Positions 1 to 64,000 of a DNA stretch of 64,000 nucleotides are shown in pieces. Under the pieces are notes generated by a model. It was not told the DNA's origin and searched no databases. It saw only the letters and a program-made list of their open reading frames with translations. The position numbers and the translations under genes were made by a program. The stretch lies in the IMG/VR virus record IMGVR_UViG_3300015607_004160. The stretch is one strand, 5' to 3'. Numbering within the stretch: position 1 is the stretch's first letter; each line of letters opens with the position of its first letter. This DNA is from a virus. Lineage: Duplodnaviria > Caudoviricetes.

Positions 1-656
1 AAAGGAATGAAAGTTCAAATAAAACATTTTTATTAAAATATGGAACACATCCTATGAAAACAGAAGCAACAAAAAATAAATTAAGAAAATCAATTATTGA
101 TAAATATAGTGTAGATAGTCCAATGAAGGTTGAAGAAGTTAAACAGAAAGTTAAAAAGACTAACCTTAAAAAATATGGAGTGGAACACGCAATACAATCT
201 GATATAATAAAAGATAGAGTAAGGAAGGCAAATTTTGAAAAATATGGAGGACACCCAATGCAAAAAGAAGAAAACTTTCTAAATAATTTAAGGTCGAGAG
301 TAAAATTTAAAAATTATACATTACCATCAGGTAAAATAATCAAAATTCAAGGATATGAAAATATAGCCTTGGATATTTTACTCTTGAAATATAAAGAAGA
401 TGATATTTTGTACACAGTCAAGGATATAAATAAGGTCACTGGGGTAATCTATTACATGGATGATAAAAATATCAGAAGAAGATACTACCCAGATTTTTAT
501 ATAAAATCCATAAATAAGATTTATGAGGCTAAATCAATATGGACATATCAGTCTAAAATAGAAAAAAACAAGAAAAAAATGGAAGCCTGTCATAGAATGG
601 GTATGTACTTTGAATTTATAATATGTGACTATAAAGGCAATAGGATTTTTTTATAA
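1..656 (+). CDS. putative homing endonuclease (KYG repeats + PD-(D/E)xK domain), 5' end outside window
   Basis: Frame is open from position 3; repeated KYGxxHP/KYGVEH units; C-terminal YYPDFY...YEAKS nuclease motif. Confidence 0.65.
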   Translation, partial: RNESSNKTFLLKYGTHPMKTEATKNKLRKSIIDKYSVDSPMKVEEVKQKVKKTNLKKYGVEHAIQSDIIKDRVRKANFEKYGGHPMQKEENFLNNLRSRVKFKNYTLPSGKIIKIQGYENIALDILLLKYKEDDILYTVKDINKVTGVIYYMDDKNIRRRYYPDFYIKSINKIYEAKSIWTYQSKIEKNKKKMEACHRMGMYFEFIICDYKGNRIFL

Positions 657-670
657 TTAAATCTTTTTGT

Positions 671-976
671 TTAGATTGCCTCTAGTATCGTATCTAAGTT
701 ATAATCTCTTAGGTTCATTTTCTGAATAGTAGCTTCAATTTTCTTGTGTTTTATTTTGTGTATTTTTATCACTTTGAAAACTGTATACATTGATCGATAG
801 GTTCGTCCATATGTATCATTCATTAAAACTTTGAATACTCTTTGTCCGTTATTTATAAAATTTCTCATTTTACTAACACTTTCAAACTCTATTCCGACTT
901 CGGCTTCCTCACCATCTTCATAGCTTCTGTATCTATCAGAAAAAGATAATTTTAGTTCTACTTGATTGTACATCAT
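671..976 (-). CDS. hypothetical protein with C-terminal RDxK-type motif
   Basis: ORF; ends LRDYNLDTILEAI; ATGA overlap with upstream gene. Confidence 0.7.
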   Translation of the reverse strand: MMYNQVELKLSFSDRYRSYEDGEEAEVGIEFESVSKMRNFINNGQRVFKVLMNDTYGRTYRSMYTVFKVIKIHKIKHKKIEATIQKMNLRDYNLDTILEAI

Positions 977-1398
977 ACTAATTCGCTTAATCTTTTGTCC
1001 CTTATTAATGATAACAATTTTGGATCATTATAGGGTACATTTTCTGTGTGAAAAATAATTTTTGTATTATACCTATCCTTTATTTCACATTCAAGATATA
1101 TAGCATATTCTTTTTTATCTTTTAAATCACCAAATGAAATGAGTGATACTTTATTTGGAAGATTAAGAAATTCACTAAATTCATCATTACCAAGATAAGA
1201 CGATTTAAAATTTTCAATTGTAATAAATAAATTAACGTATTCAGATATTAACGGAAGTTTATCATTCATTTCCGTGGAAAAGGTATCTGATTTTACTACA
1301 CTATGAATCATATACCTTTCGAGACGATAACGCATTTGAATATAAAATCTTCTCCAAAATGAAGGAACTGATTTATCACGCTTTTTAAAAATATTCAT
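973..1398 (-). CDS. hypothetical protein with C-terminal RDxK-type motif
   Basis: ORF; ends IRDKRLSELV. Confidence 0.7.
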   Translation of the reverse strand: MNIFKKRDKSVPSFWRRFYIQMRYRLERYMIHSVVKSDTFSTEMNDKLPLISEYVNLFITIENFKSSYLGNDEFSEFLNLPNKVSLISFGDLKDKKEYAIYLECEIKDRYNTKIIFHTENVPYNDPKLLSLIRDKRLSELV

Positions 1399-1697
1399 AT
1401 TATTTCGTTTATTTTATAATTTCTAACAAAAGGTATCAAAACCGGATTTTTATGAGGGAATTCAGTATCAATCGCCATGTATTTATTATACATACCATCA
1501 GCATAAAGGCAATATCCAAGCGATTCAAAATTTGATGATGGGAACGGGAATAATGGAACTACAAAAAATGTATTAGAAACAATTTTTGATTGATTATTAC
1601 ATATTTCTATAATATCCTCAATATTATCTGTTGATGATAGTAATTTAGAATTGTGTATATTACCTTTATTATCTGATATATCGTAAACCAAATACAT
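1395..1697 (-). CDS. hypothetical protein with C-terminal RDxK-type motif
   Basis: ORF; ends VRNYKINEII. Confidence 0.7.
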   Translation of the reverse strand: MYLVYDISDNKGNIHNSKLLSSTDNIEDIIEICNNQSKIVSNTFFVVPLFPFPSSNFESLGYCLYADGMYNKYMAIDTEFPHKNPVLIPFVRNYKINEII

Positions 1698-2212
1698 TAC
1701 TTAAAAATTTCATATGTATCTAATGGTTGTCTTGGTTCAGAACTTAAAAGTTCAAACCTTTTACAACATTCTAAAATATATTTAGAGTGATCAATGTTCT
1801 TTTCATTGGCGGTACCTAAAGTTAAGTGTAATCCAAAATAAGGATCTCTTGCCAAACCAAGAGCTTCTCTGATATCTTCTGCTTCAGGAGACCATACTCT
1901 CAACCACCAGTGTTGACCATTGGAACGAGGCATATTTTGGTAGTAGAAAGTAATTTCTTTACCATTGAAAACATTAGATGCTTCCATAAATAATTCTCTA
2001 TCCATTCTATCAGAAATGAAGGTAACGTGAGTTCCTCTAAGTGGTTTATTTAAAATCAAGTTAAACCTTGTTTTTAAAAACCAAGCATAGTAATCCGCTA
2101 TGTCGCAATTTGTTTTAATCATTGCGACACATTTCCAAGAGGATTGATTTTTGTGCTTTTTAGTCACATCCTGAGGAGTAAAGTCTAATATGCCTTTTAT
2201 CTTAAATAACAT
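1697..2212 (-). CDS. 2H phosphoesterase superfamily protein
   Basis: Two HxT motifs (THVTF, LHLTL) about 65 aa apart. Confidence 0.7.
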   Translation of the reverse strand: MLFKIKGILDFTPQDVTKKHKNQSSWKCVAMIKTNCDIADYYAWFLKTRFNLILNKPLRGTHVTFISDRMDRELFMEASNVFNGKEITFYYQNMPRSNGQHWWLRVWSPEAEDIREALGLARDPYFGLHLTLGTANEKNIDHSKYILECCKRFELLSSEPRQPLDTYEIFK

Positions 2213-2216
2213 AGTA

Positions 2217-2248
2217 CAAAGATACGATTTTTAGAGGAAATAACCAAA
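2217..2248 (-). promoter_or_regulatory. Bacteroidota sigma70-type promoter
   Basis: Minus strand TTTG-N20-TATCTTTG, 4 nt before the ATG at 2212. Confidence 0.75.
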
Positions 2249-2249
2249 T

Positions 2250-2258
2250 TAATATATA
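2250..2258 (+). promoter_or_regulatory. TAATATATA putative phage late promoter
   Basis: Exact motif 4 nt before ATG 2263; recurs upstream of more than 20 genes. Confidence 0.6.
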
Positions 2259-2262
2259 CACT

Positions 2263-2421
2263 ATGAAAAAGCGTAAAAAATTGGATACCAAGTTGTTAAT
2301 AGAGAAATTTATTAATGATTATTGCAAACAAAAAGGCTGGAATCCAAAAAGTTTGTCTCCCAGCCAATTAATAGAAATTGTTGAACAAAAGGAGTATAAA
2401 ACTCCTAAAAATTATCTTTAA
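2263..2421 (+). CDS. small hypothetical protein (52 aa, not in ORF track)
   Basis: MKKRKKLDTKLLIEKFINDYCKQKGWNPKSLSPSQLIEIVEQKEYKTPKNYL*; fills an intergenic gap behind TAATATATA. Confidence 0.65.
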   Translation: MKKRKKLDTKLLIEKFINDYCKQKGWNPKSLSPSQLIEIVEQKEYKTPKNYL

Positions 2422-3560
2422 GATACAAATACCAAATCGTATTTCAAATGAGCCACCGGAATTGTTCCAAAATGGTCAATAAACTCAACCAAATCACTTC
2501 TGTTACCAACAAATTCATTTGTAGTTTCGCCTAAATCCCTAGCCCAGCAAGATGTACCATCCCAACGTAGTTCATCAATAATACGGCCTTGTTTTTTAAA
2601 CATATCCATTATTAATAGCTTCTCATGGTTAATCCATGTTTGTGAAATATAAGCTTTTGTTCTTATACCATCCCTCAGAACGAATGCGTATAAGTCAGAT
2701 GAATAATCAGCAAATTCACTTGGTTGTCCAGCAGAGCAAATACTCTTATCAATTGGTGAATCATCCCATCCATAGCCATCCCAATCACCCCATCCACAAT
2801 ATCCACCACTACTATACTTAACTGGATCTCTGGTTACTGGAAGCGATTCCCAATCTACTTTTTCAATAGACTTACAAAGTTTATAGAGGTGATCAATATC
2901 TTGTCTTTCCTTATGAGTATGCTCATCATAGTATCCAACAGAAATGTTTGTACATTCTGGAATAATACCCATAAATTGCGCCGAATCAGTTAAAACACCA
3001 GTATCATCGGGTCTCATTTGTAAAAGACCACTTGTATTTAACTGTGAACAAAGTTCTTTAGCAAATTCATCTGAACAGCAAACTCCGTAAAATTGTTCTG
3101 TAATAACCGAATTCGTACTTCGTCTATCAAACGAAACAACTTTTTTAATATTTTTTAGTTCTGCTGGCACATCACCGTCTTTTTCAAGCTCATCAGCTAA
3201 GTCAGAAGAACCTATACAACCAGTTTCTTCACCAATAAAAAAGTAATAAAGTCCAGGAATTTTCTTTTCTATCATATATAAAACAACAACCATACCCGCC
3301 TTATCATCAGCACCTAAAATGGTTGTTCCATCCGTCATTACATAACTACCACAAAATTTGTGAGTAACCTTTTCCATCTTACTACAAGATGTATCTAAGT
3401 GACAGGTAAACATTGTCGTGTAGTTATCACCAACAGAAAGATAATAGTTTCCGAACTTATCCATCTGAGTACCATCAGGCAGGAAAGATTCCAGAAACTT
3501 CTCAGTTCCATAGGGATATGTCATTCTCGTCAATTGTAAAAACTTCTTACGTATCTTCAT
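2418..3560 (-). CDS. M28/M20-family zinc peptidase
   Basis: HLDT, GADDKAG, GEE, SFDRR, TDS and YYDEHT metal-binding motifs. Confidence 0.85.
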   Translation of the reverse strand: MKIRKKFLQLTRMTYPYGTEKFLESFLPDGTQMDKFGNYYLSVGDNYTTMFTCHLDTSCSKMEKVTHKFCGSYVMTDGTTILGADDKAGMVVVLYMIEKKIPGLYYFFIGEETGCIGSSDLADELEKDGDVPAELKNIKKVVSFDRRSTNSVITEQFYGVCCSDEFAKELCSQLNTSGLLQMRPDDTGVLTDSAQFMGIIPECTNISVGYYDEHTHKERQDIDHLYKLCKSIEKVDWESLPVTRDPVKYSSGGYCGWGDWDGYGWDDSPIDKSICSAGQPSEFADYSSDLYAFVLRDGIRTKAYISQTWINHEKLLIMDMFKKQGRIIDELRWDGTSCWARDLGETTNEFVGNRSDLVEFIDHFGTIPVAHLKYDLVFVS

Positions 3561-3578
3561 TTCACACTATTATTTTTA

Positions 3579-3610
3579 CAAATATAAAAATATTTTAATA
3601 AATAACCAAA
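3579..3610 (-). promoter_or_regulatory. Bacteroidota sigma70-type promoter
   Basis: Minus strand TTTG-N20-TATATTTG upstream of 3560. Confidence 0.7.
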
Positions 3611-3673
3611 TTTTATATTTACTTAGAAACAAACAAATTAAAATAGAATATAAACTAAAAATAAACAATTATA

Positions 3674-4420
3674 ATGAGAGTAACATATGTTATCGGATAC
3701 CGTCACAGAATGGATAGAATAATCAATCTAAGGAAGGTATTGGAATGGCTGGCAAGCTTCAATAATGTTGATGTAATCATCGTAGAACAAGATAAATATT
3801 CCAAAATTTCACATCTAAATCTAAGAGCTACTCACGTATTTATAAAAAGTGATAAGCCTTACAATAGATCATGGGCATTTAATGTTGCCTTAAAAAGAAA
3901 TAAAAATCCTGTAATTATTTTCGGAGACTGTGATATCGTTATGGATCCTCAAGAACTCGTTAATTCTATTAACGAATTAAATAACTTCGATGTGGTTAGT
4001 CCATATTCTTCTGTATTAGATTTAACTCCAGAGGAAACCAATTATCCATTTAATATGCTTCCACAAATACAAAGAGCTGGACGTGGTGAAAATGATAATC
4101 AAAAAATTAATCTTTGTGGTGGTATTGTTATTTTCAAAGCTGAATCAATTGTTAAAATTGGTGGATGGAATGAAGACTTCATTGGTTGGGGCGGCGAAGA
4201 TGACTTTCAAACAATTAAAGTTAAGAAATTAGGGTTAACCTACAAAGAAATGCCATATAGATGTTATCATTTTTGGCATAATAGAGATGAGGCTGATATG
4301 TCCAACTATCAAAGAACTATGAATCTATTACAACAAATGTCAACATTAGACGCATCAAAGTTACAAATGCACGTTAATGCTACGGTTGGAAAAATTGGAA
4401 CCCTAAACAAATATGCTTAA
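3674..4420 (+). CDS. glycosyltransferase (GT-A fold, GT2/GT7-like)
   Basis: DxD (DCD), NRSWAFN and GGWNEDFIGWGGEDD motifs. Confidence 0.85.
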   Translation: MRVTYVIGYRHRMDRIINLRKVLEWLASFNNVDVIIVEQDKYSKISHLNLRATHVFIKSDKPYNRSWAFNVALKRNKNPVIIFGDCDIVMDPQELVNSINELNNFDVVSPYSSVLDLTPEETNYPFNMLPQIQRAGRGENDNQKINLCGGIVIFKAESIVKIGGWNEDFIGWGGEDDFQTIKVKKLGLTYKEMPYRCYHFWHNRDEADMSNYQRTMNLLQQMSTLDASKLQMHVNATVGKIGTLNKYA

Positions 4421-4446
4421 TAAGCAATAAAAAAATAGTTTTTATA

Positions 4447-5133
4447 ATGAAAAACAACTACACACACGTTGCTATTTTAATTGACAGATCTGGTTCAATG
4501 AATAGTATCAAATCTGATGTTATTGGTGGTTTTAACCAACTAATTGAGGATCAAAAAAATGTACCAGGTGATTTAACTGTTACTTTAGTTCAATTTGATG
4601 AGAATATGGGATTACAATTTGAAACAATTAATGATTTTTCCCCACTTAATGAGGTTAAGTTATTAAACGAATCTAACTATACCCCAAGAGGATCTACTCC
4701 CCTAAATGATTCATTAGCTAGGTTAATCAATGAGACAGGTGCTAGATTAGCAGCAAAAGATGAATCCGAAAGGCCAGAAAAAGTTCTTATTGTGTCTATT
4801 ACTGATGGGCGTGAAAATGCTTCAAAAGAGCATACAAAACAAAGCGTTAAAACACTTATTGAACATCAAGAAAAGAATTACAATTGGAAGTTTATGTATA
4901 TTGGTGCCAACCAAGATTCATTTGCAGAAGGATCATCTAGGGGTATCGGAGCTTCTTATAACTTTGCAGCAGATTCAAAAGGAACTAAGAAAATGAGTAA
5001 AGTATTCAGCGCTACATTAGCGTCTTATAGAAGTGCTGGTGTTTCTGCAAAAGAGTGTGATTTATCTCAAGTATTAGCTGAAGAGGCTAAAAAAGCTGAC
5101 TTAGAAGAAGCAGCTGAAGATTCTAAAAAATAA
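4447..5133 (+). CDS. von Willebrand factor A domain protein
   Basis: MIDAS DRSGSM, TPLND, ITDGREN. Confidence 0.9.
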   Translation: MKNNYTHVAILIDRSGSMNSIKSDVIGGFNQLIEDQKNVPGDLTVTLVQFDENMGLQFETINDFSPLNEVKLLNESNYTPRGSTPLNDSLARLINETGARLAAKDESERPEKVLIVSITDGRENASKEHTKQSVKTLIEHQEKNYNWKFMYIGANQDSFAEGSSRGIGASYNFAADSKGTKKMSKVFSATLASYRSAGVSAKECDLSQVLAEEAKKADLEEAAEDSKK

Positions 5134-5210
5134 AAAATAGTTGGAAGTATTGATGTGGAATATCTTTCTATATAAAGAATCATATAGTGGTGGAGTAATT
5201 CATTATTACT

Positions 5211-5423
5211 ATGACATATTTAAAGTCGGTGGTTTATTATGCAACGAGTAAACAAGAGGATCCAGACACAAGTAAACAAGGAAAGTTTTTTGATTCAAAT
5301 CTAATTGATATTTTACAAGGATATTTATCAGTATTGAGAAGAGTATCACCATCAAATAATAAAGAATACTTTCGTGTATTATCTTTGTACCGTGATATGC
5401 AAATTGATAGTATAAATAGCTAA
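5211..5423 (+). CDS. hypothetical protein with C-terminal RDxK-type motif
   Basis: ORF; ends YRDMQIDSINS. Confidence 0.6.
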   Translation: MTYLKSVVYYATSKQEDPDTSKQGKFFDSNLIDILQGYLSVLRRVSPSNNKEYFRVLSLYRDMQIDSINS

Positions 5424-5425
5424 TT

Positions 5426-5998
5426 TTATTCCATACAAACTCTAAGTTTGTTATATTTAATTAATAATTTATATAGTCTTTCATATTCCACATCAATATT
5501 TTCAACTACCTTTTCAATCCATTGATCATTATTATAAAATTCAACAATCATTCCCTTTTTCAATTGTTCTTTTCCAGTTAAAAAATGATATCTTTTTTGC
5601 TCTAAGAATGAGAAGGATATTCCATTATATAAGTATGTTTTATTTGTAGTATTAGAATCGTAAATTGCTACACTTAATAGCTTCTCAGATCCATTATTTA
5701 GAATTTTCTTAGCTTGTTCTTCTCCTTTATATTTTGCTATAATAGAATCCTGATCAAACTCTTCCATTAGGAAAAAAGCGTCTTTTCTTAAAATATCGTT
5801 ACCATCACCACAAACAGCTATAAAAGATCTTTCATAACTTCCTTCATAGTGACCAGTTACGGGTAATATTGTATATCCTTTAGAGTAAAGAATATTACAC
5901 AACTTATCACATAAGAACTTATTATCTATTTGCGTATTTGATTCCTTCTCAGGTGAGACTATAATATATGATATATTCCTATCAGTTAAATTGAACAT
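5426..5998 (-). CDS. putative SAM lyase-like (T3 SAMase / DUF3293 fold) protein with C-terminal extension
   Basis: YIIVS..N..L..L, TGHY, E-R-S-F and FDQDSII resemble the T3 SAMase pattern (YVLVS, TGCY, EKT, WEQDCVL); TAATATATA at 6003-6011. Confidence 0.55.
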   Translation of the reverse strand: MFNLTDRNISYIIVSPEKESNTQIDNKFLCDKLCNILYSKGYTILPVTGHYEGSYERSFIAVCGDGNDILRKDAFFLMEEFDQDSIIAKYKGEEQAKKILNNGSEKLLSVAIYDSNTTNKTYLYNGISFSFLEQKRYHFLTGKEQLKKGMIVEFYNNDQWIEKVVENIDVEYERLYKLLIKYNKLRVCME

Positions 5999-6026
5999 AA
6001 ATTATATATTAAATTAATCAACTGAC

Positions 6027-7250
6027 TTAATAATCAAACTCATCTTTTAATAGTGTATTGAATACTATTTCAACTGCTTCCTTGTGTTTTCTAGCACAAA
6101 TAATACTATCATGAACAGTTATCAGTTTAATATTGGGATCTAACTCCATTATCGTCTTAATAATTCTATTAAAGATTAAGTTAGATTCGGCCCTTTGTAG
6201 ATTATAAGACAACATTCTATAATCACCCATTTCTTTTTTATAAGATTTTATAAATGTATGAATAGTCGGAAACAATTTCTTAAATAGATTATCTGCATTA
6301 TTTTTGTAATTACGTCCGAATAAAACCTTATAAACAACCTCTTTAATTTCCTTTCTACTCATTTGTGATCCACAATTATCAAGTAAATATTGATAGAATT
6401 TACCACTAGCAGTTAGTATCCTAAATAATTCCAACTCTTCATCTTTAACGATAAATATATCATTATCTTTAATGAGTTTATATAGAAACAGTGGTTGACT
6501 ATTCGGTATATCTATTTCGCAAGTTTCTTCACCATCTATGAGTAGGCAATTTTTTCGAATAAATGATTTTAAGATGGTAAAGTTTGTATGCATCCTTCCA
6601 TAATCATCAAAGTGATAAAATATGTGATTATCTTTAATGCATTCTACGCTATACTTATTTTTATTATAAATATCATTATCTTGATTTGTACTATCTAAGA
6701 AAAATATAGATTTTACATAATCTATATTAATTGAGAATAGATCATTAACTAATTTCTTTTTTACTTCAGTTAGTATGCCTTTTCCGTAATGAGGGCTATC
6801 AACAATTGAAATAGCATTTCGATATTTCTTTAATAAAACATTATCTTGATTCTTATACCGTTTTATCTCACCTTTTATAATCTTTTCGTTGAGCTTATAT
6901 ATTCGAGAATTTTTACCCTTTTGATGTTTTCTGACAAGAATAATGAATTCATTCTTGACTAGATAATCCATATAGTAATTGTATATGTGGCCATATTTTT
7001 CTTTCAAGATGGTAGCAGATAAATTAAATGAGTTATCTTTTTTAAAATAATATTTTAGTAATAAATTATGTACAATATCTATAATATAGGAGGTTTTTAA
7101 TTCTACTCCGCCATATGATATTTTTTTTACTTTAGACAGTTCTTCAAGTGAGGCTGGTAAAAATTGCAAGCTATGTTTCTTTTTATCAATAGTTCTTAAA
7201 TAGTCTTTCTCTTTAAATTCGACAACTTTATTCATAGAAATTATACTCAT
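6027..7250 (-). CDS. PolA/T7-polymerase-like palm domain protein
   Basis: GRMHT, motif A-like EIDIPNSQP, LQRAES, motif C-like TVHDSI; no exonuclease domain. Confidence 0.55.
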   Translation of the reverse strand: MSIISMNKVVEFKEKDYLRTIDKKKHSLQFLPASLEELSKVKKISYGGVELKTSYIIDIVHNLLLKYYFKKDNSFNLSATILKEKYGHIYNYYMDYLVKNEFIILVRKHQKGKNSRIYKLNEKIIKGEIKRYKNQDNVLLKKYRNAISIVDSPHYGKGILTEVKKKLVNDLFSINIDYVKSIFFLDSTNQDNDIYNKNKYSVECIKDNHIFYHFDDYGRMHTNFTILKSFIRKNCLLIDGEETCEIDIPNSQPLFLYKLIKDNDIFIVKDEELELFRILTASGKFYQYLLDNCGSQMSRKEIKEVVYKVLFGRNYKNNADNLFKKLFPTIHTFIKSYKKEMGDYRMLSYNLQRAESNLIFNRIIKTIMELDPNIKLITVHDSIICARKHKEAVEIVFNTLLKDEFDY

Positions 7251-7290
7251 GAGTATATGTTTGTTTATGAAAAAACTTTATTTTTACCGA

Positions 7291-7836
7291 TTAAAATATC
7301 CTAATAGGAGCAGATCTATTATTGCTAGACGGCCTATTGTTATTGTTAGCTGGCCTATTGTTAGCTGGCCTATTGTTATTGTTAGCTGGCCTATAAGTAT
7401 TAAGATTAACTACTCTTGGTGTATTAACTCTTCGATTATTATTACTACTATATTGTGCTCTGTAATATGTATAGACAGGACGATATGAGAGGTATGGATT
7501 ATACCAATTATGATGATACAAATTATTATAATTTAAATATCTCCAATTGTAAGTATATCCAAAAGTAATATATCCTCGATTAGTATATCTATTCTGATAA
7601 TACCAGTCATCATAGTCAAGTAGTCTGAATCTATAATCATACATCTGATGTCTTAAACGTATATCTTCAATTGTATAGTTATTTGTAGTCTGCTGAACAT
7701 ATCTATTCAATTGTGGAGAATAGTACATATCATCAGGTGTTTGTCCAGTTTTATAAATTGTGCAAGATGTAAGACTAAAAATTGTAATTAAAACTAATGT
7801 TAGCTTACTTAGTAGGTTGAATGTTATTTTTTTCAT
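7291..7836 (-). CDS. putative lipoprotein with Tyr/Asn-rich low-complexity tail
   Basis: Likely start MKKITF; hydrophobic stretch and LTSC lipobox; NNRPAN repeats. Confidence 0.7.
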   Translation of the reverse strand: MKKITFNLLSKLTLVLITIFSLTSCTIYKTGQTPDDMYYSPQLNRYVQQTTNNYTIEDIRLRHQMYDYRFRLLDYDDWYYQNRYTNRGYITFGYTYNWRYLNYNNLYHHNWYNPYLSYRPVYTYYRAQYSSNNNRRVNTPRVVNLNTYRPANNNNRPANNRPANNNNRPSSNNRSAPIRIF

Positions 7837-9136
7837 CTGATATAACTGATTTTTTGGAGCCTTTTTTGCCTTTTTTCTGTTCACCACCAGATTCTATTTC
7901 ATCCCATACACTAGGGTAAACTTGACCCTCACCGTCTTTATCATATTTAATATCAAACCATTGTGAGAAGTCAACTAATCCTTTTTTAACAAATTCGGTT
8001 TCACTTTTTTTGTTAAGATACTCATCAATTTTCTTACTAATAAAATCAACAAATCTATTAAAAATGTTAATTGTATTTTCTGTAAATACCCCTATTGGTT
8101 TTTTTCGTTTCTTATTAAATGATCCTAGAATCACTTTTAAAATATATTCTAATTTTCTATTTTCTTCAATATACTCTTTTGTTAATTTATTGTCTATTAA
8201 TTCAGTATTAATTCTAAATTTATCCTTATCAAAAAATTCTGGAACTACAAAATCAAAATTTAATAAGTCTTCTTTTACTTCAGATACATACATATTATAT
8301 AATTTACACATTAGGTAAATATAAACTTCTTCTCTTCTGCCACCTTTTAATTTAATTGAATTAAAATCAATAGATTGGCAGAAATTAAGAAAATTCACTA
8401 ATATAAGACTATAAACTTCTACAAATTCTGTAGAATTGGAACTACTAATTCTTTTATATAAGGGATTTAATAATTCAAATGATACATCTTTACCATTGAC
8501 ACGAATAATAAGTTTTTCAATGTTTTTTTGAAAATCATCATTCATTAAAAAAGAATTATTTATTTGTGGGTTTAAAATCTTATAGAAGAAAAATGTAAAT
8601 GATTTATCTCCAAAAACATATTCCAAATCTGAATCTGAGGTGTTTAAAAAATACTTAATTGCCTCAGCTGCTTTTTCACTTAATTTACCTTTAAATACAA
8701 CAGGTATAGAATCCACATCAAATAAACGAGCATATTCCTCTATTTCATCAATAGTATAGGTGAATTTGCTTCCTTTGGCAATGGATACCAATACCAAATT
8801 ATTTTTCGGAACTCTATTATATTCAATATTAGCTGGCTGGTTATCTGCAAAATATTCAAAGCAAAACCACCATCCTCTATTTAGTAATCCTTTAACCCTA
8901 TTATCAAGTGAATTAAAATAGTTAATTGCGTGATTATAATAGTTTTGCATAGCTAAATCTATCATGTTAATAGGATCAGAAGATAGTGATTTTGATTTTA
9001 TTATAAACTCTCTTCCATTCCAGTTAACGTAGATTTTGCTTCCTTGAACATCTTCAAATATGACTATTTCGTTATCAAATAATTCATTGAGTAATTGTTC
9101 ATCCGTCATTTCGTTTAATGTTATTAACTTTGACAT
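7805..9136 (-). CDS. RNA-ligase-like fold protein, catalytically degenerate
   Basis: Ligase motif order kept (EDVQGS, CFEYF, EKLIIR, FELLNP) but motif I and V lysines are missing; TAATATATA at 9144-9152. Confidence 0.5.
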   Translation of the reverse strand: MSKLITLNEMTDEQLLNELFDNEIVIFEDVQGSKIYVNWNGREFIIKSKSLSSDPINMIDLAMQNYYNHAINYFNSLDNRVKGLLNRGWWFCFEYFADNQPANIEYNRVPKNNLVLVSIAKGSKFTYTIDEIEEYARLFDVDSIPVVFKGKLSEKAAEAIKYFLNTSDSDLEYVFGDKSFTFFFYKILNPQINNSFLMNDDFQKNIEKLIIRVNGKDVSFELLNPLYKRISSSNSTEFVEVYSLILVNFLNFCQSIDFNSIKLKGGRREEVYIYLMCKLYNMYVSEVKEDLLNFDFVVPEFFDKDKFRINTELIDNKLTKEYIEENRKLEYILKVILGSFNKKRKKPIGVFTENTINIFNRFVDFISKKIDEYLNKKSETEFVKKGLVDFSQWFDIKYDKDGEGQVYPSVWDEIESGGEQKKGKKGSKKSVISDEKNNIQPTK

Positions 9137-9187
9137 ATTAAGTTATATATTAAAATTTTACTACTTGTTTATTTTAATATATAATTT

Positions 9188-9523
9188 ATGAATAAAATCA
9201 AAAAGTACGACGAATTATCCTCAGATATTGAGAATAAAGACTTAGATCCAGAAATACAAAAACTTAAAGGTGAGTATCAAATCGAAGAAATCTTAGATAT
9301 ATTTACCGACCCGAAAGATATACCTGTTACTGAAGGTGCTATTGGCATAAATACGGATTTATCAGTCAAAGAGGTTAAAAGAGGTGATTATATTTGGATA
9401 ACAGCTTTACTTAGAAAGCAAGGGCATAGCTTTACATCACCTGCCGTACAAGGTGTTATTAAATTAAGAGTTGTTGATATATTCTATGGATTGCAATACC
9501 TAAATAAAGTTATAAATAAATGA
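9188..9523 (+). CDS. hypothetical protein, CTS-like N-terminus
   Basis: MNKIKKYDEL; TAATATATA at 9175-9183. Confidence 0.75.
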   Translation: MNKIKKYDELSSDIENKDLDPEIQKLKGEYQIEEILDIFTDPKDIPVTEGAIGINTDLSVKEVKRGDYIWITALLRKQGHSFTSPAVQGVIKLRVVDIFYGLQYLNKVINK

Positions 9524-10551
9524 AATATTTAAAAATATTTGAAAAATTTAATACATTTTATTATAAGCTAACGCAGAATGAGTTTGATGAAATGATACAG
9601 AGTCCTGATATATACACATTTACTCAACGTGATATGTCAGTAATATCTGATTTTGCAAAAAGAAAAAAATATATCTATCAAACTAATAGTGTTGATATAA
9701 TAAAGTTTGACTCCAGAGAATGGTCATTATCTGATGATTGGGACTTAGATAAGTGGATATCATCATCCGAAATTAGAATACACGAAGAAAACAATATTAC
9801 AACATATAAAGCTAATCAAGATATTTCTAAGGGAACTCATTACTGTGGGACAATAGGACAAAAGGAAGAATATCTTAAAGTAGAAAACTTCACAATTAGA
9901 CTTAAAAAGTATATGATTAAATATCCAAATAGTAGATTTGGGGGATCGTTACCACTACCACAAAAGCATATGCTAAACATAGATATAATGAAATGTAGTG
10001 ATGAGTGGTTTTTAGTTGTATTTGACAATAATATTATGTATAAATGTGATCAATTAGATGGGCTAATAGAATTCATGTCGAATATAAATACATTGGAAGC
10101 ATTTAGAGATGAATACCATTCTCTATATGATATAGAAAAAAATAGAGAGGAATATTGGAATGGATATCTTAAGAAATTAAAAGCTGATCAGGATGAACTA
10201 CAAAAAGAGATGGAAGAGGATCCACACTATTTTACAATGATTAGCCAGGATGAGGTAGATGAACTTTATGATAACTTGGTCAGCTTCAAAGATGATGAGA
10301 TTGAAAAAATAAAAGAATTATTTAGCGATAAATATTTAGTATATAAAAAGACATGGAAAAAATATGACTCTGATAATACCGAAATCTTTATAGAGGCAAT
10401 TAGACCAAATTGCATAATTAGAATTTGGAAATTAGAAGATGAATGGTATATAGTTTCAACAAGTGATGCAAACGATAGAGGAAGAGTGAATGATAAATGT
10501 GATCAATTTGATGGACTAAAGAGATTATTAAATAAAATATTAATAAAATGA
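9520..10551 (+). CDS. hypothetical protein, CTS-like N-terminus, two DEW..CDQxDGL domains
   Basis: MKYLKIFEKF; internal duplication DEWFLV..CDQLDGL / DEWYIV..CDQFDGL. Confidence 0.8.
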   Translation: MKYLKIFEKFNTFYYKLTQNEFDEMIQSPDIYTFTQRDMSVISDFAKRKKYIYQTNSVDIIKFDSREWSLSDDWDLDKWISSSEIRIHEENNITTYKANQDISKGTHYCGTIGQKEEYLKVENFTIRLKKYMIKYPNSRFGGSLPLPQKHMLNIDIMKCSDEWFLVVFDNNIMYKCDQLDGLIEFMSNINTLEAFRDEYHSLYDIEKNREEYWNGYLKKLKADQDELQKEMEEDPHYFTMISQDEVDELYDNLVSFKDDEIEKIKELFSDKYLVYKKTWKKYDSDNTEIFIEAIRPNCIIRIWKLEDEWYIVSTSDANDRGRVNDKCDQFDGLKRLLNKILIK

Positions 10552-12446
10552 TACGTATTAAATTATTTGAAGAATTAAATAAAAGTAAGCCTAAGGTAAT
10601 TATTTTTCAAGGATCGCCAAGGGATAAAGATACTTGTCCAAATATGGACAGTAAAACACATACAATAGTTGAATACATCATTGAAAAATATTCTGATGTA
10701 TATGATTTTGATATAATTGATTTATCAGTAAACCAGTCTAAAAAGTCAATCATACAACCATGTAAAGGATGTGTATCAACTGCTGGGGGATATCATTGTA
10801 TTGCAAAAGGTGAAAGAGTAGAAACAAAGTATGGATTTAAGAAAATTGAAGATATTCAAATTGGAGATGAACTATCTACTGGAGTAGTTGAAAATGCTTG
10901 GATGTCAGGAAAAGACTCTGATGTATTTGAAGTGATAGTTTCGGATGGTAGAAAAATAAAACTTACCGACAATCACCCAATAAAAATAATAAATCCAATA
11001 TATAAAAATGGTAATAAGAGAAAATTAATTGGATATGAAGAAAAGTGGAAAAATGTAAAAGATATCAAAATTGGTGATAGACTTCCATTTAATTTTAATG
11101 AAAATTTTATTAACGATGATAATAACATTAATGTTTATCATATTGCTGGTATGATATGGGGAGATGGATCATATAAGAGTGGAAAATTAAGATTGTGTTA
11201 TGATATAAGAGATGAAAAACTTTTTAATTTTATATCATCTAATTTTGAAATTTCAGTTTCACAAGGTCCAATATCAAAAAATACTACTACCAACTGGATA
11301 TCTTTTAAAGATAGAAATATAAACATCTCGCTAAACACTTTAATTAAATCAGAAAAGATTAAAAATATTCACAGTAGAAGAATACCAGATATAATAATGA
11401 ATTCTTCTAAAATACAAATATCTAAATTTTTAAATGGATGGTTTGCTACTGATGGATCTGTTATATTAAGAAATAATAATGGAAATAAATATTATGAGAT
11501 AAATTTAACAAGTGTTAGTAAAGATTCTCTAAGAGATTGTCAAATGTTATTATCAAAGTTTGGAATAAAATCATCAATATCATATCTAGATCATATAGAA
11601 ACTTTTAGATTTAATAAATTTATTAAAAGGTCTTCTATGTTGATTATAAGCGGTAAAAATGCCAATATATTCATGCGAGAAATCGGTATAATTAACAAAG
11701 ACTACAAATTTGAATATATTAAATATAGAAATTCTAAAAAGCATACATCCTTCGGAAAAATTGAAAGCATAGAAAGCATTGAAACATCGGATGTCTATGA
11801 TATATCTGTTAGTGATTCTCACAAATTTATATGTGAAGGTATTGAGGTACATAATTGTCATTGGTACTGCACATGTTATAAAAAGAATGATGAAAAAAAG
11901 CCAGACTTTATGTATGACGGAGACATATATACCAAGCTTGAAAAGTGTGATGCTTTTTTAGTATTTAGTCCAATACATTGGTACTCTGTTAGTAGTCAAG
12001 TAAAAGCTTTATTTGATAGATTAGTTTGTGCTAGTCAAACATTACACTATGATGACGCTATTAAAGTATTGGGAAAAGGAAATTTGAAAAATTCAGAAAT
12101 AACCGGTAAATTTGCACAATCCGGTGAATATAACGATTTGTTAAAGAATCACTTAGAGGGTAAAGTAGCAGGATTTTATGTACATGGTGATGATGGAGCA
12201 AACGATTATGATGATAAAGAATTGCCAGAATCATTTAAAGACGAAAAATTCACACCTAAGCAAGCAATAACGCCGATAGTAAATCAATGTAGATACTCTG
12301 GTATAAACGTCCCTAATGACCTTATAGAGGCATTCTATATAAATAAAGATAAGGATTATTATACAGCAAATTTAGATTTAGAAAATCTATCAAAACCATT
12401 TGATAATGCTGATAGATTATTAAAAAATTTAAAGAAATACATATGA
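10548..12446 (+). CDS. iron-sulfur flavoprotein / NADPH-FMN reductase family protein interrupted by an intein
   Basis: QGSPR, PCKGCVST..H|CHWYCTCY, SPIHWY, KALFDRL. Confidence 0.85.
   Translation: MIRIKLFEELNKSKPKVIIFQGSPRDKDTCPNMDSKTHTIVEYIIEKYSDVYDFDIIDLSVNQSKKSIIQPCKGCVSTAGGYHCIAKGERVETKYGFKKIEDIQIGDELSTGVVENAWMSGKDSDVFEVIVSDGRKIKLTDNHPIKIINPIYKNGNKRKLIGYEEKWKNVKDIKIGDRLPFNFNENFINDDNNINVYHIAGMIWGDGSYKSGKLRLCYDIRDEKLFNFISSNFEISVSQGPISKNTTTNWISFKDRNINISLNTLIKSEKIKNIHSRRIPDIIMNSSKIQISKFLNGWFATDGSVILRNNNGNKYYEINLTSVSKDSLRDCQMLLSKFGIKSSISYLDHIETFRFNKFIKRSSMLIISGKNANIFMREIGIINKDYKFEYIKYRNSKKHTSFGKIESIESIETSDVYDISVSDSHKFICEGIEVHNCHWYCTCYKKNDEKKPDFMYDGDIYTKLEKCDAFLVFSPIHWYSVSSQVKALFDRLVCASQTLHYDDAIKVLGKGNLKNSEITGKFAQSGEYNDLLKNHLEGKVAGFYVHGDDGANDYDDKELPESFKDEKFTPKQAITPIVNQCRYSGINVPNDLIEAFYINKDKDYYTANLDLENLSKPFDNADRLLKNLKKYI
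10797..11855 (+). mobile_element. intein with LAGLIDADG homing endonuclease (353 aa)
   Basis: Starts CIAKG; block B LTDNHP; IAGMIWGDGS and FLNGWFATDGS; block F VYDISV; ends VHN followed by +1 Cys. Confidence 0.92.
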
Positions 12447-12470
12447 AATATTTAAAAAGAATACAAGATA

Positions 12471-12857
12471 ATGAAATATTTAAAAACATTTGAATCAAAA
12501 AAATCAGGTCCTAATTTCAAAAAAATTATAATTGATGATTTTGTTATATATCAAGGAAAAGATGCTGAGGCAAATGATTATGTTACATTAGAAGTAGCAA
12601 ATGATAATGATATGTGGTTTCATGCAAAAGGTGTTCCCGGTAGTCACGTCGTAATGAAAATAAAAGACAAACTACCAACACAAGAGACAATTAAAAAGGT
12701 GGCTTTAATAGCTGCTAAGAATTGTAAATCAAAAGATAATAGTATTAAAGTACTTTATTGTAAGAAAAAATTCGTTAAAAAAGAAAAAGGAATGAATCCC
12801 GGACAAGTTAAAGTAGATTATAATAACGCTGATGAAATAATCATTGAAAAAAAATAA
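12471..12857 (+). CDS. stand-alone NFACT RNA-binding (DUF814) domain protein
   Basis: GKDAEAND, DMWFHAKGVPGSHVV, PGQV; CTS-like MKYLKTFES. Confidence 0.85.
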   Translation: MKYLKTFESKKSGPNFKKIIIDDFVIYQGKDAEANDYVTLEVANDNDMWFHAKGVPGSHVVMKIKDKLPTQETIKKVALIAAKNCKSKDNSIKVLYCKKKFVKKEKGMNPGQVKVDYNNADEIIIEKK

Positions 12858-13014
12858 TATATACCTATATGACAGGAGTTTATTTAACAAAAGGAGCAAG
12901 TGATATCTTTGACTCTATGGAAAAATAATCATTGAAAAAAAATAATATATACCTATATGACAGGAGTTTATTTAACAAAAGGAGCAAGTGATATCTTTGA
13001 CTCTATGGAAAAAT
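12835..13014. repeat. exact 88-bp tandem duplication
   Basis: ATG 12869 and ATG 12957 lie in identical context; includes TAATATATA at 12855 and 12943. Confidence 0.9.
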
Positions 13015-14567
13015 TAGGAATAAAAAAAGTCAATAGGCTTATTAATGATCTGAAAGCTATTAATTCAAATGCACCTAACTATACAGAAAAAATTACTATT
13101 GGTAAGGATAGTCTTACTATGAAGGTACTTGAAGAGGTTTTAGGATATACTAAATACAACAAGAAAGAGTTTGAGGAATTTTTAAAGGTTTTTAAAAACA
13201 TATCAAATAAAAACATGGGAAGCGGCAAAAAACAAATTGATAAAGAGAGTATCCAAATTAAATTTACGGATGACTTCGCAATGATGTTAGATAAAATAGA
13301 TGATCAAATTTGTTGGGCACTGCTTGACATTGAGCAAAATCCCGAAATAAAAAATAAATTTGGCATTGAGAAATTAGATGTTTCTGATACAGATTTCAGC
13401 TTTGATGTTTACTACCCAAATGGAAGAAGAGGATTAATTAAAATAGCGGAATTCATAAGAACATTTTTTGGAAATAAATTTGACAAAGGAACAATATATA
13501 ACTTTGTAAGGGATTATAATAAAATTAAAAATAGGGCACTCAATAAATCTGATGATGAGATTCAAGTGCCTGAATTCAAATTCAATCCTAAAGATGTTAG
13601 ATCCACTTTTATATCATTAACAACCGAAACATATCCACATGGTCATGAAGAAGGTGTTTACAAATATTTACCAGAGGGATTACAAACTGATAAATATGGT
13701 AATCTTTACCACATAATTGGCAAATCCGATACTATGTTTACATCACACTTAGATACAGCATCAAGAGATAAAAGTGATATTATATTAGTAGCACAGTCAA
13801 AAAATGGACAAGATTACATAATGAGTGATGGTACAACTATTTTAGGAGCAGATGATAAAGCTGGGGTTGCAGTAATGATGTATATGATGGCTCATAATGT
13901 TCCCGGAGTTTATTATTTCTTCTTAGGTGAAGAAAGAGGTGGAATTGGATCTGGTAAAGTGGCCGATGATTTTAGATCCTTTGAATTTCTTAAAGAAATT
14001 AAGAAAGTAATTTCATTTGATAGAAGAAACTATTTTTCTGTTATTACAGAGCAAATGGGAATGAGATGCTGCTCAAATGAGTTTGCTGAATCACTTTGTA
14101 AAGAATTAAATAAAAGTGGTTTAAAATTGAACCTAGATCCTACAGGTGTATTTACTGATTCCTATAATTTTGTTGATTATGTTCCAGAGTGTACTAATGT
14201 ATCTGTTGGATATTTTAATGAACATACACACGATGAGATTCAGAATATGACTTATTTAGAAAGATTAGCCAAAGCTTGTGTATCCGCTGATTGGAATAAA
14301 CTTACTATAAAGAGAAAAATTGGATTTGATTCTGAAGTATTGGAAAAATGGTCTGACTTAATAAGGGATCTAAAAGAGTCGATATTTTTCAATGATTCTA
14401 CTATTAAAGGAGTAGAAGGTAAAGTGGTTGTTTCAATTGAATTTGATGATGTCTCTTTAAGAAATGCTTATGATGATTTATCACAAATTGAAACAATTTT
14501 ATTAATGCATAGATGTAATCCTGATATAAAATTTGATGGTAACATTTTAAAAATACAAATTGGATAA
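12957..14567 (+). CDS. M28-family peptidase with N-terminal extension
   Basis: HLDT, GADDKAG, GEE, SFDRR, TDS, EHT; paralogue of 2418-3560. Confidence 0.85.
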   Translation: MTGVYLTKGASDIFDSMEKLGIKKVNRLINDLKAINSNAPNYTEKITIGKDSLTMKVLEEVLGYTKYNKKEFEEFLKVFKNISNKNMGSGKKQIDKESIQIKFTDDFAMMLDKIDDQICWALLDIEQNPEIKNKFGIEKLDVSDTDFSFDVYYPNGRRGLIKIAEFIRTFFGNKFDKGTIYNFVRDYNKIKNRALNKSDDEIQVPEFKFNPKDVRSTFISLTTETYPHGHEEGVYKYLPEGLQTDKYGNLYHIIGKSDTMFTSHLDTASRDKSDIILVAQSKNGQDYIMSDGTTILGADDKAGVAVMMYMMAHNVPGVYYFFLGEERGGIGSGKVADDFRSFEFLKEIKKVISFDRRNYFSVITEQMGMRCCSNEFAESLCKELNKSGLKLNLDPTGVFTDSYNFVDYVPECTNVSVGYFNEHTHDEIQNMTYLERLAKACVSADWNKLTIKRKIGFDSEVLEKWSDLIRDLKESIFFNDSTIKGVEGKVVVSIEFDDVSLRNAYDDLSQIETILLMHRCNPDIKFDGNILKIQIG

Positions 14568-15009
14568 TATGAAACTTAAAAAATACTTTGAAATTAACGA
14601 AAGAGAAGGGTTTGATGATATAGATCAACCATTAGATGACTATCCTGAAATTCCTGAACTTGAGGAAGTTGAAGAAATAGCTCAGGATGATATCATTGAA
14701 AACTTACTATCTACACTTAGAAAAATGATAAAAAATTCTGGATTTGAGAATTATTATGTATTTACTGATGATGAAGGCAGCATTAATGTTCAATTTGTTT
14801 TAAATAAAACAGAAAAAATAGGTAGTGTTATGAAAATTATGAATCTACTTAAGAAGCTAGAAACTGATATCCTAATACAATACGAATCTGAGTTCGATTT
14901 ATGGGAAGTCAAAAGTGGTGAACCTTTAATAACAGCTAAATTCTTCTATGATGAAGATGTGGCGGCACCTACTTCATTAAATGATATTGAAGGCGAAGTT
15001 CCATTTTAA
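14560..15009 (+). CDS. acidic hypothetical protein, CTS-like N-terminus (start may be 14569)
   Basis: MKLKKYFEINE. Confidence 0.7.
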   Translation: MDNMKLKKYFEINEREGFDDIDQPLDDYPEIPELEEVEEIAQDDIIENLLSTLRKMIKNSGFENYYVFTDDEGSINVQFVLNKTEKIGSVMKIMNLLKKLETDILIQYESEFDLWEVKSGEPLITAKFFYDEDVAAPTSLNDIEGEVPF

Positions 15010-15023
15010 AAAAAATTTAGATA

Positions 15024-15344
15024 ATGAAACATATTAAAAAATTTAACGAAAGATTTTTTGAAAGAACTATTAAAAAAGTATCTCATACTGCACAGAGAAT
15101 AGTTCTTCCAACATTTACCTCGAAGGAATGTGAGGATCTTGGGTATAAAATTGGATTTGAGTTAGAAAAAGATAGGTATGCCTTTTCAAGAAAAGATATT
15201 AAATTAGGAGATGAAGTGTTCTATCTTGGACATGATGGTGTTGGTGGATGGTGGTATGGAAACAAAACGATAGCTGACCAAGAATTAGTTGATAAGGCCG
15301 AAAATTTACAATTTTATAAGAAAGTTGGTGTAGTTGTAGATTAA
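15024..15344 (+). CDS. hypothetical protein, CTS-like N-terminus
   Basis: MKHIKKFNE. Confidence 0.7.
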   Translation: MKHIKKFNERFFERTIKKVSHTAQRIVLPTFTSKECEDLGYKIGFELEKDRYAFSRKDIKLGDEVFYLGHDGVGGWWYGNKTIADQELVDKAENLQFYKKVGVVVD

Positions 15345-15757
15345 ATTATCCATTTCGGAGGTTGTATAATTGATTGTGTATTAAACAGTCGTTTATGCTT
15401 GTAAAATTTTTCAATTTTTAGTAAGAATTCATTCAGCTCCTCATATGTATCTAATATAAAATATCTGCTGCTATCTTTATTTGGACTACCAAAGTCCTCA
15501 AAATCAACTGAAACTAAATAATACTCATCATATTGTTTATCTATTGATATTCTATAAAAATAATCACCATTCCTTTTATAAAACTCTAATTGAATATCAG
15601 AATTTCTTGTTAGGTAGAAAAGGTCCCATTCATTGATATCTGCGAATTTCTTTACTAGGTCTAATTCCCTTTTATTAAGTTCTTCTGGTTTATCAATTTT
15701 GTTATATTCATCGATTTTTATTTCTCTAAAATTTTCAAATAATTTAAGATATTTCAT
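15341..15757 (-). CDS. hypothetical protein, CTS-like N-terminus, DEY..D domain
   Basis: MKYLKLFENF; DEYYLV..ILDTYEEL; TAATATATA at 15767-15775. Confidence 0.75.
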   Translation of the reverse strand: MKYLKLFENFREIKIDEYNKIDKPEELNKRELDLVKKFADINEWDLFYLTRNSDIQLEFYKRNGDYFYRISIDKQYDEYYLVSVDFEDFGSPNKDSSRYFILDTYEELNEFLLKIEKFYKHKRLFNTQSIIQPPKWII

Positions 15758-15778
15758 AATTAATTATATATATTAAAT

Positions 15779-16000
15779 ATGAAATATTATTGTGATACTA
15801 AAAGACATCTAATTTGCATTCCATACTCCATTGAAAACTTACATAAAATGGCAGATAATCTTAATATTAAAAGATGTTGGTTTCATAAAACACATTATGA
15901 TATACCCAAAAGGAGAATAGACGAAATAACTAATAAGTGTTTGGTAGTAAGTACCATAGATATTGTTAGGATAATTCGTGGAATTGTCATATCTTTGTAG
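15779..16000 (+). CDS. DUF4031-like small protein
   Basis: LHKMA..L.IKR.WF...HYDI. Confidence 0.7.
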   Translation: MKYYCDTKRHLICIPYSIENLHKMADNLNIKRCWFHKTHYDIPKRRIDEITNKCLVVSTIDIVRIIRGIVISL

Positions 16001-16001
16001 T

Positions 16002-16625
16002 ATGAATTATAATTTTCTCTATTCGAATTCATTTGAAAGGAAGTTTAATAGAAAACCTAAAGAGTGGACTATTGAACAAATTCATGCACTTTATGAAAAA
16101 GCCAAGGAAAGATCAAATAAAAGATGGAAATCTAGATCTGAATTTATCAAGAAAATAGTTGGTAAGATTCCAAAAAATAGTAAAGATGAATATGTTATCT
16201 ATTATTATCATCCTAAAGATAATAATAATATTTATTGTTATACTTTTAAATATAACTCTGAATATAGATCACATAGTATCGGACAGGGCAGAGTCGAATT
16301 TTCAAAAGATATAGTTGCTGGCCGTCAGGAAAAGCTTGACTTTATTCTTTCACATGATGAATCATTTGAACTAGGTCAAGAATATTATAAACTTGATAAA
16401 ATGTGTTCTTATTTAGAACATAGAGTTATGAAAATTTTATGGATGTTAATAGAGGATAAACTGAGAGCTCACTTTAAGAAAACAGATACACTACCAAAAA
16501 GTGTATTTATAATTGATATTGGAACCAAAAAATACTATGTTAAGGTCGACGACCAGCATAGATTTGGATATATGACATTTCACTTAGGTGGAGAATATAC
16601 TGATGAGATTATTAAAATTGACTAA
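16002..16625 (+). CDS. hypothetical protein
   Basis: ATG 16002 follows TATCTTTG (15990-15997); internal RQEKLDFIL motif. Confidence 0.7.
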   Translation: MNYNFLYSNSFERKFNRKPKEWTIEQIHALYEKAKERSNKRWKSRSEFIKKIVGKIPKNSKDEYVIYYYHPKDNNNIYCYTFKYNSEYRSHSIGQGRVEFSKDIVAGRQEKLDFILSHDESFELGQEYYKLDKMCSYLEHRVMKILWMLIEDKLRAHFKKTDTLPKSVFIIDIGTKKYYVKVDDQHRFGYMTFHLGGEYTDEIIKID

Positions 16626-17093
16626 ATGGACTTAATCTATAAAATATACTCGGTTTTCTTATATGATCATCAGTTAAATCATGATTATCTCATTTTGTAT
16701 AATTATGGTGATTACGATTTGCAGCGGGGGCTTGGATATGATATTGGATATTCGCTTAATAAAATTCACAATTTAGATAAATATTCTCCAAGTTTTAATG
16801 ATGAATCTATTATAGAGATGCAAAATGCGGCAATAAGAGGTAATAAAATGTTTGTTAAGAATGATGGGTTCTTAACCTTAGTCAAAGGTGGAACCTCACC
16901 ACGACCACGATATAATATCTATGATGTATACTGGAATGAAACAAAGTCCAATATTAATATTCATGAATATGAAGTTGCTGCTATTTGGAATGTTGGTAAG
17001 GATTCTTGCTCAGTCTATAGAATATGGGAAGAAAAAGATGAGAGAGAAAGAATAATAAGAAATAATAAGTTAAATTTACTATTAACAATTTAA
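16626..17093 (+). CDS. hypothetical protein with C-terminal RDxK-type motif
   Basis: Ends IRNNKLNLLLTI. Confidence 0.7.
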   Translation: MDLIYKIYSVFLYDHQLNHDYLILYNYGDYDLQRGLGYDIGYSLNKIHNLDKYSPSFNDESIIEMQNAAIRGNKMFVKNDGFLTLVKGGTSPRPRYNIYDVYWNETKSNINIHEYEVAAIWNVGKDSCSVYRIWEEKDERERIIRNNKLNLLLTI

Positions 17094-17133
17094 TATAAAA
17101 ATATGGGTTTTCACTATTGAAATTTAAACTTTT

Positions 17134-17164
17134 TTTGAGTTTTCAAATATTATATATATCTTTG
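17134..17164 (+). promoter_or_regulatory. Bacteroidota-type promoter for the tmRNA locus
   Basis: TTTG-N19-TATCTTTG. Confidence 0.7.
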
Positions 17165-17165
17165 T

Positions 17166-17230
17166 AAAGAAACAGGAAGGGTCTCTGGTCAGTCTGAAAA
17201 AGATAGGACGCACTTCTGGTCAGTTTCTTT
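17166..17230 (+). ncRNA. structured RNA element A (two WAGG..CTGGWCAG units)
   Basis: Outer stem AAAGAAAC/GTTTCTTT encloses two CTGGTCAG units; homologous to 17604-17682. Confidence 0.55.
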
Positions 17231-17237
17231 AAATTAT

Positions 17238-17602
17238 GGGGGTGAATTGGAATAGATTCGCATCGTAATGGTAGTTAAGCAAGCATCGGCTGAGTTATCC
17301 GATTAATAAATTGACATCAACGCTTTAAACGGCAAAACAAACGAAGTAGCAAGCAAAGAAGATTTAGTATTTGCTCTACGCAACAACTTACTCACTGTGA
17401 ATGAGTTTGAAGTAGCTTAATTGATACTTTCATAAAAATGTCACCTGAATCACAACAGTAAATAGTGATAGTTTTTTGTTAAATTCTTTGTGAACATAAA
17501 AATTAACTATTTTGATAATTTAGAAAAATTATCTAAGCTTGTGAATGATTAGTTATTATTAACTGAAGAAGACGGGAGAGTCGGAGCTCCCCACCTCCAC
17601 AA
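17238..17602 (+). ncRNA. ssrA: tmRNA
   Basis: Acceptor stem GGGGGTG/CACCTCC-A with G3:U; T-stem GGGAG/CTCCC; tag ORF 17331-17420 after TTAAAC. Confidence 0.9.
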
Positions 17603-17603
17603 A

Positions 17604-17682
17604 AAACCAACAAGGTAGGATAAAAAGCTGGACAGCCTTGAAAAAATAGGTAGGTGTTTTCTCTGGTCAGCCGAGTTGGTTT
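17604..17682 (+). ncRNA. structured RNA element B (two WAGG..CTGGWCAG units)
   Basis: Outer stem AAACCAAC/GTTGGTTT, inner stem CAAGG/CCTTG, CTGGACAG and CTGGTCAG. Confidence 0.55.
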
Positions 17683-17696
17683 CTTTTTAATAACCT

Positions 17697-17728
17697 CAGC
17701 GGAATTGGACTGCTGTTTATTTCTTTTT
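17697..17728 (+). terminator. possible intrinsic terminator
   Basis: CAGCGG/CTGCTG hairpin followed by TTTATTTCTTTTT. Confidence 0.45.
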
Positions 17729-17763
17729 ATGATTAAAATATACATCTACACTAAAGAGCTCAA

Positions 17764-17792
17764 ATTTTGTTAAGTTTAAAACTTAACAAAAT
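17764..17792. repeat. 13-bp perfect inverted repeat directly before ATG 17795
   Basis: ATTTTGTTAAGTT-TAA-AACTTAACAAAAT. Confidence 0.8.
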
Positions 17793-17794
17793 AT

Positions 17795-18508
17795 ATGAGA
17801 AAAAACAAACACTTTGAAAAAGAGAAGGAATTCATTCGCCTTCAGAAGCAACTTGCTAAAAATTGGGAAACACAAAGGAGTTTAGGTTGGTCTGAACTTA
17901 CTGAGCCCAAATTTATTGGATACAATGCTTATCTTGAACCAAGACAAGATATACAAAATCGTGATGATGCTTGGGTATTCTGGTATATCTGCCAAAACTT
18001 CGGAACAAAAACATTTGCTAAAAAAATTGAACTTTTTGATTGGGAAAGGAAAGGTAAATCTATATACAAAACAATGATTTATCATATGCCTCGCATACAT
18101 GGAATTAATGAATGGACTTATCTTAATCTTCCTCCACAAATAAAAAAATGGTTTACTGATGAGATTCCATTCCATGTACATGGATGGAACAGACATTCAA
18201 AATCTTACTATTGTAAAATACCAAATTTTTACTTTGATATCAAATATGAAAAAGAGTATAAAACTAAAGTAAAAATTTACAGCACTATTCTCGAACAAGA
18301 AGAAGCTGAAATTGAATACATTCTTGATACTAAGTTTTACCATGAATGTAAAAATTACAGAAGACATAGAAAAGCGCCCAAACATTTCAGAAAATTTTTA
18401 AATAGATCACAAAGAGCTAAGTCTAAACAAACTCTTTTTAATATAATGGATGGAAAAGACTGTGAATTTGAGGATAATTACAGTGGGGCAGATTGGTTAT
18501 GGGATTAA
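17795..18508 (+). CDS. basic hypothetical protein
   Basis: 237-aa ORF. Confidence 0.75.
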   Translation: MRKNKHFEKEKEFIRLQKQLAKNWETQRSLGWSELTEPKFIGYNAYLEPRQDIQNRDDAWVFWYICQNFGTKTFAKKIELFDWERKGKSIYKTMIYHMPRIHGINEWTYLNLPPQIKKWFTDEIPFHVHGWNRHSKSYYCKIPNFYFDIKYEKEYKTKVKIYSTILEQEEAEIEYILDTKFYHECKNYRRHRKAPKHFRKFLNRSQRAKSKQTLFNIMDGKDCEFEDNYSGADWLWD

Positions 18509-18521
18509 AAAATTTTTAACT

Positions 18522-18744
18522 ATGAAAATAGTTTGCATAAGTAAAAAATTACCGGGTAGAACAAAAGAAGAGTATCTATATCTAGCCATAGGTAAAATAT
18601 ACGACTGCCTAAATAAATCAATTTAAAGATGATCCAATGATTAAAATAAAAGATGATAATGGAGAAGTTGTCTACTATCATAAAAAATGTTTTGAAACAT
18701 TGGAAATCAATAGATATGAAAAACTTAATGAGTTAGGGATTTAA
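18522..18744 (+). pseudogene. frameshifted small gene with C-terminal RDxK-type motif
   Basis: MKIVCI..LAIGKIYDCL stops at 18626; the +1 frame continues INQFKDDPMIKIKDDNGEVVYYHKKCFETLEINRYEKLNELGI*. Confidence 0.6.
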
Positions 18745-18760
18745 TTAGTATCTTTGTAAT

Positions 18761-19258
18761 ATGTTAAAAGTAGGTGATATATATTATCTTTCTGACCAGT
18801 TTGGCCCTAAATTTGTCAAAATTATTATGATTGGTGATATCCATGAAAAAAATGATAATTGGGTCTACTTTTATAAATCTACTTGGCTTAATAATATTGT
18901 TAAAGTTAGTTATCCTGAAAATGGTCTTGGAAACCTTGGTTGTGATAAATCACAAGTAAAAAAATGGCATTTTGAAAAACTACTTGATAGGTTTACTTAT
19001 ACTTCAAGCTTTAAAGGATGTATTAAAATTAATGGTGAAATAGTTCAAGCAATTAAAGATAATAGAGAGTCAGACATAATTAAATTAATTAAGAATGACC
19101 CAAATATATATCCATATATGGAAGTGATTCGTGGTGATAGATGTTTACTTCAACATGACGAAAAATTAGTCGATTTTGATAAATGTGATATAATCACTTG
19201 TAAAAAAATTTCAAAACAAGACTTCAGAAATATAAAATTAAATAAGATATTAGAATAA
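18761..19258 (+). CDS. hypothetical protein with C-terminal RDxK-type motif
   Basis: TATCTTTG at 18749-18756; ends FRNIKLNKILE. Confidence 0.7.
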   Translation: MLKVGDIYYLSDQFGPKFVKIIMIGDIHEKNDNWVYFYKSTWLNNIVKVSYPENGLGNLGCDKSQVKKWHFEKLLDRFTYTSSFKGCIKINGEIVQAIKDNRESDIIKLIKNDPNIYPYMEVIRGDRCLLQHDEKLVDFDKCDIITCKKISKQDFRNIKLNKILE

Positions 19259-20752
19259 TTCTTCTTCTAATTGTTTTATTTCATCTAATACCGCTTTTAA
19301 TTCTTCCTTTCTATTCATCATTATCTTCTTATTCTTTTTCCTATCATCATAAACATCCTTCAACATTTTTATTGTTGGGGATTCTCTTTTTAAGAAAACA
19401 GCGTTATTAGCACAAATAACATGATTAATTGGGTCTATAGGAAGTCCATTATCACAATATTCCGGATTCTTATCATCTTTTATTCCAATAAAATTTTCAG
19501 GTGCAATATAGAACTGCCGTTGTGTTGTTGGATAAAGACTAGCGAAGTCATAAATTGCACACCATTGATTCATACCAACAATTGGATCTTTAACCCATCC
19601 ACCAGCAATACCATGACCGCCATTACTAGATTCATCCTTTTCAGGTCTAAATAGGACTATGTTATCTTGTTCTCTAAATCTATTTCTTAAAACTCCCTCT
19701 GTAATAGCAAGTGATCCTAAAGCATTATTCATTTGAGAAATAACATCAACAATTTTAATCTTTGCTAATGAAGAAATCGCATATATAATTGAGATATAGT
19801 TTCGGGCTTCATGTATTTTTTGAACAAGAACAGAGTCAACTGCATTATAATACATAAATGTCTCAAAATCCTCTTCATATAGTTTTTGTAATGATCCAGT
19901 ATATTTAATCTTCTCAACACCAACCAACTTATTAGAAACAAAGTCTAATGATGATGATTCTTTTACCTTAATTGAAGTATCACATATTTCATAAAGTTGC
20001 ATGTAATCAAATATCATTCTATGTGCAGGAATTTCCTCTGTAGAATTCCAAACCTTATTTAGCCTCTTTGTTGGAGAAGAAACCGCTGGATTTATGGAAT
20101 ATTCTTTACCATTAAAATTCTTCTTAAGCTTTTTACTTCTATTAACCAAGTAAACCCAGTCATAATTAATAAAGTTCCAACCAGTAATGATCGGCATCTT
20201 AATTGTCATTTTATTGAAGAATGCATATAACATATCAAATTCATCATCATATTTGATGTATTTAAATTTATAATCAGAATTAAATTTCTCAAAATACTTA
20301 TTCGTATTAGTTCTAATTCTTTCCTGCATATCCTCCGGCATATCTCTTAGACCCAATAAAATAATTTTATCCTCATAAACGATTGATATAGATAAAACTC
20401 TAGTAGGAGCTGTTTCAGCATCAGGAAATCCATCCACGATTTCGGTTTCAATATCGACAAAGTATATACCAGGTAGATTATATTCAAATATTTCTTCTTT
20501 TTCTGAATCTGGAAGTTGGTCTAAAAATTCATAAATGGCATATCTATCCGGGTGTGTTACTTCAATTAGTTTAACATGCTTACCATCCCATGATTTATAT
20601 AGTGGGTGCGCATCCTTATCATTTTCATCACAAACAACATATTTTTGTGGATTATCCCACTCATAATATTTAAGCTTGATATCACCTGATTTATCTACAT
20701 AACTAACAACCAATCTTTTAGTATTGGTTAAATATTGAGTATCGACTAACAT
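19250..20752 (-). CDS. family-B DNA polymerase, N-terminal subunit (3'-5' exonuclease + motif A)
   Basis: ExoI DIETE, ExoII GWNFINYD, ExoIII YNAVD, motif A DFASLYP; ends in the fingers helix with no NSxYG or YGDTDS. Confidence 0.85.
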   Translation of the reverse strand: MLVDTQYLTNTKRLVVSYVDKSGDIKLKYYEWDNPQKYVVCDENDKDAHPLYKSWDGKHVKLIEVTHPDRYAIYEFLDQLPDSEKEEIFEYNLPGIYFVDIETEIVDGFPDAETAPTRVLSISIVYEDKIILLGLRDMPEDMQERIRTNTNKYFEKFNSDYKFKYIKYDDEFDMLYAFFNKMTIKMPIITGWNFINYDWVYLVNRSKKLKKNFNGKEYSINPAVSSPTKRLNKVWNSTEEIPAHRMIFDYMQLYEICDTSIKVKESSSLDFVSNKLVGVEKIKYTGSLQKLYEEDFETFMYYNAVDSVLVQKIHEARNYISIIYAISSLAKIKIVDVISQMNNALGSLAITEGVLRNRFREQDNIVLFRPEKDESSNGGHGIAGGWVKDPIVGMNQWCAIYDFASLYPTTQRQFYIAPENFIGIKDDKNPEYCDNGLPIDPINHVICANNAVFLKRESPTIKMLKDVYDDRKKNKKIMMNRKEELKAVLDEIKQLEEELF

Positions 20753-21000
20753 TCTACTATTTTATTTATTTTTATATCTCTCATTTCTTCTTTTGTGTAA
20801 AAATAATCATATAGGTATGGTCTGATTGTTCCCCCTCTGGTATCATCAAATGGTATAATATTTTGGTTATCTTTACTATATTCTTTATCAGATACAAAGT
20901 GATTTAATCCTTGAAAGTTGCTCCAATAGAAATACATTTCTCCTTCTATATAATCAAATCCAAGTGCTCTAAAGCTTTTTTTACACATTAATTTTTCCAT
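20746..21000 (-). CDS. hypothetical protein with C-terminal RDxK-type motif
   Basis: Ends MRDIKINKIVEC. Confidence 0.7.
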   Translation of the reverse strand: MEKLMCKKSFRALGFDYIEGEMYFYWSNFQGLNHFVSDKEYSKDNQNIIPFDDTRGGTIRPYLYDYFYTKEEMRDIKINKIVEC

Positions 21001-21002
21001 AA

Positions 21003-21530
21003 TTAGAAACTTACATCATAATATTCGAATTCTTTACCCTTTGAATTCACAAATAATAATTCATCTCTTTTAACTAAATTAAATTCAAAATATTTACTTG
21101 TTCTGAAGAGAGATCTGATAAATGGTATATCTTCACTATCAGTATTAATTCTATCGGAATCAACCATTAAGCAAAGAACCTTTTTATCATCCTCTGTGCT
21201 ATAGTTAACAATTTCATCTTGTGAATCTCTATCTACACCTTTTTTAGAATAGCATATAAATTTTGTTTCAAGTTCCTCACCAGATGGAATATGTTTAATT
21301 TTGATAACATCATCTGGCATGCAAGATTTATCCTCATTATTTAGATAAACTCTTATCCAAAAGAATACCTTTTGTTTTTCTGCAATTTTTGTTCTTGGTT
21401 TAAAATCACCCTTAGAAAAATCAATCTTTTCTACATCAATTGATTTAATTTCCTCGACTAAGGTATCTTGATATCCTTGTGATTTTTTATTGTCTAATAT
21501 TTCTTTTCTACTTGGAAAAATGTCATCCAT
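21003..21530 (-). CDS. hypothetical protein
   Basis: 175-aa ORF. Confidence 0.7.
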   Translation of the reverse strand: MDDIFPSRKEILDNKKSQGYQDTLVEEIKSIDVEKIDFSKGDFKPRTKIAEKQKVFFWIRVYLNNEDKSCMPDDVIKIKHIPSGEELETKFICYSKKGVDRDSQDEIVNYSTEDDKKVLCLMVDSDRINTDSEDIPFIRSLFRTSKYFEFNLVKRDELLFVNSKGKEFEYYDVSF

Positions 21531-21568
21531 ATTTATTAATAATTTTTAATTTATATGGATTATATATG

Positions 21569-23518
21569 TTATTGTTTAAATTGGCTATAATTAGATAGAT
21601 AATAGTAAAATATGTAAGCTTCTTTCATATTTGAATTTATAATTCTTTGTATTAATCTTTCACAAGTCCCTGCTATTGAATAAGCAATTTGTTTTGCTTT
21701 TTCTGGATCTATGTCTTTATGATTTTCTACTACCTTGCCTATTATTGTATTCAAGTCATCTCCTCTATAAATATTTGATAAATACTTTCCATTAATTATA
21801 GGATTAAGTGAGAAGTATTTTACCTCATCTTTATAATTTACAACCTCAGGCCACCCAATTCTATTTTTTAAAAGTTCAAATACCTGATCAAATTCTGATT
21901 CTATCAGTTTTCTATATTCTTCCATAATTTTATCATGATCACCATTAAATTTCTCATATAGCTCATTATTAGTTCTATAAAAGTCATTTAGTCTAAGTAA
22001 ATCATTTGCCTCATTGAGCTCTGTAATTTTCAAATCAATATATTTCTTATCAACACCCTCTATGGAATTTAATTTTTCCATAAATTCCTTATACCTAACA
22101 TTTCTATAAACATTTTGATAGTAGTTACGTTTTGATTCTACATCAAAATGTTCTGACAATTTGAATCCAAATACTTTAGAATCTATTTCTGGTGATGCAA
22201 AGTAGGATGACTTATAGATTTTCTTATAATCTTCTTCTGATTCTTCTAAAATAGTATAAACAAAGACAGCTTTGCTTTTTAAATAATATAATCCGTTATG
22301 TTCAAATAGTAATTCCTTTAAGTAATAATTTCCAGTGAGCTCATCAGCCTCATATACTTCTCGATATTTACTATCATCTGGATACCAATCTCTATTTTTA
22401 CCATTGTCATCCATAAAAACTTCAATAGCATCTCTTGAGTCTAAATAGTCATTAATAGCTTTTGATTTAACTGCATTATCTGCATATAAATGTGAGTCAT
22501 AATAATCACTCCAAACAGTCATATGTTCAGGCAAATAGCTACGTAATTTCTCAGACCAAACACATTCATCTTCTGGCCATGACTCATCTATATATTCACA
22601 ATATCTTTGATCTTGCCTATCGGCACTACCATCAGTTTCTTGTAAATAAAATAATTTTTTTCTATCTACGTTATTAGGTTCATAATTATATAATTTTTGT
22701 TCACCAGCATGAAAGTAAACAAACGAATCCATGTAAGGATATTCACCATAGTCTGATGTTGGTCCCAATTTAATTTCAAATCTACCCCTACTTGTAAAAA
22801 AAACAACATTTTTATCTTTGAATTTCTCCTTTACCCATGACTGTAACAATCCAGTATCCGAATCGTTTGTATAGTAAACCCTATCCAAATAAATCGAATT
22901 ATCTGTTGTTTCCCATAATAAGGCTCTTGATAGAAGTTTATTTTTTTCATCTACTTGTATTACTAATTTACAAACATCTGGATTTTTAACGTAGATATTA
23001 AGATAACCCTGAGCCTCTTCATATCTCATACAAGATTTTCCTAAACTTCCCTTACCCCTTCTAGTGTCTATACAATATCTCTCATCAAAGTACCAATATC
23101 TAATATCCTCACCACTAACTATTCTTATTGAATCCTCTTGTGTATTAATTTTATCATAAGCCGCTTTAAATCCATTAACAAAATTCTCCATTTCTTTATC
23201 CGTTTTACTAATTCCATTATCATTTAATATTGAACGACATATTCTACCAATAGAAGTTGTGTTAGCTTTACTTAAAAATAAAGCTGGTAAATTTATAGAT
23301 TTTAGTTTTGTAGTTGCCTGATTATCAGGTATAAATGAAACAGTATCATTTTTATCTGTTGTCTTAAGTATATTATAGTTGGTCTTAATATCTTTATCAA
23401 TTAATGATAGTAAATCTTTAGCTGTTGGATCACTCATGGATGATAAAACAGTCTTAAATTCATCAGATGTATGTAAAATAGACTCTAACAAAAAATCACT
23501 ATATGTCTTTAATTTCAC
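21569..23518 (-). CDS. SCM-motif family protein 1, CTS-like N-terminus
   Basis: MKLKTYSDFLLES; GSLGKSCMR, RALLW, YLDRVYY, YPYMDSF. Confidence 0.8.
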   Translation of the reverse strand: MKLKTYSDFLLESILHTSDEFKTVLSSMSDPTAKDLLSLIDKDIKTNYNILKTTDKNDTVSFIPDNQATTKLKSINLPALFLSKANTTSIGRICRSILNDNGISKTDKEMENFVNGFKAAYDKINTQEDSIRIVSGEDIRYWYFDERYCIDTRRGKGSLGKSCMRYEEAQGYLNIYVKNPDVCKLVIQVDEKNKLLSRALLWETTDNSIYLDRVYYTNDSDTGLLQSWVKEKFKDKNVVFFTSRGRFEIKLGPTSDYGEYPYMDSFVYFHAGEQKLYNYEPNNVDRKKLFYLQETDGSADRQDQRYCEYIDESWPEDECVWSEKLRSYLPEHMTVWSDYYDSHLYADNAVKSKAINDYLDSRDAIEVFMDDNGKNRDWYPDDSKYREVYEADELTGNYYLKELLFEHNGLYYLKSKAVFVYTILEESEEDYKKIYKSSYFASPEIDSKVFGFKLSEHFDVESKRNYYQNVYRNVRYKEFMEKLNSIEGVDKKYIDLKITELNEANDLLRLNDFYRTNNELYEKFNGDHDKIMEEYRKLIESEFDQVFELLKNRIGWPEVVNYKDEVKYFSLNPIINGKYLSNIYRGDDLNTIIGKVVENHKDIDPEKAKQIAYSIAGTCERLIQRIINSNMKEAYIFYYYLSNYSQFKQ

Positions 23519-23533
23519 TTTTAAGTTGTATGG

Positions 23534-23553
23534 TTTTAATATATATATTAAAA
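23534..23553. promoter_or_regulatory. bidirectional palindromic TAATATATA promoter
   Basis: TTTTAATATATATATTAAAA between divergent genes. Confidence 0.65.
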
Positions 23554-23560
23554 TTTAACA

Positions 23561-24331
23561 GTGAATATGATATCCAAATTTCTAGAATTTAAAGACGAGT
23601 CTGCACAAGCTCAACCAGAAGAGTTTAAGCCTATTAAGTCTTTTTATCTAAAAGATGAATTAAATTCTAAAATATGGACTGATTTTGAGATTAATGATGA
23701 GGTTAGAGAAAAATTATCACAAATCGCCAATGATTATATAGAGCATATGGATATTGGTGATATAGAAATTAAGGATATTATATTAACCGGATCATTAGCA
23801 AATTACAACTGGAGTGAATATTCCGACTTTGATTTGCATGTGCTTTTTGACTTTACTCAAATAAATGATGATATTGAATTAGTTGGTAAGTATTTAGCAG
23901 CCGCTGGCAAATTATGGAATGAGGAACATGACATTTTAATTTTAGGATATGAAGTAGAGTTATATTCACAAGATACAAGTGAGGAACATATATCAAGTGG
24001 TCAATTTTCAATATTGAATAATAAATGGATTAAAAAGCCAACTAAAGAAGACTTTGAACCAGATGAAGATTTAATAAAGAAAAAAGCTGGTATGATAATG
24101 GATCGAATTGATGATTTAGAAATAGATTATGAAAATCACTTTTCATATAGTGTGCTTTCTGAAAAAATTAAAAAGGTGTGGAAAAAGGTTAAAGATAATA
24201 GGCAAAAAGGATTAGATAAAGAAGGGGAATTTTCTATTGAAAATTTGGTATTTAAGTTAATGAGAAGAAATGGATATATTAAAAAATTAATAGACTTGAG
24301 AAATAAAGTCTATGATAAACAATTTAAATAA
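23561..24331 (+). CDS. Pol-beta superfamily nucleotidyltransferase
   Basis: LTGSLANYNW..SDFDLH and third acidic residue in VELY; MISKFLEF leader. Confidence 0.75.
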   Translation: MNMISKFLEFKDESAQAQPEEFKPIKSFYLKDELNSKIWTDFEINDEVREKLSQIANDYIEHMDIGDIEIKDIILTGSLANYNWSEYSDFDLHVLFDFTQINDDIELVGKYLAAAGKLWNEEHDILILGYEVELYSQDTSEEHISSGQFSILNNKWIKKPTKEDFEPDEDLIKKKAGMIMDRIDDLEIDYENHFSYSVLSEKIKKVWKKVKDNRQKGLDKEGEFSIENLVFKLMRRNGYIKKLIDLRNKVYDKQFK

Positions 24332-24333
24332 TT

Positions 24334-25026
24334 ATGGCAAGCATAAGAATCGCAGAAATAGAAGAAGTTTTTAAAGAAATATTTGATGAAGAAGAAGGAA
24401 AGGTAAGCTCAGTAGAAACTGTTTATGAAGAGTCTGACAATGAGGATTATTATAAGCTCGTTGTATCTATACATAATCTTTCTATAAAAGAAACTCTTAT
24501 TATACATACAAAATTTATCTTTAAAACAGACAAACATAAACATTTTGTTACAGATGAATCTTTTATTTATCTATATGATATTAATTGTGTTTATCATAAA
24601 GTAGATTTTGAAAATATTGTTGATTTGAAAGATAAAATTGAAAATATTGTTGAGTCTAATAATTTTGGACTTGATATTCAAATATTATCTGATTTTATTG
24701 AAGCCCCAGCTATGTTTTTAAATTATTATATGAAAAAATCAAATATTACTGATTATTCAATATTTGATGTAACATATGATCCAAAATTCAAAACTGTTCC
24801 TTGTGATCAAGTTACTTTTGATTTTGATATTAATATCAATAATAATTATACAATAAATTTATCAATTAAGAAACTGGATAGAAAAGAGGATGAAGATTAT
24901 GATACATATAAACTTCATTTCACTTTCTTAGATGACCATGAAACTGTTGAAGTCGATACTCTTAAGAATATTCACTTTACAATAGGTTCAACCATAGCTA
25001 AAATGTTAGATGAAAAATTAAAATGA
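24334..25026 (+). CDS. hypothetical protein
   Basis: 230-aa acidic ORF. Confidence 0.75.
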   Translation: MASIRIAEIEEVFKEIFDEEEGKVSSVETVYEESDNEDYYKLVVSIHNLSIKETLIIHTKFIFKTDKHKHFVTDESFIYLYDINCVYHKVDFENIVDLKDKIENIVESNNFGLDIQILSDFIEAPAMFLNYYMKKSNITDYSIFDVTYDPKFKTVPCDQVTFDFDININNNYTINLSIKKLDRKEDEDYDTYKLHFTFLDDHETVEVDTLKNIHFTIGSTIAKMLDEKLK

Positions 25027-25751
25027 TAACTAAATTTGATCAATTTTATAATATAAATGAGAATTGGCAATCCGAATTAAAAGAGGGTGCTATAGAGTTA
25101 ATAAAAGACCATATAACCCCCGATGAAATTGAGGATTATTTTTTGGATCTAAGAGATATTGGATTTACATTTAATACAGATTTGCTAATTGGATATGGTG
25201 AAAAAAATAGTTTTAGAATAGTTGATCAAAAAAGAGATATAGTTCAAAATCAATGCTACCCTTGTTATAGAGTTAGGGTAAATAAAGATATAACGTCTTC
25301 AAATACACTCAATAGTACAAAAAAGAAGTTAGAATTTTTTACTAATGTTGTGAACAAATACCAGTTAGCCTTTGATAGAATATCATCTATACATGATACA
25401 GAAGTAGTTGCTGAACAGTGTGATATAAATAACAATGGCATTAGACTTGAGTTTAAGTTAAAGATAAATGTTGAAATACCTAAAAATTATGGGGAAATCA
25501 GCCCGAAAAGAAAAGCATTAATAGAAAGAAAAATGCCTTATACTAGGGTTATGAGTATATTAACTAATAATAAAATATTTAATATTATCAAAGGTGTTCA
25601 AGATAAGTCAATAACATTTGAAGTAGATTATGATAATCCGGACGCAGATAGAATTGTCAGAAGCATTTTTCGCCTTTTTAATAATTCAATTCAGTTAAGA
25701 AAAATAGAGGATAAGAGATATGAAATTACTATATTAAAAAATAATATATAG
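25023..25751 (+). CDS. hypothetical protein, CTS-like N-terminus
   Basis: MITKFDQFYNINE; IEDYFLDLRD motif. Confidence 0.75.
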   Translation: MITKFDQFYNINENWQSELKEGAIELIKDHITPDEIEDYFLDLRDIGFTFNTDLLIGYGEKNSFRIVDQKRDIVQNQCYPCYRVRVNKDITSSNTLNSTKKKLEFFTNVVNKYQLAFDRISSIHDTEVVAEQCDINNNGIRLEFKLKINVEIPKNYGEISPKRKALIERKMPYTRVMSILTNNKIFNIIKGVQDKSITFEVDYDNPDADRIVRSIFRLFNNSIQLRKIEDKRYEITILKNNI

Positions 25752-25772
25752 TTTATAAAATAAAAAATTATT

Positions 25773-26270
25773 ATGCCATATAATCCAAATGATCCAAATT
25801 TTCAAACAAAAAATTCGAGAGTTCTTAGTTTTAATGACTTTGAAGAAAATATTGGCAAAGAAAAGGAAGAATTAAAAAAGGTTAATAGATCTTTTAAAAA
25901 ACCCGATTCTGAGATAAATCAAACTCCAGGTAATCCTAAATTTAAATATAATAAGGTTACACATAAGATCGACACTTTATCTAAAGCTGAAGTGGAAGAT
26001 GATCTTGATGCTATTGAGGACATGGGAGTTAAAGATAAAGGACACAAATACAAAATTGTTGAGGATTTAGAAACTGGTGGTGATCCAGATAATTACATGT
26101 TCTTTTCAAATTTGGAAACAATTAAAAGATTATCTGAAATGTTGTTAAATATGGATAGAGATAAAATTGATCAAGTTCTAAATGAACATGATTGGGCTTC
26201 AGACCATATAGCAACTTCAAAAGATGATATTGAAGAAGTATTTAACTTCTTTGCATCAAAAAAAGACTAA
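25773..26270 (+). CDS. hypothetical protein
   Basis: TAATATATA at 25742-25750; VLSFNDFEEN near N-terminus. Confidence 0.75.
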   Translation: MPYNPNDPNFQTKNSRVLSFNDFEENIGKEKEELKKVNRSFKKPDSEINQTPGNPKFKYNKVTHKIDTLSKAEVEDDLDAIEDMGVKDKGHKYKIVEDLETGGDPDNYMFFSNLETIKRLSEMLLNMDRDKIDQVLNEHDWASDHIATSKDDIEEVFNFFASKKD

Positions 26271-26276
26271 ATAATA

Positions 26277-27812
26277 ATGAAAATGTTATCTAAATATGAT
26301 GATTTTATACTTGAGCAGGCATTAACGATGATTAATGAATCAGAAATTGTCTATTCTCAAAAATTTAGAAATTTATTAAAAGGAATTGATTCACCTGTTG
26401 CTAAATCATTAGTTGATATAGAATCAAAGGATTTAAAAGTTCCTTCTAACTATTTTGATATTGCTGATAATAAAGACACTATATCTTTTATAGCGGATAG
26501 AAAAGCTCAAGAAATTTTAGGCGAGTCTAAAGGTAAATATGTACTTTATAAAAATGGTCCTATATTAACACATAATATAGAACAAAATGGTAGAATATTT
26601 GATTTATTAGGATATATTCCTAAAGGTGATACTGGATATAAGCCAGAAGATGAAGAAAGGGGAGAAATAATTAAAAAAGCAATATCTCCGAGTAGTGGGA
26701 AAACCTACTTATATGTTAAGTTTGAAGATGGTGAGTGTGTAATAAATGAGCAAAACATCACTTATGATGAAAATACAGAGGTATGGTCTAAAAATAGACA
26801 ATCGGTTCGAACTGGTAGAGGAATAAGAGCATTATTAGCTGCATCTGGATCTTCATTTAAAGATGCTGAAATTGAAGACTTTGTCAATAAATACAAATCA
26901 GCCTATGATAGAATGAATGATATTTTTAGAAGCTTCGAGTTGGTCTCTGGTGATGATATCGGACACTTTTATAACTCTAAAAATTATTTACATGGAACAA
27001 ATAGAGGAACATTAGGAAATTCGTGTATGGCAACTGTCCCTGTATCATTTTTTCAAATTTATACAAAAAATCCAGAGGTTTGTAGTTTATTAATACTTAG
27101 AAGTGATGATAATCCGGATAAAATAAAAGGTAGAGCACTTGTTTGGAAATTAAGTGATCCTGAAATAATATTTATGGATAGAATCTACACACAAGATGAC
27201 TCTGATGTACAATTATTTAAAGATTATGCAAAGTCTAAAAAATGGTTTAGTAAAAAAAGAAACGATAGTAGTCCTGAAGGAACAGTAATATCTCCAGAAG
27301 GAAAAGAAATTTACCATGATGAACTATCCGTTAAAATTAATAATAGTATTGTTTATACAAAATTTCCTTATGTAGATACATTAAAAAATTTTGATAGCGA
27401 TAATGGTATATTAAGCACCGATGATATTCGTGGATCAAAATGCTTAGAAAGTACCAGTGGTGGATATGAAGGGTCAAATAATGACTGTGATAGATGTGAT
27501 GGAGAGGGAAGAATTGAATGTTATGAATGTGATGGTGAAGGTAGAGTTGAGTGTTCCGAATGTGATGGCAATCGAACAGTTGATTGTAGAGACTGTGATG
27601 GAGAGGGTAAAGTTGATTGTGACTCATGTGATGGCGAAGGTGTGGATGACGATGGTGTAAAATGTGAAGATTGTAAAGGTAAGGGTAAAGTTGATTGTGA
27701 TGAATGTAGTGGTGGAGGTGAAGTTGATTGCTCCGAATGTGATGGCCGTGGAAGGCATACATGTAACCGTTGTGATGGTGACGGTATGATAAATTGCCCA
27801 GATTGTAACTAA
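26277..27812 (+). CDS. SCM-motif family protein 2 with C-terminal CxxCxGxG zinc-finger array
   Basis: GTLGNSCMA, RALVW, MDRIY, FPYVDT; about 9-10 DnaJ-like CxxCxGxG repeats. Confidence 0.8.
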   Translation: MKMLSKYDDFILEQALTMINESEIVYSQKFRNLLKGIDSPVAKSLVDIESKDLKVPSNYFDIADNKDTISFIADRKAQEILGESKGKYVLYKNGPILTHNIEQNGRIFDLLGYIPKGDTGYKPEDEERGEIIKKAISPSSGKTYLYVKFEDGECVINEQNITYDENTEVWSKNRQSVRTGRGIRALLAASGSSFKDAEIEDFVNKYKSAYDRMNDIFRSFELVSGDDIGHFYNSKNYLHGTNRGTLGNSCMATVPVSFFQIYTKNPEVCSLLILRSDDNPDKIKGRALVWKLSDPEIIFMDRIYTQDDSDVQLFKDYAKSKKWFSKKRNDSSPEGTVISPEGKEIYHDELSVKINNSIVYTKFPYVDTLKNFDSDNGILSTDDIRGSKCLESTSGGYEGSNNDCDRCDGEGRIECYECDGEGRVECSECDGNRTVDCRDCDGEGKVDCDSCDGEGVDDDGVKCEDCKGKGKVDCDECSGGGEVDCSECDGRGRHTCNRCDGDGMINCPDCN

Positions 27813-28724
27813 TTAAAGCTTTTCTCCTGTTTCAGGATTATAATTCATTATTAAAAGTTCAACACCCTTGGACTTATTTTCTGAAAATGATGATGATGAT
27901 CTATGAAACTCTTTTGATGTCCAATGATATTTATCTTTGGGAAACCATTCTTCCAACTCTTTAAAATAATAGTAAGATAAAGACCATCTTGACTTACATT
28001 TTTGTAATGTCTTTGCCAATCTTTCATGTGACTCATCACCAAATATATTTTTAGATCCATAATCTTGATCATGTGTCCCAATACCATCCGTATATTTGTA
28101 AGGAGGATCTAAGTATAAATAGGTATCTTCTCTATCACATTTATTAATCAGTTCCTCAAAATCTAAATTTTTAATATATGATATACCCGTTAGCTTTTTT
28201 TGAAATTCTTCCTTTTTTAATTTATTTATAAGTGTTGTTAGCTTTAATTTACCAGAACTAGAGAATCCTGAAAATCCAGCTCCCCTTGCGTGACAAGCGT
28301 TAAACGCTGATGTTATCATAAATGAATAAATTACACCCTTTTCGTAGTTTGGTATATCAAAATTTGGATCGTCGTAGAAATCACATTTTTCCGGATTTTT
28401 TGTATTAGTATACAGATCACGATAATATTTTTTAATATCATCTTTATTAGTTTTATTACAATAAAGAAATCCACCTGGTTTAAATGATTTATCAATTTCG
28501 AATATCATCTTATTGTGATCTTTACAACAAGCCATAAAATTGGTCTGCCACTTATTAGCATCATTATAAATGATCCTATCACAATGTGAAAAGTCCTCAT
28601 TAAAATAAATTGCAAAAGATCCGCTGAATACTTCTACATATGTTTTAATATCCTTTGGAATATAAGAATATATCCATTCTGACATAGAGTTCTTGCCTCC
28701 AAAATATCCTGTAAGTGCAGCCAT
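27813..28724 (-). CDS. Dam-like (D12 class) DNA adenine methyltransferase
   Basis: YFGGK, YVEVFSGS, DPPY, ELLIMNY. Confidence 0.9.
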   Translation of the reverse strand: MAALTGYFGGKNSMSEWIYSYIPKDIKTYVEVFSGSFAIYFNEDFSHCDRIIYNDANKWQTNFMACCKDHNKMIFEIDKSFKPGGFLYCNKTNKDDIKKYYRDLYTNTKNPEKCDFYDDPNFDIPNYEKGVIYSFMITSAFNACHARGAGFSGFSSSGKLKLTTLINKLKKEEFQKKLTGISYIKNLDFEELINKCDREDTYLYLDPPYKYTDGIGTHDQDYGSKNIFGDESHERLAKTLQKCKSRWSLSYYYFKELEEWFPKDKYHWTSKEFHRSSSSFSENKSKGVELLIMNYNPETGEKL

Positions 28725-28747
28725 TTTAATTTTTTATTTTATATTTT

Positions 28748-29608
28748 TTATTTTATATACTCTTCTTTTATATAAGTTTTATATTTACTCAATAGTTCTA
28801 TACAATCATTATCCATATTATTATGTCTTGATATATTCATTCTTTTATTATAAGGTCTTAAATTCTCTAAAGAGTTTACAATTTCACAGGGAGTATCATC
28901 TTTAAAATAGCTCAAATGTATTATATGATCTATATGCCAATTTGTACCATAGTTATCCCAATTCATATCATCAACAAACAAATTTGATAAGTGATTTTTT
29001 ATTTCCTCTGTTGAATATTTTAGTAAATTAAGTGTTTTATCATTCTTTTTTATATTTTTCCTAAGTAAATACCCTTTTAGTATATTTCTCCATGCTTTTA
29101 CATGAGGATTTTTATTAAGCCTACTGTAATGTAATGAATTTCTACATAACCTACATATATGTTTATATCTACCATTTTTTACTAAAAATTCATCTAAACT
29201 ATTATCTAAATTACATTTGATACAATTGATATATCCCCTTTCTTTAACTTCATTTGTAATAATATCATATTTATCTCTAATGGTTTCCTTCAAGAGTTTT
29301 GTATTTACATAGTTTTTATTTCCATATCTCTCTAAATTTGTTTTTTTTATTTTGAATTGTGCGCATATTGTGGAGCAGGTATATATACCATATTTAGAAA
29401 TATTTTTATTGTATTTTTGATAGAAAATGATCTTTTCCTGATTACAAATATCACATTTCACCAATATTTTTAAATTTGATTCTTTTGGTAGATGTTCAAT
29501 CGGGACAATAATTGATTGATTACATTTTATATTATCATATCCAATTGATGTATAATGATTTATGTTGAAATGGCTTATAGTCGTTTTTATTTCTTTACTT
29601 AAAATCAT
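28748..29608 (-). CDS. putative HNH homing endonuclease
   Basis: CxxC pairs, WDNYG..WHIDHI..NLRP..N. Confidence 0.7.
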   Translation of the reverse strand: MILSKEIKTTISHFNINHYTSIGYDNIKCNQSIIVPIEHLPKESNLKILVKCDICNQEKIIFYQKYNKNISKYGIYTCSTICAQFKIKKTNLERYGNKNYVNTKLLKETIRDKYDIITNEVKERGYINCIKCNLDNSLDEFLVKNGRYKHICRLCRNSLHYSRLNKNPHVKAWRNILKGYLLRKNIKKNDKTLNLLKYSTEEIKNHLSNLFVDDMNWDNYGTNWHIDHIIHLSYFKDDTPCEIVNSLENLRPYNKRMNISRHNNMDNDCIELLSKYKTYIKEEYIK

Positions 29609-29662
29609 AACTTATTTTCTTTTTAGTACTATAATTATATATTAAAAATAACTTATTCCCTT

Positions 29663-29836
29663 ATGGAAAAATACAAAGAAATTAAAAAAATATCCAGAAA
29701 GAGATATAACTCTGATAAGACTTACATTCAGGTATCAAAAAGTTTACATAAAAAAATTAAGGAATACTGTCTGAATAATAATTTGAAGATGAAAGACTTC
29801 ATATCACACTCATTAGAAAAGTCAATAAAAGATTAA
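29663..29836 (+). CDS. small ribbon-helix-helix-like DNA-binding protein (57 aa, not in ORF track)
   Basis: TYIQVSKSLHKKIKEYCLNNNLKMKDFISHSLEKSI. Confidence 0.6.
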   Translation: MEKYKEIKKISRKRYNSDKTYIQVSKSLHKKIKEYCLNNNLKMKDFISHSLEKSIKD

Positions 29837-30072
29837 TAAACTATAATTATCTCCTCAGCTAATATGTGAACGGTTACTTCTGATACTTTGGCTAAATACT
29901 CAACTATTTCACTTGAAATTTTATAAACTTCAGATATAGTTTTTAAATGACAAGAAGCATTACTATTTCCAATTTTTTTAATTAGAATTTTAATTATATT
30001 TCTACCATCATATTTCATGGATTCTTTTTCTGCTGGTATCTTATCGTATAAATGTTTTATAAAATTATCCAT
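29833..30072 (-). CDS. hypothetical protein
   Basis: 79-aa ORF coupled to upstream gene. Confidence 0.55.
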   Translation of the reverse strand: MDNFIKHLYDKIPAEKESMKYDGRNIIKILIKKIGNSNASCHLKTISEVYKISSEIVEYLAKVSEVTVHILAEEIIIVY

Positions 30073-31465
30073 TTTTATGTTTATATTTTATGCCACTCCA
30101 GTTTATATCAGGTAGCTCTTTTTTAACCATAGATGTTACTTTATTTACCCATTTTGAATTATCGTCATAAAATTCAACTTTTTTAAATCCTGACTTTTTT
30201 ATAAGATCAACTATTGTTTTAGCCTTCCATAATGCTACTTTATCACTTGTTTGAGCCTTTGCTGGATAACAATGTAATCCATAATTTGGCATTTCTAAAT
30301 TAAATTTATTCAAAGAATCAACTATTTTATCTTTTATGTCATTTGCTCTACCAGTAACTATAGCTTTATTCTCCACACTATTATAAAATTCTGATAAATT
30401 TGTTGTATCTATTGGTAGGCTCATATCTGTAAAATAAAACCTATCAGGAGGAATTAAATAAACCCTTTTCCCCTTTCTAACCCAATTTCCCTTAACCTCT
30501 ATTTCTTGATTAGGATCATCAACATATATCTTACCATTTTCCCATCTTAATTTATCCATTGTTACCCCAATTCTTCTATTTGAAGATTGTAATAATGAAC
30601 GAATAGTAACATCTTCTTTAAGATATTCAATTGCCAATTCTTCAAATCTTGGATTTAAAACTAATGTATCATCAAAATCAAATATGTATAAAGTATCGTC
30701 CTTTTTTGATTCTAATAAATAATGGCTAGTTGCGGATGGATTTATAACAATAATTTTAATAAATTTAAATTTTTGATTATATGGTTTACTTGGAGATATA
30801 TTTTCTTCAATGATTGATTTATATCCAAATTTATTTATTCTATTAACATAATTTTTAATATTAGGCAAAGTACCATTTATTATAATTTCCACCTCGAATT
30901 TTTTTGGAATAAATTTATAATCATATTCTTTCATATCATTTATTGGTGTTAATATTCCAACTTTATTTAATTTGTATTCATCAACATATGTTTGAAATAA
31001 ATCTTTTATATCATCAAACCATTTATTTTTAGTATCTATTACTGACTCATTTACTTTATTGGTAACACCTTTAATTGTTAAAAGTTTAGACAATCCATCT
31101 AATTGATCACAGTAATAATACTCACCATGTCTATTTGAATATTTAATGTCGTCGGTATTACATACCTCAACTATAAAATATTCATCTCTCTTCTTAGATA
31201 TTATATACGTTTTATCTTTCCCAATGATCATAATTTGCGGAGCTTGATTTGAATACCCACGCTCATCATCCTTAAAAATATGAGAATTGTTTATTCTATA
31301 TTCTACTTTGTAGTCTTTGGATATTAAATTTAGGAGAAATTCATAATCACTTTTATAGAACTTTACCAAATTATTGAATCGTTCATAATATTGTGAATTT
31401 GTCAATGATCCACAATAAAATTCAGATGATGACTCATTAAATTGAGAAAAATTTCGTATCTTCAT
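30065..31465 (-). CDS. multidomain protein: CTS leader, CDQxDGL domain, IxDxF domain, HAD phosphatase
   Basis: Start MKIRNFSQFNES behind TAATATATA (31471-31479); FDFDDTL, TGR, K, YDDN HAD motifs. Confidence 0.75.
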   Translation of the reverse strand: MKIRNFSQFNESSSEFYCGSLTNSQYYERFNNLVKFYKSDYEFLLNLISKDYKVEYRINNSHIFKDDERGYSNQAPQIMIIGKDKTYIISKKRDEYFIVEVCNTDDIKYSNRHGEYYYCDQLDGLSKLLTIKGVTNKVNESVIDTKNKWFDDIKDLFQTYVDEYKLNKVGILTPINDMKEYDYKFIPKKFEVEIIINGTLPNIKNYVNRINKFGYKSIIEENISPSKPYNQKFKFIKIIVINPSATSHYLLESKKDDTLYIFDFDDTLVLNPRFEELAIEYLKEDVTIRSLLQSSNRRIGVTMDKLRWENGKIYVDDPNQEIEVKGNWVRKGKRVYLIPPDRFYFTDMSLPIDTTNLSEFYNSVENKAIVTGRANDIKDKIVDSLNKFNLEMPNYGLHCYPAKAQTSDKVALWKAKTIVDLIKKSGFKKVEFYDDNSKWVNKVTSMVKKELPDINWSGIKYKHKNG

Positions 31466-31516
31466 ATGTCTATATATTAAATTAAACATCTAATTACTTT
31501 TTACATATATTATTGT

Positions 31517-33175
31517 ATGTCAGACATAAGAAAAGATATGGTAAAGTTCACACCAAGAGAGGAACAAGAAAGGGTTAATGACTTTATCTTCAAAGTCAAG
31601 AAAGAAAGTCCAGATATGAAATTTTTTCTTTTAAATCTACCAACAGGTGTTGGGAAAAGTCATCTGGCTATGATGATAGCTAATTCTTACATTAATAAAG
31701 TTGATAATGGAGCTAAAGTAGATATAATTACAGCAAGTAAAATTCTACAAGATCAATATGCAGATACATATGAATCTATTAGTGATTTAAAAGGTAAAGA
31801 AAATTATAAATGTAGTCAATATGCCTGTAGTTGTGCTCAAGGTATGGAATTCAACAAGTTAAATAAGACAAAATGTGATTTTTGTCCTTATGATAGTGCC
31901 AAACAAGGATATATTGGTGGTAAAGTTTCTTTAACTAATTTCTATCTATATTTAATATATGCTATTTATAGTCCTAAAATATTAGAAAGTAGAGGATCAA
32001 AAGTATTAATTGTTGATGAAGCGCATGAATTTGATGATGTTATGAGTGACTTCATTTCTATAAAAATGACAGAAGGCATAATTAAAAGAATGAAATTTAC
32101 TAATGAATATCAAATTCTTAAAGATTTCAATAAAGTTAAAAATATAAAAGGCTACATAGAATTTTTAACACAACTAAACATTGAAATTGTTGAAACAATA
32201 GATGCTATTGATAAATCAATGGAAGGAGGAAGAAGTCCTTTGGCAGACAAACGAGATCTAAAAATTGCTAAAATAACTGGTGGGGCGAATCAAGATTTAA
32301 AATTATTTCAAATAATAGCTGATCTAAAACAATATCAATTAAAAATTGAAATCTTCTTAAAAGAATATAAGGAAAATCCGGATAACTGGGTACTAGAAAC
32401 ATCAGTGAATCCGAAAACAAATCAAAATGAATTGTCATTAGAACCAATATGGGCTTATGACTATTTAAATAAATATGTTTGGGGTAATTATGACATGGTT
32501 ATCCTAATGTCTGGGACAATCCTAAATAAGCAAATATTTACCACTCTAAATGGTATAGATGTTTCAAAGTCGGCGTATTATTCTATGCCTTCTCCATTCC
32601 CCGCAAAAAACAGACCTATTTATTATATGCCTGTTGGAAAAATGAGTTACACTCAGAAAGAAGAAACTTTTAAAAAATATGTACCTTTTATTGATAAATT
32701 ATTAAATAAATATAAAGGCAAAAAAGGAATTATACATACCAATTCATTTGAGTTAGCTGATTGGATTAAAAATGATGTTGGAAATAGTAGATTAGTATTT
32801 CATACATCTGAAGATAAAAACGAAGCATTACAAAATCATTTTGATTCAGAAGATGATACGGTAATTGTTAGTCCATCCATGGGTACTGGTGTTTCCTTTG
32901 ATCATGATAAAAGTAGATTCCAAATAATTGCTAAAGTTCCATATCCAAGTTTAGCATCACAGAAGAATAAGCTAAGACAAAAAAATAATCCAGAGTGGTA
33001 TGCTTGGAAAACGGTTTGTGGATTATTACAGATGACAGGTCGTTCTGTAAGAAGTAAAACAGACCATGCAGACACTATAATTATTGATGGATCTTTCTCT
33101 GATGTATTAAGATATAGTTCTCAATATATTCCTAATTGGGTACAAGAGTCAATTAAGAAAATAGATGTAAAGTAA
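31517..33175 (+). CDS. DinG/XPD-family SF2 helicase
   Basis: PTGVGKS, Cys cluster (Fe-S), DEAH, MSGT, QMTGRSVR. Confidence 0.88.
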   Translation: MSDIRKDMVKFTPREEQERVNDFIFKVKKESPDMKFFLLNLPTGVGKSHLAMMIANSYINKVDNGAKVDIITASKILQDQYADTYESISDLKGKENYKCSQYACSCAQGMEFNKLNKTKCDFCPYDSAKQGYIGGKVSLTNFYLYLIYAIYSPKILESRGSKVLIVDEAHEFDDVMSDFISIKMTEGIIKRMKFTNEYQILKDFNKVKNIKGYIEFLTQLNIEIVETIDAIDKSMEGGRSPLADKRDLKIAKITGGANQDLKLFQIIADLKQYQLKIEIFLKEYKENPDNWVLETSVNPKTNQNELSLEPIWAYDYLNKYVWGNYDMVILMSGTILNKQIFTTLNGIDVSKSAYYSMPSPFPAKNRPIYYMPVGKMSYTQKEETFKKYVPFIDKLLNKYKGKKGIIHTNSFELADWIKNDVGNSRLVFHTSEDKNEALQNHFDSEDDTVIVSPSMGTGVSFDHDKSRFQIIAKVPYPSLASQKNKLRQKNNPEWYAWKTVCGLLQMTGRSVRSKTDHADTIIIDGSFSDVLRYSSQYIPNWVQESIKKIDVK

Positions 33176-33211
33176 TTAACTTACCACAATTGAAATTTAT
33201 TACGTTAATAT

Positions 33212-33240
33212 AAAAAAAAGCCACTTAAAAAAAGTGGCTT
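33212..33240 (-). terminator. intrinsic terminator
   Basis: AAGCCACTT/AAGTGGCTT hairpin with a T-run on the minus strand, between convergent genes. Confidence 0.75.
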
Positions 33241-33264
33241 GGTTATATTTTTAAAATTAGCAGT

Positions 33265-33567
33265 TTACTTTTGTTTAGCTAAAATTGCTTTTTGAAAAGC
33301 TTCTGGTAATTTCTTTTGTTTAGCGGTTAATCCCTTTTTCTTTACATGCTTATCTTCTTTATCTTCCTTTTCTTTCTTTGGTGCTTTCTTTTTTTCAGTA
33401 ACACTCTCCCCTTGACAATTTTTGCAATCACATTCATCACAATCACATTCATCACAATTGCAATTACAGTCAGGACATTTTTCATTAAAAACTTCCTCAT
33501 CTAAAAGTTCTTCAACTGCGTATGCTTTATTAATTCCGAATGTCTCAAACGTTTTTAAATATTTCAT
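33265..33567 (-). CDS. small Cys-rich basic protein, CTS-like N-terminus
   Basis: MKYLKTFETF; CPDCNCNCDECDCDECDCKNC; Lys-rich tail. Confidence 0.75.
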   Translation of the reverse strand: MKYLKTFETFGINKAYAVEELLDEEVFNEKCPDCNCNCDECDCDECDCKNCQGESVTEKKKAPKKEKEDKEDKHVKKKGLTAKQKKLPEAFQKAILAKQK

Positions 33568-33640
33568 AATTTTTTATTTGTTTTTGTATATTATATATTA
33601 GATTTGAAAAATCAAAAAGATTTTCTTAATATATACTCAT

Positions 33641-34444
33641 ATGAAACTTTTAAGATATTCTGATCACAGTAAGACCATAGATATGGCAGAAGAATTTCTA
33701 AATATTATTGGAAATGATACAATAAATGAATCTGAAAAGACAGAATATGATACTGTTCTTAAAAAGATAGTAAGCGACTTAAAGTTAAACGTTCAAATGA
33801 TTTTAACATTTGGGGTGGGTATGCAGTCAATGTTTCCTGTAGTAAACAAATTAGTTGCCAATATGAGTCTGAATATAGACTTGACACCAGAAACAATTGT
33901 TTTAATGACAATTGCTGGAATGACAATTGCCTATTTAGAAGAGCATAAAGAATTACAAGAAAGAAAAAAGTTAGAAAAGGATGCTAAATCCATGTTAGAA
34001 GAACTAAAACTAAGAGGAGTCGGAAATGGAATTGTCAAAAAATTAGTATCGTGTATTAAATCAATGGGTAACATATTTAAAATACTATTCAAAAATAAAA
34101 GACATGTTATAAATGGATTCTTTGATATGTTTGGATATACATCGCTTTTAATGCCTGTATTAAATGCTATTTCTTATATGATTGGTAAATATGATATGAA
34201 TCTAGAAACCTTGCCATCTAATTTCTTATCATTAGGATTAGGAGTAACTACCCTCGCCGCAAAGCATGGATTGAATTATCTAATTGATTTACTAAAGGAT
34301 AAGTTAAAAATAAATAAAAAAGACATATTCAAACATGTCAATGATGTTGATGACCCTATATTAAAAAAGTATCCACATCCTGAATATATAGATGTAGATT
34401 ATGATAATATAGAAAACGATAAATTAATTAAAGAACATGATTAG
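33641..34444 (+). CDS. hypothetical protein with hydrophobic helices
   Basis: TAATATATA at 33627-33635; MKLLRYSD..INES. Confidence 0.75.
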   Translation: MKLLRYSDHSKTIDMAEEFLNIIGNDTINESEKTEYDTVLKKIVSDLKLNVQMILTFGVGMQSMFPVVNKLVANMSLNIDLTPETIVLMTIAGMTIAYLEEHKELQERKKLEKDAKSMLEELKLRGVGNGIVKKLVSCIKSMGNIFKILFKNKRHVINGFFDMFGYTSLLMPVLNAISYMIGKYDMNLETLPSNFLSLGLGVTTLAAKHGLNYLIDLLKDKLKINKKDIFKHVNDVDDPILKKYPHPEYIDVDYDNIENDKLIKEHD

Positions 34445-36650
34445 TAAATATAGTAATTTTTTAATTGACAAATTATTAGAATCAGTGATGGTTAGTTCTG
34501 CTGATTTTCTATCTATTCTAAATGGTATGACTAACACTGCAATTGGTAATAAGCTATATGGTGTAATTGTTGGAGAGCATGATGTTAAAACAAACTATAA
34601 CTTAATAGGACTATCTGATAAAAATGATGAAATTTCATTTCTACCAGATAGTCAATATCAAAGATTTAAAGAAAAGGGTGAAAATCCATGGACTAAAACC
34701 AAAAGCAAATCTAAGATTGGTCGAATGGTTCGTCAGTTATTAATGGATAATGGATCCAATGTAACAGATGCTCAAATTGAGGAATTTGTTAATCAATTTA
34801 AGGCAGAGTGGGATAAGAGAAATTCTACAAATAGAAAAATAGAAATAGTTAATGGTGATAAGATATTGTATTGGTATAATCAAGATCACTATTATGGAAG
34901 TGGTGGAACACTAGGCAACTCATGTATGAGATTTCCTGAAAAGAATAAATACATGAAAATATATGCATCTAATCCAAATAAAATATCTATGGTCATACTA
35001 ACCGAGGATAATAAATTGATAGCAAGGGCCTTATTATGGAAATTAGATCAATCAACAAATGGTAAAAAAATATACTTAGATAGGGTCTATTATAAAAATG
35101 ATAGCGATTATAGATATGTGCATGATTGGGTCTTCGAAAACATTGCCAAAGGAGATGAAAACATATTTGCGTCACACTCGAAAATTGGAGGTGGCGAAAT
35201 GATGTGTAAATTAGAAAATGTTAAGTTTGATGAATATCCTTACGCTGATACTTTTAACTGCTTATATAAAAGATTAGAAGGAGGTAAAATAACAGGAGAT
35301 GGAATGGTATCAAATGTCAATAAAAGTAGTGAATATCCTAATTTTGTTATATCTGAATTATTAGATACTGCTGGAAGGGAAGACATAAAAACACATAGAT
35401 ATTCAGTTAGTCTAGACGTTTATATAAAGAGAGATGATGCTGTTTTTATAGAATCATTAGACTCATATATTTATAAAAAGGATGCAAAATATAGCAATTA
35501 TACCGGATCATATTATTTGGAGAAAGAAGTTATTTACTCTAAAGCAATGGACGATTGGATTCCTAATAAAATTGCTGTGGATCATCCAAAATATGGAGTA
35601 ATACCTACCAGCTACTTAGTTGACGTTATAACCGAATACATTGGTACCAAAACTACAACATTGGGTATTTATCATGATATGCGTAATTACCAATCCTGTA
35701 CAAAATCAGAAAAGATGCTTAAAAATGGAGATGAATATTTCCGTGCTACAAATAGCCCGGTTTATTCTGCTAGAAATTATGATGTGAAACTTAAGATATC
35801 TGATATATGGGGATATAACTATCCAAATTTCATTTGCTTTAAGGTATATAAAGTTAAAGATCAAGATGAATTTTCAAAAATTGTTGACGAACTTAAAATA
35901 CCATACACATCAAGAAATGATTATTTTATAACCAAAGAAACATCAGATTTTTTTAATATTCCGGTTGAAGAGACAGATAGATATGTTTATCCTACTGACT
36001 ATATTGAAAGGTTAGATATTAATTTTTATTTTGATTATCTTAAAATAAAAGATGAAATAAAAGCATCTGAGGAAATAACAATTAAATATGATGAATTTAT
36101 GAAGGAGTTACATGATTTTAGATATCAAACAGATGGCTCATATAGGCAAAATGTAAATGATCAAAAAATAAGTAAAAAAATAGGTAAAGAGAAATATGAA
36201 ATATTAAAAGAAATTGTAGGTAACTCGATTGATGAGGTAGTAAAAAATATTGATCCAATTAGATTTAAACGTATGTTAGAAGACATCGGATCTAATAGCC
36301 TGAATGATGGTGAAATAACAATCATGATGAAGCTTATGCCACTATCATATATATATTATATGCTTACTGATAGTTGGAACTCTTCATATAGAGAAGTGAG
36401 AAATTTTTTATATTCAAAAAATGATTCTATTTCAAGGAATGTTGCAGAAGTCGCATCAGCATTAACCATTTATGAATTAGGAAATATGATTCGTAGTGTA
36501 TTTGATAGAAATTTAGACAAACTTATAAATGATTCAAAACTAGAAATAGATATTTCTGATTTTAAGTCCTACTTATTATCAAATTATAGTAAGGATAAAT
36601 TATATAAAGTATATTCTGATTTAGATTTAGGAATTGATACCTCAAAATAA
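34437..36650 (+). CDS. SCM-motif family protein 3, CTS-like N-terminus
   Basis: MISKYSNFLIDKLLES; GTLGNSCMR, RALLW, YLDRVYY, YPYADTF. Confidence 0.8.
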   Translation: MISKYSNFLIDKLLESVMVSSADFLSILNGMTNTAIGNKLYGVIVGEHDVKTNYNLIGLSDKNDEISFLPDSQYQRFKEKGENPWTKTKSKSKIGRMVRQLLMDNGSNVTDAQIEEFVNQFKAEWDKRNSTNRKIEIVNGDKILYWYNQDHYYGSGGTLGNSCMRFPEKNKYMKIYASNPNKISMVILTEDNKLIARALLWKLDQSTNGKKIYLDRVYYKNDSDYRYVHDWVFENIAKGDENIFASHSKIGGGEMMCKLENVKFDEYPYADTFNCLYKRLEGGKITGDGMVSNVNKSSEYPNFVISELLDTAGREDIKTHRYSVSLDVYIKRDDAVFIESLDSYIYKKDAKYSNYTGSYYLEKEVIYSKAMDDWIPNKIAVDHPKYGVIPTSYLVDVITEYIGTKTTTLGIYHDMRNYQSCTKSEKMLKNGDEYFRATNSPVYSARNYDVKLKISDIWGYNYPNFICFKVYKVKDQDEFSKIVDELKIPYTSRNDYFITKETSDFFNIPVEETDRYVYPTDYIERLDINFYFDYLKIKDEIKASEEITIKYDEFMKELHDFRYQTDGSYRQNVNDQKISKKIGKEKYEILKEIVGNSIDEVVKNIDPIRFKRMLEDIGSNSLNDGEITIMMKLMPLSYIYYMLTDSWNSSYREVRNFLYSKNDSISRNVAEVASALTIYELGNMIRSVFDRNLDKLINDSKLEIDISDFKSYLLSNYSKDKLYKVYSDLDLGIDTSK

Positions 36651-36767
36651 TTTTTATTCGGATTTTTAGAAAAATAAGACATTAATCTCGGTCATTCATT
36701 TTAGGAAGAAATATATAATAAACTTAAATTTTTTCTACCTATATAATATAAAAACTATGCAAAAAGA

Positions 36768-38108
36768 ATGACCATATCTCTCGAAAAAATATTTTTCGCT
36801 TATATACTCAACAATAAAAAATACTTCGAGATAGTAGAACCCTTTTATTTTAAAAATAACGAAATACAATTTGTATATAATGTTATTAGGAAATATATGC
36901 TTAAAAATATTGAAGTAGATATTCCTACACCTAAACAAATACTTGAAATGGTCTCTTTGGAAGATAAAGAAGGACTTATTACTAAAGATATACTTAAAGC
37001 TATTTTAACTACAACATTAAAAGACTATGATGAAAACAATTTCATTGTTCCTAAAATGAATGCATGGATTTTATCCAATAGAATAAAAAGTGGAACTATT
37101 GATATTATTGATGAAACTAGAAACTTAGATGCAATAACTGATTTTGAAGAAGCGGTTTTATCAGCAAATAAGATTAAAGGAATTGTTGACCAAATGTCTA
37201 ATACAAGTTTTGTACATGATGAGGATATGGGAACCGATTTTGATGACGCGGAATCACACATACAGGATACTGCAAAATTTAAAGTTAGATCTGGATTTGA
37301 AACAATAGACCATATGTTGGGTGGTGGATGGGATATTCAAACGCTCAATGTGGTTATGGCGGAAACCAACAATGGTAAATCACTATGGATGCAAAATTTT
37401 GCTGCTAGGTCCGCTGATATGGGATATAATGTTCTTTATATAACATTAGAGATGAGTGAACGCAAGGTCCTTAAAAGGATAGGATCTATGAGATTAAAAA
37501 TACCTATTAACGACTATGATAGAATATCAAAAGATACAGAATCAATTAAGAGAAAGATACAGAGTTTAAAAAGTTCATCCAATGGAATTGGCGATGATAT
37601 TTTCGAAAAGAAAGTTGGAAAAATTATGACAAAGTTCTGGGCTGCTGGAACTGCTACTGTTAATGAATTTGATAGTTATATAACCAAATTAAGGGAGAAA
37701 AAAGGTATCAAAATTGATTTGGTTATTGTAGACTACATTACTTTAATAGCTCCACAAAAAGGAATGAGTACAGATAATCTATACTCCAAAGGTAAGTCAT
37801 TGGCTGAAGGGCTAAGAGCAATTGCTGCGAAATATAAAATACCATTAATAACTGGAGTTCAAGTGTCTAAGGATGCATGGAATTCTAATGATATAACACT
37901 AGAGCAAGTTCCTGAGTCAAAAGCAATTGCTGAAACAGCGGATACCTTCTTTGCTATAATAAGAACAGAGGAAATGAAGCGTCAGAATCTCTATAGATTT
38001 AAATTATTAAAACAAAGAGATGGTGACTTTTTAAAATCCCAAGTTAGAATTAATTTAAATCCGGTTTATCTAACATTAGAAAATGATGTCTTTTTAGATT
38101 CTATGTAA
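36768..38108 (+). CDS. replicative DNA helicase (DnaB / T4 gp41-like)
   Basis: Walker A AETNNGKS, ITLEMSE, VVDY, ES.AI..TAD, KQR. Confidence 0.9.
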   Translation: MTISLEKIFFAYILNNKKYFEIVEPFYFKNNEIQFVYNVIRKYMLKNIEVDIPTPKQILEMVSLEDKEGLITKDILKAILTTTLKDYDENNFIVPKMNAWILSNRIKSGTIDIIDETRNLDAITDFEEAVLSANKIKGIVDQMSNTSFVHDEDMGTDFDDAESHIQDTAKFKVRSGFETIDHMLGGGWDIQTLNVVMAETNNGKSLWMQNFAARSADMGYNVLYITLEMSERKVLKRIGSMRLKIPINDYDRISKDTESIKRKIQSLKSSSNGIGDDIFEKKVGKIMTKFWAAGTATVNEFDSYITKLREKKGIKIDLVIVDYITLIAPQKGMSTDNLYSKGKSLAEGLRAIAAKYKIPLITGVQVSKDAWNSNDITLEQVPESKAIAETADTFFAIIRTEEMKRQNLYRFKLLKQRDGDFLKSQVRINLNPVYLTLENDVFLDSM

Positions 38109-38146
38109 ACATAACCTAAAGATATAATATAATTAAAAAATAACTA

Positions 38147-39112
38147 TTGGAAATGCCAAAGAAAAAGAAGATAGAAATAATTGATGAATCAGAGGAAATG
38201 ATTAAAGAGGAATTAGAGGAAGTAATTGAAGACTTAGGTGAGGAAGAGTCAATTGAAATTGAAGAGTCTATAGAGGACGATCATGTTGATTCTGTTATAG
38301 AAATTGAAGATGACGATCTAATCTTTGATATAAAGGAAGAGGAATTTATTGAAGAAGATGATGAAGAAATTGATGATGAAGAAAAAGATGAGTCTAATGA
38401 TATAGTATTATCTAAACACACAATTGAAGGGAAACATAGCTTAAAATATGACTCTATCTTTAAGGGTAAAAAAGAAGAAACTCCCGATAATGAAGACTTT
38501 GATACCATGTTCTTTAATGAAAAATTTGAAGTAGATAAGGCCTCTCAATATTGGTTTGAATCCATTGATAATGAAAATTATACCAAAGAAAAAAGAGTTA
38601 AGGAAAAGGTATATGAGGTTCTATCCGCTCATACTGATATTAGTTTCCTAAATAATAGGAGAAAACCATCTAGAGTAGATTTCAATCACTATTATTATTT
38701 ATTGAAGACACATCTTAAAAAAGAAAATTTCACAAACATTGAATTGTTTAATGAACTATCCGTCTATTTTTCAGATAATTTGTTTAATATGTTTAAATTA
38801 TTAGACAACAAATGGAGAAATTTGATAATAAATGAATTACAGGATCATATCGGTAAGAAAAATTATTCAAATGAGGTTGTTCAAAGAAACATACACAAAG
38901 GAACTGAAATTGAATTTGAATGGCTTGACAATGATAATAAACTAAAGTTAATAACAGGAGTTGTTATTGAAGTTGATTATGAAATATTTGAGTATAAAGT
39001 TGATTCATATGAAAACATTTATTTAGTTACTATTGAAATAGTAACCAAAATATTAAATAATAGTAAATTTAAATACAACTTGAATAAACTCAATAATATT
39101 GACTTTTTATAA
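38147..39112 (+). CDS. hypothetical protein with highly acidic N-terminus
   Basis: About 85 aa Glu/Asp-rich N-terminal region. Confidence 0.75.
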   Translation: MEMPKKKKIEIIDESEEMIKEELEEVIEDLGEEESIEIEESIEDDHVDSVIEIEDDDLIFDIKEEEFIEEDDEEIDDEEKDESNDIVLSKHTIEGKHSLKYDSIFKGKKEETPDNEDFDTMFFNEKFEVDKASQYWFESIDNENYTKEKRVKEKVYEVLSAHTDISFLNNRRKPSRVDFNHYYYLLKTHLKKENFTNIELFNELSVYFSDNLFNMFKLLDNKWRNLIINELQDHIGKKNYSNEVVQRNIHKGTEIEFEWLDNDNKLKLITGVVIEVDYEIFEYKVDSYENIYLVTIEIVTKILNNSKFKYNLNKLNNIDFL

Positions 39113-39259
39113 AAAAATCAATAAAAAGTGGTTGTAAAAAATTTTTGGTTTTTTATGATTGATGAAAAATATTAAAAAAATTCTTCAATATATAAAAAAC
39201 ACTTTAAGAAAAATATTAGCATTTCAAGCTAAAAAATAAAAAAAAATATAAAGATTTTT

Positions 39260-41767
39260 ATGAAGAAAAACAATACGAGCTTTATTAATGAAGCAAGTGA
39301 GGAAATCTATTTGCAAACCTATAAATTTCACGGAGATGAAAGTAGAAAGGCGGATGATGATATTAACGATACTCACTTCAGAGTAGCCAATGACCTAGCA
39401 CAAAATGAGGATAATAAAGAAAAGGTAACAAATGATTTTCTAACTATATTAGAAGATTTTTCTTTTATGCCCGGAGGAAGAATAACATCTAACGCAGGAA
39501 CTGGATTAAAAGGAACTACTTATATTAACTGCTTTGTTGACGGATTTACTGGTGAATCACAAGATTCCATGGAAGGAATTCTAGACACACTCAGAAGACA
39601 GGCATTAATATTAAAATCAGAAGGTGGGTATGGATTTAACTCTGATGTTATGAGGCCAAAGGGAGCTTATATCGGAGGTATCGGAAATGAATCCCCAGGC
39701 TCGGTGGAAATGTTAGATATGTGGGACACACAATCTGCAGTTATCACAAAAGGATCAGGAAAGAAAAGTAAGAAAGGAAAGCAAAAGATTAGAAAGGGCG
39801 CCCAAATGGTAACTAAAAGTGTTTGGCACCCAGATATTGAAGAATATATTACTGTTAAACAAACTGAGAACAAATTAACTAAATTCAACATGTCTATCCT
39901 TTGTGATGACGATTTTATGAACGCAGTTAAACACAACAAACCTTGGAACTTAAAATTTCCTGATTTTGAAAATTGTAAAGATCTTTATAATAAAGAATGG
40001 GATGGTAATATCAGACTATGGGAAAGTAAAAACTATCCAGTAAAAATCTACAAAACATATGAAAATGCAAATGAGTTATGGGATTTAATTAGTAAATCTA
40101 CATATAATAGAAATGAACCTGGTGTTCTTTTCGTAGATACGATTAATAGATTAAATAATCTATGGTATTGTGAGTATATTAATGCTACTAACCCATGTGG
40201 AGAACAAATATTACCTATTGGCGGTGTTTGTTTATTAGGTAGCCTAAACTTAGCTCAGTTTATAAATGATAACAGAGAATTTGACTTTGAAAAGTTCAAA
40301 AACTTTATCCCTAAAGCTGTTAGAATGATGGATAATGTGAATGATATCTCATACGTTCCATTAGATTCACAAAAAGTAAATCTTCAGAACAAAAGAAGAA
40401 TTGGACTTGGAATAATGGGATATGGTAGTGCTCTTTTAATGATGGGATTAAAATATGGTTCTGAAAAAGCACTTAAATTTACAGATGAGGTTATGTCTTG
40501 TTTAGCTAACACAGCTTATCAGGCTTCTGCTTTCTTAGCTAAGGAAAAAGGTGCATTTCCTTTATATGACGAAGATAAATATCTACAATCTAAATTTATT
40601 CAAAATGTATTGAGTGATGAGACTAAAGCGTTAATTAAAAAACATGGTATCAGAAATAGCCACTTATTAAGTATTCAACCAACTGGTAACTCAAGCTTCT
40701 TTGGAAACAATGTTAGTGGTGGTGGAGAACCTATTTTCTTATTTGATTATATCAGAACAGCTATTCAACCATTTGCTCCAGAAGGATTGGATGTTCCAAA
40801 AAACATTGACTTTTCAAATAAAACTTATGATAGTACAACTGAATGGAAATGGAAAAAAGAAGGCGACGAAAATATGCTGTGGACAGAGTTTAACGGGGTA
40901 ATATGGAAGTATGACAAAAATAGAGGGCTTCTTAAAGAAATTAAAGTAGAAGATTATGGTGTATGGTGGCTAAGACAAAGAGGATTATGGGATGAAAATG
41001 CAGATTATTCTGTAAATGCTTATAAATTAACTGTTGACGACCACGTTAAAACTATGGAGGTATTAGCTAAATACTTAGATAGTGCGATGTCTAAAACAAT
41101 TAATCTTCCAGAAAATTATCCATATGAAGATTTTAAGAGTGTTTATTTTAAATGCTGGGAAACTGGTGTAATTAAAGGATGTACTACTTATAGAGATGGT
41201 ACGATGGCAGCAGTTCTATCAAAATCTTCAACTACAGAGATAAATGAGAATGAATTTCACTATCATAACGCTCCAAAAAGACCAAAAGAATTACCATGTG
41301 ATGTATTTAAAATTACAGCTAAAGGTAAAAAATGGACAGTTATTGTTGGATTATATGATGACAAGCCATATGAATGTTTTGGTGTTGAACACGATGTTAC
41401 GGAAATTCCTGAAAACTTTAAAAGAGGTTTACTTGTAAAAGAAGGAAAGGGTAGTTACACATTAAAAAATGAGAAATATACTATCAATGATGTTACAGCT
41501 AATATGACTGATGAAGAAGAATCATTAACAAGAATGATATCAACGGCTTTAAGACACGGATCTTCTATCGATTTTATTGTTGATCAGTTAAATAAATCAA
41601 ATGGTACAGTAGTTAGCTTCAATAAAGCAATCGCTAGAGTTCTTTCCAAATATGCTAAAGAACTTAGTGAATCTAAAAAGAAATGTGAGGAATGTGGTGG
41701 AATAAATATAGCATTTGAAGAAGGATGTTTTAAATGTTATGATTGTTCTCATAGCAAGTGTCAGTAA
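39260..41767 (+). CDS. nrdJ: ribonucleotide reductase, class II (AdoCbl-dependent) type
   Basis: PGGRI, NC, TNPCGEQ, QPTG, SKTIN, YRDG; C-terminal RPKELPC domain and Cys ribbon. Confidence 0.85.
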   Translation: MKKNNTSFINEASEEIYLQTYKFHGDESRKADDDINDTHFRVANDLAQNEDNKEKVTNDFLTILEDFSFMPGGRITSNAGTGLKGTTYINCFVDGFTGESQDSMEGILDTLRRQALILKSEGGYGFNSDVMRPKGAYIGGIGNESPGSVEMLDMWDTQSAVITKGSGKKSKKGKQKIRKGAQMVTKSVWHPDIEEYITVKQTENKLTKFNMSILCDDDFMNAVKHNKPWNLKFPDFENCKDLYNKEWDGNIRLWESKNYPVKIYKTYENANELWDLISKSTYNRNEPGVLFVDTINRLNNLWYCEYINATNPCGEQILPIGGVCLLGSLNLAQFINDNREFDFEKFKNFIPKAVRMMDNVNDISYVPLDSQKVNLQNKRRIGLGIMGYGSALLMMGLKYGSEKALKFTDEVMSCLANTAYQASAFLAKEKGAFPLYDEDKYLQSKFIQNVLSDETKALIKKHGIRNSHLLSIQPTGNSSFFGNNVSGGGEPIFLFDYIRTAIQPFAPEGLDVPKNIDFSNKTYDSTTEWKWKKEGDENMLWTEFNGVIWKYDKNRGLLKEIKVEDYGVWWLRQRGLWDENADYSVNAYKLTVDDHVKTMEVLAKYLDSAMSKTINLPENYPYEDFKSVYFKCWETGVIKGCTTYRDGTMAAVLSKSSTTEINENEFHYHNAPKRPKELPCDVFKITAKGKKWTVIVGLYDDKPYECFGVEHDVTEIPENFKRGLLVKEGKGSYTLKNEKYTINDVTANMTDEEESLTRMISTALRHGSSIDFIVDQLNKSNGTVVSFNKAIARVLSKYAKELSESKKKCEECGGINIAFEEGCFKCYDCSHSKCQ

Positions 41768-41826
41768 TAAATAAATCAATCACATCATTTACAACAACGT
41801 AGAAACCATATTCTAATATATAGAAT

Positions 41827-42534
41827 ATGGTTTCTTGTTTTATATGTAAAGTAGAATTTATTAATAACAATGGCGGTCAGCTCACTAATCACATAAAAAA
41901 ACATCATAATATCAATCTAGTGGATTATGTTATTTTAACAGAATATAATAATATTCCACCAAAATGTAAATGTGGATTATGTGATGAAGTTCCGCATTTA
42001 TATAGAGGTAAATTTTTAAACTATGCTAAAGGACATGATGGGTTTAAATTTAAAGAAAATGAATATATTAAAAAATATGGTATTCCGAAATGCAAAAAAT
42101 GTGATAAGGAGGTGGGATTTTATCGTGGAAGTCCAAATAAATATTGTAAATGTAGACCAAGATACAAATCAATTAATGGTGAAATTTTTGAATGGGGAAG
42201 GCTAATTATAAATAAGAGATATAAAAAAACAAACATTTTATATCAAAGCAGCTATGAATATGATTTTTTAAAATTTTGTGAAGAAAATAATGTTCTACAT
42301 CTGGTATCAAGATCTCCATCATTTAAATACTTAAATAGTAAATCACATCATTTTCCAGATTTTCTATTTAATGATGAATATGTTATAGAAATAAAATCAA
42401 AGTGGATATTAGATTTACAAGGTGGAATGGATATTATACAAGAAAAGATTAAATCAATCGGATCCAAATATAAATATTTACTTATATTAGACAAAGATTA
42501 TTATAAATTTAATAAAATTTTAAAAGGTGTATAA
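41827..42534 (+). CDS. putative homing endonuclease (Zn finger + PD-(D/E)xK)
   Basis: CxxC..H..H, CKCG, SSYE, FPDF..IEIKS; TAATATATA at 41814-41822. Confidence 0.65.
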   Translation: MVSCFICKVEFINNNGGQLTNHIKKHHNINLVDYVILTEYNNIPPKCKCGLCDEVPHLYRGKFLNYAKGHDGFKFKENEYIKKYGIPKCKKCDKEVGFYRGSPNKYCKCRPRYKSINGEIFEWGRLIINKRYKKTNILYQSSYEYDFLKFCEENNVLHLVSRSPSFKYLNSKSHHFPDFLFNDEYVIEIKSKWILDLQGGMDIIQEKIKSIGSKYKYLLILDKDYYKFNKILKGV

Positions 42535-42967
42535 ATTTATAATCAAATCTGGTCCGTGTTGTATGTCACTTGAGTTTCATGGTGATATTATTTTATTTAT
42601 AGGAGATAAGGATAGATTCATTTATTATATTGAGGTAGATAAAAAAACGTCAATTAATATTAAAAATAGTATAAAAATTACTACATCAAGTATAATACTC
42701 TCTAAAGGTATAGAAGATCCAAATAGATATTTTTTACAAATAAGAGGTGGTTTTTCATATATTGATTGTGATAAGGCTATTGAATCAATTTATTATATCA
42801 CATCTCATAAAAATAAAAGAGATATAAATAGTGATAAATATCATTCAAAAAATTATAGAGATTTGTGTAAATCAATAGAGGTTTATGATGACCATAATGT
42901 AAAAATTACTACCGAAGATGAATGGGAAAAATTTATAAGAGATATAAAGTTGAAATCACTAGTTTAG
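42527..42967 (+). CDS. hypothetical protein with C-terminal RDxK-type motif
   Basis: Ends IRDIKLKSLV. Confidence 0.65.
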   Translation: MYKFIIKSGPCCMSLEFHGDIILFIGDKDRFIYYIEVDKKTSINIKNSIKITTSSIILSKGIEDPNRYFLQIRGGFSYIDCDKAIESIYYITSHKNKRDINSDKYHSKNYRDLCKSIEVYDDHNVKITTEDEWEKFIRDIKLKSLV

Positions 42968-43011
42968 GATAATCTTTTTAATTAGTTAAAATAAAATCGT
43001 ATCTTTGTAGT

Positions 43012-43368
43012 ATGTATAATAGAGGAGAAATAAGAAAAATCGTAGAACAATACGTTATTACAGATGATGGAGTTACTCACATATCTGATATGTTAGAAGA
43101 AATTCAAAATCGTATGTTTTCTATAATTAAAGATACTCACTATTATACCCCGGATAAATATACTCAAAGTAGAGCGGGTCAAAGAAGTTCTAAATTTGTT
43201 GAGTTATGTGCCTCTGAAAAGTGGGAAGATGCTTTATCAATGGCCGACTATATGAATAAGACAATTCTAGAAAAAACTCCTTGTTTTCAAAATTTTGTCA
43301 AGTCAATCAAAGAATCATCAGATTATATTTCAACTACAAGAGAAATGAAGTTAAGATTTATACTTTAA
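43012..43368 (+). CDS. hypothetical protein with C-terminal RDxK-type motif
   Basis: TATCTTTG at 43000-43007; ends TREMKLRFIL. Confidence 0.7.
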   Translation: MYNRGEIRKIVEQYVITDDGVTHISDMLEEIQNRMFSIIKDTHYYTPDKYTQSRAGQRSSKFVELCASEKWEDALSMADYMNKTILEKTPCFQNFVKSIKESSDYISTTREMKLRFIL

Positions 43369-44179
43369 ATTTCTTATTTGTGATAATCATCTTAGCATGT
43401 GTTTTCTTATTTATATCAATTCCAAAATCATTTTTAAATTGACTTGGTAGATGTGGAAGTAGGAAACTCTCTTGATAGGTTATCTGATATCCAGTTGGTA
43501 TAAGAGCATATAGTTCTTCCAACATTAAAGGGAAATAGTTTTCTTCTACTTCTCTATTCCAATTTTCAACATATTTATATTTCAATAGTAAGTGCATTAG
43601 AGACTTATAATCTTTAATTTCTCCCCATACATTTTCATATGAGTTTATTAAATGTGGATCAATATTTTTTCTAACACTCGAAATATCATTACTAAAATTC
43701 GCCATATTATTATTTATTTGAATAGAAGGCATCATATCTCTAATACAAATCCATTTAAATATTCCGGAAAATATATGATCCCAAAATTTATCAATATCAG
43801 ATTGATTTGAGTATGAATAAACTTCATGTATAACAGATGATAATAAAATAGCAGGCCTGCTATATTTAGCAACTTCTTTAACTACTTCATCCCAATCAGA
43901 TGTTAAAAAAGCATCGTCTAAATGTGATTTAGCAATAGATAACATTTTTTCATCTGGTTCATATCCGATAAGCTTAATACCAGGTTTTTTATTTTTTACT
44001 TTAACTAATATAGAGCCATCAGCACATCCGAAGTCAACAATCACATCAGGATTGATTTTATTTAAAAAAAATAGTTTGTCTTCCCATCCGACTTCCATTC
44101 TTTTATTATAAATATCAATATTAAAAATTGGTATTTCACCTATTGATTCGAGGAACTGTTCCCATCTAAGTATATTCAT
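43358..44179 (-). CDS. class I SAM-dependent methyltransferase, CTS-like N-terminus
   Basis: VDFGCADG, SSVIHEV; likely start MNILRWEQFLES. Confidence 0.8.
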   Translation of the reverse strand: MNILRWEQFLESIGEIPIFNIDIYNKRMEVGWEDKLFFLNKINPDVIVDFGCADGSILVKVKNKKPGIKLIGYEPDEKMLSIAKSHLDDAFLTSDWDEVVKEVAKYSRPAILLSSVIHEVYSYSNQSDIDKFWDHIFSGIFKWICIRDMMPSIQINNNMANFSNDISSVRKNIDPHLINSYENVWGEIKDYKSLMHLLLKYKYVENWNREVEENYFPLMLEELYALIPTGYQITYQESFLLPHLPSQFKNDFGIDINKKTHAKMIITNKKFKV

Positions 44180-44200
44180 AAATTTGGGCAAAACGGTTTA

Positions 44201-44212
44201 TAATATATATTA
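44201..44212. promoter_or_regulatory. bidirectional TAATATATA promoter
   Basis: Palindrome TAATATATATTA between divergent genes. Confidence 0.6.
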
Positions 44213-44229
44213 AAAATATTAAATTATAA

Positions 44230-44997
44230 ATGGGTTTGTTAGAGATATTAAAAGGTTTATTAGTAGAAACAAAAGTTATTGAAGTAAAAAAACTTCCATC
44301 ACAAGCACTATTTTATAAAGAAGATTTTTCTATTAAAATAAAAAAAGCTGAAATCGAGGATATTATTGCTTATGAATATAACTATGTAGAAAATAATATA
44401 ATATCGGCTCTTGAATGTATTAAGATGATAGTTAATAGAAATGTAATATTAACTGACCCATATTCATATAAAGATATTAAAAGCGTAGATATTATATTTA
44501 TATTTTTAGAAATTGTAAAATTTACAACTAGTAAGGAAATTAAAATCCCATATGTCAATAGGTTAGGTATAGAAGAGTCTATTAACTTTGACATTGATCA
44601 CTTTAATTATTTTAATTTTTCTAATTACATGAAAAACTATGATTCAGAGACTAGAGAAATTGTGTTAGATGGATATAGATTCTCTTTACCATCAATAGGA
44701 GTAGAAACTTCATTAACCCAATATTTATCAACAAAGTCAGAGAAAAAGGAAATCGAAGATCTAAATAAGGTTTCTTATGATTTTATGTTTTTCCTAGGTG
44801 GAAAAGATAAATTAGAGTTCTCTGAAATAGATAATCTAATTCAGATATTCAACTATGATTTAGAGGATAGTGAAATATCAAAAATTAGAAAGATTGTAGG
44901 AAAATTTAAAGGAATTGTTGGATATTCTTTAGTTATAGATGGTGATCCAATAGAAATCAAGACCAAGATAAATTTACAGGATATTTGGAAAATCTAA
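44230..44997 (+). CDS. possible baseplate hub assembly protein (T4 gp26/gp51-like)
   Basis: N-terminal LPS..FY pattern; D..FIFL.I. Confidence 0.45.
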   Translation: MGLLEILKGLLVETKVIEVKKLPSQALFYKEDFSIKIKKAEIEDIIAYEYNYVENNIISALECIKMIVNRNVILTDPYSYKDIKSVDIIFIFLEIVKFTTSKEIKIPYVNRLGIEESINFDIDHFNYFNFSNYMKNYDSETREIVLDGYRFSLPSIGVETSLTQYLSTKSEKKEIEDLNKVSYDFMFFLGGKDKLEFSEIDNLIQIFNYDLEDSEISKIRKIVGKFKGIVGYSLVIDGDPIEIKTKINLQDIWKI

Positions 44998-44998
44998 A

Positions 44999-45475
44999 CT
45001 ATCTATTCATTAAATATTCCTTTTTATTTTTAATAAAATTTTCAAATCCAAAAATATCATCACAAACAAAATGTGTTTCTACAGGTACGATACTATCGTT
45101 ATAATTTATAATACTGCAAAATATCCAATTATCATCATAAAAATCAACAATTAATAATTTTCTATTTGATTTCTCTCTCTCTTTATAGCTCATGTGTGTT
45201 TTATCACTATACATATGGCAATATAATTGTTTAAATTCTGGTCTCCATTTTAAATTTACTATTTTGTTATTTAGATATTTTTCTAATATATCTTTAACTT
45301 GTTCAAGTATGATGTCTTGCGGGTTAATACGCTTTCTGCCATCCCTAAAATGATCCCAAGAGTTAAATGTTAGATGAGTGTATGCTGATGTTCCATCAAA
45401 CTCCAACCAACCATCTGCATTAAAATTATCAGCAAATGATTCAAAAAATTTATTAAAGGCATATAAATGTTTCAT
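44999..45475 (-). CDS. hypothetical protein, CTS-like N-terminus, DNW..CDD domain
   Basis: Likely start MKHLYAFNKFFES; DDNWIF..FVCDDIFGF. Confidence 0.7.
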   Translation of the reverse strand: MKHLYAFNKFFESFADNFNADGWLEFDGTSAYTHLTFNSWDHFRDGRKRINPQDIILEQVKDILEKYLNNKIVNLKWRPEFKQLYCHMYSDKTHMSYKEREKSNRKLLIVDFYDDNWIFCSIINYNDSIVPVETHFVCDDIFGFENFIKNKKEYLMNR

Positions 45476-45477
45476 AG

Positions 45478-45918
45478 TTATATCATATAAATGGTTATTG
45501 ACCAATACGACTTTCGTAGGTTAGGCATTTCTCTATTTAAACTTAAATTTGTAAGCTTTTTAATTCTATCCATACACTTATTAAAATCATCATTTATAGA
45601 TTCTCTCCATTTGTCACCTAATTCAGGCATTTTACCCGCATTATGTCCTTGTATGAAAAATTCTTTTTCTCTATGCTCTTTAGGAATAAGATCAATTCGA
45701 TAACACTCTTTTATGTCAACTCTTTCACCATTTTCTTTAGCCATTTTTAATAGTTCTGGTAACATTTTAGTAGTGATATAATTATCATTAGCTAAGTGTC
45801 CCTTTTCTACACTAACATCCAAATTATATTCATCACAAAATTCCAGAAAGCAATCTTCAATTATCTCAATTATAGAGTTTGTATTCTCTAATATAAATTG
45901 TTCAAATTTTTTAATCAT
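45478..45918 (-). CDS. hypothetical protein, CTS-like N-terminus
   Basis: MIKKFEQFILEN; IEDCFLEFCD. Confidence 0.7.
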   Translation of the reverse strand: MIKKFEQFILENTNSIIEIIEDCFLEFCDEYNLDVSVEKGHLANDNYITTKMLPELLKMAKENGERVDIKECYRIDLIPKEHREKEFFIQGHNAGKMPELGDKWRESINDDFNKCMDRIKKLTNLSLNREMPNLRKSYWSITIYMI

Positions 45919-45974
45919 ATAATTTATTACTTATTTTTAAAAATAATTTAGACATACACTCATCAATATGGCAA

Positions 45975-46289
45975 TTATACATATTTTTTAACATCTAAAT
46001 TTTCTTTAACCGATATATCGAAATACTTTTTAATTAAATGTGCCAATTTTTCATTAATTGTCCTACTAGCTACCAATCTTAATGATGAGAAATCTGATCC
46101 AGAATTTTCTATTCTATCCCATATATATTCAAAAACCGAAATAAATATTAATTTTTCATACTCAACATCTTCTTGATCTATATTCAATCCAAATTCTTTG
46201 GTCCTTTTTACTTCATTATCTATTATAGATGAAATAAATTTATCTCTTTTAAAGGTAAATTTTCTATATTTCTTAAAAAGGTAGTTCAT
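45975..46289 (-). CDS. hypothetical protein
   Basis: 104-aa ORF. Confidence 0.6.
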   Translation of the reverse strand: MNYLFKKYRKFTFKRDKFISSIIDNEVKRTKEFGLNIDQEDVEYEKLIFISVFEYIWDRIENSGSDFSSLRLVASRTINEKLAHLIKKYFDISVKENLDVKKYV

Positions 46290-46308
46290 GACACATTATA
46301 TATAAATT

Positions 46309-47025
46309 ATGGTAAACCAGATTATTAATGGTGACTGTTTTGATGTACTTCCTACAATAGAAAATAATTCTATAGATTTAATACTCACCGATCCACCATA
46401 TATAATTTCAAAAAAATCATTTTTTGAAGGCGGTGCTGAAAATATTAAATTCAGTAATATTAATTTAGATTTTGGTGAATGGGATAAAGAAGAAATAAAT
46501 TTAAATTTACTGTTCAAGCACTACAAACGAATTCTCAAAAAAGGCGGAACGTTGATAATATTTTATGATATATGGAAATCAAATAAAATAAAAGAAGCAG
46601 CTGAGAATAATGGATTTAAACAACCAAGAATAGGTCAATGGGTCAAAAATAATCCAACCCCGATTAATTCAAAGGTAAATTATTTATCTAATGCAATTGA
46701 ATATTTTTTCACTTTTGTTAAAGGAGGTAATCCAACATTCAATTCATCATATGATAAAGGTATTTATAATTACCCATTGTGTCATGGAAAAGAAAGAACA
46801 AAACATCCTACTCAAAAGCCGATCGGCTTAATAAAAGATATAATCCTTAAACATACAAATGAAAATGATATAGTATTAGATACATTTGGTGGATCTGGAA
46901 CACTCGCAGTAGCATGTAAGGAATCAAATAGGAATTATATCATAATTGAAAAGGATAAAGAGTATTATGATATATCTCTATCCAGAATTAATATATATTC
47001 TAATGAGATGGATAAAAACATATGA
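46309..47025 (+). CDS. N6-adenine/N4-cytosine DNA methyltransferase (beta class)
   Basis: DPPY precedes HPTQKP and DTFGGSGT. Confidence 0.9.
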   Translation: MVNQIINGDCFDVLPTIENNSIDLILTDPPYIISKKSFFEGGAENIKFSNINLDFGEWDKEEINLNLLFKHYKRILKKGGTLIIFYDIWKSNKIKEAAENNGFKQPRIGQWVKNNPTPINSKVNYLSNAIEYFFTFVKGGNPTFNSSYDKGIYNYPLCHGKERTKHPTQKPIGLIKDIILKHTNENDIVLDTFGGSGTLAVACKESNRNYIIIEKDKEYYDISLSRINIYSNEMDKNI

Positions 47026-47716
47026 AAATTTTAATAAAATATTTTCCTATAGACACGATAATGCTGTTAGGGGTTTGAAATCATTACAATATAAAATAGG
47101 TCCTGAACAAAGTATTGTAGTAGGTATTATAGATAAATTACAAAATGGAATAGAAATTACAGAAGAGGATAAAAAAGAACTAGATAGAATAGCGGAATAT
47201 GATAATCTATATAATGTTGTAGAGAAATGGTTAGGAGAAATATTTAATATTTTTAGAAAGCATTCGTTGATAGATATTGAAGATAGAATGGTTGAATTTT
47301 TTGACCAAATACCAAATTTTAAACCACATGTTATGTTTTCTATATCAAAAAAAGGATCTCACATAGGAGTAAGCTCTAACAAATTGAATAACAAAGATTA
47401 TTTTAAATGGGAAATAGGTCATATACTAAGAGATATGATGTATGAATGCGCAAAACCTTATAATAGAATATCTATAGATGAATATTTAACAATTAAAAAA
47501 CCTGCTATCTATATAACATTAAATCAAGGTAGTAATATAAATACTACTAAACAATATAATTTAGAGTTTTTAGAATCATTGGCGGATAGAATATACAATA
47601 GGATAAAACAATTGTATGATGTTAGTTCAATTTATTACGAACGAGAGAGGGAAGGAAGACAATATGATACGAATATTGACGTTGATGATTATAGTTTTGT
47701 AATATATCTAAATTAA
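47003..47716 (+). CDS. hypothetical protein, CTS-like N-terminus
   Basis: Start MRWIKTYENF behind TAATATATA (46989-46997); IEDRMVEFFD. Confidence 0.7.
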   Translation: MRWIKTYENFNKIFSYRHDNAVRGLKSLQYKIGPEQSIVVGIIDKLQNGIEITEEDKKELDRIAEYDNLYNVVEKWLGEIFNIFRKHSLIDIEDRMVEFFDQIPNFKPHVMFSISKKGSHIGVSSNKLNNKDYFKWEIGHILRDMMYECAKPYNRISIDEYLTIKKPAIYITLNQGSNINTTKQYNLEFLESLADRIYNRIKQLYDVSSIYYEREREGRQYDTNIDVDDYSFVIYLN

Positions 47717-47757
47717 AAGTTAGATTTTTAATATATATACAAAAGTTATATATTTTA

Positions 47758-49227
47758 ATGTTAACATATAGTATAAATGTCGGAACCCCAACTGAAACTA
47801 GTAGTCTAGAGAATATTAACGATGTTCTAAATCAATTGCCAGATAATACAAGTCAGTTGTTATCTCCTAAAGATGTTAGGGATGCTGTTTATACAGCATG
47901 GACAACTAATGTTTTCAAGCCTACCACGGTAACTGCGTCCTCTGTTGAATATGTTGGTCTTGATTCTTCTGAAACTGGGATAAATCTTAAGGAAAAAATT
48001 TATTTAGGTAAGAGAAGATTATCTGGATTGGACATAATGGATGATACATTATTAAATAGTGATTCTGATATTTTTATCTTTAATACTAAATCGGATAGTT
48101 CATCACAAGATTCAACCAAAGTATCTGTATTAGCAGGAGATGATGCAACTAAATACAATTTGGCCCCTTACTTTGAATCGTCTTATATATCTGGATCATC
48201 ATCCATAGATTTTAATATAGTAAATCCAAATGGTAATGTAAATATTTATAGTTCTGCATCTAATGTTAGTATTAATGGATTGATTTTTCCAACAAGGGCC
48301 GAAAGTGCATCTGCATCTAATGGATATGTATTAAAATATTTAGATAATGCTGGTGATATTTATTTAGATTGGCAGCCATTAGGTAGTGCGAACATTGACA
48401 CAATTTACTCATCAGCTACTGTTTCCATAACAGGAAATCCAGTTCTAATAAATGGTAACAACATCGAATTTACCAATTCTAGTCCTATACTATCTGAATT
48501 AGGAGGTATTTCATTAGGATCTACATTTAGTAATGTTGCATTAGTTACTCTATTAAATACCTTATTATATCCTTATGTTGATCCAGTTGTATCTATGATA
48601 TTAACTGCAACATCAAGTATATCATATGGAGTAACCGGTATTGGATCTAGAAATGTAATAGCAGAAAGTGGAGCTTTATCATCAGTTAGATATATCTATA
48701 ATATAACTAATAAATCAATACCTATAACATCCGTTTTAGCAAGTCCTGGTGGATCATTACCACCAACAACTACAAGGTTATCTGGAACATCATCTATTTC
48801 AATTCCATCTTCAACACAGTTATATACCTTAACTGTTTCAGATGGAACTGGAACAGTGTCATCTACGGCATCACTAACATATGTTTATCCATATTTTTAT
48901 GGTGTAACATCCAATAGTATAAATTTTGGATCTAATGGAGTTTTATCATCATTAAATAAAGTTATATCCGAAAAATCTGATATAAGTGTCACATTAACTG
49001 GTACGAGTTCACATATCTATTTCTTATATCCAAATAGTTATGGAGATTTAACATCAGCAATAGATAATATAACTGGATGGAACTATATCTCATCCTTTAG
49101 TAAAATACATAGTGGAATATCTTTAACAAGTAGTTCGCCATATTGGTCAGCATCGTATAGTGTTTATTCATATACTGCAGGTAGTGGCGTAACAACAGTT
49201 AATTCTATGTGGACATTTAAACATTAA
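47758..49227 (+). CDS. putative virion structural protein (tail/baseplate)
   Basis: Ser/Thr/Gly-rich beta composition; YPYFYG; TAATATATA at 47729. Confidence 0.6.
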   Translation: MLTYSINVGTPTETSSLENINDVLNQLPDNTSQLLSPKDVRDAVYTAWTTNVFKPTTVTASSVEYVGLDSSETGINLKEKIYLGKRRLSGLDIMDDTLLNSDSDIFIFNTKSDSSSQDSTKVSVLAGDDATKYNLAPYFESSYISGSSSIDFNIVNPNGNVNIYSSASNVSINGLIFPTRAESASASNGYVLKYLDNAGDIYLDWQPLGSANIDTIYSSATVSITGNPVLINGNNIEFTNSSPILSELGGISLGSTFSNVALVTLLNTLLYPYVDPVVSMILTATSSISYGVTGIGSRNVIAESGALSSVRYIYNITNKSIPITSVLASPGGSLPPTTTRLSGTSSISIPSSTQLYTLTVSDGTGTVSSTASLTYVYPYFYGVTSNSINFGSNGVLSSLNKVISEKSDISVTLTGTSSHIYFLYPNSYGDLTSAIDNITGWNYISSFSKIHSGISLTSSSPYWSASYSVYSYTAGSGVTTVNSMWTFKH

Positions 49228-49242
49228 AAAATAAATTAGAAA

Positions 49243-50262
49243 ATGCCAATACCATTAATAGACAATTTTAATATAAATTCAGAATTACCAATAGATAGTA
49301 GAATTATTGCAAGTAGTTCAACTGAAAGAGACGCCATTAGTTATAAATATGATGGATTGAAAGTTTTTCAATTGGATGATAGAATAACTTATACATGGAA
49401 TAAGACAAGTAGTTCATGGGACACACTTGATACTAATACCTTAGGTCAAGGCACGGCTAATTATTTATCTAAATGGGATGCGACTGGATTAGGATTAACA
49501 AATTCCTCTATTATATCTTATCCAAAAGCATTCAATGAGGTAAATCAAAAAGTAGGTGTTGGTGGTACTCCGAGTGAGGCTTTTCAGGTTAATGGAAACT
49601 ATACAGATTCAACCATAGGTACAAGTTCAATGCCATTTGTTGTTCATAAAGGAGCTAATACAATTATAGGTGAGAACTGGTATTGGGATGTATCTTTACT
49701 ACAAGATAAATCTTTTGATTTATCATTTGCCTCTAGTACTATAACATTTAAAAATGGGGGGGTTGAATTTAAAGGAAGAACTGCTGGAAGCGCAGCAACT
49801 ATGAAAAGTGGAGTAACTATTAATGTTGATTCATCAATTAGTATTGTTGGAACAACAAGTGTACCAAGCTACACAGACGGAACAATTTATTATGATACAC
49901 TCCGATTCAAGGTTAAGGAGTCCGGAGAGTGGAGAACAATATCAAGGGTTTATGATGTTTATTCCACATTGTTATCACAATCGGGGACATCCGCACCAAC
50001 TGAAACACTGTTAGAATCAACTATAGGTTCTGGAACTTGGTCATATGTAGGAGTTGGTATTTACAACTTAACTATAACTAATGGATTTGTTGGGACCGTG
50101 CCTAAAATAAATGGATTTGTTGGTCCATATACATCGACAGGTGTTTTCTTTGGAGTAAAGATAAATGATAGTACATATCAAATAAGAACTTTATTTTCAG
50201 TGGGAACAACTCAATCAAATGATTTATTATCAACTACAATGATTGAAATACGAGTATATTAA
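49243..50262 (+). CDS. putative tail-fibre-associated protein
   Basis: PIDSR..ERDAI..YDGLKV N-terminus; GTANYLSKW; QSGTSAP..LE.TIG C-terminus. Confidence 0.6.
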   Translation: MPIPLIDNFNINSELPIDSRIIASSSTERDAISYKYDGLKVFQLDDRITYTWNKTSSSWDTLDTNTLGQGTANYLSKWDATGLGLTNSSIISYPKAFNEVNQKVGVGGTPSEAFQVNGNYTDSTIGTSSMPFVVHKGANTIIGENWYWDVSLLQDKSFDLSFASSTITFKNGGVEFKGRTAGSAATMKSGVTINVDSSISIVGTTSVPSYTDGTIYYDTLRFKVKESGEWRTISRVYDVYSTLLSQSGTSAPTETLLESTIGSGTWSYVGVGIYNLTITNGFVGTVPKINGFVGPYTSTGVFFGVKINDSTYQIRTLFSVGTTQSNDLLSTTMIEIRVY

Positions 50263-50939
50263 ACAATTTTTATAAACCAATAGTTGAAGTAAACATAGGA
50301 ATCTCCTATTAAGCTATAATATTCATTTTCATGCTTCATAACTATTTTATTATCATAAGATCTGATTACTTCAATTTCTGTATCTTTGTTAATTCTTAAT
50401 AGTTTGCCATTATCAACATTTAAACAATAAGCTTCACTATTAACTAATTTATATTTACCATTATCTGGGGTTAACCACTTTTTTACTATTTTAATAACCA
50501 ATCCTTTGATTTTAATAACCCATTCTTTAGTTTGAACCAAATCAGTATTTTTAAATACTTCAGATTTAAAAACTGGATCTTCTGTTAAAATATCCTCAAT
50601 TAATCCGAAATATTCTATTTCATCAATAACAAATGAGATATAAACATCATAATTAACATCATTAGATTTAGATATTCTCAATATTTTCATTGATGTAATA
50701 TTTTGCTTTTCTAATGAAAGTTTAGACTTTAGTATGTTAAACTGTGGCGTATTAGACAAACTATGTAATAATCCATTGATTTTAGATGTTGCTGCTCTTA
50801 TAGCATCCTGATGCTTATCAAATGCATTTATAGAAAGTTGTGGATTATCAACATGAACTGCCATTTGACCCATATCTGGATTTAATCTTTGTGCGTTAAA
50901 CTCAGTAAATTCTAATATTAGATTATTTTTACTTTTCAT
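50259..50939 (-). CDS. hypothetical protein
   Basis: TAATATATA at 50955-50963; LILEF near N-terminus. Confidence 0.7.
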   Translation of the reverse strand: MKSKNNLILEFTEFNAQRLNPDMGQMAVHVDNPQLSINAFDKHQDAIRAATSKINGLLHSLSNTPQFNILKSKLSLEKQNITSMKILRISKSNDVNYDVYISFVIDEIEYFGLIEDILTEDPVFKSEVFKNTDLVQTKEWVIKIKGLVIKIVKKWLTPDNGKYKLVNSEAYCLNVDNGKLLRINKDTEIEVIRSYDNKIVMKHENEYYSLIGDSYVYFNYWFIKIV

Positions 50940-50980
50940 ATTTTTATATATATGTATATATTAAAAATTATATCTTAAAA

Positions 50981-51286
50981 ATGAAGATTAGAAGATTCAA
51001 TGAGGCTGAAGAAATGAATATATCAAATGAAAGAGTAGAGGAAATTATTAACGAACTATCATCTATGACTTCGGATATAAATGAAAAGGCTAAATCTATC
51101 TATACATTAGCAGGTGAGTTAGAAAATTACCGAAGTAAATCTAAACAAGCTAATAATCAGATTGATGATGCTTCTTTAAATATGGATTCTCTTAAATCTA
51201 AATTAGATGAATCAACTACCCTACTTGATAATATTATTGATCTTTTAAAGGATTATATTGAAGGTGGTGAGAAATATTTATATTAA
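50981..51286 (+). CDS. coiled-coil protein, CTS-like N-terminus
   Basis: MKIRRFNE; heptad pattern. Confidence 0.7.
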   Translation: MKIRRFNEAEEMNISNERVEEIINELSSMTSDINEKAKSIYTLAGELENYRSKSKQANNQIDDASLNMDSLKSKLDESTTLLDNIIDLLKDYIEGGEKYLY

Positions 51287-51840
51287 TTATAATCTTTTGA
51301 ATCTTCATCTGCTCCCATACTAACACATACATCAAGAAATTCATCACCATTAAGCTCATCATAAGCGTTTATCCATTGCATTAGTTTAAGTCTTATTTCA
51401 CTTAGTTCGTTAAAAGTCATTTCTTTCCACCAAATACCATATGATGAATCATCAATAGAGTGAATTACTCCTCTCATATGATATAAATCCTCACCTTTTT
51501 CATTTTGCTTAAACTTAGCACCTGTTGGACATACAATATTTATTGATACCGGGTTATATTTTCTACTATAAAGATGTGAAGCAGTTTCTTTATCAACCTT
51601 TTTTAGGGTTATCATTTCATCTTTATAAGTTAATTTTCCATCTTTAGATTTAAGTATCATACCAGTAAACCATAAATTTAGATACTTACCCATTTCAAAT
51701 TTTGATAAATTATATACAAAATAGTAATCAGTATGCTCTGTTTTACCTCTATTAGTTTTAAAGGTAGGCCATGTTCTTTTCTTACTTACATTTAGTAATT
51801 CATTTATTTCAAATGCGTTATATCTGTGTATGTATTTCAT
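51283..51840 (-). CDS. hypothetical protein, CTS-like N-terminus
   Basis: MKYIHRYNAFEINE. Confidence 0.7.
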   Translation of the reverse strand: MKYIHRYNAFEINELLNVSKKRTWPTFKTNRGKTEHTDYYFVYNLSKFEMGKYLNLWFTGMILKSKDGKLTYKDEMITLKKVDKETASHLYSRKYNPVSINIVCPTGAKFKQNEKGEDLYHMRGVIHSIDDSSYGIWWKEMTFNELSEIRLKLMQWINAYDELNGDEFLDVCVSMGADEDSKDYN

Positions 51841-52415
51841 TATTTATTGAATTTCAATTTGTATATTGTTTTGTAAAGAAGAGCAACTATTTCATCAACA
51901 ATATTATGTAAATGTGTATCCTCTGCCGGAATACAACTTCTACTTTCTCTTACATACTTTACAAACTCTTCAAAATATTCGAGTTTATCTTTTGTAGTTG
52001 TATCACTCGTGTCTATTGTATCATATTTTTCAATAATACCATACTGGCCTTGATAAACTTCTATTATTTCATCAATAAATCCAAGTATTCCGTTATAGTA
52101 AGCATCTAACGCCATATGTGATGCATATGACCCTTCATCACCTCTAACTTGAAGGTGATAAACGTGTGTTTTTTGTCTTGATTCAAATATTTTTGAAAAG
52201 AATTTAGCAGCATCTGTAATATCAGTATGTGGTTGCTCAGCAGGTTGATCAGCTTGTGGTTGTTGTTGCTGTTGAGGTTGTGCACCATCAGGTGCTTGAA
52301 TAACTTCAGCCTTAACATCCACAGATGCTGTATTACCAGCAGATTGATCTGGAGTAAGGTTTAATGTTATTTCTTGTTCATTTACTTTAAATTTAAAGTC
52401 TGAAAATCTTTTCAT
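51840..52415 (-). CDS. ferritin/Dps-like (DUF5856-type) protein, CTS-like N-terminus
   Basis: HVYHLQ..SYASHMAL..YY..D..E.YQG.YG; TIYKL. Confidence 0.75.
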   Translation of the reverse strand: MKRFSDFKFKVNEQEITLNLTPDQSAGNTASVDVKAEVIQAPDGAQPQQQQQPQADQPAEQPHTDITDAAKFFSKIFESRQKTHVYHLQVRGDEGSYASHMALDAYYNGILGFIDEIIEVYQGQYGIIEKYDTIDTSDTTTKDKLEYFEEFVKYVRESRSCIPAEDTHLHNIVDEIVALLYKTIYKLKFNK

Positions 52416-52424
52416 AGTTTTATT

Positions 52425-52859
52425 TTATTTTTTTCCAAGTAATTTATCATTCATCACTTTATGTATTAGAATTCCATCATGCCCAGCAGTTCTCATTGTA
52501 TGATAAAATTCTAACTTTTCAGTAGCGGTAGGCATTTTATCACCAAATAATGCTTCCCAATAATTTAATACTTTTTCCTCCTCAGTTTCTTCTTGTGAAT
52601 CTTGCGAAACAAAAACAGGCCTACCAAACGGATCTCTTAATACATTATTTTCCATTAGTTCAAAAAACTCTTCTTTATTTGTTTGCTCAACACTAGATAT
52701 ATTATATCCAGATTGACCTTTAACAGATGCTAATGTCGAATCAGCAATATAAGAAGCTTCACCTTCACTTGATGCTTCCACAATTAAATCTATTTCTGAT
52801 TTAATTTTAAAGTATTGTTGGCTTTCAACGTTTTCAACTAAAATACTAAATTTATTCAT
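52425..52859 (-). CDS. hypothetical protein, CTS-like N-terminus
   Basis: MNKFSILVEN; TAATATATA at 52865-52873. Confidence 0.7.
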   Translation of the reverse strand: MNKFSILVENVESQQYFKIKSEIDLIVEASSEGEASYIADSTLASVKGQSGYNISSVEQTNKEEFFELMENNVLRDPFGRPVFVSQDSQEETEEEKVLNYWEALFGDKMPTATEKLEFYHTMRTAGHDGILIHKVMNDKLLGKK

Positions 52860-52904
52860 AAATGTATATATTAAAAAAGAAATATTTATTTTAATATATA
52901 TGTT

Positions 52905-54002
52905 ATGATGAAATATATCAAAGAATTTGATAATTATAAGTTAAACGAGGCGTTAGGAATTGCAGAAGCAACCTTATTTTATGTCAATGTCATTAAGGCT
53001 AAAATACTAGAGGAGATATTGGATTATATGGATGGTCGTCCAAATTTAGATAATCAAGAAGAGATGGAAGTAAAAATACCATTTACTAAGATAAGAAGAT
53101 ATGTTACTGATTGGAACTTATATGCTGATTTTCCAGTTTCCGAAATTACAATTAATTTAAAAATGATTAAGAAACGTCCTAATGATGTTAAACTAAAGGA
53201 TATTGATTTAGATCATCTTGTACAAGCTCCATTTAAAATGGGAGGATATGCATCTCCATTTGCAAGAGGACGAGAAAAAGAGGCAGCTCGATTTAAAGAT
53301 CCAGTTAAATTAAATACGGATCATAGTATATCAATTCATATGGAAATTGATTTTGAATATTCTGCAAATTTTAGAATGGATAGACATGAGGAAAAGCTAG
53401 AACTAAAATTAGAATCAGTTGTTTTACATGAGTTAAATCACGTATATGAATCTTATAAAAGAAAGTCTAAAGGAGAAAAAGAAATAGAGTATACTACAAC
53501 ATGGGCATCAATTGGGCCAAATAGAAGAAGAAGGCCAAAAGTAATATTTGACTATTGGCAAGATAACTTTACTGATTATATTTATATGTCCGAGCCTCAT
53601 GAAGTAAGAGCTTATATACAAGAAGCGAAAGCATATGTTGATAAGTTAGATTTAATGTCATTTCAAAGAACATCAATATGGAAAATGGCAAAAGTTATGC
53701 AAGGATATGATTCAACTAAATTTAGAAAAAATTTTGATAAAGTTGTAAATAATTACAACCCAGAATATGTTGGTAAAATAACAGATGTATTAGTTAAGGA
53801 CTTTATAACAGAATATAAAAGATTGTCTTTAGAATTCAAAGAAGAAAATATCATTAAACCAGAATTATTATCCAAAATGAATACAGATCAATTCTTTGAT
53901 TTTTGGCAAAAGAAAATAAGAAAAGCCGGAACAACAATTGTTAAAAAGATGCTCCGACTTTATACTTATAAAAAAGATAGAGAAGAAGAATTATTAGACT
54001 AA
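52905..54002 (+). CDS. putative zincin metalloprotease, CTS-like N-terminus
   Basis: LHELNH plus downstream EVRAY; MKYIKEFDNYKLNE; TAATATATA at 52892. Confidence 0.65.
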   Translation: MMKYIKEFDNYKLNEALGIAEATLFYVNVIKAKILEEILDYMDGRPNLDNQEEMEVKIPFTKIRRYVTDWNLYADFPVSEITINLKMIKKRPNDVKLKDIDLDHLVQAPFKMGGYASPFARGREKEAARFKDPVKLNTDHSISIHMEIDFEYSANFRMDRHEEKLELKLESVVLHELNHVYESYKRKSKGEKEIEYTTTWASIGPNRRRRPKVIFDYWQDNFTDYIYMSEPHEVRAYIQEAKAYVDKLDLMSFQRTSIWKMAKVMQGYDSTKFRKNFDKVVNNYNPEYVGKITDVLVKDFITEYKRLSLEFKEENIIKPELLSKMNTDQFFDFWQKKIRKAGTTIVKKMLRLYTYKKDREEELLD

Positions 54003-54680
54003 ATTCTTTTTACTTGTAATAATATCATCAATGATACCATAATCTTTAGCTTCTTGTGAGCTCAACCAATTGTCTCGTTCACAGTCTTTAATTATTTGTT
54101 CGTAAGATTTATCACAAAATTCACCAAGTAATTCAAAAAGAATTTTATTATATTTTTCCCATTCTTGAAAAGCAATTCTCGCATCTTGAATATTACCACC
54201 AGCACCACCAGATGATTGATGTAACATTGTTCTAGAAAAGCGAAGTGAATTTCTTTTTCCTTTTGTTCCAGCACCAAGTAAAACAGATCCCATTGATGCG
54301 GCCATACCTGTATTAATTGTGCAAATATCAGGAGAAATATATTGCATTACATCAACCATACTCAGTCCACTTTTTACAGATCCGCCAGGTGTATCAATAT
54401 GCATAATAATATCCTTTTTTGCATCTAAAGAATCAAGAAAAATTAGCTGGGCTTGAACAATTGTTGACATTCTATCATCAACAACACCAGCAACCCATAT
54501 AATCCTATCCATCATTAATCTTGAAAATACATCCATTTGTGTTGCGTGTAATGGTCTTTCTTCTAAGATATATGGGGTCATTGAACTTTGATAATCATAG
54601 ATTTGCTGGGTAGAGATATTAAAATCTTTGGCGAATTGTGGAAATTGATTAATTTCCCTCTGTAGACTTTTGTCCATCAT
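53994..54680 (-). CDS. clpP: ATP-dependent Clp protease proteolytic subunit
   Basis: DVFSRLMMDRII, TPGGSV, GMAASMGS (Ser), HQ (His), ERD (Asp). Confidence 0.95.
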   Translation of the reverse strand: MMDKSLQREINQFPQFAKDFNISTQQIYDYQSSMTPYILEERPLHATQMDVFSRLMMDRIIWVAGVVDDRMSTIVQAQLIFLDSLDAKKDIIMHIDTPGGSVKSGLSMVDVMQYISPDICTINTGMAASMGSVLLGAGTKGKRNSLRFSRTMLHQSSGGAGGNIQDARIAFQEWEKYNKILFELLGEFCDKSYEQIIKDCERDNWLSSQEAKDYGIIDDIITSKKNLV

Positions 54681-54685
54681 AATTA

Positions 54686-55171
54686 TTATTTATTTATTTG
54701 ATTTAACCATTTATCAATTTTCTTTTCAGAGGCTTCTATAAGCTCTTCTTTTGTATATTTCAAATCAGCAAGTATATCAAATACTTGTATAATTGAATCA
54801 GCAGCCTCTTCTAGTAAATTTTGTCGTATTTGTTCTTCTGTATCGTTGTGGTACTTGTACTTTATCAACTTTAAAATTTCAGCCGATAGTTCACCAACCT
54901 CTTCATTTAATTTTAACCCTTTACTGGATATATTATTTGATTTTTCAAGTGGAGACACTTTACAAACTAAGTCATAGATATAATCTATAGATTGTATCTC
55001 TTCTGTAGGAGTAATTTCTAATTGTTTAGACTTCTCATAATCTTCAACTAACAATGATATTACTTCAATATCATTTGCTTCATCTTCGGATAACTCCTTA
55101 TGAAATACGGATTCTATATATTTTAGATACTCTTGATATTCGTTATCATCTTTAATAATTTTTGGCTTCAT
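54686..55171 (-). CDS. HigA-like N-terminal domain fused to MazG-like NTP pyrophosphohydrolase
   Basis: IK...EY......E......L..LVEDYE, then KLNEEVGEL..EEAAD; TATATTTG at 55200-55207 on the minus strand. Confidence 0.7.
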   Translation of the reverse strand: MKPKIIKDDNEYQEYLKYIESVFHKELSEDEANDIEVISLLVEDYEKSKQLEITPTEEIQSIDYIYDLVCKVSPLEKSNNISSKGLKLNEEVGELSAEILKLIKYKYHNDTEEQIRQNLLEEAADSIIQVFDILADLKYTKEELIEASEKKIDKWLNQINK

Positions 55172-55218
55172 TTTGAGAATTAAAATTTAATATATAATAC
55201 AAATATAATAAGTTCTAT

Positions 55219-55461
55219 ATGAAATACCTAAAAAAGTTTGAAGCTTTTGCCGCAGCTGAACCAGTTGTAAAACCTGGAACTAAGGAACCGCCAGTAAAAC
55301 CATCGAAACCAAGTAGTCCAGCTAAACCAATAACAAGACCGGGTGTAAGTCCTGATCCAAAAGCTAAAAAAGAAAAAAAGGCAACTGAATTAGATGTTGC
55401 AAAGAGATTTATTAGTGAATTAAACAAAAAAGGTGAATCTGTTAAAAAATATTTAAAATAA
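55219..55461 (+). CDS. small Pro/Lys-rich protein, CTS-like N-terminus
   Basis: MKYLKKFEAF; TAATATATA at 55188. Confidence 0.75.
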   Translation: MKYLKKFEAFAAAEPVVKPGTKEPPVKPSKPSSPAKPITRPGVSPDPKAKKEKKATELDVAKRFISELNKKGESVKKYLK

Positions 55462-55464
55462 AAT

Positions 55465-57081
55465 ATGAAAAATTTTCAAAAATTTTTAGAAGAAGCTGAT
55501 GTAAAGGGAAATCCAGGCATACCGGGGGAAGGTGGCAGAAAACAAGGTGAAACATCTTACTTATCTGATGTAGAGAGAAGAGCCAAAACAAGAATGGGCA
55601 TTAATGATAGAGATATGCCTAGGATGACACCAATGGGAATGATTCCATCTGAAAAGTTAGATAGGTTAGGCAGAAGAATAATGGAATTACTACCACAGTC
55701 AATTCAATTAAGTCGCGGTAATGAAGAAGCATTGGCTAAATTAGCAACTGATACTATTTATAATCTTTATAAAGATATTATAGATAGATATCAAATTGAA
55801 TTAGACATCAAATTTAGTAGAAATATTAAACAAGATATGGATGATGGTGAAGATGAGGAAAGAAAACCTGAATTTCGTAAAATAACAGATGAAAATGTCA
55901 TTAAAGAAATTCATAAAAGAAAATTAGCTAACCTTATAATTCAAGGTGAAGCTAAAAATACTAAGCATCTTCTACACATGGAAGAAGTTAAAGAAGGATT
56001 AAATGAGATACTAGGAGAAGCTAACGGTAAAAGATTGTTTGATATTCTTGATGAAATAGCTAAAACCGCAGATCAATTGGATTGGATCATTCCTGAACAA
56101 GTTAAAAAAGATATGATGGAGCAAATGCCAGAAGGATTAGCTGGAGCATCAAGTGTTGGATGGAAGCCAAAAACAAAGCCTGAAGATGACGAAGAAGGGG
56201 AAGAGGAGGAATATAAAGAATTTACTGGAGAGGAAGAATATGATGAAGAAGAATATCAAGAAGAAGAATCTACATCACACGAAGGAGATATTCCAGTATT
56301 AAAAGCAAGAGGGATTGATTTTTCTATGTTATTACACGAAGCAGTTAAAGGATTGTTTGAAATACTCTCCTTAATGGGTCTTCCTGTCGTTAAAAATGAT
56401 GATAACGAAACCGATGAAGAAGCTACTAAGAAATTATTGAATATGATATATTCAAACACTGGAATAGGAGACGAACCTCAAGATTTTAAATATGGGCCTG
56501 AAATTGCGGCTGACTTAAGAGATTTTGTTAACCAAAATGATAAGATTGATTTATATCCTAATGTAAGAGAGGAATTGTGGAAAACAATGGTTGATAAAGA
56601 TACTATGTCAACTGATGATTTTATATCATTAATGAGAGGAATCTTATCAAAAACTCCTGAAGCTAGAACTAAAGTTGATAGGCTAATCAATAAAGTGATT
56701 GAGATGATTAAAAATGAAAAAGAAGGATTAGATCAATATAATCGTGAAATGGAAGATTACGAAAGAAAGATGAAGGAATATAATCAAGAAAAAGAGCATC
56801 CAGAATTTTCTGAAGAAGATGAACCAGAAAGTGAGATAGATAAATTAGTAAGACAATCATTAGCTAAAAAAGATGATGATGAACCAAAACAAAATGCGGC
56901 TAAGAAAGAAATAGACTATTCTACTTGGTCACAAAAAGATTTACAGAACGAAATTGATGATGCTTTAGATTCTGAAAACTTTGATAAAGTAAGATTACTA
57001 TCTAAATATCTTAAAGAAGGTAGAATTTATTTAAGAGAGTTAGAAATAATAAATGAGAAATTAAACCCTCATTCAAAATAA
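55465..57081 (+). CDS. hypothetical acidic protein, CTS-like N-terminus
   Basis: MKNFQKFLEE; LHEAVKG. Confidence 0.8.
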   Translation: MKNFQKFLEEADVKGNPGIPGEGGRKQGETSYLSDVERRAKTRMGINDRDMPRMTPMGMIPSEKLDRLGRRIMELLPQSIQLSRGNEEALAKLATDTIYNLYKDIIDRYQIELDIKFSRNIKQDMDDGEDEERKPEFRKITDENVIKEIHKRKLANLIIQGEAKNTKHLLHMEEVKEGLNEILGEANGKRLFDILDEIAKTADQLDWIIPEQVKKDMMEQMPEGLAGASSVGWKPKTKPEDDEEGEEEEYKEFTGEEEYDEEEYQEEESTSHEGDIPVLKARGIDFSMLLHEAVKGLFEILSLMGLPVVKNDDNETDEEATKKLLNMIYSNTGIGDEPQDFKYGPEIAADLRDFVNQNDKIDLYPNVREELWKTMVDKDTMSTDDFISLMRGILSKTPEARTKVDRLINKVIEMIKNEKEGLDQYNREMEDYERKMKEYNQEKEHPEFSEEDEPESEIDKLVRQSLAKKDDDEPKQNAAKKEIDYSTWSQKDLQNEIDDALDSENFDKVRLLSKYLKEGRIYLRELEIINEKLNPHSK

Positions 57082-57104
57082 TATATAAAAAAAATTAAAT
57101 AGAC

Positions 57105-58901
57105 ATGTTATTTAAAAATTACCAAGAGTTCGCTAGTAACTTTAAAATAGATGAAAATGTCCAACAGGCTAAAATATGGATGAAAAAACGTGCTTTAGCT
57201 GATAAGAGAACAAAAACTAAAAAAGAAGATGCAACTTTATCTCCAGAGGAGGTTAGAAAAGTTGAAACCAATCCAGAATTTATTAAGATAAGGGATATGC
57301 TAAGAGATAATCCTGGATATGTTTATGCGTTTACAAGATTTTTCTTTGAAGAGGAAGTTCCTTTTGATGATTTAAAAGACATGTATGCAAAAATTAAAGA
57401 ACACAGAGCTGTTATTTCTACACTACCAATGCCGGTTGAAAGATATGCTGATATTACACCAGATGATAAAGACAAAAGAAAAGGATTTGAAAGATTAGGT
57501 GATGATATTGGTAAACTTGAATTGAGTAGAATTACTAAAAAATGGACAGATAGACTTCCAGGTGATTTTACAGTTACAAACCAAGGTGCAAAAGACAAAG
57601 GGGTTCAAGTTCCTTCTATTAAAAGAGCCTATCAAAATTCGCCAGATGCAATAAAAGAAAAAGTTGCAGGTATTGCAAAAGCTTTTGATGAGTTTGGTAA
57701 AGAATCTGATGGATCAATTGATCATAAGAAAAACAAAGAATTACAAGATTTATTCTTTGATAAAATCAAGAGATATAGAAATTTAAATGAGGTTATACAA
57801 GCTGCTATAGGATATATTAAATCAGCTAATAATGCAAGTATATCTAAATTTTTCCAAAACATTCAAAGAGTTAACGAAAAATATGGTGAATTAAATGGTG
57901 CGGACATTGTATATGATGATCATAACATATTGATTTTAGAAATCAGATCATTTTTTGCGAATAAGGAATTAAATGCTAACACCTCACACTGTATTGCATC
58001 AAGCTCCTATCAGTGGGACAACTATGTTGGATCTGATAATAATTTTAATAAGCAATATTATATTTATAACTTTAATTTATCACCAGGTGATGATAAGTCT
58101 GTAATTGGTATTACAATCGCACCTAGATCTGAAATTAGAGCGTGTCATACTAAGTCGGATGCTGGATATAGTGGACAGATAAAAGCATATATGAATCAAA
58201 TTAAAGTTCCTTTTGATGTTTTAGCTCCAATGTCAAATGATGAAATAGAAAGAAAGAAAAAAAGAATTATTGCAAATAAGGAGATTATTAAAAGTAACTT
58301 ATCATTATCTCAAATTCAAAAATATTATGAGGAAGGTGGTGATCCAAATGCTCAACAAGGTAAACCTCTAATTAATTCTGTAAAGGAAGATGATTATGAA
58401 AAAACTGAATGGTTATTAGAACATGGAGCTATGCCAAATATTGGAGGAGCTATTAAAGGTGCTCAAAATTTACCAATGATTAAATTATTGGTTAGTTATG
58501 GTGCTACAATAACCAATGAGATATTTAATAGTGTTGCTAGTGATTTTGAAGGTGTTAAATATTTACTTGATGCAGGGGTTGATCCTGATTTCGAGCAAGG
58601 ATTACCATTAAGAACAGCCGCTAAGATTAATAGAAAAGATATTTTGGAACTATTGGTTAATAGAGGAGCCAAGATAAGCACTAGAAGGTACATGGTTGTT
58701 AAATGGGCAGCTGAATGGGCAAATATAGATATCTTAAAATGGTTGTTAGATAAATTGGAAGAATCCGGTGAGAAAATTGAAGAAAAAATTCTTAGAGATT
58801 GGATACACTGGTCACAAACTTCTGATAAAATAAATGATACACAAAGGAGCGAAGTTAAAGCAGTATTAGAAGAGACAATAAAGAAATGGTTCAAGAAATA
58901 A
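57105..58901 (+). CDS. ankyrin-repeat protein with PcfJ-like middle domain, CTS-like N-terminus
   Basis: TSHCIA..W..Y..QYYIYNF; repeats such as LLEHGA, LVSYGA, LLDAGV, LVNRGA. Confidence 0.7.
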   Translation: MLFKNYQEFASNFKIDENVQQAKIWMKKRALADKRTKTKKEDATLSPEEVRKVETNPEFIKIRDMLRDNPGYVYAFTRFFFEEEVPFDDLKDMYAKIKEHRAVISTLPMPVERYADITPDDKDKRKGFERLGDDIGKLELSRITKKWTDRLPGDFTVTNQGAKDKGVQVPSIKRAYQNSPDAIKEKVAGIAKAFDEFGKESDGSIDHKKNKELQDLFFDKIKRYRNLNEVIQAAIGYIKSANNASISKFFQNIQRVNEKYGELNGADIVYDDHNILILEIRSFFANKELNANTSHCIASSSYQWDNYVGSDNNFNKQYYIYNFNLSPGDDKSVIGITIAPRSEIRACHTKSDAGYSGQIKAYMNQIKVPFDVLAPMSNDEIERKKKRIIANKEIIKSNLSLSQIQKYYEEGGDPNAQQGKPLINSVKEDDYEKTEWLLEHGAMPNIGGAIKGAQNLPMIKLLVSYGATITNEIFNSVASDFEGVKYLLDAGVDPDFEQGLPLRTAAKINRKDILELLVNRGAKISTRRYMVVKWAAEWANIDILKWLLDKLEESGEKIEEKILRDWIHWSQTSDKINDTQRSEVKAVLEETIKKWFKK

Positions 58902-58905
58902 AAAT

Positions 58906-58930
58906 AAACCTCTTAGAAATAAGAGGTTTT
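58906..58930. terminator. bidirectional intrinsic terminator
   Basis: AAACCTCTTA-GAAA-TAAGAGGTTT between convergent genes. Confidence 0.8.
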
Positions 58931-59174
58931 ATAATTTCCACCCATCTTCAAGAGCATCTTTTAATTTATTTACATTATCTCCAATTGATTTAAAATAATC
59001 TTTATACCCTCTTCCTTGATTAGGAATCTCTTTTTCTTCAGTCTCTTCCTTATCTAAGTTCCAATAATCAAAGTTCGGATCATCATAAAATCCTAAACTC
59101 CTCCACTGAATACTACCATCATCAAGAAGAAAATGATCTTGGTAACTCACCATATTCTCCTCTACTAACATCAT
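58929..59174 (-). CDS. hypothetical protein (possibly frameshifted tail of upstream gene)
   Basis: 53-nt overlap with 59122-60003. Confidence 0.45.
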   Translation of the reverse strand: MMLVEENMVSYQDHFLLDDGSIQWRSLGFYDDPNFDYWNLDKEETEEKEIPNQGRGYKDYFKSIGDNVNKLKDALEDGWKL

Positions 59175-60003
59175 ATAATAAATAAAGTTTACTCATCTCA
59201 TCTTCGACTGGCAATCTTTTAAAGATTACGATATAAAATAAATATCTTGGAAAATCATTAAAAAATTCTCTCAATTCCTTTTCCGATTGTTTAGGCGGAA
59301 GTTTTAATAGTTTTCTCCACCAACTTTCTACTTCAGTTTTGACAGTTGTACTTTTATACCAATTAGTGCCACCATAATAAGCACCAGTAGTCATATACTT
59401 CTCTATCCACTCTTTATTTTTCTTTAATCCAGCTTTCCATGCAGCATCTGAAGAGTACCTAATTGCAGCCCTATATGTCTTAGGTTTAACTGCCATAATA
59501 TCATCATCTTCATATATAATATCAAATTCATTTCTTTCTATTTTAACATCTTCTTCGAGAAGAATATCCCATCCCTTTTTATGAATAGTTTTTGTAGTCT
59601 CTTCTATATTTAATTTATCCCAATCATCTTCAGAAAAGAAGACAACTTTACACAATCTATCTTGTTGATTAAAGTTAATTACAAAAAATTTCAAACCATA
59701 ATATTTAGTCCGATTTCTAATATCTGATTCTGCAACAAAAAACTTGTTTAACTCATAAAATCCAATAATATAATATCTGATATAAGAACTCTTAGTAACA
59801 TTAGATAAAGATCCCCTTTGTGGAATTTTACTTTGATATTTGTTATATTGATCATCATCTAATATATTATCCAAATTAAAATTTGGGAGTATCCATTTAG
59901 ATTCTACTGCAGAAGTATGTGTTGGGATATAAGCAGCAATATCATCTATATTATCTATAGTTTGTTGAACAGTGAAAGATTCAAATAATTTAACATGCCT
60001 CAT
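59122..60003 (-). CDS. hypothetical protein, CTS-like N-terminus
   Basis: MRHVKLFESF; IYEDD..AVKPKTY.AA..Y resembles the middle domain of 57105-58901. Confidence 0.7.
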   Translation of the reverse strand: MRHVKLFESFTVQQTIDNIDDIAAYIPTHTSAVESKWILPNFNLDNILDDDQYNKYQSKIPQRGSLSNVTKSSYIRYYIIGFYELNKFFVAESDIRNRTKYYGLKFFVINFNQQDRLCKVVFFSEDDWDKLNIEETTKTIHKKGWDILLEEDVKIERNEFDIIYEDDDIMAVKPKTYRAAIRYSSDAAWKAGLKKNKEWIEKYMTTGAYYGGTNWYKSTTVKTEVESWWRKLLKLPPKQSEKELREFFNDFPRYLFYIVIFKRLPVEDEMSKLYLLYDVSRGEYGELPRSFSS

Positions 60004-60956
60004 TATTTCAATTTAATATTAAAATATACCCAATATGAGTTATATGATATATTGACTAGTAAACTTTTTGACCATTTGTATTTTGATAGCCAGTTCTTAA
60101 ATTCAGATTTTAAATGTTGATATGATGTATCCTCCAATACACCACCATCCCATTTGCCAATACCATAATATCCAAAAGTAATGACATCTCCATTTACAAT
60201 AGGTCCATTTTTAGATTGTGCATTTAAATTAAAGTTTGTAATTTCATTACAAATTTTACCAAATAGAGAAATATTATTAATATTCAAAGATACAATATCT
60301 TTTTTTAATGGCAATGCTGATTGTGACTGTAACATTAATAACCAATTTAAACTACCTTTATTCAATTTAAACTCACCCATTGGTATTATTTTATCGGTGT
60401 AAAATCCATATTCAAACATTGAGTTAGATTTAATGCCATAATAAAGACCGCAAGAATTATTTGTATAATCAACTAATTCCATAAACATGCCTAATGATTT
60501 AAATCTATAGAATATAGATTTAACTTTATTAATGTCAACTTCCATAGTTTTATAAAAAAATAAAAAATCACTTGGATTATCACTTTTCGGTATGTTCTTT
60601 AGTCCTAACGCAGTAATAGCCTTTAAAAAGGAATTAAATATATTTTTACCAGCTTTTACATCTAAACTTTCAAAAACAACATTTGTCATTATATCAACAT
60701 CTTTTTCCTTTTCACCTTTATTTAAATAATTATAAACACGATAAAAAAGTTGTTTTTTATCAAAATCAGGTAATAAATTAACAGCATTAGATATTCTAAT
60801 ATCAGTATCGGATTCTTTTATATAATTTGATACGATACTTAATAGATAATCATTTTCCTTAGTAACTTTCTCAATATACTCACCAATTGAATGATATTCT
60901 TTTTCTAAGTCTTGATACTTAGACTCAAGTATAAAATTTGAATATTTTGATATCAT
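60003..60956 (-). CDS. hypothetical protein, CTS-like N-terminus
   Basis: MISKYSNFILES; TAATATATA at 60963-60971. Confidence 0.75.
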   Translation of the reverse strand: MISKYSNFILESKYQDLEKEYHSIGEYIEKVTKENDYLLSIVSNYIKESDTDIRISNAVNLLPDFDKKQLFYRVYNYLNKGEKEKDVDIMTNVVFESLDVKAGKNIFNSFLKAITALGLKNIPKSDNPSDFLFFYKTMEVDINKVKSIFYRFKSLGMFMELVDYTNNSCGLYYGIKSNSMFEYGFYTDKIIPMGEFKLNKGSLNWLLMLQSQSALPLKKDIVSLNINNISLFGKICNEITNFNLNAQSKNGPIVNGDVITFGYYGIGKWDGGVLEDTSYQHLKSEFKNWLSKYKWSKSLLVNISYNSYWVYFNIKLK

Positions 60957-60987
60957 ATGATGTATATATTATTTATTTATATCATTT

Positions 60988-62997
60988 TTAACCACTACCA
61001 AATCCAGATGTTTGGTTTGATATTAAATTGATATTAAATAATGATCCAGCTGCACCACTGGTTGATATTCCTTTTCTGGTCGCACTTTCATAAGCAGTTA
61101 CCCTATAGGTAGCCGTATCATCATATACCGTAAATGAGAACGTGCCATTTCCAACTCTATTTGTAATGGCATATAAATCAACCTTGTTATCAGAGTGAAC
61201 TTCAAATAGTCTTAAGCTAACTGTACCGCCTCTACTACCATATATTGTTCCTGACACTGTATTTGTTATTGAATGATATGTGATTAGGTATGACATTCCA
61301 TACCTAGATGCTGTTGATAAGGATGTTCTATACCATCTTGATTGTGTTAGTGATAACTTATCATCTGTTGGATCTTGAGGATATAACATTAATTCAGGTC
61401 TAAGCCTAGCGTACCAATTTCCATATGTTAATTCAGCATCACCCACAATACCGTCAGTACCAAGTTCTCTCCATCCACCTGTTGAGTTGTCTATATTTTC
61501 AACGGACATTCTAGTCGCCAAATAAATTGGACCTGCTAATGAAATTGTAGTCGCCCAATAATTAAACTTCAGGGCAGCTCCATTTATATACCAATTATCT
61601 TCTGGAAAAAGAAATCTATCCAGCACAGACTCGTCAGATGATGCCGTAAATCCCATATTTTTTAAATGCCCATATACTGTGTGATTATGTGCACCAACAT
61701 CTATTGTGGGAGAAACCCCAGATTCATATAATATTTTAATAACTCCAGTACAAGATTGAATAGTACCAGCTGTTCTATACGCATCTATATATACTTCATT
61801 TGATCCTCGTGTAAGTCTGATACCAGTTAATCCAACTGATGAGGGGTCTAATCCATGTTGAAGTGAAAATTGTCCAGCAACAACGTTAGATGACTGTGCA
61901 TATGTTCTAAAAGATTGTGATCCACCTCTTACTAAGATAGTAGCACTAGCGTCATTTGTATAATTGAGTTCAACCGCGGCCTTTCTTAATACAATTGGTC
62001 CAGGTTCTTGAATATCAAAATCTTTATAATACCTAGATGGTCGAGATTGACTTAAAGATACTGGTGAGCTAAATTCCATAGGAAACTCAATATAATTTAA
62101 AGAAGCAGTTGTTCCTGCAACATCATAATTATATGTTATCCACTCATTGACTACAATACTGGTCCACCTAGTCGCTAAGCTAGATCCTAATAATAAACTA
62201 TGTGTGGCATTTGTAGAATAAGTAGAGACATCAATCTGATACATTTGCCATGTATCAGAAGCTGCTGTTGTAACCCTTGCTGGTAATTGTCCTATACCAC
62301 CACCATCAATACTATAACTTATCGTAATCCCATTTGTAGTTGCTGTATTATTAAGATTAACATTTCCCTTCAATTCGATCCATCTTGCTTGTATTTCCAA
62401 GTTTGCATAACTATTTAGCCATCCATTGGTTCCGGTTAATTTTGGCATAACTGCATAAACACCAGGTGTGGTTGGTAAAGTTGTTGTGGATGATTCATAT
62501 GGAACGCATACACTATCAGTTCTTCTTGGTGATGAATCATCATATACGTATGTAATATCCATATAAGGATAAACACCTCTAGCTGTAAATCCAGCACCTA
62601 CTCCACTAAATCTATTTTGAACACTAATTATTTTACCATTACTACTAGTACCAAAGCTTCGATTAAAATATGATGCATAATCCATCGGACCAATAATACC
62701 ACCCCAGTTTTCACCAGAATTTGGTAAAGTACCTGCTCCCATACCAACTGGAGACCCACCAGTTGGACCAGTAGCACCTATAAAAACACTAGCTGTAAAT
62801 CCACTAATAGTTAGTGTTCCAACAGAATTATCTTGAACTGCCACATAAAGTTGAACAGATGAAAAAGTAACTGAAATTGGATCATTTTCAGATATTGATA
62901 TACTTTGTGTTCCGATTGAAACTGTACCACCTCCTGCTTTGTCTAAAACGTTACCAAATGCAAAAGGAAACCTAACCGTTTTTTTTCTTTTAGCCAT
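60988..62997 (-). CDS. putative virion tail/receptor-binding protein
   Basis: 669 aa, Ser/Thr/Gly-rich beta composition, next to collagen-like gene. Confidence 0.55.
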   Translation of the reverse strand: MAKRKKTVRFPFAFGNVLDKAGGGTVSIGTQSISISENDPISVTFSSVQLYVAVQDNSVGTLTISGFTASVFIGATGPTGGSPVGMGAGTLPNSGENWGGIIGPMDYASYFNRSFGTSSNGKIISVQNRFSGVGAGFTARGVYPYMDITYVYDDSSPRRTDSVCVPYESSTTTLPTTPGVYAVMPKLTGTNGWLNSYANLEIQARWIELKGNVNLNNTATTNGITISYSIDGGGIGQLPARVTTAASDTWQMYQIDVSTYSTNATHSLLLGSSLATRWTSIVVNEWITYNYDVAGTTASLNYIEFPMEFSSPVSLSQSRPSRYYKDFDIQEPGPIVLRKAAVELNYTNDASATILVRGGSQSFRTYAQSSNVVAGQFSLQHGLDPSSVGLTGIRLTRGSNEVYIDAYRTAGTIQSCTGVIKILYESGVSPTIDVGAHNHTVYGHLKNMGFTASSDESVLDRFLFPEDNWYINGAALKFNYWATTISLAGPIYLATRMSVENIDNSTGGWRELGTDGIVGDAELTYGNWYARLRPELMLYPQDPTDDKLSLTQSRWYRTSLSTASRYGMSYLITYHSITNTVSGTIYGSRGGTVSLRLFEVHSDNKVDLYAITNRVGNGTFSFTVYDDTATYRVTAYESATRKGISTSGAAGSLFNINLISNQTSGFGSG

Positions 62998-63026
62998 ATC
63001 CTATATATTTAATTTAATCACTTCGT

Positions 63027-64000
63027 TTAAATCATTGTGATCATTAATTGTAAATTAATATAGGATATATTACCCGTATTATTTTGAATATTCATCATTA
63101 AATAATCACCTGGTATAATAGTGCGATTCCAACCAGTCATATCATTACTACTATTTACATCTAATGCTGGTCCCCCAGCAGGTATATTAGGAGGTGCAGA
63201 TGCAACAATACTATATGTTGGATTGTTAGGTGATGCACCATTTCTTTTCCAGACTTCTACAATAACACTGTTTGTTGCTGTATCAACTGCCATATACCAT
63301 CCAAAAATAGAAGCGGTATAACCTATTCCAAATAATGTTTGACGAATTGGTCCTGTTAATCCAGGTTCAGATAAGTTTACTGCCATACCAATTTGTCTAA
63401 TATTTGATCCACCACTACTACTTCCAGTGCCACCTGATCCAGCAGGGCCTTGTGGTCCTTGATTTCCGCCAGATCCAGCGGGTGCCCAATAGGTTCCTCG
63501 AGCGGTTGCAGTTAATACATATCCAACTGGGCCGGTTGCTCCGTTAAAATCGGTGATATATCTACCTAGTTTAATATCACCGTTAAAGGATGCGGTGCTA
63601 TAAACACTAGTAATCCAATTTGAATTAACATTAAAAATAGGTGATGCCGTACTGCTATTTACGGTAAGCAAATTACCATTGGAACTGTTTTGTACAGAAA
63701 CCAAACTGATCCCGGTTCCACCAACGATATCCAATAATATGCTACTAGCAGCACTGTTTGTTCCAATTATAGATAGTTTATTACCATCAAATGTTAAATT
63801 ACTCTGCGCTACCGCTGATGACGAAACACCAGTAGCTGTCACTACCCTATAAAGACTAGAATTTAGTATCGTAAAACTACTACCACTACCAGTTCCACCT
63901 GATCCTGCCGGACCTTGAAAACCAGTTAAACCAATTAATCCTTGAAATCCTTGAAACCCCTGGAAGCCTTGAAACCCCTGGAAGCCTTGAAGTCCCTGAA
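63027..64000 (-). CDS. collagen-like tail fibre protein (5' end outside window)
   Basis: Frame is open to the window edge: (G-F-Q)n and GPQ Gly-X-Y repeats at about 63905-64000 and 63440-63480. Confidence 0.8.
   Translation of the reverse strand, partial: QGLQGFQGFQGFQGFQGFQGLIGLTGFQGPAGSGGTGSGSSFTILNSSLYRVVTATGVSSSAVAQSNLTFDGNKLSIIGTNSAASSILLDIVGGTGISLVSVQNSSNGNLLTVNSSTASPIFNVNSNWITSVYSTASFNGDIKLGRYITDFNGATGPVGYVLTATARGTYWAPAGSGGNQGPQGPAGSGGTGSSSGGSNIRQIGMAVNLSEPGLTGPIRQTLFGIGYTASIFGWYMAVDTATNSVIVEVWKRNGASPNNPTYSIVASAPPNIPAGGPALDVNSSNDMTGWNRTIIPGDYLMMNIQNNTGNISYINLQLMITMI

Follow-up and report, generated by a model that had tools for sequence, protein, structure and literature searches.

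Otherwise unrelated proteins of an uncultured, Mahaphage-type huge phage end in the same short, sharply patterned peptide. We found this tail repeatedly in the window, the whole 64,000-nucleotide stretch of DNA analysed here, which is part of that phage, and on 150-167 of the 995 ORFs (15-17%) of its complete relative LR756502, about one protein in seven. A sequence-only reading of the window had proposed that small proteins with unrelated sequences, mostly of the early class, carry a portable helix at the C-terminus. Our results support this proposal, and its scale of ten proteins proves to be an underestimate, as about 15% of the proteome is tagged. We give an even chance to the interpretation that the tail is a docking helix acting at protein level, carried by the early accessory proteome and bound by one common and probably phage-encoded reader. 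The suggestion that the tag is new also stands: no such tag is described in the literature that we searched, which covered Mahaphage, targeting sequences of jumbo phages, ClpP and degrons in phages, and short linear motifs of early phage proteins.

The motif is concentrated at C-termini

The strict motif, R-[DNE]-x-K-[LI]-x-x-[LI]-[LIV], has six matches among the 79 window ORFs (20,255 aa), each placing the Arg 9-11 residues before the stop. Across 2,000 shuffles, the same expression matched on average 0.10 times anywhere and 0.0035 times at C-termini. A looser expression has ten matches in the window, nine of them C-terminal against 0.04 expected. In LR756502 the strict form occurs 68 times, 54 of these within 15 residues of the end. 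A ten-column position-specific scoring matrix (PSSM) trained on LR756502 gave 141-149 C-terminal matches in that genome versus 0-2 in shuffles, and with a lineage-trained matrix 167 of 995 ORFs were tagged. The motif is thus far commoner at C-termini than internally or in shuffled sequence; in 141-167 LR756502 ORFs and in every window case its distance from the C-terminus is 9-16 residues. Neither this test nor the one for a single homologous family, both proposed by the sequence-only reading, refuted it. The pattern extends to IMG/VR: of 80 loci matching it there, 48 sit in frame at a C-terminus, and the tag is present on 149 of 994 pooled ORFs, with around 15% of ORFs tagged on dozens of contigs. 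When a tail profile was compared with 1.84 billion representatives at an E-value of 0.001, a search for which a ten-residue motif is too short, only the query's own cluster and P0006, an 1181-aa repeat protein with four copies of GFLRDNKLNSIL, passed. A 13-column tail profile likewise gave no candidates at the first filter of a search of genome records, an outcome that says little given such a short profile.

The tail logo reads hydrophobic-R-[DNE]-x-K-[LI]-[ND]-x-[IL]-[LG], usually with 0-3 polar residues after it. Its information content is restricted to positions -1 to +8 relative to the Arg, about ten residues. Exactly one residue follows +8 in 80 of 157 tails (range 0-7), and 40 of the 157 tails, from the window and LR756502 together, end in the form L/I-G-I/L. 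Apart from these L-G-I forms, the last residues are mostly polar. Internal copies of the motif occur in roughly 25-38 proteins.

Carriers in the window

All ten tails listed in the sequence-only reading exist as written, although only six fit the strict motif and one had been given a wrong ORF boundary. In the four looser variants N, R or Q replaces the Lys, or Y replaces the acidic residue. Eight of the ten tails score 15.9-22.5 bits with the PSSM.

On the minus strand, three carriers lie close together: a 101-aa ORF at 671..976 ending in LRDYNLDTILEAI (tail 674-712; 16.8 bits), a 141-aa ORF at 973..1398 ending in IRDKRLSELV (976-1005; 15.9), which matched neither a Pfam nor a PHROG family, and a 100-aa ORF at 1395..1697 with the strict tail VRNYKINEII (1398-1427; 19.0). 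The tail of the first persists in orthologs (P0002-P0005 and LR756502 379449-379721) whose bodies have dropped to as little as 40% identity. The fourth minus-strand carrier, an 84-aa ORF at 20746..21000, has the strict tail MRDIKINKIVEC (20749-20784; 18.3), and its segment RPYLYDYFYTKEEMRDIKINKI is the best-conserved part across eight homologs.

Carriers on the plus strand include a 155-aa ORF at 16626..17093 with the strict tail IRNNKLNLLLTI (17055-17090; 19.5), a 165-aa ORF at 18761..19258 with the strict tail FRNIKLNKILE (19223-19255; 22.5) and a 146-aa, GTG-initiated ORF at 42527..42967 with the strict tail IRDIKLKSLV (42935-42964; 16.9). The second of these gave no meaningful relatives when 18761-19255 was compared with the ESM Atlas. 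Two further plus-strand tails score low: TREMKLRFIL, which fits the strict expression and ends a 118-aa ORF at 43012..43368 (43336-43365; 8.9), and the weak variant YRDMQIDSINS, marginal at 8.2, at the end of a 70-aa ORF at 5211..5423 (5388-5420). The L-G-I variant NRYEKLNELGI had been assigned to 18522-18744, a frame that is not open; it belongs to a 35-codon plus-strand ORF at 18637..18744. Searches of the ten tagged window proteins against Pfam and PHROGs gave nothing consistent.

The internal copy GRQEKLDFIL that had been reported alongside the tails is real (16320-16349, plus strand; 8.9 bits). It lies at residue 116 of the 215-aa ORF 15978..16625 and is conserved in the LR756502 ortholog (65611-66285; 38% identity), which has RDEKLTFIL at the equivalent place. 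A loose internal match, KRDLKIAKIT (32249..32278, plus strand), falls in a DEAD/Rad3-type helicase at 31517-33175 with Pfam helicase domains; the LR756502 ortholog has QRDLKISKIL at the equivalent residue (20.0 bits).

Two terminal labels with different promoter motifs

The phage has a second label, an N-terminal MKYLKxFE leader, and the earlier statement that the two do not overlap holds at both scales: the C-tag is found on none of nine N-tagged ORFs in the window, and on none of 65 in LR756502, where about ten would be expected. The labels also differ in what precedes them. In LR756502, AATATATA lies upstream of 40 of 52 runs of N-tagged genes versus 2 of 81 runs of C-tagged genes, and TAnnTTTG upstream of 18 of 81 C-tag runs versus 6 of 52 N-tag runs. 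The TAnnTTTG sites noted in the window at 2217 (minus strand), 15990, 18749 and 43000 are present and all read TATCTTTG; those at 18749 and 43000 lie upstream of the carriers at 18761..19258 and 43012..43368. As the C-tagged operons lack the motif of the N-tagged genes and some have a host-type promoter motif, C-tagged genes are probably early, a timing read from promoter motifs only. Tagged genes are spread over the entire LR756502 genome and cluster within it (55 adjacent pairs versus 22.5 expected).

These observations suggest, tentatively, that two mutually exclusive terminal labels form a proteome-addressing system, in which a dedicated, co-evolving phage receptor would treat some 150 effectors as one class, by sorting them, concentrating them or timing their removal. 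The MKYLKxFE leader would follow AATATATA and the C-terminal helix would mark presumed early accessory proteins, the two jointly labelling more than one-fifth of all proteins.

A proposed docking helix and its putative reader

The mechanism that we favour would work as follows. The tail would be a short C-terminal alpha-helix of about 11-13 residues, which selection preserves at the protein level as a separable appendage of small, fast-evolving proteins in a clade of huge Bacteroidetes-type phages. On a helical wheel, Arg 0, Leu/Ile +4, Ile/Leu +7 and Leu +8 form one face with Lys +3 at its flank, and this face would fit into a groove on the partner. The common partner could thereby handle about 15% of the proteome as one class, with recruitment, timed removal or sorting as the presumed fate of the tagged proteins.

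Arguing for a reader encoded by the phage is the way in which the tag varies among lineages. The consensus differs by genome, taking the forms R-D-x-K-L, R-K-x-K-I and R-T-K-L-I-D-x-M. Position +1 is D/N/E in 90% of LR756502 tails, K in 65% of LR756504 tails and T in 77% of LR756501 tails; position +3 is K in LR756502, K/R/I in LR756504 and L in LR756501. Because the consensus shifts together across more than 100 unrelated proteins per genome, we infer that the partner is more likely to be phage-encoded than a conserved host protein. Lineage-specific consensus can also be explained by a single founder expanding within each lineage, and LR756504 contains paralog arrays of 11-20 members. A search for the reader by phylogenetic profiling gave 52 LR756502 proteins confined to tag-bearing genomes, none of them outstanding; these candidates include homologs of window genes whose Pfam matches are M28 peptidase and a zinc-finger domain of the DnaJ type.

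Alternatively, the tail could flag early proteins for timed destruction by a phage AAA+ protease, composed of an N-domain-less, ClpC-like unfoldase and ClpP paralogs. The machinery is present: the window encodes a bona fide ClpP (53994-54680; PF00574, E = 2e-59), LR756502 and LR756504 each have a ClpC-like protein with two strong ClpP copies and a weaker one, and the ClpC-like protein contains the type of VGF loop used for docking on ClpP. The promoter pattern that suggests an early class for C-tagged genes would suit such a role, as would the preferred distance of one residue between +8 and the end. Counter to this, Lak-A1 has a ClpC-like gene and no tag, whereas LR756501 has tags and a ClpC-like gene but lacks ClpP. 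The internal copies and the varying extensions may speak against a free C-terminus as the feature recognised, and known C-degrons have non-polar ends, unlike most tails here. A phage tmRNA, a classical source of Clp substrates, would make a further tag unneeded. The tmRNA-like gene at 17238-17602 is a sub-threshold Rfam match, and ARAGORN called no tmRNA or tRNA in the window; its product could be the Clp client, although its reading frame bears no resemblance to the C-tag. On balance we think it unlikely that the tail is a Clp degron.

The tagged proteins are not one detectable family

It is similarly improbable, in our view, that the tagged proteins are one ancient superfamily, which arose when one small ancestor was duplicated and the copies diverged to an extreme degree, with the helix persisting as the last recognisable family signature. 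The earlier observation that the bodies share no visible similarity is borne out in the window by BLAST and iterated HMMs, and we detected no single homologous family among the tagged proteins. The 157 tagged proteins form 150 BLAST components. Of 245 bodies, also compared with phmmer, 171 remained singletons after three rounds of profile HMMs, which left 191 clusters. Pfam and PHROGs searches of the tagged proteins found no common family; only 5 of 150 have a Pfam match, each to a different domain (Flavokinase, BtpA, DUF6011, DUF2158 and Zn_Ribbon_TF). The tag sits on different known folds, among them Flavokinase, BtpA and zinc ribbons, and on proteins of 55 to 622 aa, a spread that also speaks against one family.

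The tail is also separable from the body. The LR756502 protein encoded at 571854-572252 and an LR756501 protein can be aligned over 98 residues, as far as LKKEF, with 41% identity; past this point only the LR756502 protein runs on into the tag, so that the two orthologs differ only by the tail. Conservation in the tail stops abruptly at -1, further evidence against a family signature. Elsewhere the tail is retained in orthologs despite divergence of the body.

Arguing for common descent, tagged genes stand in tandem arrays, and LR756504 paralog clusters of 20 and 11 members share a longer end, F-x-T-x-x-E-[YH]-R-K, a form of which, F-Y-T-x-E-E-x-R-D, is also seen in several proteins of LR756502 and in the window ORF 20746-21000. 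Divergence in this clade is also very fast, given that BLAST against five related genomes finds no homolog for 711 of the 995 ORFs of LR756502. Many bodies may be very diverged homologs, beyond the reach of sequence methods.

Predicted helix structure and selection on the peptide

Helicity of the tail is a prediction based on one medium-confidence model. The AF2 model of 20746..21000, built from an eight-sequence alignment (pLDDT 72), has a beta body and a helix at residues 70-82 over the tag; Foldseek with this better model returned only weak SH3-like matches (E above 0.06), and a single-sequence model of 20749-21000 (pLDDT 45) was unusable. L-x-x-L-G-I endings fit a Schellman-type helix cap. 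The helix had been described as amphipathic. A helical wheel does not give a clean amphipathic arrangement, as Arg and Lys fall inside the hydrophobic face, and with Asp/Glu at +1 and +5/+6 the tail has a net charge close to zero. On the other side of the wheel, Asp +1 and Asn +5 are conserved as well, so a buried or sandwiched helix fits as well as one that docks by one face. The internal copies, together with the 0-7 trailing residues, indicate that the tail could be a structural or oligomerisation element that tends to end domains.

Another possibility is that the helix is self-contained and has no dedicated reader, acting instead as a cap that stabilises small proteins or as a shield against tail-specific proteases of the host, as a weak generic membrane or nucleic-acid binder, or through tail-to-tail association. 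Capping features (T/S-x-x-E before the motif, L-G-I after it) and tolerance of internal positions are consistent with such a role. TM-like segments are rare in tagged proteins (8.7%), which are thus probably soluble and may need stabilising. A tail-to-tail complex prediction for two tagged window proteins (1398-1697 and 20749-21000) scored 0.01 and carries no weight either way. Counter to a self-contained role, the invariant Arg, the fixed spacing and the exclusion of Val and Phe are more specific than a stability cap requires, and a cap would have to be needed by C-tagged yet never by N-tagged proteins. Concerted changes within lineages are unexpected for an intrinsic property. For a membrane binder, the placement of Arg and Lys and the near-zero charge are unlike those of membrane-targeting helices. 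We consider a helix without a reader quite doubtful.

Codon usage indicates that selection on the tail acts at the protein level. Arg is encoded by AGA, AGG and CGT in proportions of 0.70, 0.21 and 0.07, matching genome-wide use, Leu (TTA/CTA) and Ile (ATA/ATT) codons interchange freely, and swaps between Leu and Ile or among Asp, Asn and Glu alter the DNA while keeping the residue class. A nucleotide-level signal at gene 3' ends (a promoter, an element for translation initiation of the next gene or a cassette recombination site), with the peptide as by-product, would suit the tight gene packing (median gap to the next gene -1 nt) and a mild excess of A-ending codons in tails (ATA 0.77 vs 0.50, GGA 0.70 vs 0.37), but is largely refuted by this codon usage and most improbable, as the motif invariably keeps to the reading frame and closes an ORF, and 23 of 150 tagged genes are not followed by a gene on the same strand.

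Implications and comparison with known systems

Most of the proteome of huge phages lacks a recognisable function, and a label on about 15% of it provides a handle on this dark matter by setting out a functional class without homology. The predicted hub protein could be fished with a 12-residue peptide and, should a reader be identified, the tag might be put to use in Bacteroidetes as a portable signal for targeting or degradation. The lineage variants constitute a natural co-evolution data set. Together, the C-tag and the N-terminal label suggest protein sorting by terminal peptides tied to promoter class.

The capsid targeting sequence (CTS) of T4, found on IPI-III and Alt, is N-terminal, belongs to late head proteins and is removed by the prohead protease at L/I-x-E. 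Like the tail described here, it is a terminal peptide of about ten residues on unrelated phage proteins, which it addresses to one destination. Unlike the CTS, the tag is C-terminal, its genes lack the promoter motif of the N-tagged genes and a cleavage site is not evident. The late head-gene character of the CTS is not matched either, given the scarcity of AATATATA before C-tag runs, with timing read from motifs only. It is the MKYLKxFE leader, never found together with the C-tag, that resembles the CTS.

Encapsulin cargo peptides are C-terminal and microcompartment peptides are helical, and both dock diverse cargo on one shell protein. The encapsulin consensus is Gly/Ser-rich and extended, of the G-S-L-x-I-G-S-L-K type, and the L-G-I endings of our tails recall its G-S-L-G-I type. 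The tag differs in being a predicted Arg/Lys helix and in having about 150 clients per genome, far more than encapsulin peptides.

The C-terminal degrons of AAA+ proteases, such as the ssrA tag and MuA-type ClpX motifs, are also short peptides found across many substrates, and these phages encode ClpP, a ClpC-like protein and a tmRNA-like gene. In contrast to such degrons, the tag is not strictly terminal, mostly has a polar end and is a predicted helix in which the Arg is invariant; across the genomes, its presence matches that of the Clp genes imperfectly.

The membrane helix of MinD and FtsA is cleanly amphipathic and net positive, whereas the tag has Arg 0 and Lys +3 in its hydrophobic arc. 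The tag also lacks the Gln position and the spacing of the beta-clamp motif (Q-L-[SD]-L-F), and nearly all of the approximately 150 tagged proteins are without a recognisable replication domain, unlike carriers of that motif. In its K-[LI]-x-x-[IL]-L core, its length of about three turns, its single hydrophobic ladder and its flanking basic residues, the tag resembles LxxLL motifs. Those are eukaryotic regulatory motifs, confined to a few co-activators and bound in a groove with a charge clamp; we know of no prokaryotic or viral system in which an LxxLL-like motif is used proteome-wide.

A C-terminal tag in the window and its relatives

The observation that several small, apparently unrelated proteins of the window end in a common helix, R-[DNE]-x-K-[LI]-x-x-[LI]-[LIV] (the C-tag, with Arg at position 0), is confirmed and greatly extended by our analysis. 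All ten tails quoted in the sequence-only reading are present. The motif stated for them holds strictly in six, each with Arg 9-11 residues from the end; the other four are looser variants, two of which score 16-17 bits with a position-specific scoring matrix (PSSM) trained on a different genome. By the same matrix another of these four, the tail of ORF 5211-5423, is marginal (8.2 bits), and so is that of 43012-43368, a strict match to the expression (8.9 bits). The reading frame proposed at 18522-18744 is not open; a shorter ORF of 35 codons, 18637-18744, carries the tail instead. The motif is in excess at C-termini, with six strict tails against a mean of 0.0035 at C-termini, and 0.10 anywhere, in 2000 shuffles. 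The internal copy of the motif in 15978-16625 is also real, and the ortholog in the relative LR756502 keeps it.

The window is AT-rich (26-34% G+C). Its products include a class II ribonucleotide reductase (RNR), a family B DNA polymerase (PolB), ClpP and a Rad3-type helicase; a flavodoxin-like gene bears an intein, and many other ORFs belong to no family. The publicly available genomes closest to it are those of the uncultured huge phages described by Al-Shayeb et al. 2020; the Mahaphage clade of that study takes in all genomes >634 kb and has Bacteroidetes as predicted hosts (Al-Shayeb et al. 2020, PMC7162821). LR756502 (642 kb) is 77% identical to the window in PolB and 60% in RNR; LR745206, LR756504 and LR756501/3 are further relatives, and the Lak phages are more distant. 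Complete relatives served as stand-ins for the whole genome of the window.

Several features of these genomes deserve mention in their own right. The flavodoxin/FMN-reductase-like gene at 10548-12446 (+) is split by an intein that includes a LAGLIDADG domain; its Pfam matches are Intein_splicing, LAGLIDADG_3 and FMN_red. The PolB ORF at 19250-20752 (-) has only 500 aa, comprising the exonuclease domain and, of the polymerase domain, only the first third (Pfam 19-155 of 453); LR756502 is alike, and the polymerase may be divided among separate genes. Although the core genes of LR756502 are 40-77% identical to those of related huge/jumbo phages, BLASTP (E <1e-5) finds no homolog for 711 of its 995 ORFs in any of five such genomes. 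Turnover of the accessory proteome is extremely rapid.

Strict matches to the motif number 68 in LR756502, 54 of them at most 15 residues from the stop. An iterated 10-column PSSM finds 141-149 C-terminal matches among the 995 ORFs and 0-2 in shuffled proteins. With a median length of 112 aa (range 55-622), the tagged proteins are small, and their genes are clustered (55 adjacent pairs against 22.5 expected), with the greatest density at both ends of the record. A codon-level pattern of the tag in its commonest form matches 111 stretches in IMG/VR; at 48 of the 80 loci retrieved, the match is in frame and ends an ORF. C-tags occur on 149 of 994 distinct ORFs in the flanks of these loci, and on 18 of 43 ORFs in the richest, a 15-kb locus. 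The contigs are up to 476 kb long and derive from many samples, so that the C-tag characterises a sizeable set of uncultured phages and is not a quirk of one genome. No description of it was found in the literature searched.

Lineage-specific versions of the tag

One PSSM was trained for each of LR756502, LR756504, LR756501, LR756500, Lak-A1 and the cultured Chryseobacterium phage MA9V-2. LR756502 has 167 tagged ORFs of 995 (16.8%), of the form I-R-[DNE]-x-K-[LI]-[ND]-x-[IL]-[LG], most commonly with one further residue. The version in LR756504 (134 of 955 ORFs) is R-K-x-[KRI]-I-[EDN]-x-L-[LI], most commonly with no residue beyond, and that in LR756501 (26 of 1051) is K-R-T-x-L-I-D-x-M-L. By its own PSSM, each of LR756500, Lak-A1 and MA9V-2 has the tag at noise level only. 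A different C-terminal ending, NADDFGFFDN, occurs in LR756500 on about 13 proteins of 250-370 aa (for example 12631-15907 and 197835-198758), which look like one paralogous family.

Across the tagged lineages the invariant core is Arg 0, an aliphatic residue at +4, a hydrophobic one at +7 and Leu at +8, which form a single helical face. Positions +1 and +3 switch in concert over more than 100 unrelated proteins per genome. Co-evolution with one binding partner, a reader, would produce such a pattern. Lineage-specific expansions are compatible with it too, and LR756504 contains paralog arrays. Of the readings considered, that of a portable address or docking helix has the best support; we give it roughly an even chance, and the concerted nature of the variants favours a phage-encoded reader. 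Phylogenetic profiling for that reader gave 52 candidate proteins with no obvious hub among them, and a global profile search and an Atlas search yielded no usable lead to it. The sole foreign match of the tail profile was P0006, a library protein of 1181 aa with tail-fibre-like repeats, in which G-F-L-R-D-N-K-L-N-S-I-L occurs four times inside a repeat of ~50 residues; its link to the tag may be chance.

Clp machinery and tmRNA

The tail could instead be a degron, an option raised in the sequence-only reading that we consider unlikely. Genes for a ClpC-like double AAA+ protein, which lacks an N-domain but includes both a UVR motif and a VGF loop, are present in the relatives, as are two strong ClpP paralogs and one weaker copy. 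The LR756502 loci concerned (58.6 kb, 112.1 kb, 364.6 kb and 440.5-442.7 kb) hold between them the two strong ClpP genes, the weaker ClpP-like gene and the gene for the ClpC-like unfoldase (707 aa); the ClpP paralogs and the unfoldase would together amount to a complete AAA+ protease encoded by the phage. The window has a bona fide ClpP at 53994-54680 (-), which is not syntenic with its LR756502 homolog. A 71-aa C-tagged protein of LR756502 (320919-321134) has a body that matches the UVR motif region of the phage ClpC-like protein (BLASTP E 2e-07).

This Clp system and the window ClpP make the degron idea testable without supporting it. Counter to it, Lak-A1 has a ClpC-like unfoldase and no tags, and LR756501 is tagged without having ClpP. 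Moreover, a conventional Clp client is supplied by a putative tmRNA at window 17238-17602 (+; Rfam RF00023, 29.3 bits, E 1.7e-9). ARAGORN does not call this gene and its score is under the gathering score of 47; the match, sub-threshold yet convincing, is full length with a good acceptor stem. Its possible tag reading frame ends in ...NEFEVA and has no resemblance to the C-tag.

Nature of the tail

That the tagged proteins are one very diverged superfamily is improbable in our view. By BLAST the 157 tagged proteins separate into 150 components, and three rounds of HMM building leave 245 tagged bodies from three genomes in 191 clusters, of which 171 are singletons. BLAST and iterated HMMs thus leave the bodies apart, in keeping with the sequence-only reading, for which a single homologous family would have been fatal; as far as can be judged from sequence, the bodies are unrelated. 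Only 5 of 150 tagged proteins have Pfam matches, every one to a different family; they include a BtpA-like protein and a riboflavin kinase of 214 residues in which the domain stops at residue 128. In tails aligned on Arg, information content is high at -1 to +8 only, and the columns upstream do not rise above background. In those window proteins that have orthologs, the tail is the best-kept part. LR756502 571854-572252 and an LR756501 protein share 41% identity up to LKKEF, past which the former alone runs on for 17 residues into the tag; this ortholog pair shows directly that the tag is separable.

An AF2 model of 20749-21000 (eight homologs, pLDDT 72) combines a small beta body with a C-terminal helix that spans residues 70-82 and covers the tag. 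A T-x-x-E box precedes the terminal helix and a quarter of the tails end in L-G-I, both of which are classical helix caps. Placed on a helical wheel, Arg 0, Leu/Ile +4 and Leu +8 line up as a single ladder, and Lys +3 and Ile +7 lie alongside. A clean amphipathic membrane helix does not fit this pattern. A structural role without any reader has, we think, a slight probability.

It is extremely improbable that the tail is a by-product of a nucleotide signal, of which the sole trace is a mild excess of A-ending codons: selection acts on the peptide, not on DNA or RNA, because synonymous codons for conserved tail residues are used roughly as genome-wide (for Arg, AGA/AGG/CGT at 0.70, 0.21 and 0.07 against 0.71, 0.15 and 0.07) and because Leu (TTA/CTA) interchanges with Ile (ATA/ATT) at aliphatic positions, from which Val and Phe are excluded.

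A second, N-terminal leader

At least 65 LR756502 ORFs start with MK[HY][LI]Kx[FY][NE], the N-tag. About 10 of them would be expected to bear the C-tag as well, but none does; the IMG/VR loci have 24 N-tagged ORFs and none with both tags. Leaders of this type begin nine window ORFs, on the + strand at 9188, 9520, 12471, 15024, 50981 and 55219 and on the - strand at 15341-15757, 21569-23518 and 33265-33567. None of the nine is C-tagged, which agrees with the earlier remark that C-tagged proteins have no such leader.

The two sets of genes also differ upstream. AATATATA lies just upstream of the start in 40 of 52 N-tag gene runs of LR756502 and upstream of only 2 of 81 C-tagged runs; TA(n2)TTTG precedes 18 of the 81 C-tagged and 6 of the 52 N-tagged runs. 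The four TATCTTTG sites reported earlier were all found in the window. These motifs suggest two promoter classes, in which C-tagged genes would be early and host-type and N-tagged genes later and phage-specific. In composition, the N-terminal leader resembles the capsid targeting sequence of T4.

Follow-up and report, generated by a model that had tools for sequence, protein, structure and literature searches.

Twenty-nine of the 75 open reading frames in the window, as the whole 64,000-nucleotide stretch of phage DNA analysed here is called, were recognised by eye as sharing an N-terminal tag: a basic residue, the core aromatic-x-x-aromatic, and then hydrophobic-x-Glu. A possible thirtieth carrier begins at 9188. 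The tag is a portable linear motif, and its Glu end is usually followed by Ser or Asn. On balance, the sequence features suggest that it serves as a capsid-targeting and cleavage tag of the T4 type, used on a far larger scale. We infer docking, cleavage, retention and injection of the tagged proteins: these would be made late, alongside head proteins; as the prohead assembles, the tag would bind to its scaffolding core, which is probably built from a protease-scaffold fusion with repeats that the tag appears to imitate; the fused T4-type prohead protease would cut after the tag Glu; and the mature protein would remain inside the head, to be delivered with the DNA into the next host. The sequence-level predictions of a T4-type capsid-targeting sequence (CTS) that were examined all appear to hold. 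The phage is uncultivated and has a genome of about 640 kb. Exact 50-mers gave no match in IMG/VR, and comparisons were made via two relatives of 635-642 kb (LR756502 and LR745206).

The N-terminal tag and its carriers

Interior protein segments provided the background for tag frequency, with an interior match rate of 0.2-3%. A leave-one-out matrix places 16 N-termini at 6 bits or more (interior, 0.2%) and 21 at 4 bits or more (interior, 0.65%). The "about 30" leader proteins of the first-pass annotation are thus a generous count (29 by eye and the possible thirtieth), the strict one being about 20; its "third of the genes" applies to this tag-rich stretch and not to the complete relative, where the strict matrix gives at least 8%. 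When only the core [FYW]-x-x-F is required, with its start at residue 3-8, 19/75 ORFs have it, as do 3.1% of interior windows (binomial p=1e-12); after internal Met residues the figure is 1.9%. Overall, the tag motif is 8-100 times rarer within proteins than at their N-termini. All 20 N-termini quoted earlier translate as written, at the given coordinates and strands; the sequences stand, with the corrections that the ORF at 23518 starts with GTG and that the tag assigned to 26277 begins at the second Met of that ORF (26283, Table 1).

The core [FYW]-x-x-[FLYH] occurs in 24 of the 29 tags, with F (15), Y (8) or W (1) in first place and most often F (18) in last. Its register shifts between residues 3 and 7, and F, Y and W interchange. 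In a subtype, MKY[IL]KxF[NL]ES, the spacing from Y to F is four residues rather than three. The Glu lies 8-17 residues from the start, most often at residue 11. The counts for this end come from a set picked by eye and not blind to Glu: [LI]-x-E is found in 18/29 tagged vs 6/46 untagged proteins, [LIVMFY]-x-E in 25/29 vs 12/46, and hydrophobic-x-E-[SNAQH] at residues 6-22 in 17/29 vs 4/46 (7.8% of interior windows). Four of the 29 tags have no hydrophobic-x-Glu within residues 6-22.

Table 1. Tagged ORFs of the window. A slash sets off the residue that follows the tag.
Positions	Strand	N-terminus	Remarks
9188..9523	+	MNKIKKYDELSSD	possible carrier; first gene of late operon; leave-one-out score 8.0; late motif 13-14 nt upstream
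9520..10551	+	MKYLKIFEKF	343 aa; body of no known family; operon-internal
10548..12446	+	MIRIKLFEEL	FMN-reductase-like flavoprotein split by intein with LAGLIDADG domain
12471..12857	+	MKYLKTFES	NFACT-R domain; tag disordered in model
14569..15009	+	MKLKKYFEINE	
15024..15344	+	MKHIKKFNE	
15341..15757	-	MKYLKLFENF	
21569..23518	-	(M)KLKTYSDFLLES	GTG start; member of multi-copy paralogue family
23567..24331	+	MISKFLEFKDES	nucleotidyltransferase (marginal Pfam match)
25023..25751	+	MITKFDQFYNINE/N	
26283..27812	+	MLSKYDDFILE/Q	paralogue family; C-terminal Cys-rich domain
30065..31465	-	MKIRNFSQFNE/S	HAD phosphatase (FDFDDT at residue 262) behind extra modules of about 250 aa
33265..33567	-	MKYLKTFETF	
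33641..34444	+	MKLLRYSDHS	weak variant, kept in both relatives
34437..36650	+	MISKYSNFLIDKLLE/S	paralogue family; 737 aa
43358..44179	-	MNILRWEQFLE/S	SAM methyltransferase-like
44999..45475	-	MKHLYAFNKFFE/S	
45478..45918	-	MIKKFEQFILE/N	best matrix score
47003..47716	+	MRWIKTYENF	start fixed by late motif 14-15 nt upstream
50259..50939	-	MKSKNNLILEFTEF	shifted variant, conserved in both relatives
50981..51286	+	MKIRRFNE/A	coiled-coil-like body
51283..51840	-	MKYIHRYNAFEINE/L	
51840..52415	-	MKRFSDFKFKVNE/Q	DUF5856
52425..52859	-	MNKFSILVE/N	weak variant, kept in both relatives
52908..54002	+	MKYIKEFDNYKLNE/A	HExxH at residue 174
55219..55461	+	MKYLKKFEAF	80 aa
55465..57081	+	MKNFQKFLE/E	538 aa; only in the two close relatives
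57105..58901	+	MLFKNYQEF	YQEF as in T4; ankyrin repeats
59122..60003	-	MRHVKLFE/S	
60003..60956	-	MISKYSNFILE/S	closest to scaffold repeat and to T4

The bodies behind the tag are unrelated, an all-against-all BLAST comparison yielding a single family of three paralogues, and paralogy was rejected as the source of the shared N-terminus. The bodies belong to diverse Pfam families. The enzyme names of the first-pass annotation are confirmed in part: the domains and motifs found are FMN_red with an intein, NFACT-R, the HAD motif FDFDDT, DUF5856, HExxH and ankyrin; NTP_transf_2 is a marginal match, the methyltransferase falls below the cut-off, and the labels 'Fe-S' and 'Dps-like' are putative. 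The median pI of the tagged bodies is 5.9, the same as that of untagged proteins, and the test for basic proteins found no difference between the two sets. The genome is 28% G+C, and a tRNA scan of the window found none.

The tag remains N-terminal where domains were added, as seen when the protein encoded at 30065-31465 is compared with its orthologues. Across the two relatives, orthologues of tagged proteins carry a tag in 20/29 cases vs 4/38 for untagged proteins (p=1e-6); different codons are used at 26 of the 75 conserved tag residues (35%), and body identity is 30-60%. Among 111 NFACT-R homologues, the tag Glu is conserved in 99% and the following Ser in 87%. The AlphaFold2 model of the NFACT-R protein, with a pLDDT of 41 for residues 1-10 vs more than 90 for the domain, places the tag as a predicted disordered extension outside the fold.

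In Cellulophaga phage phi38:1, the homologue of the tagged paralogue family consists of the body without the tag; it is annotated only as 'hypothetical protein' and lies in a non-structural neighbourhood. Three large tagged proteins were used as tblastn queries on 50,697 phage records. Two have no matches beyond the two close relatives; the third, from the paralogue family, also matches other huge phages and Cellulophaga podophages, where the proteins are untagged and named 'hypothetical protein'. A PHROGs search with seven tagged proteins of no known family returned no informative family, and an ESM Atlas search with the product of 55465-57081 gave no usable match.

Promoters, relatives and the head module

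A late motif of the TTAATATATA type precedes 15 of the 29 tagged genes in the window. Another 12 are operon-internal, their upstream genes overlapping or abutting them. The peptide is therefore independent of the mRNA 5' context. The promoter motifs stand 12-37 nt from the ATG, so the leaders of these transcripts are very short. In LR756502, the late-type motif lies upstream of 42/70 tagged vs 129/844 untagged genes (p=9e-16); the portal gene has the same motif, and the genes for the major capsid protein (MCP) and the protease have close variants. The early-type motif is on no tagged gene. Judged by promoter motif, the tagged genes are probably late and expressed together with the head proteins. 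The genes for PolB, DnaB, a helicase, RNR, Dam and the N6/N4 methylases are all untagged, as the first-pass annotation had observed for replication genes. It had named equal frequency on replication and early proteins as evidence against its reading; neither the replication and DNA-modification genes nor the early-promoter genes carry the motif.

A second, C-terminal tag is found on early or small proteins. It has about nine carriers by eye, all without the N-terminal tag (0/29 N-tagged proteins); in LR756502, it occurs in 0/70 N-tagged vs 52/844 other proteins. The two tags are mutually exclusive.

The matrix trained on the window recovers 70 of 914 ORF N-termini in LR756502 vs 0.15% of interior segments, and 16/107 in a sample of LR745206 vs 0.2%. 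In sampled regions of huge phages with T4-type heads, it finds 0/44 in LR756504 (about two by eye) and 1/37 in LR756500. A sampled region of Lak-A1 has the tag on 0/57. GAP32 and PA5oct have related proteases and an annotation based on mass spectrometry; the 40-kb samples of their head regions reveal no expansion of the tag. Phage pT24, reached through a PolB match, has at most one tag-like N-terminus.

The window contains no gene for a prohead protease or a protease-scaffold protein. The relatives carry a portal (PF07230, 1e-57), an MCP (PF07068, 4e-28) and a head maturation protease fused to the scaffold (phrog_207, 6e-28; the PF03420 match is below the Pfam cut-off). The module of predicted gp21-type protease/scaffold, gp20 portal and gp23 capsid protein is seen in LR756502, LR745206, LR756504 and LR756501. 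The fusion includes 10-12 copies of a 14-residue unit, ..YSEY[IL]AE.., and the tag resembles, and may imitate, this repeat (YSEYIAE). A matrix built from the scaffold repeats finds window N-termini about five times more often than interior segments. The four genomes with these repeats have them in almost identical form, which deprives a test of co-variation between tag and repeat across clades of any power.

Comparison with T4 and phiKZ-type phages

The T4 internal proteins IPII and IPIII (MKTYQEFIAE) bear the CTS, and IPI and Alt bear related propeptides; the prohead protease gp21 cuts all of these off (Mullaney and Black, 1996; PMC9026906, PMC5694885, PMC8442874). Targeting has been assigned to residues 4 and 7, processing to residues 8 and 10, and the propeptides are 10-19 aa long (PMC9026906). 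The T4 genome and a paper both confirm the T4 sequence cited in the first-pass annotation, and the likeness which that annotation proposed is borne out: the aromatic residues at P7 and P4, [LIF] at P3 and Glu at P1 correspond to the residues identified by mutagenesis in T4 (aromatic 4 and 7, Ile8 and Glu10). As in T4, a leader of 8-17 residues with a basic residue first precedes otherwise unrelated proteins, and joins aromatic-x-x-aromatic (Y4 and F7, targeting) to [IL]-x-Glu (I8 and E10, processing). One tag reads YQEF, the closest relatives have a T4-type portal, scaffold and gp23 and a predicted T4-type protease, and the genes are apparently late. Carriers are far more numerous, with 20-30 in 64 kb here and at least 70 in the complete relative, whereas T4 has a handful; T4 internal proteins are small and basic, whereas the bodies here are mostly acidic or neutral enzymes. 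In the MKY[IL]KxF[NL]ES subtype, the aromatic residues are at P7 and P3, with none at P4; because the Y/F spacing is four and not three, its match to the T4 targeting positions is only partial. Unlike in T4, the scaffold of this clade is fused to the protease and contains a tandem array of tag-like units.

In phiKZ, 201phi2-1 and SPN3US, ejection or inner-body proteins have long N-terminal propeptides that are cut by the prohead protease at A/S-x-E (PMC5694885, PMC7411985, PMC10052503). Like the predicted system, these giants have a protease that cuts after Glu and propeptides thought to target the prohead. Their heads are loaded with about 50 proteins, of which more than 40 MDa is ejected. 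In contrast, their propeptides are 80-160 residues long and do not share a short consensus, processing affects only about 8-19 proteins, and at the sequence level they are unrelated to the T4-type head genes of this clade. The N-termini of T4-type scaffolds share the pattern K-x-x-[FL]-[IL]-x-E-[SNA] with the tag (T4 gp22 MLKEQLIAE, GAP32_249 MSKLDKFLNES and PA5oct gp330 MTVKFEHILNEQ). However, these are single core-forming proteins, and the pattern is not spread over other proteins in the GAP32 and PA5oct regions sampled.

One copy of each of the 29 tagged proteins amounts to about 0.94 MDa. Since T4 packages about 1000 molecules of internal protein and SPN3US over 40 MDa, head capacity is not limiting. 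Several points speak against packaging: the scale, from 8% to more than 30% of genes, would be unprecedented; enzymes of an ordinary cytoplasmic kind (PPK2, RNA ligase, CCA/poly(A) polymerase, NUDIX and methyltransferases) would be among the cargo; and the tagged bodies are not basic, whereas T4 internal proteins are. Also counting against it are the divergent register of the MKY[IL]KxF[NL]ES subtype, the four tags that have no hydrophobic-x-Glu, the sub-threshold PF03420 match, the location of the protease-scaffold gene outside the window, the near-absence of the tag from sampled regions of other huge phages, and the non-structural setting of the phi38:1 homologue.

Alternative roles of the tag and the implications of the proposed packaging

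A cargo of cytoplasmic-looking enzymes and bodies that are not basic would also suit a portable address label with a reader other than the prohead core: an N-terminal degron or adaptor handle for the Clp protease of the phage, a propeptide trimmed by its M28-like peptidases, or a signal for another late assembly or compartment, which together with the C-terminal tag would form a system of proteome timing or localisation. A Clp-type N-terminal degron needs a reader of the ClpX, ClpA or ClpS type and a phage or host unfoldase. A ClpP gene (53994-54680, PF00574, 2e-59), the one Clp component found in the window, lies among the tagged genes, the window has two M28-like peptidase genes whose homologue adjoins the untagged body homologue in phi38:1, and the mutual exclusion of the two tags also fits. 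We regard such a label as unlikely, since it leaves unexplained the likeness to T4 at four residues mapped by mutagenesis, the likeness to the scaffold repeat, the near-invariant Glu-Ser end and the regulation shared with portal and MCP; nor is it obvious how the phage would benefit from a degron on dozens of late enzymes. Binding to the scaffold could instead make the carriers expendable core or filler, degraded or expelled at maturation like T4 gp22, gp67 and gp68. The apparent imitation of the scaffold repeat is compatible with this, as are the tag-like beginnings of the GAP32, PA5oct and T4 scaffolds themselves and the very large core that a very large head requires. But a filler role would be pointless for the many bodies that are intact enzymes whose catalytic domains are conserved, and bodies are conserved at 30-60% identity between relatives; this fate is less probable still.

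Least credible is a shared N-terminus without protein-level function, arising either from the mRNA or translation initiation of late genes, for instance where an AT-rich Bacteroidota phage makes leaderless or near-leaderless transcripts, or by common descent of 5' ends. The closeness of the promoter motifs to the ATG and the base composition of 28% G+C would suit it; the operon-internal position of 12 tagged genes, the shifting register and interchangeable aromatics of the core, the codon differences at 35% of conserved residues, a Glu-Ser conserved like a catalytic residue, and the 129 late-motif genes of LR756502, portal gene included, that are untagged all argue against it. A nucleotide-level signal was rejected on the synonymous codon changes and the operon-internal tagged genes.

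In T4, the targeting sequence is known to serve three internal proteins and Alt. If packaging by a T4-type tag is correct, the huge phages of this clade might, as a more tentative extension, load a ready-made 'starter proteome' of at least 70 proteins (probably well over 100 in this genome) by means of a clipped, scaffold-imitating tag, which together with the C-terminal tag of early proteins would amount to two-label addressing. The enzymes would be made late in one cell and be the first to act in the next. They would include RNA-repair enzymes (Rnl1-type ligase and CCA/poly(A) polymerase), methyltransferases, ankyrin proteins and nucleotide-signal enzymes (Acb1/2H-type, DHH, NUDIX and PPK2). 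A device addressing 8-30% of megaphage genes could account for part of the many extra genes of huge phages and for late promoters on enzymes that resemble early-function or anti-defence tools, and would reveal how a head of this size acquires its contents and its core. The tag would also allow the virion cargo of uncultivated phages to be predicted by a simple sequence rule, and its natural versions are possible candidates for T4-based protein delivery.

A recurrent N-terminal peptide on unrelated proteins

All 20 N-termini quoted in the first-pass annotation are present in the window sequence; ORF 23518 starts with GTG and the tag of ORF 26277 begins at the second Met. By eye, 29 ORFs are tagged, with a possible further one at 9188 (range 9188-60956), accounting for 8,568 of the 20,126 coded residues in the window. 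The tag consensus is [IL]-K-[KR]-[FY]-[ES]-x-F-[LIN]-[LNE]-E-[SN]. The pattern [FYW]-x-x-F starting at residue 3-8 is found in 19/75 non-overlapping ORFs vs. 3.1% of interior windows (p=1e-12), and its rate after internal Met is 1.9%. With a leave-one-out matrix, 16 N-termini score at least 6 bits and 21 at least 4 bits (interior windows, 0.2 and 0.65%). Within residues 6-22, 17/29 tagged and 4/46 untagged ORFs and 7.8% of interior windows have a hydrophobic-x-E-[SNAQH] site; the by-eye set was not picked blind to the Glu. Counted up to this Glu, leaders span 8-17 residues, most commonly 11. The claim that a third of the genes carry the leader holds in this tag-rich window (~30-39% of ORFs) but not genome-wide in the close relative LR756502 (~8% by a strict count).

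The tag is not confined to one type of protein. After removal of the first 20 residues, all-against-all BLAST links only three tagged proteins (21569, 26283, and 34437), and the Pfam domains of the tagged bodies are unrelated (FMN reductase with an intein, NFACT-R, nucleotidyltransferase, methyltransferase, DUF5856, ankyrin), which rules out a single gene family as the origin; HAD and HExxH motifs also occur. The three linked paralogues have 7-15 matching places per huge-phage genome, and a homologue in Cellulophaga phage phi38:1 lacks the tag. This untagged podophage homologue, gp037, adjoins an M28-like peptidase that is homologous to two window genes (Table). The FMN-reductase-like flavoprotein, an unusual intein host, contains an intein with a LAGLIDADG domain. 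In the HAD phosphatase protein, ~250 residues absent from the orthologues in both relatives (LR756502 and LR745206) precede the HAD domain and the tag still occupies the extreme N-terminus, whereas in those orthologues a tag of their own leads straight into the HAD domain. No separate copies of the extra modules turned up in a BLAST search of the window.

In the relatives, the tag is present in 20/29 orthologues of tagged proteins vs. 4/38 of untagged ones (p=1e-6). Its sequence drifts while the pattern is kept (MKYLKKFEAF, MKFIKKFEKF, MRFLKKFEKF), and different codons are used at 26/75 conserved tag residues. Of the tagged genes, 12 touch or overlap the gene before them and 15 are preceded by a promoter motif of their own; the peptide thus occurs irrespective of the mRNA 5′ end. 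The codon differences and the operon-internal tagged genes rule out a nucleotide signal as its origin.

The NFACT-R protein has 443 metagenomic homologues and, among the 120 listed, nearly all begin M-[KR]-[YFH]-[IL]-K-x-[FY]-[NLF]-E-S. In 111 aligned homologues the tag Glu (99%) and Ser (87%) are as conserved as the core of the domain. AlphaFold2 (52-sequence alignment) predicts the domain with pLDDT >90; residues 1-10 have pLDDT 41 and no secondary structure. Conserved yet outside the modeled fold, the tag behaves like a short linear motif that would be read by a partner, and a protease site would be expected to look like its near-invariant Glu-Ser.

Coordinates and profile matches of the features discussed
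Feature	Location	Strand	Match or note
M28-like peptidase homologue	2418-3560
M28-like peptidase homologue	12957-14567
FMN-reductase-like flavoprotein, tagged	10548-12446	+	Intein PF14890, PF14528 (residues ~109-436)
NFACT-R protein, tagged	12471-12857
Family-B DNA polymerase, N-terminal half	19250-20752	-
Paralogue family	21569-23518
Paralogue family	26283-27812
Paralogue family	34437-36650
HAD phosphatase protein, tagged	30065-31465	-
ClpP	53994-54680	-	PF00574, 2e-59
C-terminally tagged small protein	671-976
C-terminally tagged small protein	973-1398
C-terminally tagged small protein	1395-1697
C-terminally tagged small protein	5211-5423
C-terminally tagged small protein	16626-17093
C-terminally tagged small protein	18761-19258
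C-terminally tagged small protein	20746-21000
C-terminally tagged small protein	42563-42967
C-terminally tagged small protein	43012-43368
T4-type portal	LR756502		PF07230, 1e-57
Head maturation protease, 699 residues	LR756502		phrog_207, 6e-28; PF03420 below its cut-off
gp23-type capsid protein	LR756502		PF07068, 4e-28
Clade capsid protein	L001:27449-29167
GAP32_249	L014:20625-21752
PA5oct gp330	L015:20601-21707

Likeness to the T4 leader and to a scaffold repeat

The T4 capsid-targeting sequence is quoted as MKTYQEFIAE (PMC8442874). The T4 genome has two copies of it, on short basic ORFs of the ipII/ipIII region that are presumably ipII and ipIII. Such leaders bring all internal head proteins of T4 to the core (PMC5694885). 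T4 propeptides are 10-19 residues long; mutagenesis assigns targeting to residues 4 and 7 and processing to residues 8 and 10, where Asp at position 10 stops cutting and leaves targeting unaffected (PMC9026906). The main window subtype (MISKYSNFILE|S, MIKKFEQFILE|N, (M)KLKTYSDFLLE|S) shares this layout exactly, and YQEF itself occurs in one window tag. In the second subtype, MKY[IL]KxF[NL]E|S, the P7 aromatic, the P3 hydrophobic and the P1 Glu are retained but, unlike in the T4 sequence, P4 is not aromatic.

The head machinery genes are absent from the window; in LR756502, three of them (Table) adjoin orthologues of window genes 12471-15009. The LR756502 protease forms a fusion with a scaffold-like region of 10-11 tandem 14-residue units, NLDKNIxYSEY[IL]AE, in which YSEYIAE is close to both T4 YQEFIAE and window YSNFILE. 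A matrix built from these repeats alone scores at least 14 on 7/75 window N-termini vs. 1.9% of interior windows. The array is also present in LR745206 and in the huge phages LR756504 and LR756501 (735 kb), is degenerate in LR756500 and is missing from Lak-A1. The clade capsid protein and its homologues conserve WMSEYAEFHxINEN in the propeptide region, which joins an SEYAE resembling the scaffold repeat to a hydrophobic-N-E-N element, a candidate maturation site. Tag-like N-termini are likewise seen in T4 gp22 and in the scaffold proteins of the cultured jumbo phages GAP32 and PA5oct: GAP32_249 (MSKLDKFLNES) and PA5oct gp330 (MTVKFEHILNEQ) are unannotated, helical, scaffold-like proteins encoded between the protease and capsid genes.

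Timing, proposed cargo and possible readers of the tag

The motif TTAATATATA lies 13-37 nt before the start codon of 23 window genes, 13 of them tagged, e.g., upstream of 31465(-), 33641(+), 47003(+), 52859(-), and 60956(-); it occurs 27 times in the window vs. ~8 expected. A Bacteroidota-type motif precedes six window genes, none tagged. In LR756502 (640 kb, covered in full), the window-trained matrix passes 70/914 ORFs vs. 0.15% of interior windows; TTAATATATA precedes 42/70 of these tagged genes vs. 129/844 other ORFs (p=9e-16), and the early motif is found upstream of none of the 70. This phage-specific motif is probably the late promoter, because in LR756502 it precedes the portal gene, with close variants at the MCP and protease genes. 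From these counts, the tagged genes therefore share the class of the head genes, a class that also holds many untagged genes.

Families among 68 scanned tagged LR756502 proteins include PPK2, poly(A)/CCA polymerase, T4 Rnl1-type RNA ligase, NUDIX, 2H/LigT/Acb1-like and DHH phosphoesterases, RNase T, HNH, GNAT, and methyltransferases. None is a replication-core family, in agreement with the earlier observation that replication genes lack the leader. Late promoters in front of enzymes of these types would make most sense if the next infection is where the enzymes act. One copy each of the 29 tagged proteins amounts to ~0.94 MDa; since T4 holds ~1000 internal protein molecules and SPN3US (240 kb) >40 MDa of ejection proteins, head capacity is no obstacle.

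The tag motif is real, portable, selected at the protein level and, by promoter class, late. As judged from sequence, the best explanation is a leader for T4-type capsid targeting and cleavage whose number of carrier proteins would be unprecedented, with packaging and cleavage as predictions; no literature linking capsid targeting to huge phages was found. Room is left for a reader other than the prohead core. A ClpP gene lies amid the cluster of tagged genes, and small early proteins bear a C-terminal tag that is mutually exclusive with the N-terminal one: R-[DEN]-x-K-[IL]-x-x-[IL]-[ILV] marks about nine small window proteins (six strict, three by eye), none N-tagged, and in LR756502 52/844 untagged vs. 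0/70 N-tagged proteins. Further points against capsid loading are that the tagged bodies are not basic, that some tags have no clear Glu site and that the tag is scarce in the regions sampled from other huge phages whose heads are T4-type.

Genome, relatives and probable host

Both strands of the window (28% G+C) are densely coding, with genes for DnaB and SF2 helicases, ribonucleotide reductase, two DNA methylases, ClpP, and two M28-like peptidases. Its family-B DNA polymerase is split, as in Tenacibaculum phage pT24: the N-terminal half has the exonuclease domain and no more than the initial third of the polymerase domain, and the second half was not found within the window. The polymerase is 77% identical to that of LR756502.1 (642 kb) and 73% to that of LR745206.1 (635 kb), both metagenomic "uncultured phage" and both used for the genomic context of window genes; identity to other huge phages, including a 735-kb genome and Lak phages, is 30-43%. 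Several small genes (2224, 15990, 18749, 43000, and others) have the Bacteroidota-type promoter element TAnnTTTGTA 12 nt upstream of the ATG. This element points to a Bacteroidota host, and its spacing implies that early mRNAs would be leaderless or nearly so.
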